A DNA stretch of 43,711 bases from positions 1 through 43,711 of the forward strand of contig CAYZQL010000002.1 in the NCBI GenBank assembly GCA_964480555.1, read 5' to 3'. Origin of the DNA: an uncultured Lentisphaeraceae bacterium. GTDB taxonomy: Bacteria > Verrucomicrobiota > Kiritimatiellia > RFP12 > UBA1067. A program made the translations under genes and the position numbers. This document shows positions 1 through 43,711 of this stretch, in pieces. The first letter of the stretch is position 1; each line of letters starts with the position of its first letter. The notes under the pieces were generated by a model. The model was given only the letters and a program-made list of their open reading frames with translations, was not told where the DNA came from and did not search any database.

Positions 1-1
1 G

Positions 2-1141
2 CTCCCGACCTCGGTGAAGATCAGCCGCGACATGCGCCGCGGCATCCTCCAATACGTGCGCCGCCACGGACTGTGGGGTCTCCACATCATTGAGGGCCGG
101 CAGGGCGAACAGAAGCTCATCCGCATGAAAGACTGGGGCTGCACCGGCATCTTCGGACGGCTCTATACCCCGGAATTGGTCGAAGCGGCCAGTCTGACCA
201 AAGTTCCGCAGGTGCTCGTCGATCCGGAGGAGGATGTCCAGTCGAAGAACCACCCGCTCGCACGTCACAGCATCGTCAGAAGCGACACCGTTGCCGTCGG
301 ACAATTGGCGGCGGAATATTTTCTTGAGCGCAAATTCGCCCACTACGCCTATGTCGGCGAAGTGCAGGGCGTGTGTTGGTCCGTGCGACGCGGCGAGGCG
401 TTCGCCGAGGCTGTCCGCGAAGCCGGCTTCGACTGCCGCGTCTACGGCCCGCTGACTGCAGCGGAGAAAGAAGATGCGGGACTCGAACGCACGCGGCTTT
501 GCGCCTGGCTGAGCGCCCTGCCCAAACCCGTCGCGCTGCTCGCCGCCATGGACAACCGCGGCAGGCAGGTTATGGACGCCTGCGCGTGGGCCGGGCTCGC
601 CGTGCCGCGCGACATCGCGGTGCTCGGCGTGGACAACGACGGCGACCTGTGCGAGACCACTACCCCGCCGATGTCCAGCATCCTGCTCGACGCCGAACGT
701 GCCAGCTACGAGGCGGCCCAGCACCTCAACGACCTGATGCGCGGCGTCACGCGCAAGCGCAGGATCATCACCTACGGCCCCACCCAAGTGGTCTCGCGGC
801 GCTCCACCGAAACCACGCAGATCGCCGATATCGTGGTGGTGCAGGCGCTGGAGTTCATCGCGGTGAACGCCTGCTCCGGCATCGGCGTGCCGGATGTCGT
901 GCGCCACATCCGCGCCTCGCGCCGCTTGGCCGAACAGCGTTTCCGGCAGCAGCTCGGGCGCACCATCCTCGACGAGATCCGGCGCGTGCGGATCGAGCGC
1001 GTCTGCACGCTCCTCAGGGAGACGAACCTGTCCATCGGCGAGATCACGCGCACCTGCGGCTTCGATTCGGAAAGCCATCTCGGCACGGTCTTCCGCCGGC
1101 GTTTCGGCTGCGCCATGCGCGACTACCGCAAAGCACGGTAA
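2..1141 (+). CDS. XylR-like transcriptional regulator (LacI/PBP-type sugar-binding core plus C-terminal AraC-type HTH); 5' end cut by the window edge
   Basis: The frame is open from base 2 (LPTS precedes the listed GTG at 14), so the true N-terminus is probably upstream of the window. The core carries PBP-type strings (VLVDPEED, AVLGVDNDGDLCETTTPPMSSI). The C-terminus LSIGEITRTCGFDSESHLGTVFRRRFGCAMRDYRKAR is a classic AraC/XylS HTH signature. Overlapping ORFs in other frames translate to R/A/P-rich low-complexity strings. Confidence 0.8.
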   Translation, partial: LPTSVKISRDMRRGILQYVRRHGLWGLHIIEGRQGEQKLIRMKDWGCTGIFGRLYTPELVEAASLTKVPQVLVDPEEDVQSKNHPLARHSIVRSDTVAVGQLAAEYFLERKFAHYAYVGEVQGVCWSVRRGEAFAEAVREAGFDCRVYGPLTAAEKEDAGLERTRLCAWLSALPKPVALLAAMDNRGRQVMDACAWAGLAVPRDIAVLGVDNDGDLCETTTPPMSSILLDAERASYEAAQHLNDLMRGVTRKRRIITYGPTQVVSRRSTETTQIADIVVVQALEFIAVNACSGIGVPDVVRHIRASRRLAEQRFRQQLGRTILDEIRRVRIERVCTLLRETNLSIGEITRTCGFDSESHLGTVFRRRFGCAMRDYRKAR

Positions 1142-1441
1142 GCGCTTTACGGAACATCCTCCGGGAACGCCGGGCGGGATTTCGCGGGCATACTCGTGTG
1201 GCCAGGGAGCCCCCTCAGCGACCCGCTTTCGCGAAATTTTCCGCTGCAAACGCCCAGTTTATCCTCTTCTCCAAAACAAAACGGCCTTCACCTAATCCGC
1301 CCGCCAATTGCTGAGCCCCTCGGAAATCCACTGGACGATCTGCCGCAGGGCGATGTAACCTGTTCTTATCGGCCTCGGGGTTGACTCGTTTCGCCCCCCG
1401 CACAATATGGGAACCGGCATGTCGCCAGGGAAGCCTACGGG

Positions 1442-2653
1442 ATGGCATTGAAAAAGAAAAATGAAGTGAACGTGCTTGTTTTCCACACTTCCGTACGGTC
1501 CTCGTGGCGTGACACCCTCTCCGGCATATATCGCTATGCGCGACCGCATGGTTGGCGGCTGCAGGTGATTGAACATGAACCGGACCGGAAATCAATTCGT
1601 GAACTTCTCAAATTCTGGCATCCGGATGGTGTCATTGCCGAGGGCGGAATGGACGAAAAGGGTGCGTTGCGGCCAGACACCTTTGGAAAGCTTCCTGTCG
1701 TATTTCTTGTCTGTAATCCTAAAAACCTCAAGAAGTCTTCCATCCGTGTGAACCACGATTCCGCTTCGCTTGGTCGCGTGGCCGCGAAAGAGTTCCTAAC
1801 CCTCGGCATGGCGTCTTACGCATTCTTTGGATTCACGGAACTGTTTTGGAGCGATGAACGCGGTAGAGGTTTTTGCGAAGCACTGGCGTTGAATGGTCGG
1901 AAAGCCGAGGTCTTCACACGTCTTTTTCCCGAGTCGGGAAAGCAGTCGCGCGAAAAGGGGTTTCGCGACCGTTTCTCCGCTTGGCTCAAGACGTTGCCGA
2001 AACCGTGCGGTCTATTCGCGGCGAATGACCTTTTGGGCGAAGAAGCGCTGAACGTCTGCCGTCTCACCGACATCAAGGTTCCGGCCGAGATTTCCGTTCT
2101 GGGCGTGGATAACGACGAACTCGCTTGTGAAAACACCGTTCCCACGCTTTCGAGCATCCGTCCAAATTTCGAGGAAGCCGGCTATCTCTGCGCCTCGCTT
2201 TTGGGTGAACGTTTTACCCCCGAGAAAGGCGTTGCCGGGGAACCGTACCGCCTTTTTTCCGCTGACAACATTGTCCGTCGACAGTCCACCCGTCGTCTCC
2301 CGCGTGCGAATGCCGCTGTTTCCAAGGCACTGGAAATCATCCGCCTCAAGGCCTGCTCAGGCCTTCGCCCAAAGGACGTTTTCGTGGAACTTGATTGTTC
2401 ACGCCGTCTTGCCGAACTGCGTTTCCGTGAACTGACCGGACACTCCGTACGGGACGAAATCGCTTCGTTACGCCTTGCCCGTGTGAAAGAACTGCTTACT
2501 CTGAAAGATGTGCCCATCGAATCGATCGCCGCCCGATGCGGTTGGAAGTCAACCGCGCAGCTCCGAGTCCTTTTCCGTTCCGCAGAAGGCGTCTCCCTCC
2601 ACGAATGGCGCGCGAAGCGGCTGAAAGCGCCTCTTCTGCATTGCGCTAAATAG
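1442..2653 (+). CDS. XylR-like transcriptional regulator (paralog of the upstream gene)
   Basis: It starts at an ATG and has the same two-domain layout: ISVLGVDNDELACENTVPTLSSI in the sensor core and VPIESIAARCGWKSTAQLRVLFRSAEGVSLHEWRAKR as the AraC-type HTH. GC is visibly lower than in its neighbour (25/60 and 38/60 G+C in lines 1441 and 1501). Confidence 0.85.
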   Translation: MALKKKNEVNVLVFHTSVRSSWRDTLSGIYRYARPHGWRLQVIEHEPDRKSIRELLKFWHPDGVIAEGGMDEKGALRPDTFGKLPVVFLVCNPKNLKKSSIRVNHDSASLGRVAAKEFLTLGMASYAFFGFTELFWSDERGRGFCEALALNGRKAEVFTRLFPESGKQSREKGFRDRFSAWLKTLPKPCGLFAANDLLGEEALNVCRLTDIKVPAEISVLGVDNDELACENTVPTLSSIRPNFEEAGYLCASLLGERFTPEKGVAGEPYRLFSADNIVRRQSTRRLPRANAAVSKALEIIRLKACSGLRPKDVFVELDCSRRLAELRFRELTGHSVRDEIASLRLARVKELLTLKDVPIESIAARCGWKSTAQLRVLFRSAEGVSLHEWRAKRLKAPLLHCAK

Positions 2654-2687
2654 ATGATTGTTTTTGCGTGATATAGACGATACGTTA

Positions 2688-2717
2688 TTGCGACCGGGCC
2701 GCCGGGTCTGGTAAAAT
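2688..2717 (+). promoter_or_regulatory. Candidate sigma70-type promoter for the plus-strand glycan operon
   Basis: TTGCGA (2688-2693), an 18-nt spacer, then TAAAAT (2712-2717). It lies about 75 nt upstream of the ATG at 2792 in the only sizeable gap upstream of the operon. This is a sequence match only. Confidence 0.35.
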
Positions 2718-2791
2718 ATACGAAGTAACGCAAGGTGTCGTTCCTCGCTGAAGAGCATCCAACGACGAACAAAGAGAGAGGCGACCAACCA

Positions 2792-4342
2792 ATGAAATCC
2801 ACCGTTCTGTGCGGGAAGCCCGCGTGGAGGTTTTTTTTTGTGGCGTTTGCCGCGTGTTTGGCGGCGTGCGCTTGGGGTGAGTCGGCGACGGCCATTCCGT
2901 CCGAGGCCCATGTCTGGTTCGGGACGATTGACAGCGATTTCAACACCGCCGGCAACTGGAAGATCGGTCAAGACGCGGCGACGCTGCCGCCCGACAAAGA
3001 CACGATGGTCGCCTTTACCAACATCTCGGGCAAGGTGACGTTTTCCGGCGATGCCGCGGTGTCGAACGTGTGGGTGTCGAATGGCAGTCCGGTTTTCGAT
3101 CTGCAGGGGCGCTCGTTGAACGTGCAAAGATGCATTTATCTTTGTACCGTGCTTTCTTTTAAATATCCGACCGTTACGTTCACGAACGGCGTTGTAAACA
3201 GCGGATCGAATTTTCAGGTCAACTACGGACCCGCTGATACTGCATGGTTTTACGGCAAGGCTGTTGTGTCGGGTCCGGGCACCGAATTGAACGTGGGCGG
3301 CGCGACCTATCTCCAAGGCCGCGGAACGAGTATTACCGTCCAGAACGGGGCTTTGTTTTCCTCGGCAGGCATCGTCGACGTCAGTTCAAAGGCCGAAGGG
3401 ACCACGTTCGGTATACGCGACAACGGTTCGACGGCAAATTTTACGCATGGCTTTTCGATCGGCGGCAACAATGCTGTATTGAAGATTTCCGACGGCGCGG
3501 TGCTGAACGTTTCGGGGATCTGCTATACCAGTTATGGGAATCGCAACAGCATCGGACGCGATGGCGCGAAGAACGGTCTGGTCGTTGACAACGCGACCGT
3601 CAATTACGGTGTCGCGTCCACGGCGAATCTCAATATCGGCGACACGGACAACGCGACCATCACCGGTGATAACGCGCTGATCGTCACCAATAACGGCGCA
3701 TTCAACATGCTTACGGCCAACGACATCCGCTGCGGGGTCTCGATCGGTCAGAATGCCCAAATCAAAGGCGGCCGGATCGTGGCCACGGACGGCGGGAAGA
3801 TCGCCAGCAACGGCAGTATCCAGCTCGGCGTCGGGGCGAACAATCCGTGCGGCGGACATCTGCTGGCGGCGGATGACGGGACGATCACCGCGACGTATCT
3901 GCAGACGGGCAACAAAGCGTTGAGCAGCAACAGCCTGGTGCGTATTTCCGGAAAGCGGGGTAAGATCCTGCTCACCCATTCGACCAGTCCGTGCCAGCTC
4001 AATTCCGCGGCGACGCTTGAGTTCCGCATTCCCGAAGACGGTTTTGACGCGGTTCCGCTTCAGGCCCCGAATGGAGCGGTGACCAAGCCGATTGACGGTA
4101 CCCTCGCGCCGATCAAGCTCACGATCAACGCTCAGGCTTTCGGCAAGAAAAACCCCTCCCGTTCGATTACCCTTGTCGCGGCGGGCGCGGATTCGACAAC
4201 GGCATTCACCGTATTGACGAACAATCTCTCGTTTATCGACACGGATGACAGGTTCCATGGAAAGTTGATTTTTGTGGATGGCGGAAAGAAATTGGTTTAC
4301 ACCTCTCCCGCACGTCCGGGGTTGACGGTCAGTCTCCGGTAA
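2792..4342 (+). CDS. Secreted (possibly lipoprotein) beta-helical repeat protein A, T5SS/PEP-CTERM-associated-repeat-like, with a short C-terminal GLTVSLR tail
   Basis: I prefer the ATG at 2792 (AGAGAGAGG lies 9 nt upstream) over the listed GTG at 2735. The signal peptide is MKSTVLCGKPAWRFFFVAFAACLAAC, with a lipobox-like LAAC. After the signal comes FNTAGNWKIG, then degenerate G/N/V-rich rungs (NGALFSSAGIVDVS, DGAVLNVSGICYTS, NATVNYGVASTANLNIG, TNNGAFNMLTAND). The C-terminus is KLVYTSPARPGLTVSLR. Confidence 0.75.
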   Translation: MKSTVLCGKPAWRFFFVAFAACLAACAWGESATAIPSEAHVWFGTIDSDFNTAGNWKIGQDAATLPPDKDTMVAFTNISGKVTFSGDAAVSNVWVSNGSPVFDLQGRSLNVQRCIYLCTVLSFKYPTVTFTNGVVNSGSNFQVNYGPADTAWFYGKAVVSGPGTELNVGGATYLQGRGTSITVQNGALFSSAGIVDVSSKAEGTTFGIRDNGSTANFTHGFSIGGNNAVLKISDGAVLNVSGICYTSYGNRNSIGRDGAKNGLVVDNATVNYGVASTANLNIGDTDNATITGDNALIVTNNGAFNMLTANDIRCGVSIGQNAQIKGGRIVATDGGKIASNGSIQLGVGANNPCGGHLLAADDGTITATYLQTGNKALSSNSLVRISGKRGKILLTHSTSPCQLNSAATLEFRIPEDGFDAVPLQAPNGAVTKPIDGTLAPIKLTINAQAFGKKNPSRSITLVAAGADSTTAFTVLTNNLSFIDTDDRFHGKLIFVDGGKKLVYTSPARPGLTVSLR

Positions 4343-4358
4343 GAGGGGTACTCGTCGA

Positions 4359-6974
4359 ATGAAAACCGAAATGGTTTTGTTGGCCGCGATGGCGGCGCTG
4401 GCGGGGAATGCGGAGACGGGGGGCCGGCACACCGTCTTCGCGCATTATATGACGTGTTTCGGACTCTCGGTGGACGGCTACAAGCGCGAAATGATGCTGG
4501 CGCAGCAGTACGGCGTGGACGGCTGGGCGCTCAACTGCGGCAACTGGAAGAAACAGGATCCGAAGACCGGGGAATGGAAAGCGCATGAGGGGTACGCGGG
4601 GAGCGCCGCGAAGATCCATCAGGCGGCGAAGGAACTCGGGACGGACTTCAAGCTCTTCTTCTCGCCGGACGGTTCGCTTGCGACCTACACGAACGGTTTT
4701 CACGCGTCGATGCTGCTGGACTATCTGGGGCATCCCAACCAGTTCAAGTACGACGGCAAGCCGTTCTTTTCCGGGTGGGGCGGCGGCAATTTCAAGAACG
4801 CGAAGTACGATTTCGTCCGCAAGGACTTCCGCGCGCGCGGCATCGGGGAGATCTGCCTCGTCCCCGAACTCGGCCCGACGCGCAATGTGATGTACGCGAC
4901 GAAAGACCTCGTCGCGAATAGCGTCTTCCGCGATCCCGAGTTCAATTGCGACGGCGAATTCGTCTTCGGCTGCGACAACACGAGTCGTGAACTCACGGAA
5001 TTCCTCTCCAACTCGCGCTACGCCGCGTTGAAGGCCGGGAAGCTCTTCATGGCGGGGCCGTGCCCGGCCTATAACAGCTCAAACCTGCGCGACTACCACG
5101 GTCTCGCCGGTTACGCGAGCGAATGGGCGGCGATCTGCTCGGACCAGCCGGAACTCATCGAAGTGGTCACCTGGAACGACTACGCCGAGGATTCGGGGCT
5201 CATGCCCGGCGGCGTGGACTTCCGCCCCGCCTTCATCGGGAACCGCAATTCGCTCCAGCGCGACGAAGCGTTTCTCGATCTGACGGCGTACTACGCGGCG
5301 GCTTACAAGTCCGGCGGCGTCTGCCAGCCGATAACGCAGGACAAAATCTACACCGCATACCGGACGCGTCCCAAGTCGATGACGCGCGTGTACAAGCCCG
5401 ACCCCGAACAGGGCGAACCCCGCTGGATCGACACGCGGGACACCTATCTGCAGATACACGACGACGTGAGGGACAACGTCTACGCGACCGTGGCGCTCAC
5501 CGCGCCCGCCAAGGTGACGATCCGCCAGAAGAAGGGCTTTTTCGGCGGCGAGACCGTTACGAAGGCGCTGCCGGCGGGCATTCACACGCTCGAAGCGCCG
5601 ATGGTGAAAGGCGCGACGCCGGAGTTCATCGTCGAGCGCGGCGGCGAAACGCTCATCGAAGTTGTCGGCCGGCGCATGATCCAGGAGAAGGAAACGGAAC
5701 GCAACTCGCACGCGCTCGGTTACGACGGCATCCACCGTGTCTGGACCGGCGGCAGCGTCGCCGGAAAGCCCGTCTGCACGTTCGAGGCGAAGGACGGCAG
5801 GACGGAATGGAAACTTCCCGAGGACTTCAAGTGCGGTTCGTACAATTTCCGCGTGCGTTATTCGAACGACGAAAACGAGGAGTCCCGCTACACGCTCTAC
5901 GTGGACGTCCCATGGATGGATCCGAAGGCCGAGCGCTTCATGCCGGTCATGATCCCGCTTTACCTTCCCCCGACCCGCGGCGCGGTGAAGGAAGAGGGGT
6001 TCCTCTTCACTGTCACGCCGGGCGCAACGGGCATCCGCATCGTCAAGGAGGATGTGAAGGGGAAGGTCTACTGTTGGAACAACGGCAAGCGGTATCTCTC
6101 GACGTTCGACTATTCGGACTACGGCACGGCGAAGATCGAGTCCGTCGCGCTCGTTCCGAACGAGATCGCGAAGAGGGGCGAACCGCCGAAACCGTATCCC
6201 GAGACGGTCGCGATCCCGGGAGGAATATTCACGATGGCGGCGAAGGCCGTGGAGGCGGACGAAGGCAAACCGCGCGAGGTCGAGATCTCGCCGTTCCTGA
6301 TGGGCAAGTACGAGGTGACGAACCGCGAGTTCGAGGAATTCATGCCCGAACACGCCTCGCACCGCACGGAGATCTCCTGGCGCGACCGCGATCCGGCTGT
6401 CTACGTCGCGTGGCAGGAAGCGGCCGAATACTGCAACTGGCTTTCGGCGAAGGAAGGTCTCGCGCCCGCGTACGGCGTCACGAACGATTTCAAGCTCGTG
6501 AAGGGGGCGAAGGGGTACCGGCTGCCGACCGAGGCCGAATGGGAATACGTCGCCACCGGCCGCGGCGAGAACCGCGTCTATCCGTGGGGTGACGAAAAGC
6601 CGACGTACGATCTCTGCAACTGCGCGCCGGAATCCGTCACGCTGCAGCAGGAAAACCTCACGCGACCCGCGCGCGAACTCAAAACCGCGCCCGTCGGGAG
6701 CTATCCGAAGGGCGTTTCGCGCGACGGCGTACACGATCTCGCCGGCAACGTCTGCGAGTGGTGTGCGGACCGTTACCACTACGACTACTGGCCGGAAGGC
6801 CAGGACCCCGTGGACGAAACGCCGCCCCGATCCGGCCGCCAGAATTTCCGTTCCATCCGCGGCGGCAGTTTCGGCTACTACGGTATGAGCCAGCGCGGTT
6901 GCGACCGCGAATTCAATTCGCCGCGCTACCAGGGGTACATCTACATCGGGTTCCGCGTGGTGAAACCGCTTTGA
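4359..6974 (+). CDS. Secreted GH71-like (alpha-1,3-glucanase family) glycoside hydrolase fused to a C-terminal FGE-sulfatase-fold domain
   Basis: The signal peptide is MKTEMVLLAAMAALAGNA. GH71-type strings are VFAHYMTCF, YGVDGWALNCGNW and IEVVTWNDYAEDSG. From about 6190 the sequence is FGE-fold: MGKYEVTNREFEEFM, YRLPTEAEWEYVATG, VHDLAGNVCEWCADRY, RGGSF, IGFRVVKPL. Confidence 0.85.
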   Translation: MKTEMVLLAAMAALAGNAETGGRHTVFAHYMTCFGLSVDGYKREMMLAQQYGVDGWALNCGNWKKQDPKTGEWKAHEGYAGSAAKIHQAAKELGTDFKLFFSPDGSLATYTNGFHASMLLDYLGHPNQFKYDGKPFFSGWGGGNFKNAKYDFVRKDFRARGIGEICLVPELGPTRNVMYATKDLVANSVFRDPEFNCDGEFVFGCDNTSRELTEFLSNSRYAALKAGKLFMAGPCPAYNSSNLRDYHGLAGYASEWAAICSDQPELIEVVTWNDYAEDSGLMPGGVDFRPAFIGNRNSLQRDEAFLDLTAYYAAAYKSGGVCQPITQDKIYTAYRTRPKSMTRVYKPDPEQGEPRWIDTRDTYLQIHDDVRDNVYATVALTAPAKVTIRQKKGFFGGETVTKALPAGIHTLEAPMVKGATPEFIVERGGETLIEVVGRRMIQEKETERNSHALGYDGIHRVWTGGSVAGKPVCTFEAKDGRTEWKLPEDFKCGSYNFRVRYSNDENEESRYTLYVDVPWMDPKAERFMPVMIPLYLPPTRGAVKEEGFLFTVTPGATGIRIVKEDVKGKVYCWNNGKRYLSTFDYSDYGTAKIESVALVPNEIAKRGEPPKPYPETVAIPGGIFTMAAKAVEADEGKPREVEISPFLMGKYEVTNREFEEFMPEHASHRTEISWRDRDPAVYVAWQEAAEYCNWLSAKEGLAPAYGVTNDFKLVKGAKGYRLPTEAEWEYVATGRGENRVYPWGDEKPTYDLCNCAPESVTLQQENLTRPARELKTAPVGSYPKGVSRDGVHDLAGNVCEWCADRYHYDYWPEGQDPVDETPPRSGRQNFRSIRGGSFGYYGMSQRGCDREFNSPRYQGYIYIGFRVVKPL

Positions 6975-7005
6975 GGACCGAACAACGACAAGAGGAGTGC
7001 GTCAA

Positions 7006-9225
7006 ATGAATACGCTGAGGTCGGCCGTGACGATGAAATGTATTACGGCGGTGACGGTCGCGGCGGCGGTTTTCGCCGCGTTCGCGGGCGAAAAGAGGGA
7101 AGTCAAGGTCTACGCGCACTTCATGGGGTGCTGGCCTGCGTTCGGGTGCGACGGACAGGACGAAGTGCTGAAAAACGTCCTGTACGGTACGAATGCCTAC
7201 AACGACTGCGCGAATCTCGGCGGACGCATCGAGAACCTGCCGCTCGTTCCGCAGAATTACAAAGCCGAGACGATCGACACGGCGAAGACGGAGATCCGGC
7301 GCGCGATCCGCGCCGGCATTGACGGGTTCGCGTTCGACGCGTGGGCGGGCGACAAGTCGCCGCAGACGCTCGACGTCTACTTCAAAGCGGCGGAGGAGCT
7401 TAAAGCCGATTTCGGTCTCACGATCTGCTTCGATCCGTCCTGCCACGGCGCGAAGTGGATCCAGGGCGGGGAGATGTGGGAACGGTACGTTTCCTCCGCG
7501 AAATGGGTGCTCAGGCATCTGGACTCGCCGAACCTCGCGCGTTTCCACGGCAAACCGCTCTTCTTCGGCTATTATTCGCGCGGCATCGTCAAACGCGTGG
7601 ACGGGGAATCCGCCGCCGACTGGCGCAAACGCATCCGCGGGGAATGGGAGAAGTGGCGTAAGGCGCTTCCCTGCGAAGTGTACCTGCACGGCAGCATCGA
7701 GGACTACGTCGACTGGAAGCGGATCGACAAAAACGACTTCGTTGCGATCGCGAAGGATTGCGCCGCGACGTACGACACGGTGGGCGCGTTCCTCGGCCAT
7801 GACAACGATTGGGCCAACAAGGGCGATCTCTGGAAACTCGTCAAGGAGGCCGGCTGCGGCTGGAGCCAGCCGCTCTTTTCGCAGTACAGCAACAAGGCTG
7901 GCGGCATCATCACGGACGCGGGGCTCGATTATCTGCACCGCAACTGGAAGTACGCGATCGAACGCGGTTCGGAGCTGCTGCAGTTCGTCACCTGGAACGA
8001 CTACGGGGAAGAGACGATCCTCGCGCCGGCCTATGGCTCGAACTACACGGTGACGCGTGTGAACAAGTATTATTCCGACTGGCTCAAGGCCGGACAGCCC
8101 CCGAAGGTCGAGAAGGATGAAATCCACGTGGCGTTCCGACGCGTGACCGCGGACGCGCTCGCGTTTCCGTTCCATTCCCGCCGCGTGAAGCTGCCGACCG
8201 CACTGGAAGTGATCACGTTCCTCACCGAGCCGGGAACGGTCTGTGTGGACGACTACGGCGAATACAAGGCGCCGGCGGGCATGTTCTCGAAGAAGTTTGA
8301 GCAGAGGTCCGGAAAGATTTCCGTCACGGTGAAACGTCCCGTCTGGATTTTTTTCGCGAAGACCGTCTGTTCGATGACCGCGCCGGAGGAGATCAGCGAC
8401 AAGCGCTGGCGCGAGGACCAGACGATGGCGACGTGGAGCTCCACCTACGCCGAGGAATGGGCGATAGACTTCCCCGGCGTCAAGCCGCTTCGCTATTCCG
8501 AAAACGGCGATCTGGACGGCGACGGACTTCCCAACTGGTTCGAGATGGTCTATTTCGGAAAGTTCCCGTACATGGAAACGGCGTCGTGCGCGGATCCGAA
8601 CGCCGACCCGGATGGTGACGGGTTCACAAACCTGCAGGAATACCGGAACGAAACCGATCCCAACAAGCCCGATACGCCCTACACACCGGGATTCGTCTGG
8701 AGCCTCGCCGATTTCAAGGCGCTTCAGTTCGTCTCCAATCCCGAACGTGACACCAAGGGCCGCTACGTGTGGCGCAGCGAGTATCAGTACGGCGAAAAGG
8801 ACCACACGTACGAGCCGGGGAGTGCGTTCACGGAAATCTGGTCCGGCGGCGGCAGCCTGAACCGCCGCTCATTCCATGTCTACGAACCCAACCGGCTCGG
8901 CGGCTGCGGGTTCGATACGGGTGTCAGCTTCGAGGACCGTGCGGGCGGCACGGCGGAAATCCGAGTTTGCCGGGACAGTCCCGTGGCCATCGCCTGGATC
9001 GCGCCGGTCGACTGCACGGTGGACGTCGCGGTCGACTGCGCGACCAGGGAGAAGCGGGCGAAGTTCAAGACGTGGCTTGTCAAGGACGATCAGGTGCTCG
9101 GCGAAACCGCCGCGAAGAAGGTCGCCGTGAAGAAGGGCGACGTCATCCGTTTCGTCACCCGGGCCGGTTCCCCCGGACCGGGCGACTTCCTCACCGTGAA
9201 GTCCTTCACCGTGACCCATTTGTGA
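7006..9225 (+). CDS. Secreted GH71-like glycoside hydrolase with thrombospondin-type-3-like Ca-binding repeats and a C-terminal domain of unknown function
   Basis: I prefer the ATG at 7006 (AGAGGAG lies 8 nt upstream) over the listed GTG at 6997. The signal peptide is MNTLRSAVTMKCITAVTVAAAVFAAFA. GH71-type strings are VYAHFMGCW, AGIDGFAFDAWAG and LQFVTWNDYGEETILAP. The Asp-rich repeats are ENGDLDGDGLPNWFE and DPNADPDGDGFTNLQEYRNETDPNKPD (about 8500-8672). Confidence 0.85.
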   Translation: MNTLRSAVTMKCITAVTVAAAVFAAFAGEKREVKVYAHFMGCWPAFGCDGQDEVLKNVLYGTNAYNDCANLGGRIENLPLVPQNYKAETIDTAKTEIRRAIRAGIDGFAFDAWAGDKSPQTLDVYFKAAEELKADFGLTICFDPSCHGAKWIQGGEMWERYVSSAKWVLRHLDSPNLARFHGKPLFFGYYSRGIVKRVDGESAADWRKRIRGEWEKWRKALPCEVYLHGSIEDYVDWKRIDKNDFVAIAKDCAATYDTVGAFLGHDNDWANKGDLWKLVKEAGCGWSQPLFSQYSNKAGGIITDAGLDYLHRNWKYAIERGSELLQFVTWNDYGEETILAPAYGSNYTVTRVNKYYSDWLKAGQPPKVEKDEIHVAFRRVTADALAFPFHSRRVKLPTALEVITFLTEPGTVCVDDYGEYKAPAGMFSKKFEQRSGKISVTVKRPVWIFFAKTVCSMTAPEEISDKRWREDQTMATWSSTYAEEWAIDFPGVKPLRYSENGDLDGDGLPNWFEMVYFGKFPYMETASCADPNADPDGDGFTNLQEYRNETDPNKPDTPYTPGFVWSLADFKALQFVSNPERDTKGRYVWRSEYQYGEKDHTYEPGSAFTEIWSGGGSLNRRSFHVYEPNRLGGCGFDTGVSFEDRAGGTAEIRVCRDSPVAIAWIAPVDCTVDVAVDCATREKRAKFKTWLVKDDQVLGETAAKKVAVKKGDVIRFVTRAGSPGPGDFLTVKSFTVTHL

Positions 9226-9266
9226 TATAACTCACGAGGGATTTCTCATTACTAAGGAGCCGATAG

Positions 9267-10784
9267 ATGAAAAAAACGTTGTTGGGTTTGGCAGCCGTTC
9301 TCGCGTTTTTCTACGCACATGCCGAAAACTATTACTGGAAATCCGCTGCGGACGGATACTTCGACGATGCCGCGAACTGGAACCTGGGGGCCGCGGGGGC
9401 GGGCGGCGCGGCCGCGAACGCGCCGGGCGAGGGCGACAAGGCGAAATTCTGCAAGGGAACGTACACCGTGGCTTTCCGGCAGAACACGAAACTCGATTCG
9501 TTCTATCCCGAAAACACCGACAACAACCAGGAGATGCGTATTCTCGCGGAACTTGCAGGCCATACGCTCGTCGTGACGAACGTGCTCTCCGTCACGGCTG
9601 ACAAAAGCCACCCGAACGCCTGGTTGACGTTCACGAACGGAACCGTCGCCTGTGAGAAAGGCATCTCTGTGAGCGCAAACGGCAGCACCGCGTTTCGCGC
9701 GAACATGATCTTCGACAGCGCATACGCCGTGGCGACCGGCCAACTCAACGTGGCCGGTCTGAATCCTTCGTTTGTCCTGCGGAACGGCGCCGCGCTCAAC
9801 GCCGGTTCGCTCTACATGAACACGATCAAGACCAATGCGCTCATGCGCGTGACCGGCAAGGACACGGTCCTGAAGATCAGCGGGGAGTTCAATCAATACG
9901 GGACCGGCGACATTTTGGTCGAAGACGGGGCTCTCCTCGACGTGGGTACCCACATATCCGTGAGAGGATACGCGTCCGACACCGCTGACGACTTCGGCGG
10001 CCGTTTGGTCGTGAACAACGCGTCTGTAACGAACCGCGGTCTCAGCAGTTACCTTAACATCGGCATAAACACGCTGCACGGAAACGTGGTCACGCTGACC
10101 AACAACGCGACCTGGCACGGCAACGGATACGCCACTCTCGGCGATTCCGTCAGCTGCAGCAACCGGCTTGAAATTTTGGACGGTTCCGTTCTGGATTTCG
10201 ACGGTTTCCAATACGGAACGAGCAGAACATGCGACGGTCTGTATGTCGGCAAGGCGACTACGTCCCGCGAGAACGTCCTCTACGTCAACAACGGGACCTA
10301 CAGCGCGCGTTTCCTGTGCCTCGGATGCAATACCACGTCGAGCACCGACTGCAACAGCAACAACTGGATCCATGTGGCCGGCACAAAACCGCTCGTGAAA
10401 ACCATCGCGCAACACATCAACGGTTACAGTCTGTTTCTTTACTCCGGCGCCGGTATCCGTTTCGACATGGGCAAGGACGGATACGAGAACGTGCCGATTC
10501 AAGTCAACGGTACGTTCCGGAGCTACCATGCGACTTCGGAGACGTTCGCCAATGTGTCGAACAAACTCGTCGTCGCTGCGAACCCCTTCGACAAGGCGCA
10601 TCCGAAACAGAAGCTCACGCTCATCACGACGAAAAACGATTCCACCGCGGCGTTGCAGGAACTGATCGACAACTGCACGTTCGAGGGAGCGGCCAATCCG
10701 GGTTCGCTCGCGATTGAAAACTCCGGTAAGGCGCTCGTCTACACCGCGCCCACGATTCGCGGGCTGTCCGTTGTTATCCGCTAA
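9267..10784 (+). CDS. Secreted beta-helical repeat protein B (paralog of 2792-4342) with a C-terminal GLSVVIR tail
   Basis: AAGGAG lies 7 nt upstream of the ATG. The signal peptide is MKKTLLGLAAVLAFFYAHA. The N-terminal motif is ENYYWKSAADGYFDDAANWNLG, followed by repeated rungs (VVTNVLSVTAD, VLRNGAALNAGSLYMN, VVNNASVTNRGLSSYLNIG, LEILDGSVLDF). The C-terminus is KALVYTAPTIRGLSVVIR. Confidence 0.8.
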   Translation: MKKTLLGLAAVLAFFYAHAENYYWKSAADGYFDDAANWNLGAAGAGGAAANAPGEGDKAKFCKGTYTVAFRQNTKLDSFYPENTDNNQEMRILAELAGHTLVVTNVLSVTADKSHPNAWLTFTNGTVACEKGISVSANGSTAFRANMIFDSAYAVATGQLNVAGLNPSFVLRNGAALNAGSLYMNTIKTNALMRVTGKDTVLKISGEFNQYGTGDILVEDGALLDVGTHISVRGYASDTADDFGGRLVVNNASVTNRGLSSYLNIGINTLHGNVVTLTNNATWHGNGYATLGDSVSCSNRLEILDGSVLDFDGFQYGTSRTCDGLYVGKATTSRENVLYVNNGTYSARFLCLGCNTTSSTDCNSNNWIHVAGTKPLVKTIAQHINGYSLFLYSGAGIRFDMGKDGYENVPIQVNGTFRSYHATSETFANVSNKLVVAANPFDKAHPKQKLTLITTKNDSTAALQELIDNCTFEGAANPGSLAIENSGKALVYTAPTIRGLSVVIR

Positions 10785-10799
10785 AACGGAGAAATCGTC

Positions 10800-12158
10800 A
10801 TGAACCACGTTCCCGCGCTTGTCGTTGCGGCGTGCGCATTTGTTTCCTGTACTTGTTTCGCGGCGGAATACTGGGTGGATCACGAGAAGGGCGACGACGC
10901 CAATCCCGGGACGGCGGAGAAACCGTTCAGGACGTTCGCGAAAGCGCGCGAGGCGATGCGCGGCGGCGACACGCTGAACGCGGTGCCGACGAAGACGCCG
11001 TACACCGAGGCGCTCGGATGGTTCAAGATGGATCAGCACTCGGGGACGCCGGAAAAGCCGACCGTGGTTGACGGACACGGCGCGAAGCTCTCGTGCTTGC
11101 TCCCCTGGGCGGCGACGAACTGGACGCCCGCCGCGGGCGGGGTGTGGAAGTCCAGGCCGAAGAACAACGTCGTCTGCATGTCCGGGAAAGGGCATTACGA
11201 CGGTTTCGAGTGCGTGTTCCTGAACGGGAAGACGTTGCCGTTCGTTTCCTCCCGCGAGAACATGCCGGACTTCTCCTGCTACTGGCGCTTTTATTGGGAC
11301 AAGAAGACCAACAAGCTCGCCGAGGACCACGGCACGCTGTATCTGAAACTCCCCGCGGACAAGACGCCGGCGGACTACGAGATCAAGTTGCCGCAGCTCG
11401 GCAATCTGCGCGTCTACTGCAACAACATCGTCTTCAGGAACTTCCACGGCGACTGGAACGCGGCGGACTTCTTCGACACCGAGCGCGGTCACGGCATCGT
11501 CTTCGACAACGTCTCGACGGACCGCTGTCTGGACCAGGGCATCTCCTCGCATTCGACCCAAGGGTGTGTCATCCGAAATTCCCGTTTCCGCCGTGCGATC
11601 TCCTGCGGCGCGCTGGACGTGTCGCTGGGTCCGAACGAATACCAGAACATGACCTATTCGAACTGCCTCTTCCACGACATGCAGCACGGCATGTGCGGCG
11701 GCGCGAGTTTCCGGGGCTGCACGAACACCTATTACCGTGTCGAAGACTGCATCGCCCGCGACTGCAAGGAGACCGGTTTCTCCGCCAGTCAGGGCGCGAA
11801 CGTCTACGTGACGAACGCGCTCGTGGAGAATCCGTCGATTCCCGCGAGCGACAAGCGCGCGGCGTTTTCGGTGACGGACAACGCCAATTTGACGATAGTC
11901 GACTCCAGAACGAAGGACTGCCAGTTCGCCGTCAGTCACGTCTGGTGCAAGGGCAAACTTCTTTGCGAGCGCTGCGACTTCCGCGGCGTCAGGCACATCG
12001 CCTGCGTCGCCGGTCCCCGTCTGCCCGGCGCGATCGTCTTCCGCAACTGCGCTTTCGCCGAAGACGCCAAGGTCTTTCTCGACTGCGGCTGGCGAACCGT
12101 CGAAGAGGCACGGAAGGCCGGTATCGTCTTCGAAAACTGTACGTTCGGTGAACCGTGA
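10800..12158 (+). CDS. Secreted right-handed parallel beta-helix (pectate-lyase-fold, DUF1565-like) protein A
   Basis: The signal peptide is MNHVPALVVAACAFVSCTCFAA. The N-terminal motif is EYWVDHEKGDDANPGTAEKPFRTFAKAREAMRGGDT. Cys/Asn/Gly-rich rungs follow (NIVFRNFHGDWNAADFFDTERGHGIVFDNVSTDRCLDQGISSHSTQGCVIRNSRF). Confidence 0.8.
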   Translation: MNHVPALVVAACAFVSCTCFAAEYWVDHEKGDDANPGTAEKPFRTFAKAREAMRGGDTLNAVPTKTPYTEALGWFKMDQHSGTPEKPTVVDGHGAKLSCLLPWAATNWTPAAGGVWKSRPKNNVVCMSGKGHYDGFECVFLNGKTLPFVSSRENMPDFSCYWRFYWDKKTNKLAEDHGTLYLKLPADKTPADYEIKLPQLGNLRVYCNNIVFRNFHGDWNAADFFDTERGHGIVFDNVSTDRCLDQGISSHSTQGCVIRNSRFRRAISCGALDVSLGPNEYQNMTYSNCLFHDMQHGMCGGASFRGCTNTYYRVEDCIARDCKETGFSASQGANVYVTNALVENPSIPASDKRAAFSVTDNANLTIVDSRTKDCQFAVSHVWCKGKLLCERCDFRGVRHIACVAGPRLPGAIVFRNCAFAEDAKVFLDCGWRTVEEARKAGIVFENCTFGEP

Positions 12159-12372
12159 AATGCAATTGATGCAGCGGGAAAGTGTCTGTCTGATGACAAA
12201 CGTTTTTGTTTCCGCGCTGGCGGCACTATCGCTGGCGGCAAATTGGATGAGCGGTCGCTCCACGGCACGGCCAGATTCATATGCATGGCGAAGCCCGTGA
12301 GGGCCTGCCCCTGCAGCAGAAGCAGGCCGCCGAGCCAAAGCGCCCGTTTCATTGTTTGTCGCGTTCAGCCGA

Positions 12373-13917
12373 TCATTGTTTCTTTTCCACGGTCGGGCGC
12401 ATGCCCGGCGTCGTTCCATTTTCGCCCGCTTTGAGGAAGGGCGAGTCTTTCGGAAGCTGAAAGAACGGCCCTTCCAACGCGGGTGCGGCGATGATCGCTC
12501 CGGCCAAGCGCGTGTGGCCTTTGACGAATTCGCCCCACCCCGATGCACCGATTTTTTGCGCGCCAACGACCACTTCGCCAAGGCCCAAAAGCGTCTTATC
12601 GATGCCCACCGCATCGACAGCATCTTTTTCAATGCTCACCGCAACCGGACAGTCGGCGATGACCGAATTCCGAACCGACGCCGCGCGTTCGACGTCCACC
12701 CCAACCGCGCCGTTGACGATCGTGCAGTGGTCCAGCCGTCCATGTTCTATGCGCACAACGGCGTGTTTCTCCCGATCGCCGCGCCCCGCGATGAAGCAGT
12801 TGTTCAGACTGGCGGACGCCCCTTTGTCGATCTGGACCTGCACGCCGCAGTTATCCATGATCCGGCAGTTGTACATGCCGTGCGCAAAGCCTGAGAAGAG
12901 CACGCCGCCCGGAAAGTTCGAGACCACGGAAACGTTCCGGTAAACCGTCGTGCAGGACATGACGTCGACAATGCCGCAGCCGGCGTTCCGTTCGATCAGG
13001 GCACCGTCGATCAGCGTCGTACTGTTGCCGTGGAACGAAACGCCCTGATCGCAGTTGAAACACGCATGAATGTTTCGGAGCGTCACGCCCTGCCCCCAGA
13101 AGCCCGAGAACCCGTCGTCCTGCGAGTAGCGGGAGCCCAGATTGCAGACCGTCACATAGTCGTCGCTCACATAAACGCCATGGTTGAGCGGAAGTTCGAT
13201 CACACACTCCTTCAGCGTCTTGCCGGGCGGCAGCCGAAAAAAAAGACACCGTTGGTCAGCCGGCTCTTTGGCCACCTCTTTCTGAGAGTCGTAAAAGAAC
13301 CCCCCCGGCTGGATCCCGTCCAAGGTGAGGCTGTTCGGTCCGGGCCGACCGTTCAGGAAAAAAATTTCGGGCGCCTCTTTTTCAACAAACCATCCCCGAT
13401 GCCTCATGGAGCCGAGCCAGTTGCTGTTGGGCATTCTTCCGTACACGGCATCGCCGATCTTGCGTTCAGCCCACCCCTGGGGCACATAGTCGGCTCCGCC
13501 GATCTTGTTGGGTGAAAAATAGACGTCGTCCTTGAAATGAACCCATTGCTCCGGCGACAGCGCGACCAATCCCGAGACGTACGCGCCTTGGCCGTCGATG
13601 ATCAGCGGCGCGTCGGCCCGGCCCTTCTTGAATCCCTCGATCGAGACGGTCTCGCGGTAATCGTCGCCGGTGTTGGCGATGACGATCCGCGCCCCCGGCG
13701 CGCAGCGCCGAACCGCCTGCATGATCGTTTTGAACGGTCCCGACTTCCCGCCGGAGACAGGCTCAGCCGCGTCCCCTGCGAAATCGTCCGAACCGGTTTT
13801 GTTGTTGACGTAGACACTTTTCGGTGCCGCTTCGGAAACTTTTTCCTCTGCCAGTCCGCTCACCAGCGCGGACAGACAGGCGACTCCGAGAACCACCCAT
13901 CGCTTGTTCATGTTCAT
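12373..13917 (-). CDS. Secreted right-handed parallel beta-helix (DUF1565-like) protein B
   Basis: The signal peptide is MNMNKRWVVLGVACLSALVSGLA; the start could be the second ATG at 13911. The motif SVYVNNKTGSDDFAGDA...GPFKTIMQAVRRCAPGARIVIANTGDDYRETVSI is followed by rungs NIHACFNCDQGVSFHGNSTTLIDGALIERNAGCGIVDV. This is the last gene of the minus-strand operon, 30 nt after the preceding gene. Confidence 0.8.
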   Translation of the reverse strand: MNMNKRWVVLGVACLSALVSGLAEEKVSEAAPKSVYVNNKTGSDDFAGDAAEPVSGGKSGPFKTIMQAVRRCAPGARIVIANTGDDYRETVSIEGFKKGRADAPLIIDGQGAYVSGLVALSPEQWVHFKDDVYFSPNKIGGADYVPQGWAERKIGDAVYGRMPNSNWLGSMRHRGWFVEKEAPEIFFLNGRPGPNSLTLDGIQPGGFFYDSQKEVAKEPADQRCLFFRLPPGKTLKECVIELPLNHGVYVSDDYVTVCNLGSRYSQDDGFSGFWGQGVTLRNIHACFNCDQGVSFHGNSTTLIDGALIERNAGCGIVDVMSCTTVYRNVSVVSNFPGGVLFSGFAHGMYNCRIMDNCGVQVQIDKGASASLNNCFIAGRGDREKHAVVRIEHGRLDHCTIVNGAVGVDVERAASVRNSVIADCPVAVSIEKDAVDAVGIDKTLLGLGEVVVGAQKIGASGWGEFVKGHTRLAGAIIAAPALEGPFFQLPKDSPFLKAGENGTTPGMRPTVEKKQ

Positions 13918-13947
13918 TCCCCCGTTTGATTTTTTCGCCGTGCGGGC

Positions 13948-16900
13948 TCACCTGGACCCATACTTGTCGGCCCAAGGCGCCTGCACCTGTTTCTTTGGAA
14001 TCATCCGCAGAATCTTGAGCGGCGAATCGCCGTCCGTGTAGACGAGCGTGATTCCCCGCGTCCTGAGCGTCTCGCCCGCGAACACCCCGTAGCGATGCCC
14101 GCAGACCGTGTCGTCGATGAACCACTCGCCGTCGGGCGCACCGGGAAGTTTCTGCACGTATTCGCCGGGCGTCTCCTGATACAGCAGCGCATAGTGCCGC
14201 TTCAGCGTCTTGTGGTCCGCCTCCAGCGCGTAGACGATCGGGTTTCCGGCGCGGGGGCTGACGACGCCGGCGCTCCGCGACACGCGCGCCATGAGGCCTT
14301 TCAGCAACTCGGGCTTCATGTCGGGAACGCCCCAAAAAACGAGGGCCTTGCCCTTGCCGACGTCGTGCAGCGTGACGGCCGCCCCGCCGTCGGGAAACGC
14401 GGCGAGAATCCGTCCGCCCGTTTTCTTGTTTTCCGGATACCAGCCGAAATAGTCGCTCTCGGGAATCCATCGGTAGGGCCACTGCCAAAACGTTTTCCCG
14501 TATTCCGGGTCGGACAGTTCGCGGCGCATCGCGCCCTGACTGAAAAACTTCAGCGTCGCGCCGTTGGTCAGGCAAACCGAATCGCCGAGGGCCTGCGCCG
14601 CGCCGCCGTCGCCGTCGGTCTTGAATGCGCCGGCGGGCGCGGGAATCCCCAAGGCGCGAAGCAGCGGGTATTCGCCCGAATCGCCGGTCCCGGGACAGAA
14701 ACGCCCCGTCTTCGCCGAGAGCGTCACGAGCGCGCCGTTGTTCGCCATGCGGACGACCGCGGCGAGCATGTCGGGGCCGATCACCTCGTCGAGCGGATTC
14801 AGGACGACCAGCTTGTAGTTCGCCTCGTTGTCCTTGCGGTAGAACTCATAGTCGACGGCATCGAGCTTGAGCAGCTCGAACCAGTGCCTCAGGTCCGCCA
14901 GCCGCGCGCCGAAAACGGTGCGGTGTTTCAACATGAGCGTCATGTCGTCCTGAATCACGGCGACTTGCTTGGGCTTTTGCTGCAGCTTGACGCCCTGCAG
15001 CTCCCGCAGAATCGGCTTGAACATTTCGTAGCGGTCGTACGCGAAGGCCCCCGCATAGTGCGCCGTCAGCGAAAGCGTCGGGTTGGGCCAATAGTAGACG
15101 TGCAGGTTGGCGCCGCCGCCCCCGGCCTGCGCCGTCATCACGAAAACGGACCAGTCGAGCACCCACCCTTTCTCGGCCGGATCGCCGTAGGCCGCCCAGC
15201 GGTGCGGATGATGCGGCTCGGTGATCCAGCCGAGGGCGTCCCGGTCCCACGCCTGGGTCAGCGTTCCCTCTCCGCCCAGGCTGTGGTTGCCGCCGTTGTG
15301 CAGGTAGTCGGCGTTTCCGGCGACGCCTTCCTCGGGCTCGCCGTCGTCGCGCCGACCGCCGTAGTCGATGATGACGTGGTCCTTGTCGAAGGTCCTGATA
15401 TGGGCGGAGGCGGCGGGGAACCACCAGTGATTGAGCCACTGACGGAACAAGGAAAAGTCGAGCCAGCAAAGTCGCAAATCGGGTTTCTTGCCGACCGAGA
15501 AGTCGGGCAGCGGCGGCTCCACTTCGCTCCATTCCTTGTAGGACGTGTTCCAGCGGGCATTCAGTTGCTCCAGCGAGAACTTGAGATTTTCTTGCAAATA
15601 AGTCCTGAACAGCGCGGCATCGGACCACGCATAGCCTGAGAAACAACCATTCCACGGCTCATCGGGCAACGCCCATTCGCCAGCCGGCTGGAGCAGATAG
15701 TAGCCTTGAAATCCGGGGTGAATTTTGTAGCGGGCGTACAAGGCTTCGAAGGCGGAGTACCAAGCGGCGACAAAGCGCTTGTCGGCATAGTCGAACGCGC
15801 CGTAATAGCGGTGTCCCGGGATCACTTCGCCGTCGAAATTGCGCGGCAGCGTGTACGGCAGCCAGCGGTAAGGACACCCCTGCTCGCCGTGACCGACCCG
15901 GACGGTGATCGCGCAGCCGCGATCGGCGGCCGCGTCCATGACCTGATCGAGCACCGCGAAGTTGTAGACGCCGGGCAGAATCTCTAGCTCCGCGAGATCG
16001 ATCATGTAGGTGACATAGCTGGCCATCTGCATCGACTCGTCGAGCATCTCCTTGAAATGGGCGATCTGTTCCGTCTCTCGGGTGAACTTTTTTTCCACCC
16101 CATAGGTGGTGCGAAAATAGCTCGCCTTTTTCACGAAGTCGCGGCCGCGAAGCATACCCGTACGCGATGCGTACGCCTGCGGCTTTGCGTTTTCGATGCC
16201 GAGCGTATACGACCGCTTCTCCAGTTCTTTCCCCGCCGCGTCGACAAGGACGACATGGAGATTCCAAGCGTCCCGCCCGACGCCTTTGGGAACGACCGCG
16301 AGATCCGCGTAGCCGGCGCCTTTGAATTCAATCGCACACTCGCCGCTCTCGAGAACATCCCCGAAGCCGTAAGGCGTGAGGGTCCACAACAGCTTGGCGG
16401 GCGCGGCCCCTTTGGCGAAAACGCGGATCGCGACGCTCAGGGAATCGCCCGGCTTATAGACGCCAAGCGTGTGCGAGTCGGGATTGATTCGCATTGATCC
16501 GACGGCTGGAGGCTGAGAGACGTCAACGCGGGCCAGCGCGGTGCCGCCGGGAGGAATGTTTTTTTCCCAGCGGAATTCGGTGATCGACGGGGCTCCGCCG
16601 CTTTCAGTGACGCCGCAGGAAATCCAGCTGTTCTTGACGGGGCCGACATTGAACCGGATCTCTTGGTGGCGGCTGACCGGGTCGGCGGGATCGTAATCAA
16701 TCTCCACGTCTTTCTCGAGATACGGAACGGATTGGAACGCGTCGCGGATCTCGATGCCGATGTGCGCCTTGCCCTTCTTCGCGAGCACCATGTCGGCAAA
16801 GAAAGCCGGCTCCTCGGCGGGTACCCGTACGCTGCCCAGACGGACGGCGGCAAGGTTGAAGACGCCTTTGCGGCGTTCCTTTCCTGCGAGGCCAACCGCC

Positions 16901-17493
16901 TTTTCCGGCATCGCTTTCAGAACCATGCGTCCCTCGAAACCAAGAAAGCGCAGAGCGCCGGTCGGCCATGCGTCGCCGTCGCCGCCTTCCGCGTCATAAA
17001 TGTTCGACGCGGCCCCGCCCGCCTCGGAAGTCCAGAACGAGCAGGTACTCCATTTCACCCACACGCCGACCGGGACAACATTTCCTTTCTTGAGCGCCCA
17101 GAGCGAATGCGGCTCGTAACTGAGCACCTCGCCCGTCTCGTCCTGCAGCAGCGGACGGAGCGTGTTGTCGCCGCCCACCCCGAGGGCATCGAACATGACC
17201 CTGGCCTGCGAGGGAGTCAACGGCAACGGCTTCTTCAAAAGCAGCTTGAATTCTCCTTTGATGAAGGAAGCGTGTCCGACGCGCAGGTAATCGGCAAGCA
17301 CCACGTCATAGGCGAGGGTGAAAACGCCCTCCGACTCCTTCAGGTCAACGGCATCGCCCGTCTTAACCTCAAGCCGCCAATCGGCCAAAGTGAGGGGAAT
17401 GAAAGCCATCGCGCGCTCTTGCGCGGCATCGGAGCCCAACGCCGCAACGCCGGCGGCGAGAAGCACTGTGCAAACAATCGTTTGTTTCATCAT
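13948..17493 (-). CDS. Large secreted glycoside-hydrolase-like protein with a central GH42-like TIM barrel, a C-terminal trimerisation/GATase-like domain, and about 480 aa of unassigned N-terminal sequence
   Basis: The signal peptide is MMKQTIVCTVLLAAGVAALGS. The GH42-like entry string is DLAELEILPGVYNFAVLDQVMDAAADRGCAITVRVGH. Later strings are WITEPHHP and YKLVVLNPLDEVIGPDMLAAVVRMANNGALVTLSAKTG. CDS status is firm. The family assignment is by motif only. Confidence 0.75.
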   Translation of the reverse strand: MMKQTIVCTVLLAAGVAALGSDAAQERAMAFIPLTLADWRLEVKTGDAVDLKESEGVFTLAYDVVLADYLRVGHASFIKGEFKLLLKKPLPLTPSQARVMFDALGVGGDNTLRPLLQDETGEVLSYEPHSLWALKKGNVVPVGVWVKWSTCSFWTSEAGGAASNIYDAEGGDGDAWPTGALRFLGFEGRMVLKAMPEKAVGLAGKERRKGVFNLAAVRLGSVRVPAEEPAFFADMVLAKKGKAHIGIEIRDAFQSVPYLEKDVEIDYDPADPVSRHQEIRFNVGPVKNSWISCGVTESGGAPSITEFRWEKNIPPGGTALARVDVSQPPAVGSMRINPDSHTLGVYKPGDSLSVAIRVFAKGAAPAKLLWTLTPYGFGDVLESGECAIEFKGAGYADLAVVPKGVGRDAWNLHVVLVDAAGKELEKRSYTLGIENAKPQAYASRTGMLRGRDFVKKASYFRTTYGVEKKFTRETEQIAHFKEMLDESMQMASYVTYMIDLAELEILPGVYNFAVLDQVMDAAADRGCAITVRVGHGEQGCPYRWLPYTLPRNFDGEVIPGHRYYGAFDYADKRFVAAWYSAFEALYARYKIHPGFQGYYLLQPAGEWALPDEPWNGCFSGYAWSDAALFRTYLQENLKFSLEQLNARWNTSYKEWSEVEPPLPDFSVGKKPDLRLCWLDFSLFRQWLNHWWFPAASAHIRTFDKDHVIIDYGGRRDDGEPEEGVAGNADYLHNGGNHSLGGEGTLTQAWDRDALGWITEPHHPHRWAAYGDPAEKGWVLDWSVFVMTAQAGGGGANLHVYYWPNPTLSLTAHYAGAFAYDRYEMFKPILRELQGVKLQQKPKQVAVIQDDMTLMLKHRTVFGARLADLRHWFELLKLDAVDYEFYRKDNEANYKLVVLNPLDEVIGPDMLAAVVRMANNGALVTLSAKTGRFCPGTGDSGEYPLLRALGIPAPAGAFKTDGDGGAAQALGDSVCLTNGATLKFFSQGAMRRELSDPEYGKTFWQWPYRWIPESDYFGWYPENKKTGGRILAAFPDGGAAVTLHDVGKGKALVFWGVPDMKPELLKGLMARVSRSAGVVSPRAGNPIVYALEADHKTLKRHYALLYQETPGEYVQKLPGAPDGEWFIDDTVCGHRYGVFAGETLRTRGITLVYTDGDSPLKILRMIPKKQVQAPWADKYGSR

Positions 17494-17502
17494 GTCGTTT
17501 TT

Positions 17503-20500
17503 CTATTTTCTGGCCATACGGAAGATGGCGACCTCACGGGGTGCGAGTTTGACGGGAAGTCCGTCCGAATACAACTGGGCCGCGGTGAACTCGCCGAGTT
17601 CTTTTCCGCTGATGAGTTCCGTCACACGGTAACGGCCTTCCGGCAGAACGAGCCAGCGGACGGCGCCGTCCACGCCGGCAGAGGGATTCCCCTGCCAGAC
17701 GCCGACGTGCGCCAGCCCATAGTAAGCCGAACCGTCTTTCGTCTTCAGCAGATTTGTCCAGAGGCGGTTGTCCGTGACGGCCGCCATTGGCCGGATGCCG
17801 GCCCAGCGTCCAAAATCGCGCAAAAAGGGATAGGCCCCGTTGGGCTGCGAGAACACCGGCGGCACAATCGTCTGAGCCCAAAGAACCGCGACCTTCCCTT
17901 TGCCGACGGACTTCCACGACAGCGCCGCCCGACGAGCGTCACCATTGAAGAACGCCTCGGTCTGCATTCCTGCGGGCGGAAGAACGCTCCACACATCCCG
18001 AAGCGTAAACGCGTTGGAACCCTCCGTGAAAACAGGTCCCGCCACGGGACAGGCAAGCGTATTGCGGTCGGAAACCTCCGCCGCCGTTGGCGGCGGCGCG
18101 CCGAAACGGCGGAGCAGCACCCAGTCCTCTCCGGGCGTGTCGATGCATTTCCGCCCGGCGTCGGCGCACATCAGAAGCGTTCCGCCGTTCTCAACGTAGG
18201 CGACGATCCGTTCGATCAGCCCCGTCTCCATCTCACGCAGTTTCGACTGCGAAATCGCCATCAGCAATTTTCCGTTTTTCCAGAGATCGGCGATTCCCGA
18301 CGCGGCGGGAAGCTGCGCCTGCGACAGGCTCACAACGTTCCAAGGCTCCCCTCCCCAGCCGCCATAGGTCGTGTTGGCAGAAACCAGATAAGAGGCTTGG
18401 TCTTTCAGAAGAAAGGCCGAGACCGGCTGCGCGGTCTCCGTGGCGCGAAGCTCGGTCCAAATGGGAAGAAACCGCTTGTAGCGCCCCAGCGAAACGTCGG
18501 GATCGGCCATGTCCGCAAATTTATTTTTGCTGAACACGTAGGCTTTGCAGTGGGCGTTGGCGCCCCCGCCCGCCATCATCGCGAAGACGCTGGCGTCCAA
18601 CTGGCTCGGAAAGTAGGCTGTCCAGTTGCCCGGCGAGTGGTCCTCGGTCCGCTGCGGAAGTCCCGCCATCGGGAACGCCGCGTAGTCGGGCATCGCCATG
18701 GTATCGTGGCTGCCGCCGTTGGCCGACATGCAGCCCCGCTCGCGAAACCAGTTTAAATCCGAAGCCCCGTCGGCGTACATGTCGATCAGACGCTTGGGAT
18801 CAGCCGAGCGGATCGCCGTGACACAGTCCCGCAGCAACCCCTCGATGCCGTCGGTCTTAAAGCGCAGCCAATCGAGACGGTAGCGCGAAGAGGAGCCCGT
18901 GGGCGGCGGAACAACCTCGCTCCAAGAGGCGTACGACGTGCCCCAGCGCCGGTTCGCGGCCCTGATGGTCTTCCATGTCTTTCGGGCCTCGCGGCGGAAC
19001 GCCTGCACGCTCTCGGGGGCATATCCCTCGTACCAGCCCGCGTACGGGGCATCGCCCGGATGCTCGTAACAGAAGAAATAGCTGTGGACGGCGGGGTTGG
19101 CGCGATAGCGCCGGGCAACATTCTTTATGAAGGCGACAACCCCCTCGCGGATTTCCGGCGCATTCACATAATTGGGTCGCCCCCCATGGAACTGGTAGGA
19201 GTTCTTGGCGCCAAAAACCTGGCCTTCGCTGCTCATCTCGTACCGCGCCGGGACCCACTCGGGCAAGTCGCGAAAGGACGGCCACAGCTGCACGGTCAAG
19301 CCTTTCGACTGCGCGTATGCGACAAAGCGGTCCACAACGCCCCAATCGAAAACGCCGGGCAAAGGCTCGACGGTATTCCAGTCGAAGGAAAACTCGATCT
19401 GCGTGGACAGCTTCCCCGCTTTGTCGAGGAAGGGACGGTAATATTCGTCCCAGGCCTTTGCGCCGCTCTGCGGCAGATTGTCCGGCAACATGGGGGTCAG
19501 GTGAAACATCGGCTTGGGGCTGGCAAGCATCTCTGTCCAAGAGGGAACGGACGGCGGAATAGGCGCATCGTCGTCCGCCGCAGATTCCGTCCCTTTGCGG
19601 GCGATCAGGCGGTCAACCGTATCAAACACCTTTTCCCCGAGCCTGATCTCGGCCCGGACGCGATAGGTGCCCGGCTTCAAATCGCTTAAATCCAATTCGG
19701 CCATAAAAGGTTTATCGCCTTTCCAGACGGGAACAAAGTCCACCGCCTTGACCTCCTCATCGCCGGACGCCAGCCGAACCGCGGCACAACAGCAGGCGTT
19801 TGTGGCGGACGCGCCGGGATTGCGGAACGCGACCTTGACGGTAAATTTCTCTTTGCCGTTGAAGACCACAGACCGGCGGTCGGGCACGATGCGGATGAAG
19901 CAGGTCGGGGCCATCGCATCGACCGGCACGGGGGCACGCCTAATGGGCTCGGCACCGTTCACCACGTCGAGGCGAAACTCTTGCTCCGAGATCGCTTGGG
20001 GAACCGGGCTTTTGCCGTCGTGCGACCAGCGCAGCCGCACCCGCGCCCAGTAGGTGCCCTTCTCTCTGACGGGAAATTCGATTTTCTGCGCCATCTGCAG
20101 CGGATAGGGAATTCCTTCGCCGTTCTCTTTCCAGCCCGTCTGACTGAACTCGAACGTTTTGCCGTCAACAAGGAACGGTGCGCCGTCGTAGCGGTCGCGC
20201 AATTCCCAGCTCAGATCGAACCGTTTGCCGTACGACTTCCCCATGTGCGCAGGAGTCAGACCGGGCAACGGGTCCAGTTCGCCATAGCCCTCGATGTCGC
20301 GGAACTGATAATAGAACGGCGACGCCCGGGGATCCAGCCGGGTCAGCGCGAAGTCCTTGAAAAAAAGCTCCGTGAACGTCGCGGGCGCAAGCTGGTGCTG
20401 GCCGACGAACCGCAGCCCCGTCAGCGTGTAGGGCGGCACGGGCGCGACGTTCGGAGCGGGACCTTCCACGGTGGCGTCCCGCCCCGACCCCACTTTGACG

Positions 20501-20970
20501 CGCTGAAGGCCGGGCGTCGTGAATCGTTCCAGGCAGATCCGCCGCTGGCTGTGCTCGGGGAAGAACAGTCCGCGTTCGAACGAATGCCACGAAGCCGTGT
20601 CGAACGCGAACTCTCTGCCCCCCGAATCGCGCAGAAGCGCCTTGATCCAAAGGCCCGAAGCAGTCCCGTTGTTTCCGCAGAGAAAGGTGAAGCCCATCAC
20701 GCCTTCGGGAACCGGAACCGGCGTTTTCAGAAGGAGGTCGCCGACGTTGCCCTTCGCGCAGTCAAAACGGACAAAGAGCGCGCCCTCGGCCGAGAACGCG
20801 CCGAACGGTTTTTCCGCCGCCTTTTGTGTCCACGCCGCCGCATCCGCCAGCTCGGGCAGACGGATCACGCGCCCGGCGTCCCCCTCGGCAAACGCCCGCG
20901 CGCCCGACAACAACGCACACGCCGCCAGCCAAGCAGACGGCACTATCGAGAATGCTTTTTGTGTTTTCAC
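17503..20970 (-). CDS. Large secreted GH42-like glycoside-hydrolase-like protein (paralog of 13948-17493)
   Basis: The signal peptide is MKTQKAFSIVPSAWLAACALLSGARAFA. The motifs are FDWNTVEPLPGVFDWGVVDRFVAYAQSKGLTVQLWPSF, then PQRTEDHSPGNW and GKLLMAISQSKLREMETGLIERIVAYVENGGTLLMCADAG. It begins 4 nt after the stop of the upstream gene. Confidence 0.75.
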   Translation of the reverse strand: MKTQKAFSIVPSAWLAACALLSGARAFAEGDAGRVIRLPELADAAAWTQKAAEKPFGAFSAEGALFVRFDCAKGNVGDLLLKTPVPVPEGVMGFTFLCGNNGTASGLWIKALLRDSGGREFAFDTASWHSFERGLFFPEHSQRRICLERFTTPGLQRVKVGSGRDATVEGPAPNVAPVPPYTLTGLRFVGQHQLAPATFTELFFKDFALTRLDPRASPFYYQFRDIEGYGELDPLPGLTPAHMGKSYGKRFDLSWELRDRYDGAPFLVDGKTFEFSQTGWKENGEGIPYPLQMAQKIEFPVREKGTYWARVRLRWSHDGKSPVPQAISEQEFRLDVVNGAEPIRRAPVPVDAMAPTCFIRIVPDRRSVVFNGKEKFTVKVAFRNPGASATNACCCAAVRLASGDEEVKAVDFVPVWKGDKPFMAELDLSDLKPGTYRVRAEIRLGEKVFDTVDRLIARKGTESAADDDAPIPPSVPSWTEMLASPKPMFHLTPMLPDNLPQSGAKAWDEYYRPFLDKAGKLSTQIEFSFDWNTVEPLPGVFDWGVVDRFVAYAQSKGLTVQLWPSFRDLPEWVPARYEMSSEGQVFGAKNSYQFHGGRPNYVNAPEIREGVVAFIKNVARRYRANPAVHSYFFCYEHPGDAPYAGWYEGYAPESVQAFRREARKTWKTIRAANRRWGTSYASWSEVVPPPTGSSSRYRLDWLRFKTDGIEGLLRDCVTAIRSADPKRLIDMYADGASDLNWFRERGCMSANGGSHDTMAMPDYAAFPMAGLPQRTEDHSPGNWTAYFPSQLDASVFAMMAGGGANAHCKAYVFSKNKFADMADPDVSLGRYKRFLPIWTELRATETAQPVSAFLLKDQASYLVSANTTYGGWGGEPWNVVSLSQAQLPAASGIADLWKNGKLLMAISQSKLREMETGLIERIVAYVENGGTLLMCADAGRKCIDTPGEDWVLLRRFGAPPPTAAEVSDRNTLACPVAGPVFTEGSNAFTLRDVWSVLPPAGMQTEAFFNGDARRAALSWKSVGKGKVAVLWAQTIVPPVFSQPNGAYPFLRDFGRWAGIRPMAAVTDNRLWTNLLKTKDGSAYYGLAHVGVWQGNPSAGVDGAVRWLVLPEGRYRVTELISGKELGEFTAAQLYSDGLPVKLAPREVAIFRMARK

Positions 20971-20974
20971 GTTT

Positions 20975-23062
20975 TTATTGGAGCATAACCGTCGTGCCCG
21001 GCGGCGCGGGAACTTTCGTCAGCACAATTTTCTTTCCTACAACGCTCACCGCGCAGCCGGCGGGTTTGGTCTCAACGGTCATGGCGGCCAGATTCGCGGT
21101 CAGCGACTCGCCCGCCGAGAGCAGCGGGACGGAAACAGTTCCGACCACGCCCGCCTGCTGGAGTTTTCTGGCGTCGACGATCAATTTGGTTGCGTCTCTC
21201 AGATACGCTTTGAAATTGACGGTCATCGGCGCGAAGTTGGTCGTGTCCACGCGAAACTCCAAGGCCGACGTCGCGTTGGTCAGAATCAGCTGCCCCACGA
21301 AAACCGTGTTGCTGTCGCCCAGCATCCGAATTCTTCCGCCGTAGCCGACAGTGCAATAGTTGTACTGATCTCCGTGGAACGTCGAATTCTCGATCGACAG
21401 CACATTGTTGGAGGCGGTGCTGGAATAACCGATATACGTCGCGCGCGGAATCGTCATGGAGCTGCCGTCCTCGAGCGAGATCCAATTGTTGGGGCCGCCG
21501 TAGCCCAAATCCAAATCGTACTGCGTGCTGGTATAGGTCGAGCGGACCAGTCGGACGAAGTTATTCGACGAGTTCGCACTGTAACCAAGGTACAGATGGC
21601 CGCGCGCGGCGATCGTACTGTTCGACGCCACAATCGCGTTGTCGAACGTCCCCGACATGTAGCCGACGTACAAATAATAAGCTGCCAGCGTCGCGCCTTT
21701 CTCGAGGAAAATCCGATTTCTCTGACCGCGCTTGCCGACATAAGTCGCATCGTTAGCGTTTGCCCCTTTGTTGGAAGCAACCGATCCGGAGCCAGCCACG
21801 AAAAGCGTGTTCGACGACGCCCATCCAGTCGAGGTGTCGTTCTCTCCTCCGACAAAGATTGATCGATTGGCAAAAGCAAGGCCGCCGTTGGTGACGATCA
21901 TCGTGTTGCAGTGACCTTGGGCACCCACCGCAATATCATACATCCGCACGTTCAGTTGCGACCCGAGCCCCGAAATAAGCGTCGCGTTGTCGGTGGAATT
22001 GCTGGTCACGCCCATTCGGAAATGGCCGCTGACACTCAGAACGCCGCCGTTGACCACTTCGATCCGATTGCTGTCGGCCGTGTTGGCGCCCAAACCAAAC
22101 GAGGTGCCCGTCTGATTGGTCATCACGCCGCCGTCGATCCTCATTTTGCTGAAACTCCCGTCCACGCCGATTCCCACCGCATTGCTCACCACGAACGTCC
22201 CCCCGCTGAGAACCTCCAGCGTGTTGCCGACGGCCGTGGCGTTCCTACCCAAATAAAGCGAGTAGCAGTTGACAAGACCGCCCGCATAGACCAGCCCGCC
22301 GTTCGTCACCGTCAGCGTGTTGCCGGAGCCGTCCCGTCCGATGGCGACGGCGGCGGCCGACCCGTTGTTCTCCACGCCGGCCGCATAGAGCAGAGAATGG
22401 GTCCCGCTGACCAGAACCGTGTTGTTCGAGGCGCTCGCGGCGTCCCCGCCGACATAGACGCCGCGCGACGACAGCACGGTGCCGCCGTTGGTGACGACCA
22501 GACGGTTGCCGTAACCGGCTTTGCCGACCCAGACATCCCACGCTTGGTTGGAAACGACCGTCCCCGCCCCCGACACGGACAAGGTCAAGTCGTGGTTCGT
22601 CGCGCTGGACGCCAAACACAGATGTTTGCCCGCCATCCAGGCGCCGCCCCCGGTCACGTCAAGGGTGGACAAAGCGCCCGGAAAGTTGATGTACGAATCC
22701 GCCCCCGCAGGCAGCAGAGTCCAGAGTGTCCCCGGCGAAATGTTCAGTGTCAGCTGTCGGTCCGAGGGAAAAGCGAACGCGTGCGAACTGCTGTTCGCGA
22801 CCGTCGTCGCGCCGTTCGTTATCTGCACCGCGTATGAACCGCCCGCCGGAAAACTGGAAACCGGGAAGGCAACGGAATCCGCTGCGCCGGGCACCGCACC
22901 GGCCGCCGATCCGCCTTCCGTCAGGGACCAGTTCCGGCCATCGTCGAAATAGCCCCCGGACGAGTTAACCCAGTAGTAGTTCGTTGCGGCGCTTTGTCTG
23001 GCACATCCCAGAAAAAGAATCGCCGCAACCACCCGCACCGCGCTTACGTTCCTTCTGTTCAT
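20975..23062 (-). CDS. Secreted beta-helical repeat protein C (T5SS/PEP-CTERM-associated-repeat-like) with a C-terminal GTTVMLQ tail
   Basis: AAGGAG lies 8 nt upstream of the ATG. The signal peptide is MNRRNVSAVRVVAAILFLGCA. The N-terminal motif is ATNYYWVNSSGGYFDDGRNWSL. Regular rungs follow: LVVTNGGTVLSSRGVYVGGDAASASNNTVLVSG, LTVTNGGLVYAGGLVNCYSLYLG, IEVVNGGVLSVSGHFRMG, MIVTNGGLAFANRSIFVGG. The C-terminus is KIVLTKVPAPPGTTVMLQ. Confidence 0.8.
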   Translation of the reverse strand: MNRRNVSAVRVVAAILFLGCARQSAATNYYWVNSSGGYFDDGRNWSLTEGGSAAGAVPGAADSVAFPVSSFPAGGSYAVQITNGATTVANSSSHAFAFPSDRQLTLNISPGTLWTLLPAGADSYINFPGALSTLDVTGGGAWMAGKHLCLASSATNHDLTLSVSGAGTVVSNQAWDVWVGKAGYGNRLVVTNGGTVLSSRGVYVGGDAASASNNTVLVSGTHSLLYAAGVENNGSAAAVAIGRDGSGNTLTVTNGGLVYAGGLVNCYSLYLGRNATAVGNTLEVLSGGTFVVSNAVGIGVDGSFSKMRIDGGVMTNQTGTSFGLGANTADSNRIEVVNGGVLSVSGHFRMGVTSNSTDNATLISGLGSQLNVRMYDIAVGAQGHCNTMIVTNGGLAFANRSIFVGGENDTSTGWASSNTLFVAGSGSVASNKGANANDATYVGKRGQRNRIFLEKGATLAAYYLYVGYMSGTFDNAIVASNSTIAARGHLYLGYSANSSNNFVRLVRSTYTSTQYDLDLGYGGPNNWISLEDGSSMTIPRATYIGYSSTASNNVLSIENSTFHGDQYNYCTVGYGGRIRMLGDSNTVFVGQLILTNATSALEFRVDTTNFAPMTVNFKAYLRDATKLIVDARKLQQAGVVGTVSVPLLSAGESLTANLAAMTVETKPAGCAVSVVGKKIVLTKVPAPPGTTVMLQ

Positions 23063-23099
23063 GCTTTTTCTCCTTTTAATAAAAGCCGCGTTTTACGGC

Positions 23100-24707
23100 C
23101 TACTGATACTCGGCGCGGCCCCAGTTCGGACCGTTTTGAAAGAAGTTGTAAGGCGCGATGCCCTCCTGACGGCGAACATGGCGGTTGGTCACTTCCACCA
23201 GCTGACCCCGCGCGATGCGTCCGTCGGCGTCGCTCCAGTGCGACATCCACAGCACCGCCAACGCGTCGCCGCTGCGGGGCGGATCGTCCGCGCAATTGAA
23301 CAGTCGCCACGGGATCGCGTACTCCAACGTGTAGCCGCAGCCGTCGGCGTCCTTTCGGAACACGCCTCGCCATCCCGGCGGATCAATTCGCTGGTCGTGC
23401 AGATCGATCCCGCGTTCCAACTTGAGCCGGGCGCAGCCGGCCTGCGCGTCGTACCATAAGACGACGCTGGTGATGCGCTCGCTCCGGGCCTCCTTGCTGA
23501 CCCGGCTCCGTCCGAAATCGTAAACGCCGCCATCAAACAGCGAGCCCTTCAGCGGCCACCCCTGCGTCTTGTCCGTCGAAACGCGCACGATCACGCTGCC
23601 GCCGGCGAACTCAAAGCCTTCCGGAGCCGTGTTGCGCATCGGATCGGGATCGCCCACATGCGCGGCCAAATAAAGGTTGGCGGCGTCGTACATCATCATG
23701 CCTTCGAGCCAATACGTCTCCGCATACGGCGCGTCGCACGTGCTTTTGAAAGCAGTCTGCCGATTCCACTCCGCCAAATCGCCGTCCACCGCAATGGGAT
23801 GCGCCGCGCGCGCCACGCGCACCGTTTCCACCCGACTCCGGCTGTACAGCACACCGCTCGGGCGCTCCGGATTGACCACCGGCGGAAAGCGCCGGATAAA
23901 TCGCTTCTCGTCGTAAGTCTCGGAGATCAATCCGCCGCCGGTCGTCGCTTTGGCCGTGTCGCCCGCCCTGAGTTCCCAGCGCATGGCACAGTCCGCCGTC
24001 TCGGCCCGCACCTTGCCGTCGAAAACCTGCACCTGCGATTCGCCCCCCGACAACGCACTCACGCCAAACTCCGTGCCCAGATCGAACACCTTCATCTCCC
24101 GCGTTTCCACCACGAAACCCGAGCGGCCCTTGGGCATTCGCACCACCACGTTCCCGGAGATCAGCCGCGCATAGAGCGGGTTCACCATTTCCAGTGCCGC
24201 AGGTGCCTCGACTAAAAGAACCGTCCCGTCACATGTGACCAGTTCCACCAGCCCGCTCTGCCACTCCCACACGCCCGCCGGCAACACCGTCCCCGCCGTC
24301 ACCTCGCGCCCGTCCGCCCATTGCCCGTGCCGGCTGGCCCGCACCGTCATGACAGGGGAAAGGACCTTTTGGACGAGCGCGGCTTCAGAGACCGGAGAAG
24401 CGGGCCGTGACATGCGCCACACCGCCAACCCCGCCAGAAACGCGGCCGCAGCGGCGGCGACCCTCCACCCGACTGACAGACGCCGTCTTCCGTCCCCCGT
24501 CTTCCGTCCTCCGTTCTCCCGCAAGGCCGGACACGCGCCGAGCAGCACATGCATCCGCACCTGCCGCAAATAGGCCTCCCTCCGCTCCGGATCACGCTCC
24601 AGCAAAAGGTTGAACGCCGCCGCCTGAGCCTCATCGGCCGCGCCATCCAACACGGCGTCCAACAGCTCGTCGAACCGATCGGCCCCGTTATCTTCCATAC
24701 CCGTCAT
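23100..24707 (-). CDS. FecR-family anti-sigma factor with a C-terminal CBM9/DOMON-like extracytoplasmic domain
   Basis: The start is the ATG at 24707, which overlaps the sigma stop as ATGA; the listed ORF start at 25046 lies inside the sigma gene in another frame. The N-terminal anti-sigma helix region is DRFDELLDAVLDGAADEAQAAAFNLLLERDPERREAYLRQVRMHVLL. The TM segment is LSVGWRVAAAAAAFLAGLAVW. The FecR core is GLVELVTCDGTVLLVEAPAALEMV...FVVETREMKVFDLGTEFGV. The C-terminal ~250 aa begins IAVDGDLAEWNRQTAF. Confidence 0.85.
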   Translation of the reverse strand: MTGMEDNGADRFDELLDAVLDGAADEAQAAAFNLLLERDPERREAYLRQVRMHVLLGACPALRENGGRKTGDGRRRLSVGWRVAAAAAAFLAGLAVWRMSRPASPVSEAALVQKVLSPVMTVRASRHGQWADGREVTAGTVLPAGVWEWQSGLVELVTCDGTVLLVEAPAALEMVNPLYARLISGNVVVRMPKGRSGFVVETREMKVFDLGTEFGVSALSGGESQVQVFDGKVRAETADCAMRWELRAGDTAKATTGGGLISETYDEKRFIRRFPPVVNPERPSGVLYSRSRVETVRVARAAHPIAVDGDLAEWNRQTAFKSTCDAPYAETYWLEGMMMYDAANLYLAAHVGDPDPMRNTAPEGFEFAGGSVIVRVSTDKTQGWPLKGSLFDGGVYDFGRSRVSKEARSERITSVVLWYDAQAGCARLKLERGIDLHDQRIDPPGWRGVFRKDADGCGYTLEYAIPWRLFNCADDPPRSGDALAVLWMSHWSDADGRIARGQLVEVTNRHVRRQEGIAPYNFFQNGPNWGRAEYQ

Positions 24708-25237
24708 ATCTGTTCCATCCGCATTGTTTTTTCCACACACCCGTGCAGCAGGTTCCGCAGCCGGTAAAGCATGGAGACCACCGAGGCGGACGAATGGCGA
24801 AACTGCTCCGTCAATTCCCGCACCGTCTTGCGCTCTCCGTATTTCGCCGTCAGATAGGCGCGCTGATGACCGGTCAGCTTCTTCAGGCAAGATTCCAAGG
24901 CGTCCAGCATCATGTCCGAGTCCGCCTGATCCGTCTGCAGTTCCTCGGCCATGGCGTTCACCACCGCCTCGCTGAAAAACACCCGTTCGCGCGACTTCAG
25001 CGTCCGGTACTTGCGCACCTGATACCACGCGAGCGTTTTGGCCCACGGCAGAAAGGGGCGTGACGCGTCGTAGGTCTCGGCCTTCGCCCAGAGATCGACG
25101 TTCGTCTCTTGGAGCACATCCGCCGCGTCGTGCGCGTTGCCGACCAGCGACGTGACAAAAACACGCAGCTCAAGCTGGGCTTGAGTCAAGTTGCGGATAA
25201 ACGCTTCGGAGACCGGTTTGCACGCTTCGGCTGCCAT
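24704..25237 (-). CDS. ECF-type RNA polymerase sigma factor (sigma-70 family, Sig-70_gvs1-like)
   Basis: The protein is 177 aa. Region 2 is AHDAADVLQETNVDLWAKAETYDASRPFLPWAKTLAWYQVRKY. Region 4 is LTGHQRAYLTAKYGERKTVRELTEQFRHSSASVVSMLYRLRNLLHGCV. Its stop overlaps the anti-sigma start (ATGA at 24704-24707). Confidence 0.9.
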   Translation of the reverse strand: MAAEACKPVSEAFIRNLTQAQLELRVFVTSLVGNAHDAADVLQETNVDLWAKAETYDASRPFLPWAKTLAWYQVRKYRTLKSRERVFFSEAVVNAMAEELQTDQADSDMMLDALESCLKKLTGHQRAYLTAKYGERKTVRELTEQFRHSSASVVSMLYRLRNLLHGCVEKTMRMEQI

Positions 25238-25305
25238 GTCTGCGTCCTTTGTTCACTTATTATAAACAAAGGTGCGCAGAATATAGCGAAATATTTTTCG
25301 ATCGT
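25238..25305 (-). promoter_or_regulatory. AT-rich intergenic spacer upstream of the ECF sigma gene, with two small hairpins and a TATAAT hexamer
   Basis: Read on the minus strand the spacer is taaacgatCGAAAaataTTTCGctatattctgcgcaCCTTTGTTtataataagtgAACAAAGGacgcagacATG. There is an 8-bp perfect inverted repeat at 25246-25253 / 25265-25272. A TATAAT (plus coordinates 25259-25264) sits in its loop, 22 nt before the ATG. I see no convincing -35 element. The function is open: promoter, operator, or terminator of the hexosaminidase gene. Confidence 0.3.
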
Positions 25306-27222
25306 TTATTCTTTGTCGAGCCCGGCAGGGAAGACGCAGATGACCCCGTTGGAGTCGTTGCCCCCGTCGCTGCGGACATCCGCCCGGAGCGTGAAGACCG
25401 CGCCGACTTTGCAGGCGGGAACGTTGATCGCGTAGTCGAAAATGGCGGGATTGGCCCCTGCCGTGCCGGACTTCTGATCCTTGCCTAGCTCTACACCGTT
25501 CTCCAGCAGCGCAACGTTCCGCATCATGAGCCGGTGCTTGCCGCGCAGGTAGATGAAGCGAAGCGTATAGGCTCCTGCCTCCTGAATCCCCTTCGTGATG
25601 TCCCATTCGCGCACAGTCCAATCCTCGCCCTGCTCGCCGGTCTTCCACTCGGCCACCGGGCGGTACCACGCCGGCTCTCCTAAGCGGGCCACGTTCAGCC
25701 CCATCTGCTTCAGCCGTGCGCAGACTTCGGGCGCGCGCCGCTCGAAGCTTGTCCACGACACCTTCGCCTCCGGCGACCACGCCCGCTCCGCGATCGCGGC
25801 GGCGCGCGGGAAAAGCTTCCACTCGGCGTCCGCGCCGTTGTAACAGGACTCGCCCCAAAGGTTGCCCTGTATCCCCAGGACATGCTTCTGCTTTTCCGCC
25901 GGGATGCCCTCGACGGGGTTGAACGAGAGGATACGCTCGCAGGAGTTGACCCGCACCCGGAAATAGGCGAAGCCGTCCGGCGCGGCCGTCTGCGGGTAGT
26001 CGAGGTACAGGTAGGTCGTGGGCGACATCACCACATCGTGCCCCATCGCGGCCGCGGCCTGCCCGCCTTTGACGCCGCGCCAGGACATCACGGTCGCACC
26101 CGGCGCGAGCCCGCCTTCGAGGATCTCGTCCCAGCCGATCAGCCGGCGCCCCCGCTTCGCCAGATACCGGTCGAAATGGCGGACCATCCAGCTCTGCAGC
26201 TCGTGCTCGTCCTTCAGCCCGTGCGTGGCTTTGCGGGCCTGGCATTTCGCACAGGCCTTCCAGATATTTTTCGGACACTCGTCGCCGCCGATGTGGATGA
26301 AGGGGCTGTCGAACAGAACCAGCACCTCGTCGAGCACACCCTCCAGGAAACGGAGAACCTCGTCGTTGCCCGCGCAGTACATGAACTCCGGCTTGCCCGT
26401 GCAGCTCAGGTGCGGATAGGCCCTCATCGCGGCGGTGGCGTGCGCCGGCAGCTCGATCTCCGGTATCACCATGATGTGCCGGGCGCGCGCGTAGTCGAGG
26501 ATCTCGCGGATGTCGGCCTGCGTGTAAAACCGCGCCGGCCGTTTCGGATCGGAGTTGTCGCCGACGGCGCCGACCGTCGTGAGTTCGGGAAACCGCTTGA
26601 GCTCCAGGCGCCAGCCCGTCGAGTCGGTGAGGTGCCAGTGGAACCGGTTGAGCTTGAGCGACGCCATGCCGTCCAGGATCTTCAGCACGGTCGCTTTGCC
26701 GAGAAAGTGCCGGGCCTCGTCGATCATCACCCCGCGCCAGCCGAAGCGCGGCGCGTCGCGGATTTCCACGCACGGAAGGCTCTTCCCTTCCGCCGTCACC
26801 AGTTGACGGAGAGTCTGGGCACCATAAAAGAGCCCTGCCGCATCGGAAGCCGCAAGACGGATACGGTCGGGTGTGACCCGCAGCAGGTACCCTTCGGGCG
26901 GGAGGGCATCGTTCGGTGCCGCACCCTCCAGCGTGATCTCTCCAGTCACGGGTGGCTGACCTGCCGCCCCCGCACGCAACACGGGCAGCGGCAGCCCGGT
27001 TGACGCGCGCCAGACCGCCGCGAGAGAACGCGCCGCCGCCTCTCCTCCCGGCGCGGCCGGCGCGTATACGCACACCGTCGTCCCGACGAGCGGAAACACT
27101 CCGGGATTCTCCTTCACATCGGCGGGTTCGGGACAAAGCGCGGACAACGCCGCCGCTGCGCTCAGCGCGCCGAGACAAAGCGAGAGCCGAACTGTGGTGA
27201 GAGCGATACAGGCTGTTTTCAT
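25306..27222 (-). CDS. Secreted GH20 beta-N-acetylhexosaminidase with a C-terminal accessory beta-sandwich-like domain
   Basis: I prefer the ATG at 27222 (GGAG lies 5 nt upstream), giving the signal peptide MKTACIALTTVRLSLCLGALSAAAALSA. The listed start at 27363 would translate the palindromic repeat element. GH20 signatures are RFGWRGVMIDEARHF, LNRFHWHLTDSTGWRLE, HIGGDECPK and GIQGNLWGE. Confidence 0.9.
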   Translation of the reverse strand: MKTACIALTTVRLSLCLGALSAAAALSALCPEPADVKENPGVFPLVGTTVCVYAPAAPGGEAAARSLAAVWRASTGLPLPVLRAGAAGQPPVTGEITLEGAAPNDALPPEGYLLRVTPDRIRLAASDAAGLFYGAQTLRQLVTAEGKSLPCVEIRDAPRFGWRGVMIDEARHFLGKATVLKILDGMASLKLNRFHWHLTDSTGWRLELKRFPELTTVGAVGDNSDPKRPARFYTQADIREILDYARARHIMVIPEIELPAHATAAMRAYPHLSCTGKPEFMYCAGNDEVLRFLEGVLDEVLVLFDSPFIHIGGDECPKNIWKACAKCQARKATHGLKDEHELQSWMVRHFDRYLAKRGRRLIGWDEILEGGLAPGATVMSWRGVKGGQAAAAMGHDVVMSPTTYLYLDYPQTAAPDGFAYFRVRVNSCERILSFNPVEGIPAEKQKHVLGIQGNLWGESCYNGADAEWKLFPRAAAIAERAWSPEAKVSWTSFERRAPEVCARLKQMGLNVARLGEPAWYRPVAEWKTGEQGEDWTVREWDITKGIQEAGAYTLRFIYLRGKHRLMMRNVALLENGVELGKDQKSGTAGANPAIFDYAINVPACKVGAVFTLRADVRSDGGNDSNGVICVFPAGLDKE

Positions 27223-27255
27223 AAAAACTCCGTGTGTGTTCAGGCGACAGGTTAT

Positions 27256-27322
27256 GGTAGGGACGCCTCCCCGAGGCGTCCGCGGAGACACGCCTCGGAC
27301 GGCTCGGGGAGCCGTCCCTACC
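27256..27322 (-). repeat. Nested-palindrome (REP-like) intergenic element, copy 1
   Basis: The sequence is GGTAGGGACGCCTCCCCGAGGCGTCCGC-ggagacacgcctc-GGACGGCTCGGGGAGCCGTCCCTACC. It contains two 9-bp-stem hairpins (27261-27281 and 27297-27317) closed by GGTAG/CTACC. It starts 14 nt downstream of the LamG-1 stop and ends 33 nt upstream of the GH20 start. A second copy lies at 41413-41489. Confidence 0.6.
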
Positions 27323-27335
27323 GGATAATGACCGT

Positions 27336-30300
27336 TCAGCGCATCAACATCAAGGTTCCCCAACGGTTATAACTGGTGAAGCTTTCGTTCTCCGCCTGCG
27401 TCATGTAGGCGGCGCGGATCCAGTCCGCGCCGCGCGGCACGGTTTCGAGGCGCACCTCGTCCAGCACGCCCGCGAAGGTCTTGGTCGCGTCCGCGTCGCT
27501 GCCCGCATGGCCGAAAGTGAGCGCCTGATTGGTCGGGAGGCCGGCGGCCAGCGCGTCGGGCACCGTGGTCAGCGGCTGTCCGTTGCCGTAGGCCTGCACG
27601 CTCCCCGAGGGATTGACCGCCACGGCGTAGTGGGTCCAGGCTCCGGTGGAGGGCGCGACCAGCGACGCCGCGTCCGCGGCCGCCACCTTCAGCTTGCCGG
27701 CCGCGTTGTTCAGCGTCGCGTACGCCACCGCGCCCGTGCCCGCCAGCACGACCGCCTGGTCCGCGACCGGCGCCTGCTGCTTCGCCCAGAACGAGAAGGT
27801 CTGCGGCCCGGCGGCCGGTTGCGCCCGGGTCCGCACGCGTTGCGCGACCTCCGACCACGCCAGCCCCTCGCCCGCCAGCGCCGCGGCCGCCGCGGGCGCG
27901 GCCTGACCGAGCAGCGCCGCGCCGTTCTGCGCGGCCGAGGCGTCGGCCAGCAGCAGGCGGTCCGTGCCCGTGAAGTGCCACACGCCGCCGAACCCGCCCG
28001 ACCAGACGCGCGCGTTGGACGTGTCCACCGGAATCGCGTAGCGCGCGGACAGATAGGCCTCGATGCGGCGGCGCTCGGTGTCCGAGATGAGCCGGTCATA
28101 GACCAGCACCTCGGCGAGGTCGCCGTCCAGCGGCAGGTCCAGTGCGCCGTCCGAGGTGCCCGCGCCGAAAATGATCACGCTGTCGTTGACGCCGGTTAGG
28201 CCCCAGAGCCCGGCAGGCGCGGTGCTCTGGGTCAGGTTGACGCCGTTGACGTAGAAGCGCGAGGACAGCTCGTCGCACAGCATCGTCGCGATGACCGGCA
28301 CGTTGGTCTGGCACGGCAGAAGCTGGGACACCACGCCGTTGGCACGACGCGTAATCAAACCGTTGGTCACGCTGAGGCGGCTGCTGCTGTTGGCACCCTG
28401 CATGACGACCCGTTCGCTGGCATCGGCCGCGCGCGTGCTGAATACCGCGACTGCGGAATAGGCCTTGCCGATGGGCGAGGCAAGACTCTTCAGGCTGTCG
28501 TACTGGCCCGCGACAGCATCGAAGCGCAGCGCGGGCTTGCTGTTGAAGGAGGCGCCGACTTTCTCGGGCATACGGTTGGTGACGGGCTGCGTGGCATTCA
28601 TCCCGGCGGTGTCGGTCTGATTCTCGCACTTGGAGACGCGCGGGGTCGTGCCGTCCAGGATATCGGCGACCATGTAGTCGCCGCGCAACCACTGGCGCAG
28701 GCCGACCGCAGGCACACGGTGGGCCGAGAGGGCGTCGTATTTCAGCGCCAGATAGCGCTCGACCTGTTGCCGTTCCGTGTATGACAGGGCGCGGTCGTAA
28801 GCGATCACCTCCAGCACGTCGCCGGCCCAGCCGTCGCCGCTGGTGCCGCTGGCGCCCAAGCCGAGAATGTTGGGGCCCAAGTGGACGGCAACCGAAGGAT
28901 AGGCGAAGCCGTTGAGGCTGGCCTGGGTATTGGTGCCGTCGCCGATTATCCCCGCCACGAACGGCCTGCCGACAGGAGGGCGGAGATCGGGGGTTGCGAG
29001 CGTCGTATAGCCGCCCGGCCTGGCCGTAAAGAGAAAGAACTTGCCGGCACCTTCGATGGCGACGCCGCAGTTGTAGCCGGCCGAGCCTTGGACGATGCGC
29101 CGCCAGTTGTACCCTCCCGAGTTCATGAGAAACGTTCCGGCCACGAAATAGGAGTACGGCGTGTTGGTCGCGCTCCAGCCCGTGACCATGCCGTCCTTGG
29201 GAACGATCGCCTCGAAGCGCACAGCGGGCAGGCCGTTCACCGCGTTGGCCATCCACACCGGCTGCATGGCGGCATTGCCTTGCGTCGCGTTGCGCCCGTT
29301 GCCGGACTGGTCGGCCCACGTCGAGACGTAGCCCGAGCCATTGGTGGCGACGCCCGCGCCCGCGTGCAGCCACAGGCCGCAGTTCGGCAGATCGGTCGGC
29401 ACGAACGGGTTCGCGTCAGCCGCCCGGGCGGGGTTCTTCCAGTAGGCCGTGATCTGCGTGTTCCGCACGAGGGCCGGCACCTGCACCCACACATGCGACT
29501 CGCCGTTGGTGTTCCAGGTCTCGGTCTCGTGCTGAAGCACGGCTCCGTCCTCGCCGGTGAAGAGCAGGTCCGCGCCGCCCGCCAGGCAGTCGCGGTAGCG
29601 GAAGCGACCGTTGCCGCACCCGTCCCAAAGCTTGACCAGCGCGGGGAAGTTGGTGAGCGCCGAAGAGCCGGCGTACCCGCCGAAGCGGATCGGCATGGAG
29701 CGCTGCCACGTGCCCAGCGCCGCCGGAGGCTCCTTGTAAAGAACGATGGCGTTGCCCTCGCGCACCGCCCGGTACGGGCAGGGCGCCTCGATCTCCCAGC
29801 CGGAGAGGTCGGTCGCGCCGGTCATGGAGGTCGCCTCGATGATGCGGAGCGAATCGGGGCAGGCCGCGGCCGAGGCGGCCACAAGCTCGACGGTCATGAA
29901 GCCGGGCACTGCGAGAGCGGCATTGACCTTGACGCTGTCGTTGGTGACGGCGTTCACTTGGCAGCGCAGGCGAACGCCGCTGAGGCCAGGCGCCGTGCCG
30001 TAGGTGAGGCAGCCGAAGCCGTCGTTGGCCGAGGGGTCGCCGGGCGCGATGACCGCGCCCGGATATTGCAGGACCGCCCCTGCCGAGGTCACCAGCCCCG
30101 TGCCGCCTAGAGTGCCGCCCGGCATGACCCTGACCTGGCCGGCGCCGAGGCAGCCGGCCGAGGTGCCGTTGGCCAAGGCCGTGCCGCCCTCGATGGTGCA
30201 GGTGCCGGCGTAGGCGCTTGGCTGCGTGAAGGCCCAGACGCCACCCTTGACGGTGACGAACAGCGAGTTGGCGCCGCCGGGCGCGTTGGCGAGCGGCGTG

Positions 30301-31820
30301 TTCAGCGTGTTGACGCCCGCGGAGGTGCCGCCCAGCGAGAGGTAGGCGGGGCCCGCGCCGGGCGTGTCGGCAGCGGCCCACGCGCCGTTGAAGGTCAGGC
30401 CCGCGCCAGCGGGGCTGTTATTCTCGACCGAGCAAAGACGGACAAAGGAGAACGGCCGGTCCGTGGCGGCGGCTTCGGCGCCCACATAGCGGAATCCGCC
30501 GCTGAAGCTGAAACGGCGGTTGCCGAGCAGCACAACGGCATCGTTGCCGGAGGCCGCGCCAAGCGAACTGGGCTGGCCCGCATTCGCCAGGCGCATGATT
30601 TCAGCGGTGCCGGTTTTCAGGACAACGGGGCCGGTGAAGGTGTTAGACGGGCAGGCGAGGGCGAGCGTGCCGGCGAAATCCAGACCCATGCCCAACATGA
30701 TTCCGCCTTCGCCCGAGAGCAGGCCAGAGAGCGTCAGACGCCTGGCCGTGAGCACAGAGAAGGTGTGCGTCCCAACGGGCAACGCGGTGTCCAAGCCCCA
30801 AGTCACCGCCGAAGCGGGGTTGCAGAAGAAGCCGTTGTTCAGGGTCACGGGGTTGCCGGAGAACTGCCAGGCTTGATCCCAGACCATGACACTGTCGAGC
30901 GTCAACCCGGTGAGGTCGTTGGTCGAGACCGTCCGGGCAATGCCATTAAAGGCGAGCATCGGCGCGGCGGGCATGGCCTGCTGCCAGTTGGCGCTGTCGC
31001 TCCAGAGGCCGCTCGACCCCGAACCGCTCCAGACCGGGCCGTCGAAGCCCTCGGCCGTCACGCCGTACCGTGCGGCCAGGTAATCCTCCACCTGCTGTCT
31101 TTCGGTTGTCGTCAGGGCGCGCTCGTAGGCGATCACCTCGGAGATCTGCGCTTCCCCCTCGTCATTGTAGCCGTCAACGCTGCCGATGCTCAGCCGGCCG
31201 GGCGGCATCTTGGCGGTGGGGTTGCCGGTGAGGTCGCGGCCGTTCACAAAAAAGAGCTGATTCGTCGTGGTGGTCACCGCCGAAAGCATGTAGGTGCGGT
31301 TGAAACGATATGCGGATTTTAGCCTCGTGATGTTTCCGCTTAATTCGCCGCTGCCGCCATGCGCGTAGAAGGTTCCGGGCGTGGAGGTTCCGAGGAACCA
31401 GTTCTTGTCGCGCGAGCCCAGAAGGCGGCGCCAAGTGATGCCGAGCTCGTTCCCGTCGAGCACCCGCGCCACAATATAGGTGGTGCAGGCGTTGGTGAGC
31501 GGGGTTCCGGTCAGCAGCCTTGCGTTGTACCCGTTGTTGTAGTTCCGCATGTCGAAATAGACGGTCGGAAGGCCGTTGGGCCCGCTTTCCTGATATAAGG
31601 GCTGACGGTTGACTTCGTTGGTCTGATACGCATGGTTGCCGCTGCCCGACAGATCGGTCCATTGCGACACCCGGCCCGCGCTGTTATTGGTCTGAATATT
31701 GGCCTCGCCTGCCTGCAGCCACATCACGCAGCCCGTCAGATTCGTAGGTTCGAAAGCCTCCGCATCTGGAGACCCAAGAACAGACGCTAAAAGGACCGAA
31801 AGCGTTATCATTCGTCTCAT
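27336..31820 (-). CDS. Giant secreted LamG / PATR beta-strand-repeat / DUF2341 surface protein 1 (about 1,494 aa) with a C-terminal GTLMLMR tail
   Basis: I prefer the ATG at 31820 (AAGGAA upstream), giving the signal peptide MRRMITLSVLLASVLGSPDAEA. The first LamG-type domain begins FEPTNLTGCVMWLQAG...VSQWTDLSGSGNHAYQ. PATR-like repeats include GGIMLGMGLDFAGTLALACPSNTFTGPVVLKTGTAEI. The DUF2341-like block is LTNFPALVKLWDGCGNGRFRYRDCLAGGADLLFTGEDGAVLQHETETWNTNGESHVWVQVPAL. Three more LamG domains follow, and the first three LamG domains each end in a linker like EVIAYDRALSYTERQQVERYLALKYD. Confidence 0.85.
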   Translation of the reverse strand: MRRMITLSVLLASVLGSPDAEAFEPTNLTGCVMWLQAGEANIQTNNSAGRVSQWTDLSGSGNHAYQTNEVNRQPLYQESGPNGLPTVYFDMRNYNNGYNARLLTGTPLTNACTTYIVARVLDGNELGITWRRLLGSRDKNWFLGTSTPGTFYAHGGSGELSGNITRLKSAYRFNRTYMLSAVTTTTNQLFFVNGRDLTGNPTAKMPPGRLSIGSVDGYNDEGEAQISEVIAYERALTTTERQQVEDYLAARYGVTAEGFDGPVWSGSGSSGLWSDSANWQQAMPAAPMLAFNGIARTVSTNDLTGLTLDSVMVWDQAWQFSGNPVTLNNGFFCNPASAVTWGLDTALPVGTHTFSVLTARRLTLSGLLSGEGGIMLGMGLDFAGTLALACPSNTFTGPVVLKTGTAEIMRLANAGQPSSLGAASGNDAVVLLGNRRFSFSGGFRYVGAEAAATDRPFSFVRLCSVENNSPAGAGLTFNGAWAAADTPGAGPAYLSLGGTSAGVNTLNTPLANAPGGANSLFVTVKGGVWAFTQPSAYAGTCTIEGGTALANGTSAGCLGAGQVRVMPGGTLGGTGLVTSAGAVLQYPGAVIAPGDPSANDGFGCLTYGTAPGLSGVRLRCQVNAVTNDSVKVNAALAVPGFMTVELVAASAAACPDSLRIIEATSMTGATDLSGWEIEAPCPYRAVREGNAIVLYKEPPAALGTWQRSMPIRFGGYAGSSALTNFPALVKLWDGCGNGRFRYRDCLAGGADLLFTGEDGAVLQHETETWNTNGESHVWVQVPALVRNTQITAYWKNPARAADANPFVPTDLPNCGLWLHAGAGVATNGSGYVSTWADQSGNGRNATQGNAAMQPVWMANAVNGLPAVRFEAIVPKDGMVTGWSATNTPYSYFVAGTFLMNSGGYNWRRIVQGSAGYNCGVAIEGAGKFFLFTARPGGYTTLATPDLRPPVGRPFVAGIIGDGTNTQASLNGFAYPSVAVHLGPNILGLGASGTSGDGWAGDVLEVIAYDRALSYTERQQVERYLALKYDALSAHRVPAVGLRQWLRGDYMVADILDGTTPRVSKCENQTDTAGMNATQPVTNRMPEKVGASFNSKPALRFDAVAGQYDSLKSLASPIGKAYSAVAVFSTRAADASERVVMQGANSSSRLSVTNGLITRRANGVVSQLLPCQTNVPVIATMLCDELSSRFYVNGVNLTQSTAPAGLWGLTGVNDSVIIFGAGTSDGALDLPLDGDLAEVLVYDRLISDTERRRIEAYLSARYAIPVDTSNARVWSGGFGGVWHFTGTDRLLLADASAAQNGAALLGQAAPAAAAALAGEGLAWSEVAQRVRTRAQPAAGPQTFSFWAKQQAPVADQAVVLAGTGAVAYATLNNAAGKLKVAAADAASLVAPSTGAWTHYAVAVNPSGSVQAYGNGQPLTTVPDALAAGLPTNQALTFGHAGSDADATKTFAGVLDEVRLETVPRGADWIRAAYMTQAENESFTSYNRWGTLMLMR
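27341..27992. repeat. 652-nt near-perfect direct repeat, copy 1 (3' end of the LamG-1 gene)
   Basis: By base-by-base comparison it is identical to 31967-32618 (offset 4626) except at 27974 (A) versus 32600 (G). The ORF track shows identical protein and identical shadow ORFs over both copies. Confidence 0.95.
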
Positions 31821-31961
31821 GATTGTATTCCTTAGGTGCCTTACAAACCAATACCAGCAACAAAAACACGTTGCCTCATACAACGGCAAGGGGTTTTGTG
31901 TCATAGACCTCTTCGTGTCCTCGGTGAACTTCGTGTGAGGATTTCGCCGGCGCGCGCACGC

Positions 31962-34900
31962 TCACTGCATCAACATCAAGGTTCCCCAACGGTTATAACT
32001 GGTGAAGCTTTCGTTCTCCGCCTGCGTCATGTAGGCGGCGCGGATCCAGTCCGCGCCGCGCGGCACGGTTTCGAGGCGCACCTCGTCCAGCACGCCCGCG
32101 AAGGTCTTGGTCGCGTCCGCGTCGCTGCCCGCATGGCCGAAAGTGAGCGCCTGATTGGTCGGGAGGCCGGCGGCCAGCGCGTCGGGCACCGTGGTCAGCG
32201 GCTGTCCGTTGCCGTAGGCCTGCACGCTCCCCGAGGGATTGACCGCCACGGCGTAGTGGGTCCAGGCTCCGGTGGAGGGCGCGACCAGCGACGCCGCGTC
32301 CGCGGCCGCCACCTTCAGCTTGCCGGCCGCGTTGTTCAGCGTCGCGTACGCCACCGCGCCCGTGCCCGCCAGCACGACCGCCTGGTCCGCGACCGGCGCC
32401 TGCTGCTTCGCCCAGAACGAGAAGGTCTGCGGCCCGGCGGCCGGTTGCGCCCGGGTCCGCACGCGTTGCGCGACCTCCGACCACGCCAGCCCCTCGCCCG
32501 CCAGCGCCGCGGCCGCCGCGGGCGCGGCCTGACCGAGCAGCGCCGCGCCGTTCTGCGCGGCCGAGGCGTCGGCCAGCAGCAGGCGGTCCGTGCCCGTGAG
32601 GTGCCACACGCCGCCGAATTCGGATGACCACACCGCGGGGTTCACCCGGGCCATGGGGATCGCGTAGCGCGCGGAGAGGTAGGCCTCGACGCGGCGGCGC
32701 TCGTTGTCCGAGATCAGCCGGTCATAGACCATCACCTCGGCGAGGTCGCCGTCCAGCGGCAGATTGAGTGCGCTGTCGCCGGTGCCCGCGCCGAGATAGA
32801 AGACACTGCTGCCGGCACCGACTTTCCAGAGTCCTACCGGCGCACCGCTCTGAGTCAGGTTGACGCCGTTGAGATAGAACCTGGATGTCTGCGCGTCACA
32901 GGTCATGACCGCGATGGCCGCCTGATTCGTCTGCGCCGGCGCGAACTGCGACACCACGCCGGAGGCCTGCCGCAGGATCAGCCCGTTGGTGACGCTGAGA
33001 CGGCTGGTGGCGCCGGCACCCTGCAGGACAACCCGTTCCGTCCCGTCGGACGCCCGCGGCGCGAAGACCGCCACCACGGAGTAGGTCGTGTCCAGCGCCA
33101 CCAAGGTGGCCTTCATGCTGTCGTACTCGCCCGCCACGGCGTCGAACCGCAGGACCGGCTTGCCGTTGAGCGCCCCGGCGATTTTTTCGGGCATACGGTT
33201 GGTGGTGCTTTGCAGGGCGTGAACGCTGTTCCCGTATTGCGTCTGGTTGTCCCAGCGTTTGACCCGGTTTACCGCGCCGTCGGCGACGTCGGCGACCGCG
33301 TCTTCGGAACGCAGCCACTGGACCAGGCCTGCGGAGGGCACCCGATGGGCGGAGCGCATGTCGTACTTCAGCGCGAGGTAGCGCTCCACCTGCCGCCGCT
33401 CCTCGAACCCCAGCGCGCGGCTGTAGACGATGACCTCGAAAATATGGCCCAGCCACGGGTTGCTGCTGACGCCGCCGTGACCCAGAATCAGCGTGCCGGG
33501 TCCGTGGTGCTTGGCGAGCGGCGTGAACCCGAAGCCGTTCAGCGTGAACTGCGTGTTCGTGCCGTCACCCAGGATCGCCGCCACGAACGGCACGCCGCCC
33601 ACGGGACGGATCCCCGTGTTCGCGATCGCATAAAATCCACTCCCGCCCGCACCGGTGGGGATGAAGGGGTAGAAATCCCCCCCCGACCCGTTCAGCTCGA
33701 CACCCCAGTTGTAATTGGCCGGGCCGGTCATGATCCGGTACCAGCTATACGTCGTGCTCTCCTGATAACTGGCAGTCACAAAAACCGAGTAGGTGCCGTT
33801 GCTGGTGCCCCAGGTCGTGGTCAACCCGTCTTTGTAGGCCCCCCCCTCGAAGCGCAGACCGGGCAGGCCGTTGACCACGTTGTTGGTCAGGCAGGGCTGA
33901 TACCGGGAATCGCTCCGCACGGCCTCATGCCCGTTGCCCGACTGGTCGGCCCAGCGCGAGACAAGCCCGGCGCCGTCGGCCGTCACACCCGCGCCGGCGT
34001 GCAGCCACATGGCGCAGCCCGTCAGGTCGGTCGGCAGGAAAGGATTCGCGTCCGTCGCGCGGGCCGGGTTTTTCCAGTGCGCGGTGATCTCGGTGTTGTG
34101 GACCAGCAGCGGCACCCGTACCCAGACGTGCGACTCGCCGTTGGTGTTCCAGGTTTCGATCTCGTGATCCAGCCACGCGCCCGCCTCATCGGTGAAGAGC
34201 AGGTCCGCCCCGTCGGCCAGGCAGTCGGCGTACCGGAAGCGGCCGTTGCCGCACCCGTCCCACAGTTTGATCAGCGCCGGGAAGTTGGTGAGTTCCGCAT
34301 GGCCGTCGTACCCGCTGAACCGCACCGGCATGGAGCGCTGCCACGCGGCCAAGTGCGGCGGCGGCTCTTTCACGAGCACCACGGCGTTGCCCTCCACCAC
34401 GGCGCGGTAGGCGCACGGCGCCTCGATGTCCCAGCCGGAGAGGTCCACGCTGCCGGTCAGGGAGACCGCCTTGACGATTGTGAGCCGGTCCGGGCACGCC
34501 TCTTCGGAATCGGCCTCGACGCGCACGGTCATGAAGCCGGGCGGCGACCAGGCGGTTTCGATGAGGATCAAGTCATTCGTCTGAGCCGTGGTCTGGCAGC
34601 GCAGCTCCATGCCGTTCAGCACCGGCGCGGCGGAGAAGGTCAGCGTGCCGATGCCGTCCTCCACGTCCGGATTGCCCGGAACCAGGACCGCCCCGGGCAT
34701 CAGGCTCAACGAGGCATAGCCGGCCAGCCGGCCCGTGCCGCCCAAAACGCCGCCCGCTTTGATCGTCACCGTACCCGCGCCCAGATAACCCGAGGTCGTG
34801 CCCCCGACGAGCACGCTGCCGCCCTCGACCGTCAGTCCTCCGGTGAACGTGTTTGCCGAGGAAAAGGCCCAGACGCCGCCGGTGATCTTCACAATCAGAC

Positions 34901-36464
34901 TATTCGCGCCGCCGGGCGCGTTGGCGATCACGCCGTTGACCGTGTTGACGCCCTTCGAGGTCCCGGCCAGCGTAAGGGTCGCCGGACCGATCCCGGCCGC
35001 GTCCATGGCCGACCAGTTGCCGTTGAACGTCAGGCCCGCGCCGGCCGGGCTCGCGTTCACGATCGCCATGTCGCGCAGGAAAAGAAAAGGCCGGTCTGTC
35101 GCGGACGGTTCCGTGCCGACATACCGGAGCGTGGCCGGGATCCCGCTGCCGAGGTTGCCGAGCCGCACCGCGGCGCTCCCGCCGCTCGCCGCGCCCAGCG
35201 AACTGGCCTCGCCCGCATCGCCGAGGCGGGTGATCTCCGTTGTCCCGCACTTGAGCAGCGTCTGACCCGTGAAGGTGTTGGTCGGGCAGGAGAGCTTCAG
35301 GGTTCCGCCATAACCGGCGCCCAACCCCGCCGTCAGCCCGCCCGCGCCTGAAAGCCGGCCCGCGAGATTCAGCCGTCCTCCGGTCTTCACGGAAAAAAAG
35401 TGGCCCCCCTCCGGCAAAGCCGTGTCCAGTTCCCAATCCACCGTGCCCGCGGTGAAACTCATGAAATCGCTTTTCAGGGAAACGGGGTTGCCGGAATACC
35501 TCCAGGTCGAATCCCAAACCGTCACATGCGCGAGCGTCAGCCCGGTCAAGTCATTGGTCGACGTGCGCTTCACGCCGTTGTTGAAGACCAGCGCAGGCTC
35601 CGCCGGCATCGCCTGGGCCCAGTTGTTCGTGTTGCCCCAGAGGCTATCCGCGCCCGCGCCGCTCCAGACCGGACCGTAAAATCCCTCGTCCGTCACGCCA
35701 TACCGTCCGGCCAGATACGTCTCGACCTCTTCGCGCTCCAGCGCGGTCAGGGCGCGGTCATAGGCGATCACCTCCGAAATCAGCGCGTCGCTGGGGTCGG
35801 CCGAGGTGTTGCCCGCGCCGCCGATGGTCAGGCGCCCCGGCGCCAAGGTGCGCTCGGGAGATCCGGTGAGGTCGAAGCCGTTCACAAAGAAACGCTGTTC
35901 CGTCATCGTGTTCACGGCGGAGAGCGTGTAGGTGCGGTTGAAGGTGAACACGGACTTGAAGCGCGTGACGGTTCCGCTCAGCTCGCCGTTCGAATGCGCA
36001 AAGAAGGAGCCGCCGTCCGTATACGTCCCCAGCATCCAGTTCGCGTCGCGCGCCGGCAGAATGCGTCGCCACGTGAAGCCGCGCTCACTGGCGTCCACCA
36101 CCCGCGCCACGACAAAGACCGAATAGGAGTTCGTCAGGTAGTTGGTGGTGAGCAGGCCGGCCGCGTAGGCGTCGCTGCCGTTGCGGCGGTCGAAAAAGAG
36201 CGTCGGCTGGCCGCCGGGACCCTCCGCCTGATAAAGCGGCTGGCGGTTGGCATCGGTCTGGTAGGCGTGGTTGCCGTTGCCCGACAGGTCGCTCCACTGC
36301 GACACGCGGCCCGCCACAGTGTTCGTCACGATGGCCGCCTGAGACGCCTGCAGCCACATCACGCAGCCGGTCAGGTTCGTGGGCTCGAACGCGCCGGCGT
36401 CCTCCGCCCGGAAAAAACCGCACAGACAAACAGACAGAAAAGCGCCGACAACCCTTCGTTTCAT
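31962..36464 (-). CDS. Giant secreted LamG / PATR / DUF2341 surface protein 2 (about 1,500 aa, tandem paralog) with a C-terminal GTLMLMQ tail
   Basis: I prefer the ATG at 36464 (GGAAGG lies 9 nt upstream), giving the signal peptide MKRRVVGAFLSVCLCGFFRAEDAGA. The domain order matches 27336-31820: FEPTNLTGCVMWLQAS...; GGLTAGLGAGYGGTLKLSCPTNTFTGQTLLKCGTTEI; LTNFPALIKLWDGCGNGRFRYADCLADGADLLFTDEAGAWLDHEIETWNTNGESHVWVRVPLL. The same linkers recur: EVIAYDRALTALEREEVETYLAGRYG, EVIVYSRALGFEERRQVERYLALKYD, AEVMVYDRLISDNERRRVEAYLSARYAIP. Confidence 0.85.
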   Translation of the reverse strand: MKRRVVGAFLSVCLCGFFRAEDAGAFEPTNLTGCVMWLQASQAAIVTNTVAGRVSQWSDLSGNGNHAYQTDANRQPLYQAEGPGGQPTLFFDRRNGSDAYAAGLLTTNYLTNSYSVFVVARVVDASERGFTWRRILPARDANWMLGTYTDGGSFFAHSNGELSGTVTRFKSVFTFNRTYTLSAVNTMTEQRFFVNGFDLTGSPERTLAPGRLTIGGAGNTSADPSDALISEVIAYDRALTALEREEVETYLAGRYGVTDEGFYGPVWSGAGADSLWGNTNNWAQAMPAEPALVFNNGVKRTSTNDLTGLTLAHVTVWDSTWRYSGNPVSLKSDFMSFTAGTVDWELDTALPEGGHFFSVKTGGRLNLAGRLSGAGGLTAGLGAGYGGTLKLSCPTNTFTGQTLLKCGTTEITRLGDAGEASSLGAASGGSAAVRLGNLGSGIPATLRYVGTEPSATDRPFLFLRDMAIVNASPAGAGLTFNGNWSAMDAAGIGPATLTLAGTSKGVNTVNGVIANAPGGANSLIVKITGGVWAFSSANTFTGGLTVEGGSVLVGGTTSGYLGAGTVTIKAGGVLGGTGRLAGYASLSLMPGAVLVPGNPDVEDGIGTLTFSAAPVLNGMELRCQTTAQTNDLILIETAWSPPGFMTVRVEADSEEACPDRLTIVKAVSLTGSVDLSGWDIEAPCAYRAVVEGNAVVLVKEPPPHLAAWQRSMPVRFSGYDGHAELTNFPALIKLWDGCGNGRFRYADCLADGADLLFTDEAGAWLDHEIETWNTNGESHVWVRVPLLVHNTEITAHWKNPARATDANPFLPTDLTGCAMWLHAGAGVTADGAGLVSRWADQSGNGHEAVRSDSRYQPCLTNNVVNGLPGLRFEGGAYKDGLTTTWGTSNGTYSVFVTASYQESTTYSWYRIMTGPANYNWGVELNGSGGDFYPFIPTGAGGSGFYAIANTGIRPVGGVPFVAAILGDGTNTQFTLNGFGFTPLAKHHGPGTLILGHGGVSSNPWLGHIFEVIVYSRALGFEERRQVERYLALKYDMRSAHRVPSAGLVQWLRSEDAVADVADGAVNRVKRWDNQTQYGNSVHALQSTTNRMPEKIAGALNGKPVLRFDAVAGEYDSMKATLVALDTTYSVVAVFAPRASDGTERVVLQGAGATSRLSVTNGLILRQASGVVSQFAPAQTNQAAIAVMTCDAQTSRFYLNGVNLTQSGAPVGLWKVGAGSSVFYLGAGTGDSALNLPLDGDLAEVMVYDRLISDNERRRVEAYLSARYAIPMARVNPAVWSSEFGGVWHLTGTDRLLLADASAAQNGAALLGQAAPAAAAALAGEGLAWSEVAQRVRTRAQPAAGPQTFSFWAKQQAPVADQAVVLAGTGAVAYATLNNAAGKLKVAAADAASLVAPSTGAWTHYAVAVNPSGSVQAYGNGQPLTTVPDALAAGLPTNQALTFGHAGSDADATKTFAGVLDEVRLETVPRGADWIRAAYMTQAENESFTSYNRWGTLMLMQ
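31967..32618. repeat. 652-nt near-perfect direct repeat, copy 2 (3' end of the LamG-2 gene)
   Basis: See 27341-27992. There is one mismatch (32600). Identity ends at the last sense codon on one side and at ...gccgccgaa on the other. Confidence 0.95.
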
Positions 36465-36500
36465 AAACCACATCCTTCCATGCCTGCGAGTTCTTTGAAT

Positions 36501-36517
36501 AAACATCTACTATGTTT
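36501..36517. promoter_or_regulatory. AT-rich palindrome AAACAT-N5-ATGTTT upstream of LamG-2 (candidate operator or promoter element)
   Basis: This is a perfect 6-bp inverted repeat in an otherwise GC-rich divergent intergenic region, 37-53 nt upstream of the ATG at 36464. There is no further support. Confidence 0.2.
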
Positions 36518-36763
36518 AAAGTCTATCGGTCTTCGCCCCCGACCGTCAAGTGCAATGCGGCACCGGTGCGGAATCGGTTGGTGGCCGGGGCTCGCGATCA
36601 TGCCGCGTTGCGCGCGCGAAGCTGCAGCGCGTGCGGCGAAGTAGGGCGGGACGTCCCCGGACCGCCCCTTGAAACGCATTTTTTCTTTCTCCCGGCAATA
36701 AAACCGCGCCGGAGTCGTTAGCTTTTTAGAATACTGTTTTTTTATCCCTTATCAAGGAGTGAG

Positions 36764-37327
36764 ATGAAGCCTCTGACCCGCCTGTTGACTGTGACCGTCT
36801 TGTGTGTTGCCGGCGCGACGTCCGGCCAGCAGAACGGGGACGCCGCCCCGCGTCACCCGCGCACCATCAACCGCGGCAACTGGGTCGGCAAGCGGGTGCT
36901 GACCAAGGAGTTCATGGAGAAGGTCGGCATCCAGGGCGAACAGGCCGAAAAGATCAAGACCGAACTCTCCGCGCTCGAAGCCAAATCCCTAAAGCTTGAG
37001 GAGAGCATCAACCAAGAGGCCTTGAAGCAGGCCGAGCTCGCCAAAAAGGTCCTCGACGAGCCCGGCGCGAGCGTCGACGAGATCATGCGCATCATCGAGC
37101 GCATCGGCCAGCACCGCACGGAGCAGGCCAAGCTGGCCATGCGGCTGATGCTGGTCATCCGCGACAACCTGACCGCCGACCAGCGCAAAAAAGCCTCGGA
37201 GCTGCTGGCCTCCGAGGGCAAGCGGCGCATCGAAGAGCGCGCGGCCGAGCGCGCGGCCCGCGAGGCGCGCGAGAAAAACGAGCGCCCCGCCGACAAGAAA
37301 CGCCCCGCTGCCCCGCAGGGCTGGTAA
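36764..37327 (+). CDS. Periplasmic Spy/CpxP-family-like (LTXXQ motif) coiled-coil protein
   Basis: AAGGAG lies upstream of the ATG. The signal peptide is MKPLTRLLTVTVLCVAGATSG. The body is helical and rich in K, E, A and Q. An LTXXQ motif occurs in IRDNLTADQRKKASELL, and the C-terminus is a basic tail. Confidence 0.55.
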   Translation: MKPLTRLLTVTVLCVAGATSGQQNGDAAPRHPRTINRGNWVGKRVLTKEFMEKVGIQGEQAEKIKTELSALEAKSLKLEESINQEALKQAELAKKVLDEPGASVDEIMRIIERIGQHRTEQAKLAMRLMLVIRDNLTADQRKKASELLASEGKRRIEERAAERAAREAREKNERPADKKRPAAPQGW

Positions 37328-37365
37328 GACGAGCGCACTTTTTTTCGTCCCGCCACGCTTAACGG

Positions 37366-37395
37366 TTGTCTAACACCGCAGACCCGCCGTATAAT
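37366..37395 (+). promoter_or_regulatory. Candidate sigma70-type promoter for the SNF2/SWIM pair (would give a near-leaderless mRNA)
   Basis: TTGTCT (37366-37371), an 18-nt spacer, then a perfect TATAAT (37390-37395) only 12 nt before the ATG at 37408. This is a sequence match only. Confidence 0.3.
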
Positions 37396-37407
37396 AAGCG
37401 GTTGGCG

Positions 37408-40400
37408 ATGATTATTCTGCACACATGCTGGCGTGAAGGGTTCCTTTACGTTTGGGGCGAACAGGAGGCCTTTGAGGCTCTGTCGGCAGATGCGGAGTCC
37501 TTCGCCGGCCGCTCGCCTTTCGACGCCGGCCCGGAACGGCTCTGCTTGCTTCTGAAGCGGTTGCTCTGGGAAGAGGCGGACGAGCTGGACCGGGCGCCGC
37601 TCGCCTTGGACCTCCCCTCCCGCCGCAGCGCCGCCGGCGTGCGGCCCCTGCCCTCGCACCCTTTTCTCTGCGACGGCGAGGAGGATAGCGGCGACGGCGT
37701 CCCCTTCCTGCACCCGTGGCACGTCACCGCCGTCAAGCTCCCGTGGAAAGCGGCCCTCGCGCTCTTGGGGCTCACGCAGGAGCGGCGCCTCGCCGAAGAT
37801 GTTTTTGCCGCGGAGGACCTGCTCAGCTTCGCCGTGCTCTACCGGTACACCGGCGCGCTGGTGGCGCGGGGCCGTTTCCTGCCGGCCCTGCGCCAGGCGA
37901 CGCCGGCCGCTTACGAGGCCTGCTGGCGGCCGACGCTCGAAGGCGCGGAGCGGCAGCGCCTGTGCGCGCTCGCGGCGCGCATCCCGCCCGCCGCCACGTG
38001 CGGCCAGAAGCCGCTGCGCGTCGCGGAGGCCCTGCTGGAGGAGCTGACCGACCGCCTCGTGCGCTTCAGCGTGTGCACCACCCTTTCGCGCGCCCAGGCC
38101 GAGCACGGCAAGTATTACAGCGTTCACGACGCCTGGTTCTCCGCCCTGCGCGGGGAGTCGCGGGCCGTGCGCTGGGGCGAGGGCGAGGAGCTTGAGGCGC
38201 TGCGGACGAGCCTGCGCCAGTGGCGGCGGCCGGTGGAAGGCGGCGGCACGGACGGCGCGTCCCTGCTCTTTCAGCTCGATGCGCCGGCCGCTCCCGAAAC
38301 GGCCTGGTTTCTCCAGGTGCGGCTGGCCGACGCGGCCGGCTCCTACGCCTTTCCCGCGGATATCGGGGCCCTGGCCGATAGCGGGCCGCACCTCAGCGAG
38401 CGCCTGCTCGTGTCGCTCGGCCAGGCGGCGCTGCTTTTTCCGCCGCTCGAGCACGCCGAGCCGCACGCCGCAGGGTTCGGCTGCGCGCTGGCCCCGCAGG
38501 AGGCGCACGCGTTCCTGACCGTCGCCGCCGCGATGCTGGAGGCCTCCGGGTACCGCGTCCTTCTGCCGCCGCAGTGGCTTCAGGGCTCGGCCTCCATGAT
38601 CGCCTTGGAGGCGGACGCCCAGCCCCAGCCTGCGCCGGGGGACGCGGCGCACACGCTGGACGAGAAGGTGGAGGTCACCTGGTCGGTGACGCTCAACGGC
38701 GAACGGCTCTCCGGCGAGGAGCTGGAAGAGTTGCTGCAGGCGCCGACGCCGCTGGTCTTTTTCCGCGGGCAGTGGCTGCGGGTCGATGTGAAGCGCATCC
38801 GCGACGCGCTGCGGGTCTGGCAGCGGAGCACCGCCGAGACGCAGACGGCGCGGGAGGTGGTCCGGCTGGCGATCGGGACCGCGGAGGGCCAGCACGGCCT
38901 GGAGGTGGCGCAGGTGCGGGGCGGCGGCTGGCTGGCGCCCTTCCTCAAGCGGCTCTCCGGCGAGCAGCCCTTCGAAACGCTGCCTGCGCCCGAAGCCTTC
39001 CGCGGCGAGCTGCGCCCTTACCAGCTGCGCGGGTTCAGCTGGCTGGTGTTCCTGCGGACGTGGGGCTTCGGCGCCTGCCTGGCCGACGACATGGGCCTCG
39101 GCAAAACCATTCAGGCGCTGGCCTTCTTCCTGCACGAGAAGGCGCGGGGCGAGCGCCGCCCGCTGCTGCTGGCCGGGCCGATGTCCGTGCTCGGCAACTG
39201 GCTGCGCGAGGCGCAGCGCTTCGCGCCGAGCCTGCGCTTCCTGCTGCACCACGGGGCCGAGCGGCGCCACGGGGAGGCCTTCACGCGCGAGGCGCGGCAG
39301 GCCGACGTGGTGGTCACCAGCTACCACCTGCTGTACCGCGATTACGCCGACCTGCGCAAGGTCGGCTGGGCCGGCCTCGTGCTCGACGAGGCGCAGAACA
39401 TCAAAAACCCGGACACGCGCCAGGCCCAGGCCGCCCGCGCGCTGCAGGCAGACTACCGCATCGCGCTCACCGGCACGCCGATGGAGAACCACGTGGGCGA
39501 GCTGTGGTCCATCATGGACTTTCTCAACTCCGGCATGCTGGGCAAGCGCGCGGTGTTCCGCGAGACCTTTTTCCGCCCCATCCAGTCGGGCACGGACCCC
39601 GGCGCGCGCACGCGTTTGCGGCGCGTCACCGCCCCCTTCATCCTGCGCCGACTGAAAACCGACCGGCTGGTCATCGCCGACCTCCCCGAAAAGGTGGAGG
39701 GCAAGGTGTATTGCCCGCTGACCCTCGAGCAGGCGCGCCTGTACGAGGAGGAGCTCGAGGCCTTCCGGCGCGACGTCGAGACGAGCGAGGGAATCTCCCG
39801 GCGCGGCCGGATCCTGGCGGTCCTGACGCGGCTGAAGCAGGTGTGCAACCACCCGGCGCACTACCTCGGCCAGACGCAGGCGCTGGCCAAGCGATCCGGC
39901 AAGCTCGCGCGCCTCGAAGAGATGCTCGAAGAGGTCTTCGCGCGGGGCGAGAGCGCGCTGGTGTTCACGCAGTACGCGGAGATGGGCAAGCTGCTCAAGC
40001 GGCACCTCTGCCAGACCTTCGCCTGCGACATGCCGTTCCTGCACGGAGGCGTCCCGCGCCACGAGCGCGACCGCCTGGTGCAGACGTTTCAGGAGGGGGC
40101 GCAGCCGCAGGCGTTCATCCTTTCGCTCAAGGCCGGCGGCACCGGCCTGAACCTGACCCGGGCCAGCCACGTGTTCCACTACGACCGCTGGTGGAATCCG
40201 GCGGTGGAAGACCAGGCCACGGACCGCGCGTTCCGCATCGGCCAGACCCGCAACGTGATGGTCCATAAGTTCATCTGCGGCGGCACGCTGGAGGACCGCA
40301 TCGACGCGCTGATCGAGAGCAAGACCGCCCTGGCCTCAGAAATCGTCACGAGCGGCGAGGCCTCCCTCACGGAGCTCTCGAACGCCGAGCTGCACGACAT

Positions 40401-40461
40401 CCTGCGGCTCAACGAGACCGTCGTGACCGACGAGGAAGACGCGAGGAGCGCCGAACGATGA
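37408..40461 (+). CDS. SNF2-family DNA-dependent ATPase/helicase with an N-terminal SNF2-helicase-associated region
   Basis: I prefer the ATG at 37408 (MIILHTCWREGFLYVWGE) over the listed TTG at 37366. The helicase motifs are LADDMGLGKTIQALAF (I), LVLDEAQNIKN (II), LTGTPMENHVGELWSIMDF (III), and SLKAGGTGLNLTRASHVFHYDRWWNPAVEDQATDRAFRIGQTRNVMVHKF (V/VI). Confidence 0.9.
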   Translation: MIILHTCWREGFLYVWGEQEAFEALSADAESFAGRSPFDAGPERLCLLLKRLLWEEADELDRAPLALDLPSRRSAAGVRPLPSHPFLCDGEEDSGDGVPFLHPWHVTAVKLPWKAALALLGLTQERRLAEDVFAAEDLLSFAVLYRYTGALVARGRFLPALRQATPAAYEACWRPTLEGAERQRLCALAARIPPAATCGQKPLRVAEALLEELTDRLVRFSVCTTLSRAQAEHGKYYSVHDAWFSALRGESRAVRWGEGEELEALRTSLRQWRRPVEGGGTDGASLLFQLDAPAAPETAWFLQVRLADAAGSYAFPADIGALADSGPHLSERLLVSLGQAALLFPPLEHAEPHAAGFGCALAPQEAHAFLTVAAAMLEASGYRVLLPPQWLQGSASMIALEADAQPQPAPGDAAHTLDEKVEVTWSVTLNGERLSGEELEELLQAPTPLVFFRGQWLRVDVKRIRDALRVWQRSTAETQTAREVVRLAIGTAEGQHGLEVAQVRGGGWLAPFLKRLSGEQPFETLPAPEAFRGELRPYQLRGFSWLVFLRTWGFGACLADDMGLGKTIQALAFFLHEKARGERRPLLLAGPMSVLGNWLREAQRFAPSLRFLLHHGAERRHGEAFTREARQADVVVTSYHLLYRDYADLRKVGWAGLVLDEAQNIKNPDTRQAQAARALQADYRIALTGTPMENHVGELWSIMDFLNSGMLGKRAVFRETFFRPIQSGTDPGARTRLRRVTAPFILRRLKTDRLVIADLPEKVEGKVYCPLTLEQARLYEEELEAFRRDVETSEGISRRGRILAVLTRLKQVCNHPAHYLGQTQALAKRSGKLARLEEMLEEVFARGESALVFTQYAEMGKLLKRHLCQTFACDMPFLHGGVPRHERDRLVQTFQEGAQPQAFILSLKAGGTGLNLTRASHVFHYDRWWNPAVEDQATDRAFRIGQTRNVMVHKFICGGTLEDRIDALIESKTALASEIVTSGEASLTELSNAELHDILRLNETVVTDEEDARSAER

Positions 40462-41387
40462 GCAAGAAGAAACGCTACGCGCTGCGGACGCCCCTGAGCG
40501 TCAAAGGCGGCATCCGCGCACAGAACCCCCACAGCGGGCACCTGCGCGTGTGGTGGAGCCGGCGCTGGGTCGAGATCCTCGAGAATTTCCGGCTGGGCGC
40601 GCGCCTGGGCCGCGGGCGCAACTATGCGGTCTCCGGGCAGGTCTCTTCGCTGCACATCCGCGCCGGCGAAGTCACCGCGTCCGTGCAGGGCTCGGACAAG
40701 GCGCCCTACGAAAGCGCGATCGGCCTCCAAACCGTGGCGGGCGAGGCCAAAGACCGCATCATCCAGACCTTGCGGCGGCGGCCGATGCTGGTCGCCCGGC
40801 TTTTGGTCTCAGACCTGCCGGCCGAAGTCGAGACGCTCTTCCGCGCGGAAAAGTGCCCGCTCTTCCCCCGGCGCGACAACGACATCGTGAGCCGCTGCTC
40901 CTGCCCCGACTACGCCAACCCGTGCAAGCATCTGGCGGCGATCTACTGCCTGCTGGGCGAGGCGGTCACCAAGAACCCGCTCCTGCTGCTGGAGCTCCGC
41001 GGGATCAGCCGGGCCGACCTGCTGGGCCAGGCGTACGAAGAGGCCGGCGCGGCGGACGCGCCCGACCCGGCGGAGGCGTCCGACCCCGCCGACCGGTCCG
41101 ACTTTTACGGCGCACCACAGGAGGACTTCACCGATTTCGGCCCCGCGCAGAACTCCGTGACCCACGCGCCGCTGATCTGCCGGCTCGGGCCGCTCCCGTT
41201 CTGGCGCGGCCAGGAGCGTTTCGCCGATACGCTGGAGCACCTCTATACGCGCGCCGCAACGCGGGGCTGGACCGTCTGGACAGGCGAGCCGCTCGACCTG
41301 CGCCGCGAGGACGAGAAGGTCATCATCAAAGGGGCGACCCTGCACCTCAAGCAGCGTAAAATGCGCGTCGATGCCTCCTGGATGTGA
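40458..41387 (+). CDS. SWIM zinc-finger protein, translationally coupled to the SNF2 helicase
   Basis: Its ATG overlaps the SNF2 stop (ATGA at 40458-40461). The SWIM CxCxnCxH signature is CSCPDYANPCKHLAAIYCLL. Confidence 0.85.
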   Translation: MSKKKRYALRTPLSVKGGIRAQNPHSGHLRVWWSRRWVEILENFRLGARLGRGRNYAVSGQVSSLHIRAGEVTASVQGSDKAPYESAIGLQTVAGEAKDRIIQTLRRRPMLVARLLVSDLPAEVETLFRAEKCPLFPRRDNDIVSRCSCPDYANPCKHLAAIYCLLGEAVTKNPLLLLELRGISRADLLGQAYEEAGAADAPDPAEASDPADRSDFYGAPQEDFTDFGPAQNSVTHAPLICRLGPLPFWRGQERFADTLEHLYTRAATRGWTVWTGEPLDLRREDEKVIIKGATLHLKQRKMRVDASWM

Positions 41388-41412
41388 GCGCGGCAGCCGT
41401 GTAGCCGTTTCT

Positions 41413-41489
41413 GGCAGGGACGCCTCCCCGAAGCGTCCGCCCTTCGGCTTGCTCAAGGTAGACGGACGGTTCGGGGAACCGTCCCTGCC
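41413..41489 (-). repeat. Nested-palindrome (REP-like) intergenic element, copy 2
   Basis: The sequence is GGCAGGGACGCCTCCCCGAAGCGTCCGC-ccttcggcttgctcaaggtagac-GGACGGTTCGGGGAACCGTCCCTGCC. It sits between the convergent SWIM (stop 41387) and PEP/pyruvate-binding (stop 41543) genes. The arms match copy 1 apart from paired compensatory changes. Confidence 0.6.
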
Positions 41490-41542
41490 TGACATCGCTC
41501 AACGGCTATGCGCTAACTTGATCCGCTCTATCCCGCCACAGT

Positions 41543-43711
41543 TCAGTCTCGCCGCGCGACGGTCACCTCTTGCTCGGGCGCGTTGGCCACCAGCCAGAGG
41601 CCGCCGGGCTCGACCTCGTCCGCCCGCACCACGCGCAGGATCGGCGCGACCGCTTCGGGCAGGCCCGGCACCAGCTCGGGCAGGCAGTCCCGCACCGCCT
41701 CCAGCCGCGCGCGGTTGAGCCGGTTCGCCGGACGGTCCGGGAAGAGCGCGAAGTAGATCATGTTCAGCTCCACCAGCTCGCCGAAGAAGTGCGTGCCCAG
41801 CGAGATGTCGGGCGTCAGGAAGGCGTGCATCTGCGCCACCTCGCACAGCGCCGCGACGTGGTTGATCTCCGAGAAGCTCACCGGGACGCCCAGCGAGGCC
41901 ATGTGCGTGCCCCACCGCCCGGGCCCGACCGCCAGCACCGTGCCGCCCCGCTTGCCGAACGCGCGGTTGATCTCGCCGATGGCCCGCGCCACCGCATGGC
42001 GCGTGTTCTCCGGCAGCGCGCCGTACCGCTCCGGCCGCACGTACAGGATCCAGTCCAGCCGCGTGACGCGGCTGTGCCCCACCACCGCGCCCTTGCTCAT
42101 CAGCAGCGCGTCTTCGGGCGCCACGCGCAGCTCCGGCACGTTCGGGTTGTGTGTGCCCTGCACCTGCAGCGGGCGGCACTGCAGCAGGTTGATGCGGTAG
42201 GTCCGGTCGTCCAGGAAGTTGACGGCGAACTCGACGTCCACCGGCCGGCCGTAGGCCGTCTCCAGCGACTTGAGCAGCTGCCGCATGTCGGCCACGAAAT
42301 CCGTGGCGGTCAGCAGCTTGTCGAAGGTCAGGATGCGGTGCGCGCGCCCCTGCATCAGCGACTGCTCCTCGAAGGAGGTGAAGAGCTCGATGGGCACGTC
42401 GCGCGCGTCCTTGAGCAGGTCCTCGAAATAGCCCGACCGCAGGGTGTCCGCCTCCAGGTCGATGAAGTCGACCTTGCGCTGGGAGTGGCGGCAGACCTCC
42501 TGGAAATCGGATTCGGGCCGGCGCAGCGGCGCGTTGAGCGCGACCACGCGCGTGTAGTCGTCGTCGACGCGGTCGACGGCGCGCGTGCCGAGCCCGTAGA
42601 CCAGGCGCACCACGCCCGCCTCGGGGTCGATCTCCTTGCTCCAGACGAAGGGGTTGTACGAGAAGCCCACCCCCGCGAGGTGCGGATAGAAGGTGTGGCT
42701 CTGCAAGACGCCGGTCACGCGCATCACGAGCAGCGCCATCTGCTCGTCGCGCTCCAGCAGCTTGTGGCGGGCGCGGTAGTTGAGCGCCTCGCGGCTCATG
42801 GTGCTGGCGTAGACGGTCAGCACCGCCTCCAGAAACGCGGACAGGCGCGCTTCACGCGTGCCCTGGTTCGCGCAGAACACGCTCTCGTATTTGCCCGCGA
42901 ACGCGTTGCCGTAGTTGTCTTCCAGCAGCGAGCTGGAGCGCACGATCACCGGGTACTGGCCGAAGTAGTCCAGCATCTCCTCGAACTGCCGCAGCACGTA
43001 GTCGGGGAAGGTGCCGGCCAGGATCTTCGCGCGCGCCTCGTCCACGCCCTCCAGAAACGTTTCGGGCGAGTGCTGCTGCTCGCGGTAGGGCCACAGCCCG
43101 TTGCGCACGAGGAAGGTGTAGAAGACGTCCGCGCCGATGTAGAAGGAGTCGTGCGGCTCCAGCCGCGTGCCCGCGCGCGCCGCGTCGCGCGCCACGATGT
43201 TGCGGGCCACCAGCATGCCGACGGTCTTGCCGCCGATCAGCCCCGTGCCCACCATGCGCCCCCGGATGTCCAGCAGGTCTGCGACGCTCAGGTACTCGCG
43301 CACGAGCGGCATGATCGCGTCGTCGCGCGTGACCACCATGCGCACGAGCTGCCGCCACACGTCGTGCCGCTGCTCTTCGGAGTAGGCCGGCGCGGCATCG
43401 GGGTTCGCGACCATCTCCTCCGCGCGGCGCAGGATCTCTTCGCCGTAGGCCTCGTCCGCGGCCCAGTCCGGCCCGGCGTTGGAGAGCACCTCGGCGATCA
43501 CCGCGCTGGAGCGCACGACCTCGAACAGGTCCTGCTCCTTCCAGACGTGCAGCAGGTGGATCGTCGGCGTGTAACGGAACTGCGTCTTGACCGGCCGCAC
43601 GTAGAGCCGGCCGTTGGCGTGGAACACGTCGATGAAGAGCTGGGTCGTGGACTGCACCGGCTCGGTCGCGTGCCGCGAGTGGTGCCGCCGCAGCAGGCCG
43701 AAGTAGGCGAT
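41543..43711 (-). CDS. PEP/pyruvate-binding (PPDK_N-like ATP-grasp) domain protein; 5' end probably outside the window
   Basis: The frame stays open from the listed GTG (43657) to the window edge (upstream codons read IAYFGLLRRHHSRHATEP). The motifs are MVGTGLIGGKTVGMLVARNI and VIVRSSSLLEDNYGNAFAGKYESVF. The latter matches the conserved VRSS..ED....FAG signature of pyruvate phosphate dikinase / PEP synthase N-terminal domains. Confidence 0.8.
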   Translation of the reverse strand: MAYFGLLRRHHSRHATEPVQSTTQLFIDVFHANGRLYVRPVKTQFRYTPTIHLLHVWKEQDLFEVVRSSAVIAEVLSNAGPDWAADEAYGEEILRRAEEMVANPDAAPAYSEEQRHDVWRQLVRMVVTRDDAIMPLVREYLSVADLLDIRGRMVGTGLIGGKTVGMLVARNIVARDAARAGTRLEPHDSFYIGADVFYTFLVRNGLWPYREQQHSPETFLEGVDEARAKILAGTFPDYVLRQFEEMLDYFGQYPVIVRSSSLLEDNYGNAFAGKYESVFCANQGTREARLSAFLEAVLTVYASTMSREALNYRARHKLLERDEQMALLVMRVTGVLQSHTFYPHLAGVGFSYNPFVWSKEIDPEAGVVRLVYGLGTRAVDRVDDDYTRVVALNAPLRRPESDFQEVCRHSQRKVDFIDLEADTLRSGYFEDLLKDARDVPIELFTSFEEQSLMQGRAHRILTFDKLLTATDFVADMRQLLKSLETAYGRPVDVEFAVNFLDDRTYRINLLQCRPLQVQGTHNPNVPELRVAPEDALLMSKGAVVGHSRVTRLDWILYVRPERYGALPENTRHAVARAIGEINRAFGKRGGTVLAVGPGRWGTHMASLGVPVSFSEINHVAALCEVAQMHAFLTPDISLGTHFFGELVELNMIYFALFPDRPANRLNRARLEAVRDCLPELVPGLPEAVAPILRVVRADEVEPGGLWLVANAPEQEVTVARRD

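Follow-up and report, generated by a model that had tools for sequence, protein, structure and literature searches.

Short sorting signals at the extreme C-terminus have been described in several bacterial lineages, and the PEP-CTERM/exosortase, GlyGly-CTERM, MYXO-CTERM and LPXTG systems all use lineage-restricted elements of this kind (PMC1569441, PMC3237569, 10.1101/2023.06.07.544157). The outer membrane protein (OMP) beta-signal for BamA/BamD is also a C-terminal element and has the form ζ-x-G-x-x-[Ω/Φ]-x-[Ω/Φ] (PMC10945584; quoted in bioRxiv 10.64898/2026.09.25.754295), with the bacterial consensus LGLGYRF, in which the last residue is aromatic (PMC10629564). Lectin-like bacteriocins offer a precedent for docking by soluble proteins: these lectins attach to strand 1 of BamA through a short peptide at their C-terminus (bioRxiv 10.64898/2026.09.25.754295). 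In Bacteroidota, the T9SS CTD (PF18962 / TIGR04183) marks large secreted adhesins, glycan-binding proteins and some enzymes for the surface, and autotransporters (T5SS) carry a 12-strand C-terminal barrel (PF03797).

The Kiritimatiellia, abundant but little studied, break down complex and sulfated glycans in gut, rumen and sediment habitats. To our knowledge, nothing is known of how their many large non-catalytic binding proteins are placed at the surface, and no T9SS is known to us from the phylum. Here we describe a seven-residue C-terminal tail found in a window of 43,711 nucleotides (the whole stretch of DNA that was analysed) from an uncultured Lentisphaeraceae bacterium. The tail is absent from Pfam and NCBIfam models, PDB sequences and the literature, and it appears to be a previously undescribed C-terminal motif.

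Five tailed proteins in one window

The general pattern of the tail is a Gly, five hydrophobic residues and then Arg, Lys or Gln. An earlier note on this DNA had placed the tail at the ends of five repeat-rich secreted proteins and of none of the enzymes, and all five tails are found at the coordinates it gave, on strands +, +, -, - and -. When strict and looser forms of the motif were scanned against the 1526 stop-terminated frames of the window (six reading frames), five ORFs had a G-x5-[RQ] C-terminus and 0 of the other 1521 frames did. The five all encode signal-peptide non-enzymes, and the tail is missing from the seven exported enzymes and the cytoplasmic proteins of the window. The looser expression matched 3 of 4908 frames in ~236 kb of related loci, where frames are short and mostly non-coding. 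The features are as follows:

2792..4342, + strand: gene A, 516-aa beta-helix-type protein with signal peptide, adjoining the GH71-FGE gene on its upstream side; no match in Pfam or NCBIfam
3872..4339, + strand: CT domain of A (family local HMM, i-E 5.9e-43), flush with the C-terminus, unannotated
4319..4339, + strand: tail of A, GLTVSLR, with the TAA stop directly after
4359..6974, + strand: GH71 + FGE-sulfatase fusion enzyme with signal peptide, without tail
6997..9225, + strand: GH71 enzyme with signal peptide, without tail
9267..10784, + strand: gene B, 505-aa beta-helix protein with signal peptide, after the GH71 gene
10269..10781, + strand: CT domain of B (family HMM, i-E 9.9e-47)
10761..10781, + strand: tail of B, GLSVVIR; no secondary structure past residue 493 (AlphaFold)
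20975..23062, - strand: gene C, 695-aa beta-helix protein with signal peptide, downstream of an ECF sigma / FecR-like pair
20978..21418, - strand: CT domain of C (family HMM, i-E 3.5e-16)
20978..20998, - strand: tail of C, the C-terminal heptapeptide GTTVMLQ
25306..27222, - strand: GH20 hexosaminidase with signal peptide, without tail
27336..31820, - strand: gene D, 1494-aa LamG/PATR-like protein with signal peptide, directly upstream of the GH20 gene
27336..27973, - strand: D copy of the 638-nt tract identical in D and E (E copy 31962-32599); the last sense codon differs
27339..27359, - strand: tail of D, GTLMLMR, with the conserved FTSYNRW just before
31962..36464, - strand: gene E, 1500-aa paralogue of D
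31965..31985, - strand: tail of E, the C-terminal heptapeptide GTLMLMQ

Judged by their sequences, A, B and C are distant paralogues (mutual identity 26-29%) with a common, unannotated C-terminal (CT) domain of about 145-150 aa. The [KA][LI]V[YL]T string reported upstream of their tails is confirmed, and their shared N-terminal motif is found in the form W..G...F....NW. D and E are gene-converted LamG/PATR paralogues; they are 65% identical, and their last 638 nt are the same apart from the final codon (CGC vs CAG). The five tails are therefore not independent; all are real, but they represent two families (A/B/C and D/E).

The repeats had been likened to the PATR and T5SS-associated families, which applies to D and E and not to A, B and C, where no repeat family of Pfam or NCBIfam matched at E<=0.01. 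E alone passes the NCBIfam cut-off for the autotransporter repeat TIGR02601 (25.2 bits vs 19.85; D, at 18.5, is below it), and PF12951 gives E 18.4 bits vs a cut-off of 27. Laminin_G_3 (PF13385) scores 86.1 bits in D and 98.5 bits in E against a gathering cut-off of 27.6, and only these two of the five have LamG above the cut-off.

Several tail-gene paralogues share a contig, and they form conserved operon-like pairs with genes for GH71, GH20 and phosphodiesterase, with AraC/ECF regulators adjoining; the pair formed by a D-type gene and a GH20 gene is seen again in locus L022. The conserved beta-helix/GH71 and LamG-PATR/GH20 pairing suggests a PVC-type counterpart to the proteins that bind glycans at the cell surface in Bacteroides PULs. 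The same arrangement speaks against the tail proteins being BAM-targeting toxins in the style of Pseudomonas lectin-like bacteriocins, in which a carbohydrate-binding body with a beta-signal mimic would block the BamA of competitors. The architecture is similar, with a lectin-like body (LamG, beta-helix) and a C-terminal G-x-x-Φ-x-Φ strand (bioRxiv 10.64898/2026.09.25.754295). However, no Pfam lectin model besides LamG matched any of the five, neither the aromatic dyad nor the cap motif reported in the bacteriocins is seen in the tail, and no immunity-like genes were noticed. We consider a toxin most improbable.

Conservation and spread of the tail

The CT-domain HMM retrieves only 144 cluster representatives from 1.84 billion proteins (the product of gene A is P0010 in this search). 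This family of ~150-aa domains, which has no Pfam or NCBIfam model, is flush with the C-terminus in almost all members, and 80 of 96 full-length members pass a crude signal-peptide test, the remainder being mostly mis-called starts. Among the 141 representatives analysed, G is found at -7 in 128, and positions -4 and -2 are I/L/V/M/F/Y in 141/141. R ends 101 of these tails, K 13 and Q 12 (R/K/Q in 126, 89%); F/Y is terminal in 6, and E/D also occurs in that position. Before the Gly, positions -10 to -8 vary (R/K stands at -9 in 60/141), whereas the tail itself is constant down to its exact length. The tail is hydrophobic on both faces, and its consensus reads [R/K/P]-x-G-[LTMF]-x-[ILVM]-x-[VILF]-[R>K,Q]-COOH.

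In the second family, all 24 D/E orthologues (59-82% identity) keep FTSYNxWG-h5-[R/Q/H] with G at -7; the last residue is R in 19, Q in 3 and H in 2, and Trp occupies -8 in 23. The five hydrophobics vary conservatively, and the length and the G...[RQH] frame are never altered. Conservation in orthologues, on which the earlier note had made its proposal depend, holds in both families.

Tails are also found on proteins in which no CT domain is detected. The 902-aa PATR protein of locus L026 (PF12951 47.1 bits vs a cut-off of 27) terminates in ...AQSGTMIVIK, an 858-aa protein terminates in ...HETDGCCIMIR, and a BspA-type LRR protein has the Gly-less variant ...SPATYFILR. The HMM finds no CT domain in D or E either, even with HMMER filters off. 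A PSSM made from CT-family tails alone ranks most non-CT tail proteins within the first 31 of 2123 frames, and three false positives are interleaved among them; the BspA-LRR tail scores lower (1.5 bits), and about 3 of 2090 background frames reach the D/E score. The tail is portable between unrelated C-terminal contexts (CT domain, LamG/PATR and LRR).

Some 170 relatives of the five proteins, in Kiritimatiellia bacteria, share the tail, and all named sources of tail proteins are Kiritimatiellia MAGs. Most examples come from one domain family, with ~85% carrying the CT domain. The tail proteins outside this family are few and were found adjoining CT-family members.

The tail may be no signal at all, being simply the inherited last strand of one family, with the likeness of D, E and a few other proteins due to chance or left over from a common ancestor. 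The large share of the CT-domain family among the examples, the paralogy of A, B and C and the gene conversion of D and E are in keeping with this explanation, and the L026 902-aa protein may hold a diverged CT-like region missed by the HMM. It does not fit well, however, with the lack of a CT domain in D and E, the rarity of background frames that reach their score, the free variation of the linker before the Gly next to a tail of fixed length, or the exchange of hydrophobics within a constant frame in the D/E orthologues. AlphaFold also leaves the tail outside the domain of B. We consider mere inheritance of a last strand improbable.

Structural context and possible role

The AlphaFold2 model of B (pLDDT 85, pTM 0.87) consists of a beta-helix and a small C-terminal alpha/beta domain, with no barrel. 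Its tail is unpacked (pLDDT <50 for residues 502-505), a low pLDDT at a terminus being a weak indication; the model of the D C-terminus has a pLDDT of 48 and is too poor for use. In Foldseek the closest folds belong to tailspikes of the beta-helix type and to passengers of autotransporters, including Hbp, EspC, pertactin and UpaB, and no match is significant. There is always a strand 8-12 residues upstream (for example LVYT, FTSY, IALY or LIIY), which is compatible with a terminal hairpin.

A tail of this kind could be a self-assembly strand that acts by donor-strand exchange or by packing at a trimer interface, in the style of tailspikes and type V pili, and its role would then be structural, in oligomers or fibres. 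The two hydrophobic faces suggest burial in protein, the tail of B is unpacked in a monomer model, the upstream strand is compatible with a hairpin, and the Foldseek neighbours, although non-significant as matches, often oligomerise. Self-assembly would, however, require that each of the unrelated domains (CT, LamG and LRR) have an acceptor groove of its own, and we regard it as rather unlikely.

The uniformly hydrophobic core of the tail is also in keeping with a minimal interfacial membrane anchor, in which the hydrophobics would dip into a leaflet of either membrane, inner or outer, and keep the protein peripherally attached with no protein partner. Basic and aromatic residues flank the core, as in KKR-G-LMLIL-R and NRW-G-TLMLM-R, and include the R/K at -9 of the CT family (60/141), the terminal R/K and the Trp at -8 of D/E orthologues (23/24). 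However, the bilayer is too thick for five to six residues, Q, H and even E/D occur as the last residue, and the fixed Gly at -7 and strict -4/-2 register suggest specific recognition, not bulk hydrophobicity. Such an anchor is decidedly unlikely.

The reading that we tentatively prefer, with slightly less than even confidence, is that the tail is a Kiritimatiellia-specific C-terminal signal, a free strand-type docking peptide that would tether or sort exported non-catalytic proteins. What the sequences show is a motif set at a constant distance from the C-terminus that is conserved, portable, taxonomically restricted and accompanied by no known sorting domain. The earlier suggestion of a recognition tag is partly supported, in that the tail is conserved, portable and part of no known domain; its five cases overstated the count. 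The sorting or tethering role, beta-strand binding of a partner and the nature of that partner are what we infer from these features. The proteins concerned would be Sec-exported and non-catalytic, of the beta-helix, LamG/PATR and LRR types, with genes near those for glycan- or phosphodiester-degrading enzymes. Their tails would stay free and strand-forming and would add by beta-augmentation to a shared envelope partner, which may be an outer-membrane beta-barrel, an Omp85-type protein or a dedicated anchor. Docking would tether the binding proteins to the cell surface or deliver them there, and the tail may do for these proteins what PEP-CTERM, T9SS CTDs or autotransporter barrels do for related passengers elsewhere. 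Among distant homologues of D, P0199 terminates in PEP-CTERM (...PEPATFALLAGLPALVLARRRRSR) and P0197 has a T9SS CTD (PF18962), in both cases at the end where D has its tail.

No candidate sorting enzyme or partner is recurrent in ~330 kb of neighbourhoods, and no exosortase (EpsH/Xrt) is present in the neighbourhoods examined. A bolder version of the docking proposal, which is speculative and which we think unlikely to hold in full, would make the tail a surface-display signal of a new kind, with the seven-residue G-Φ5-R strand docking barrel-less passengers (beta-helix, LamG, LRR) by beta-augmentation onto an outer-membrane barrel or Omp85 protein, in effect a split, 'barrel-in-trans' autotransporter or tethering system. 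Such a system would replace PEP-CTERM/exosortase and T9SS in the phylum and would organise a PUL glycan-binding surface apparatus. If the docking signal is real, the tag, which is short, of fixed length and ends in Arg, would let the surface proteome be enumerated from sequence and would give partial phylogenetic profiling a starting point for finding the cognate machinery.

Comparison with known sorting systems

Profile HMMs of Pfam and NCBIfam match no sorting domain, barrel, PEP-CTERM or T9SS CTD in A to E, even when the C-terminal pieces are searched to E<=10. The earlier note had described these C-termini as having no autotransporter barrel, PEP motif or transmembrane segment with an Arg cluster, and its description is accurate on each point: the HMMs are silent, the B model ends in an alpha/beta domain, the final 40 residues of A to E contain no PEP motif, and the tail has five hydrophobics and a single terminal R/K/Q only. 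No true PEP-CTERM-like end occurs in 236 kb of related loci, where two regex matches lack a hydrophobic helix.

T9SS CTDs fold into a beta-sandwich of ~80 aa, whereas the tail has 7 residues and matches no T9SS model. Autotransporter passengers are likewise of the right-handed beta-helix type, and PATR repeats are found in E and in the L026 902-aa protein, but the tail proteins have no C-terminal barrel by Pfam, NCBIfam or the AlphaFold model of B. As in chaperone-usher and type V pili, a terminal strand unsatisfied in the monomer could complete the fold of a neighbour; the tail proteins, however, have no pilin fold, usher or chaperone.

The tail fits the G-x-x-Φ-x-Φ pattern of the OMP beta-signal: hydrophobics stand at i+3 and i+5 from the Gly, and the position two before it is often polar or basic. 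The tail differs in having R/K/Q (89%) in place of a terminal aromatic residue and in being hydrophobic at the intervening positions also, unlike an amphipathic barrel strand. The beta-signal is the last strand of a barrel, whereas the tail bearers are not barrels (B is a beta-helix with an alpha/beta domain, and D/E are LamG/PATR proteins). Nor is the tail simply the ordinary beta-signal of the lineage, since the one Kiritimatiellia barrel found, an AlgE-like beta-barrel in locus L016, has a classical C-terminus (...RFELNGKF). Lectin-like bacteriocins (Llp) resemble the tail proteins as soluble carbohydrate-binding proteins with a beta-signal-like C-terminal peptide, but they combine beta-lectin domain(s) with [Ω/Φ]-x-[Ω/Φ]-x-[Ω/H], a combination that none of the five shows.

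In distribution and design, the tail is like the PEP-CTERM class. Signals of that class occur on many Sec-exported, often repeat-rich surface proteins of unrelated families in one genome, and their elements come in the same order: a small signature (TAPxxxG), a hydrophobic stretch and a basic end. The tail differs in having no PEP, GG or Cys signature and a single R/K/Q instead of a basic cluster, and the PEP-CTERM class has a sortase-like partner whereas none was found for the tail in its neighbourhoods. The hydrophobic stretch is ~20 residues in PEP-CTERM and 5 in the tail, which therefore cannot be a transmembrane helix. If it does act in sorting or tethering, the tail would be by far the shortest signal of its sort when set beside the C-terminal sorting domains described in bacteria.

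C-terminal tails of five exported proteins

Five exported non-enzyme proteins encoded in the window (A to E) end in a tail of seven residues, composed of Gly, five mostly hydrophobic residues and a terminal Arg or Gln. Translation of the window confirms the five ends that an earlier note had described.

Tail-bearing genes of the window, with protein ends from translation
2792-4342, forward strand, gene A, ends ...PGLTVSLR
9267-10784, forward strand, gene B, ends ...RGLSVVIR
20975-23062, reverse strand, gene C, ends ...PGTTVMLQ
27336-31820, reverse strand, gene D, ends ...WGTLMLMR
31962-36464, reverse strand, gene E, ends ...WGTLMLMQ

All five proteins have signal peptides. Among the 1526 stop-terminated frames of the window (six frames), the pattern proposed in the earlier note matches A to E only, and a looser pattern (Gly at -7 counted from the C-terminus, at least three strongly hydrophobic residues, terminal Arg or Gln) again returns these five alone. 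In about 236 kb of related loci the looser pattern matches 3 of 4908 short frames. The tail observation is genuine and not due to chance. The enzymes were said to be free of the tail, and all seven exported enzymes of the window indeed lack it.

A, B and C are paralogues (26-29% identity), as are D and E (65% identity at the protein level). Thus, the tail is shared by all five proteins as claimed, but the window contains two families rather than five independent events. The last 638 nt of D (27336-27973, reverse strand) match those of E (31962-32599, reverse strand) base for base until the final sense codon, where two bases differ (CGC for Arg in D, CAG for Gln in E). Since the DNA is identical up to the final codon while the upstream protein identity is about 65%, the tract looks like a recent gene conversion with its 3' boundary exactly at the last codon.

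Read-through of the stop codon into a longer anchor was considered and rejected, since only 17 nt separate the A stop from the start of the next gene, and D and E are followed by unrelated sequences. Lpp-like covalent attachment through a terminal Lys was also rejected because Lys is the last residue in only 9% of cases.

Conservation of the tail within and beyond its families

A search with full-length D returns 24 orthologues (59-82% identity), every one of which ends in FTSYN-x-[W/F]-G-[T/S/M]-h4 and a last residue that is Arg in 19, Gln in three and His in two. The hydrophobic residues vary conservatively (LMLM, LILM, LFMM, LIIV, VIIV and others) while the tail length and the G...R frame are invariant. 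Four orthologues of B (38-41% identity) end in GLMLILR, GLMIVVR, GSVIYIQ and GATIFVR.

A, B and C share an unannotated C-terminal domain of about 150 aa (CT domain). A profile built on the C-terminal ~145 residues of A, B, C and the four B orthologues, searched against 1.84 billion cluster representatives, matches only 144 proteins at E<=1e-3, and the domain reaches the exact C-terminus in nearly all of them. When the 141 genuine CT-family members are right-aligned, Gly occupies -7 in 128, and all 141 have I/L/V/M/F at -4 and V/I/L/F/Y/M at -2. Positions -6, -5 and -3 are mainly hydrophobic but accept T/S/A, and the last residue is Arg in 101, Lys in 13 and Gln in 12. Positions -10 to -8 are nearly information-free, and a DG(K/T)xLVYTAP string is conserved upstream, giving the refined consensus ...LVYTAP-x3-G-[LTMF]-x-[ILVM]-x-[VILF]-[R>K,Q]-COOH. 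On these alignments, the tail is constrained and does not vary in length, and a variable linker rich in Pro and basic residues sets it apart from the CT domain. The tail that the earlier note proposed as an unrecognised sorting or anchoring signal is therefore conserved in orthologues of both families.

Alignment-based family searches of genome contigs and metagenome contigs gave no loci and were replaced by a hand-built degenerate DNA pattern, which found 15 GTDB loci with 14 genuine family ends; the remaining locus, L018 (labelled Pirellula), was rejected as a chance match. Around 2890 on the reverse strand of locus L016 lies a family member with a tail identical to that of P0004 but an open frame of only 79 aa, which points to a frameshift, pseudogene or assembly error.

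The tail also occurs on proteins in which the CT domain is not detected. HMMER with filters off finds none in D or E, and an internal copy suggested by the string ...GNAIVLYKEPP... was rejected as it gave no significant match. Three proteins of other Kiritimatiellia loci are similar in this respect.

Tail-like ends on further proteins with no detectable CT domain
L026, 1194-3902, bona fide PATR protein (PF12951, 47 bits), ends ...AQSGTMIVIK
L005, 4784-7360, 858-aa protein, ends ...HETDGCCIMIR
L021, 3548-6628, reverse strand, BspA-LRR/InlB-repeat protein, ends ...SPATYFILR, without Gly

Scored with a nine-position PSSM trained on CT-family tails alone, the tails of L026 (19.4 bits), the D/E type (5.0-11.7 bits) and L005 (5.7 bits) all fall in the top 31 of 2123 frames, and the L021 tail is weaker (1.5 bits). 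In the background, about 3 of roughly 2090 frames attain 5 bits. For the roughly 200 real genes sampled, about 0.3 false positives are expected against three independent extra contexts observed, which supports a portable tail module, albeit in a small sample collected close to family members. For greedy ORF calls in these loci, a Fisher test of tail against signal peptide gave p=0.04 but was discarded as unreliable: loci were truncated, starts were mis-called, high-GC DNA yielded spurious long frames, and gene B itself was lost.

The tail is very probably under selection and functional as a C-terminal element, whatever its exact role. That it is a purely structural or inherited feature is improbable.

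Other C-terminal ends were observed alongside. A signal-peptide GDPD phosphodiesterase in L005 (3705-4712, forward strand) has a low-complexity C-terminal extension ending ...TTQGGSRMLLH, which only loosely resembles the tail (2.5 bits by PSSM); the enzyme may carry a degenerate form of it. Signal-peptide proteins of 803 aa with weak GH42/rhamnosidase-like matches adjoin family members in two MAGs (L007 3226-5637, reverse strand; L015 3968-6379, forward strand) and end ...GDGMSTTIFRYR and ...GDGMSTTIFRYQ, unlike the tail except that the last residue again alternates between R and Q. P0188 and P0191, distant LamG homologues of D from another lineage, end ...IQLKVYTPLP and ...GFQVYTPLQLNH, and this VYTPL-type ending may be a further unannotated C-terminal motif.

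Taxonomy and gene neighbourhood

The named sources are all Kiritimatiellae/Kiritimatiellia MAGs (rumen or gut, digesters, sediment) or MAGs labelled uncultured Verrucomicrobia/Lentisphaerae, except for three GTDB bins from the same human-sample series (L009, Azospirillum sp. 51_20; L013, 'bacterium'; L019, Lachnospira hominis). These three carry near-identical CT-family genes on contigs of 50-53% GC, followed in L013 by a GH71 gene, and are thus probably mis-binned PVC-type sequence.

The window is a glycan-utilisation neighbourhood with two AraC/periplasmic-binding regulators, a GH71-FGE fusion, GH71, GH20, two Pel-like beta-helix proteins, two GH42-like proteins and an ECF sigma factor with a FecR-like anti-sigma factor, followed by unrelated SNF2/SWIM and PPDK-like genes. 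GH71 genes and tail-bearing beta-helix genes are immediate neighbours twice in the window, and also in L002, L003, L012, L013 and L016. D-type genes immediately precede GH20 in the window and in L022 and lie near GH18 in L024, while LamG-type members occur among phosphodiesterase genes in L005, L008 and L017. A single 164-kb contig holds at least four tail-bearing genes.

The fusion of a GH71 catalytic domain to a C-terminal FGE-sulfatase (SUMF1-like) domain is an unusual combination that recurs beside tail-bearing beta-helix genes of other Kiritimatiellia contigs (window 4359-6974, forward strand; L003 2528-5149; probably also L012 730-3399, reverse strand). The ECF sigma (Sigma70_r2, 24704-25237) and FecR-like pair (23100-25237, reverse strand) is directly upstream of C and of the two GH42-like genes, where a Bacteroides PUL would have a SusC-like transducer; a conserved link to C-type genes was rejected because the C-like P0057 (L027) has no such neighbour. 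In the short spacer between the D stop and the GH20 start, an inverted repeat (27256-27322; 30-nt arms, 90% complementary, 7-nt loop) with no counterpart after E, A, B or C is a possible terminator/attenuator or REP-like element. At 37366-41387 (forward strand), an SNF2-family helicase with DUF3670 precedes a SWIM zinc-finger protein, the helicase stop codon overlapping the start codon of the second gene. Neither gene has a relation to the glycan locus. An ORF of 1137 aa at 36853-40266 (reverse strand) without a Pfam match is probably spurious.

Structure of the tail proteins and known C-terminal signals

D and E contain Laminin_G_3 domains (86 and 98 bits, respectively), a weak DUF2341 match and weak PATR/TIGR02601 repeats, and A, B and C have no match in Pfam or NCBIfam at E<=0.01. 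The resemblance to PATR/T5SS repeats reported earlier therefore holds weakly for D and E, with E alone above a curated cut-off, but not for A, B and C. AlphaFold2 confidently models B (pLDDT 85, pTM 0.87) with a small alpha/beta domain after a right-handed beta-helix. All Foldseek neighbours of this model in the PDB, among them autotransporter passengers, PL6 lyases and tailspikes, are weak and generic beta-helix matches, and not one has E<1e-3.

In the model of B, strand ALVYT ends at residue 493 with no secondary structure after it, and residues 502-505 have pLDDT below 50. A peptide that meets its partner in trans would be expected to look like this, although low terminal confidence is weak evidence; a model of the last 250 aa of D (pLDDT 48) is uninformative on the tail. 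The tail is tentatively read, in preference to the alternatives, as a strand-type docking or tethering tag that would bind a putative shared envelope partner. A donor strand for self-assembly is a doubtful alternative.

Profile HMM searches with isolated C-terminal pieces bear out the claim that no recognised sorting domain is present, as Pfam and NCBIfam miss both tail and CT domain at E<=10. Neither the CT-domain profile nor B has a meaningful sequence match in the PDB, and the literature searched on sorting signals or PEP-CTERM in Kiritimatiellia contained nothing relevant. Motif and domain are unannotated and, as far as these searches tell, undescribed. The tail has no PEP motif, TM-length stretch, basic cluster or barrel, as the earlier note stated, and the tail proteins carry no T9SS CTD; because these defining features are missing, it does not belong to the PEP-CTERM, barrel or T9SS CTD families. 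A minimal interfacial membrane anchor is distinctly unlikely. At the position equivalent to the tail, distant D homologues end in a textbook PEP-CTERM (P0199) or a T9SS CTD (PF18962, P0197), which is circumstantial evidence that the tail may have an equivalent role.

The pattern of the tail matches ζ-x-G-x-x-[Ω/Φ]-x-[Ω/Φ], which bioRxiv 10.64898/2026.09.25.754295 quotes as the consensus of beta-signals (see also PMC10945584): R/K stands at -9, G at -7 and Φ at -4 and -2, and the tail has one extra terminal R/K/Q. Soluble lectin-like proteins can add a short C-terminal peptide to BamA strand 1 by beta-augmentation (bioRxiv 10.64898/2026.09.25.754295). That the tail proteins are a BAM-directed toxin is extremely improbable. 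Unlike the bacterial consensus LGLGYRF (PMC10629564), the tail lacks a terminal aromatic residue, and its strand is hydrophobic on both faces. It also differs from the classical ...RFELNGKF end of a Kiritimatiellia Alginate_exp barrel. This AlgE-like outer-membrane protein (L016 3883-5271, forward strand, ending ...WLRFELNGKF) is the sole beta-barrel among the fetched neighbourhoods, and a CT-family gene lies about 1 kb away on the other strand. The missing aromatic, the two hydrophobic faces and the classical barrel end argue against a simple beta-signal reading. Tethering to a barrel in trans is an unlikely form of the docking tag. Conceptually, the tail belongs with short C-terminal sorting and recognition signals, and it differs from all of these in being merely seven residues long, without a transmembrane segment and with one basic or amide last residue.

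Follow-up and report, generated by a model that had tools for sequence, protein, structure and literature searches.

Through non-reciprocal homologous copying, paralogues within a genome stay identical even as their orthologues diverge, as in the tufA/tufB genes and the rRNA operons. In those systems whole genes are homogenised and their products are equivalent, whereas in the locus described here one domain of approximately seven is homogenised. The closest known parallel is provided by the babA/babB and homA/homB genes of Helicobacter pylori, in which the 3' segment is most similar within a genome, whereas the 5' and middle segments follow strain-independent allelic groups (review PMC3960876, citing Pride & Blaser 2002). 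The H. pylori pattern is attributed to RecA-dependent intragenomic recombination, and is accompanied by chimeric genes and by changes in copy number and locus (PMC3960876). The locus described here resembles the bab and hom genes in that it comprises paralogous genes for surface proteins and in that the gene bodies and the 3' module give conflicting histories. It differs in three respects: the H. pylori loci are dispersed, whereas the genes here are in tandem; the homogenised part in H. pylori is the C-terminal segment of an outer-membrane protein, whereas here it is a soluble-type Laminin_G_3 domain; and H. pylori is a pathogen, whereas the organism here is an environmental or digester glycan degrader. 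Gene conversion is also reported for duplicated mycobacterial PE_PGRS and antigen genes (PMC1762029, PMC13061034). The mycobacterial cases share with the present locus a high GC content, adjacent duplicated genes for secreted or surface proteins, and conversion together with rearrangement, but concern another protein family and come from complete isolate genomes. The present case is one of ordinary gene conversion between paralogues and reveals no new mechanism; it represents a clean instance of domain-limited concerted evolution in an uncultured Kiritimatiellae bacterium of the PVC group, backed by comparative data.

Two tandem giant LamG genes and their shared 3' tract

The window (the whole stretch of DNA analysed, 43,711 nt) contains two neighbouring genes on the minus strand, A (P0001) and its paralogue B, that encode giant proteins with identical domain order (Table 1). 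Both proteins have an N-terminus that, read directly from the sequence, is signal-peptide-like. Protein A consists of three related LamG-like modules, a middle region resembling beta-strand repeats and DUF2341, and a fourth, C-terminal LamG. Family HMMs built here place the three mutually related modules at ORF residues 43-299, 829-1057 and 1086-1303, and show that the fourth, C-terminal LamG is more divergent than the other three. Laminin_G_3 (PF13385) matches the two genes with E values of 4e-24 and 5.5e-28 (85.9 and 98.4 bits vs. a Pfam gathering cut-off of 27.6), and its best stretch lies at residues 1365-1496 in A and 1357-1488 in B. The NCBIfam search yields a single match, to the beta-strand repeat TIGR02601, in B only (25.2 bits vs. 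a cut-off of 19.85). Pfam PATR scores 18.4 bits, under its cut-off of 27, and searches of Pfam and NCBIfam find no autotransporter beta-barrel domain in A or B. DUF2341 (PF10102) scores 17.6 bits in A and 19.6 bits in B, both under the Pfam gathering cut-off of 23.4; PF10102 is listed among the precomputed Pfam domains of the orthologues P0005, P0012, P0018 and P0021. A PDB sequence search with A gives no match, and an AlphaFold2 model of the module from a 14-sequence family alignment (mean pLDDT 48, pTM 0.52) is too poor for a fold search.

Table 1. Features of the A/B locus, in coordinates of the window
Feature	Position	Strand	Remarks
GH20 hexosaminidase gene	25306..27222	minus	downstream of A; likely start M at 27222; mechanical ORF to 27363, into the tract
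Gene A (P0001, 1494 aa)	27336..31820	minus	likely start ATG at 31820, after AAGGAA ribosome-binding site; ORF could reach 31904
Identity tract, A copy	27341..27992	minus	FGGVWH codons, whole fourth LamG and tail, to first base of last codon; exact run 27341-27973
Derived base common to both window copies	27516 (pairs with 32142)	minus	coding-strand T in A and B; C in L007 and five outgroup modules
Sole tract mismatch	27974 (pairs with 32600)	minus	A vs. G as read; on coding strand T in A (Phe), C in B (Leu)
Hypervariable inter-domain linker	27993..28032 in A; 32619-32658 in B	minus	A retains A-type and B retains B-type linker; 5' limit of tract
B-A intergenic spacer	31821..31961	minus	terminator-like hairpin and T-run at 31885-31869; AAGGAA ribosome-binding site ahead of A start codon
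Identity tract, B copy	31967..32618	minus	offset 4626 from A copy; independent contig L007 ends at 31967
Gene B (1500 aa from MKRRVV)	31962..36464	minus	likely start 36464; ORF could reach 36506; paralogue of A

At their 3' ends the two genes are nearly identical. Within the tract, 651 of 652 nt match, 633 of them in one exact run; outside the tract, a codon alignment with 42 gapped nucleotide columns gives 2564 identical positions among 3816 aligned nt (67.2%), an amino acid identity of 59.6%, and a longest exact run of 30 nt. Not one of the same-residue codons in the module differs between A and B. We conclude that chance cannot account for the identity of the tract.

Both edges of the tract are sharp. 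On the 3' side, identity ends at the last sense codon, which is CGC in A and CAG in B, with the TGA stop common to both genes. On the 5' side, in gene orientation, mismatches begin at 27993 and are dense to 28032, that is, throughout a 40-nt linker that reads PVDTSNARVWSGG in A and PMARVNPAVWSSE in B. The one mismatch within the tract is a first-codon-position F/L change that falls right after FGGVWH; this position is probably where the converted segment really begins on the 5' side, with the 18 nt beyond it encoding the family-invariant FGGVWH. Generic LamG units in other proteins align to module residues ~1-210 in phmmer searches, and the tract therefore corresponds to one complete LamG unit plus a tail of ~8 residues, an assignment that the data support.

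The observation made in a preceding sequence-only reading of this DNA is reproduced point for point by these results: the two adjacent same-strand genes of shared domain order with diverged bodies, the two peptide strings quoted from them (found in A and B), the 652-nt near-identity at offset 4626 with its single mismatch, the stop of identity at the CGC/CAG codon on one side and after FGGVWH on the other, and the equation of the tract with the fourth LamG and C-terminal tail, on which Pfam, the family HMMs and phmmer agree. Its domain labels, LamG/PATR/DUF2341, fare unevenly: LamG is strong in both proteins, PATR holds only in B and there through TIGR02601, and DUF2341 is sub-threshold in both.

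Body and module histories among relatives

We compared A and B with ~25 full-length relatives, all from Kiritimatiellae-type MAGs and metagenomes. By their bodies the relatives are either A-type or B-type, and the body tree shows the B-type clade as a deep branch. For five orthologue pairs, quartets built from the bodies give ((A,A-orthologue),(B,B-orthologue)) in 1000 of 1000 bootstraps, whereas quartets built from the module give ((A,B),(orthologues)) in 990-1000 of 1000 bootstraps; neighbour-joining trees agree with both sets of quartets. In a sliding scan, A and B resemble one another more than they resemble their orthologues in the module and in no other segment. Of the codons that specify conserved residues, 12-43% show synonymous differences when the window module is set against orthologous modules, as compared with none between A and B. 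Since synonymous sites vary between genomes and not within the genome, selection on the protein or on the DNA cannot explain the A/B identity, whereas copying can; the phylogeny of the module tracks lineage and not constraint.

Two further segments in which A and B are similar were considered as products of older conversion, and both were rejected in favour of conservation. The identity of A and B is raised at amino acids 720-810 and directly before the tract (28033-28250), but in neither segment does it exceed the identity of the two genes with all orthologues, and the quartets for the pre-module sequence follow orthology. A recent tandem duplication of the whole gene is likewise rejected: identity outside the tract is too low at both the nucleotide and the amino acid level, and the B-type clade lies deep in the body tree.

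The 3' region is also homogenised in related lineages. L087 has an A-type gene (P0013) and after it a B-type gene truncated at ...FGGVW, where the contig stops; over its final 195 nt this B-type gene matches the upstream A-type neighbour with 2 mismatches, and identity further upstream is ~70%. A second lineage, represented by L005 and L088, has the order A-type gene, B-type gene (P0023), GH20, and the B-type fragment in L005, an N-terminus, is 99.8% identical to P0023. Between the A-type gene of L005 and the B-type gene of L088, which come from different samples, nucleotide identity rises from ~0.65 to 0.91-0.96 from codon ~1230 to the end, and identity at third positions rises from ~0.45-0.5 to 0.85-0.95 from codon ~1230, with a dip at codons 1330-1370. 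This profile looks like an older or composite homogenisation with a 5' boundary further upstream than in the window. In L006, a sister lineage whose A and B genes are 92.8% and 84.8% identical in nucleotides to those of the window, the B gene is B-like up to ~110-140 nt upstream of the window breakpoint, turns A-like there, and carries an A-type linker. From the patterns in L087, L005/L088 and L006, we conclude that the C-terminal region has been homogenised several times, with differing tract ends.

The comparative data thus uphold three further points of the sequence-only reading. Its argument that selection on the protein cannot explain synonymous identity is borne out by the codon differences from orthologous modules; a sliding-window profile, which it had suggested as a check, finds the rest of the genes not near-identical and rules out whole-gene duplication; and the comparison of orthologous loci that it had proposed finds the module homogenised within the genome and diverged between genomes, with a recurrence in a second lineage. 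The orthologues are themselves mosaics. The results indicate mosaic evolution of the giant LamG proteins encoded in glycan-degradation clusters of Kiritimatiellae; phylogeny and orthology calls for giant LamG genes must go domain by domain.

Probable gene conversion and competing explanations

We consider it highly probable that the tract reflects repeated homologous gene conversion between old tandem paralogues, whereby their 3' module undergoes concerted evolution. The narrower proposal made from the sequence, of a recent conversion limited to the C-terminal LamG, is supported by the old divergence of the rest of the genes, the opposite topologies of body and module, the state of the synonymous sites and the recurrence among relatives. 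According to this explanation, A and B would be old tandem paralogues encoding secreted giant multi-LamG proteins of a glycan-degradation cluster, and ~633-652 nt of the last LamG would have been copied non-reciprocally, and very recently, from one to the other by homologous gene conversion. The conversion would presumably be RecA-dependent, and the patch would have formed through heteroduplex or through double-strand-break repair on the paralogous template. Copying would have stopped on the 5' side where homology collapses at the hypervariable linker, and on the 3' side at the last codon, after which the two genes have unrelated flanks; the coincidence of the tract with a domain would thus follow from the limits set by the divergent linker and the unrelated 3' flanks. 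In consequence, the C-terminal module would evolve in concert while the N-terminal bodies diverge. We propose that homogenisation is self-reinforcing, since identical copies would favour more exchange.

Reciprocal recombination, either through unequal crossover or duplication-deletion in a larger array or through replacement of both modules by imported strain DNA, is an improbable source of the tract. A single unequal crossover in the module would yield a deletion or a triplication, and not two diverged bodies that carry an identical module bounded on two sides; a segment bounded on two sides in each gene is what a conversion patch, the equivalent of a double crossover, leaves behind; and two events would be needed to bring one foreign module into A as well as into B. 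Such exchange finds some support in the difference in gene order between lineages, in the B-type gene that directly precedes GH20 in L084 (see below), in the mosaic orthologues, and in clusters of SNPs between the window and a closely related strain, L007, that indicate recombination between strains. One of these SNP clusters, in the B body (33567-33752), was considered as a segment copied from A and rejected, as its bases do not track A; recombination between strains is more likely.

According to a second alternative, which we regard as very improbable, the tract is an assembly artefact: the assembler pasted one C-terminal sequence onto both genes, by repeat collapse or strain mixing, and the true modules differ. 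In favour of this alternative, the window comes from a contig of metagenome type, its relatives are without exception MAGs or metagenome contigs, and the exact repeat exceeds short-read length. Copy number and copy sequences rest on assemblies, and the junction of the A body with the module is seen in the window contig only. Several observations argue against an artefact. An assembler needs reads over each of the two unique-to-repeat junctions, which keep the reading frame and agree with the orthologues. No N occurs in the window. An independent JGI assembly provides the contig of strain L007 (Ga0209066_10004140), which is 99.67% identical to window positions 43711-31967 over 11,745 nt with no gaps; in this contig the B body is joined to the same module, with 3 SNPs in the tract, and the contig breaks off at precisely 31967, where the sequence common to A and B ends. 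A stop at this position is the one expected at a repeat fork, which indicates that two continuations after the module exist in that sample too. The L087 contig likewise ends within a near-identical tract shared with the upstream paralogue, and the same region is partly homogenised in assemblies from other pipelines. The succession of a B-type and an A-type gene is seen independently in L006, and L015, L056 and L017 show an A-type gene followed by GH20. The points at which such exact intragenic repeats break short-read assemblies are predictable, as illustrated by the two relatives whose contigs end at or in the tract.

We give almost no credence to selection at the nucleotide level, whereby an embedded RNA element or an overlapping gene would hold the two tracts identical without copying: long, spurious-looking ORFs do run over the tract (27367-27981 minus and 27507-28199 plus), but such overlapping ORFs are expected in DNA of 64% GC, orthologous modules differ at 12-43% of conserved-residue codons, and the module phylogeny follows lineage. 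A diversity-generating retroelement, which would be recognised by a nearby reverse transcriptase and by copies that differ at many template adenines over ~100-150 nt, is rejected, as the tract is 652 nt long with a single T/C difference, and no reverse transcriptase domain is found among the Pfam matches of the window's large ORFs.

Timing, module distribution and gene order

Under gene conversion, the time and the direction of the transfer can be approached from base differences within the tract. A and B of the window differ at one site, at the edge, and the B genes of the window and of L007 differ at three (32392, 32391 and 32142, where the coding strand of L007 has C, G and C). One derived base common to both window copies (Table 1), a single site, suggests that the copying may have happened after the split from the 99.67%-identical strain L007. 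For the direction of transfer, the sequence evidence points both ways, and the direction appears ambiguous. Toward B as the source, the first two thirds of the module are closer to B-type orthologues (0.85 vs. 0.64-0.75), and the A-types closest in body (L013, P0003/L056 and P0004) have quite different modules. Toward A as the source, the divergence of the module from that of the L006 B gene, 7.2%, equals the divergence of the A bodies between L006 and the window (7.2%) and not that of the B bodies (15.2%), and the L006 B gene has an A-type linker.

The distribution of the module bears on a functional proposal of the sequence-only reading, namely a possible role of the module in docking to a shared partner or to sorting machinery. 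An exhaustive phmmer comparison of the 218-aa module with 1.8 billion cluster representatives finds a single representative (of a 50%-identity cluster) of the A/B family. The other matches are generic LamG units, at most 36% identical and mostly internal in giant multi-LamG proteins, and the alignments of all of them end before the last ~8 residues, so that the search finds no other architecture with the tail. The module is found in one family only, and the docking or sorting proposal is not supported. Selection for a common C-terminal domain, and with it some benefit of homogenisation, is possible. A word-indexed search with the same 218-aa module returned only 2 short fragments and missed the known family, probably on account of the alanine-rich query.

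Gene order at the locus differs among lineages around a fixed neighbour, as the GH20 gene is the conserved downstream neighbour of the A/B gene family. The order is B, A, GH20 in the window and L006, and A, B, GH20 in L088, L005 and L087; in L084, a B-type gene lies directly upstream of GH20, and the start of L084, checked for the end of an upstream module, contains none. The opposite gene orders, together with the B-type gene directly before GH20 in L084, show that the array has been rearranged. The tract copies are 652-nt direct repeats 4626 nt apart, and it is plausible, as the sequence-only reading had suggested for a loop-out, that they could support a 4626-bp deletion or an amplification; the L084 arrangement would fit such an event, but no deletion allele of the window's own strain is seen among the contigs compared. 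A stronger version, that the 3' LamG module serves as a recombination handle that reshuffles, deletes, amplifies and reorders variable glycan-binding bodies before GH20, we consider unlikely. If it were true, the locus would constitute a switch resembling phase or antigenic variation in a free-living polysaccharide degrader, and the opposite gene orders and the single arrangement of a B-type gene before GH20 would be its footprints.

The neighbourhood of the two genes in the window is a glycan-degradation cluster that comprises two AraC/periplasmic-binding regulators, GH71, a beta-helix protein, two GH42-like proteins, a FecR-like protein and GH20. One GH71 copy in the window is fused to an FGE-sulfatase domain.

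Module triplication in genes A and B and mosaicism of their orthologues

Both proteins encoded by the tandem paralogous multi-LamG genes A and B contain three related LamG-like modules, each closed by the conserved motif EVIAYDRALS..ERQQVE.YLA.KYG. The three modules are an internal triplication that is far older than the A/B split, and it explains why the window has direct-repeat families D4 and D5, which have a spacing of ~2.3 kb.

The family alignment shows that orthologues of A and B are strongly mosaic: the orthologue P0018 has 94% identity to B over aa 1-330 and 72% over aa 880-1230, and the orthologue P0002 has 67% identity to A over aa 1-330 and 90% over aa 880-1230. These identities suggest that inter-strain recombination along genes of this family is frequent. 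The 39 SNPs between the window and a 99.67% identical strain (contig L007) are clustered, with 16 of the 39 falling within 33567-33752, a pattern of the kind typical of imported recombination patches. Comparison of the bases of the SNP cluster in the body of B with gene A showed no match to A.

Coordinates of features in the window, its proteins and related contigs
Feature	Location	Detail
LamG-like modules, A and B	ORF residues 43-299; 829-1057; 1086-1303	three per protein
Terminator-like hairpin and T-run	31869-31885	minus strand; inside 141-nt B-A spacer
Order B, A, GH20	25306-36506	also L006
Order A-type, B-type, GH20	L088 1-4975; L005 1311-7620; L087 2559-10820	
GH20 mechanical ORF, stretch before Met	27223-27363	
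SNP clusters vs. L007	33567-33752; 34155-34355; 42833-42920	
AraC/PBP regulators, tandem pair	14-2653	35% aa identity
GH71 proteins, tandem pair	4359-9225	24% aa identity
GH42-like proteins, tandem pair	13948-20970	25% aa identity
Large ORF	36853-40266	1137 aa
Large ORF	9252-12632	1126 aa
Large ORF	20975-23062	695 aa
Large ORF	2735-4342	535 aa

Gene order and gene boundaries near GH20

Relative to the conserved GH20 neighbour, two lineages have opposite gene order, with relatives classed as A-type or B-type by the gene outside the C-terminal module. In related contig L084, GH20 lies directly downstream of a B-type gene; L083, L085 and L086 carry single family genes in unrelated contexts. The terminator-like hairpin and T-run between B and A raise the possibility that the two genes may be separate transcription units.

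The mechanical GH20 ORF (25306-27363) overlaps the 3' end of gene A by 28 nt, entering the near-identical segment shared by A and B. Comparison with L088 suggests that the true GH20 start is the Met at 27222, so the overlap with gene A is probably not genuine.

Other tandem pairs and large ORFs

Besides A/B, the window holds three further tandem paralogue pairs, none of which (0/3) contains a high-identity tract. Pfam matches were found for none of the four large ORFs, and NCBIfam matches for none of the three longest. The 1137-aa protein is conserved in L007 at 99.56%.
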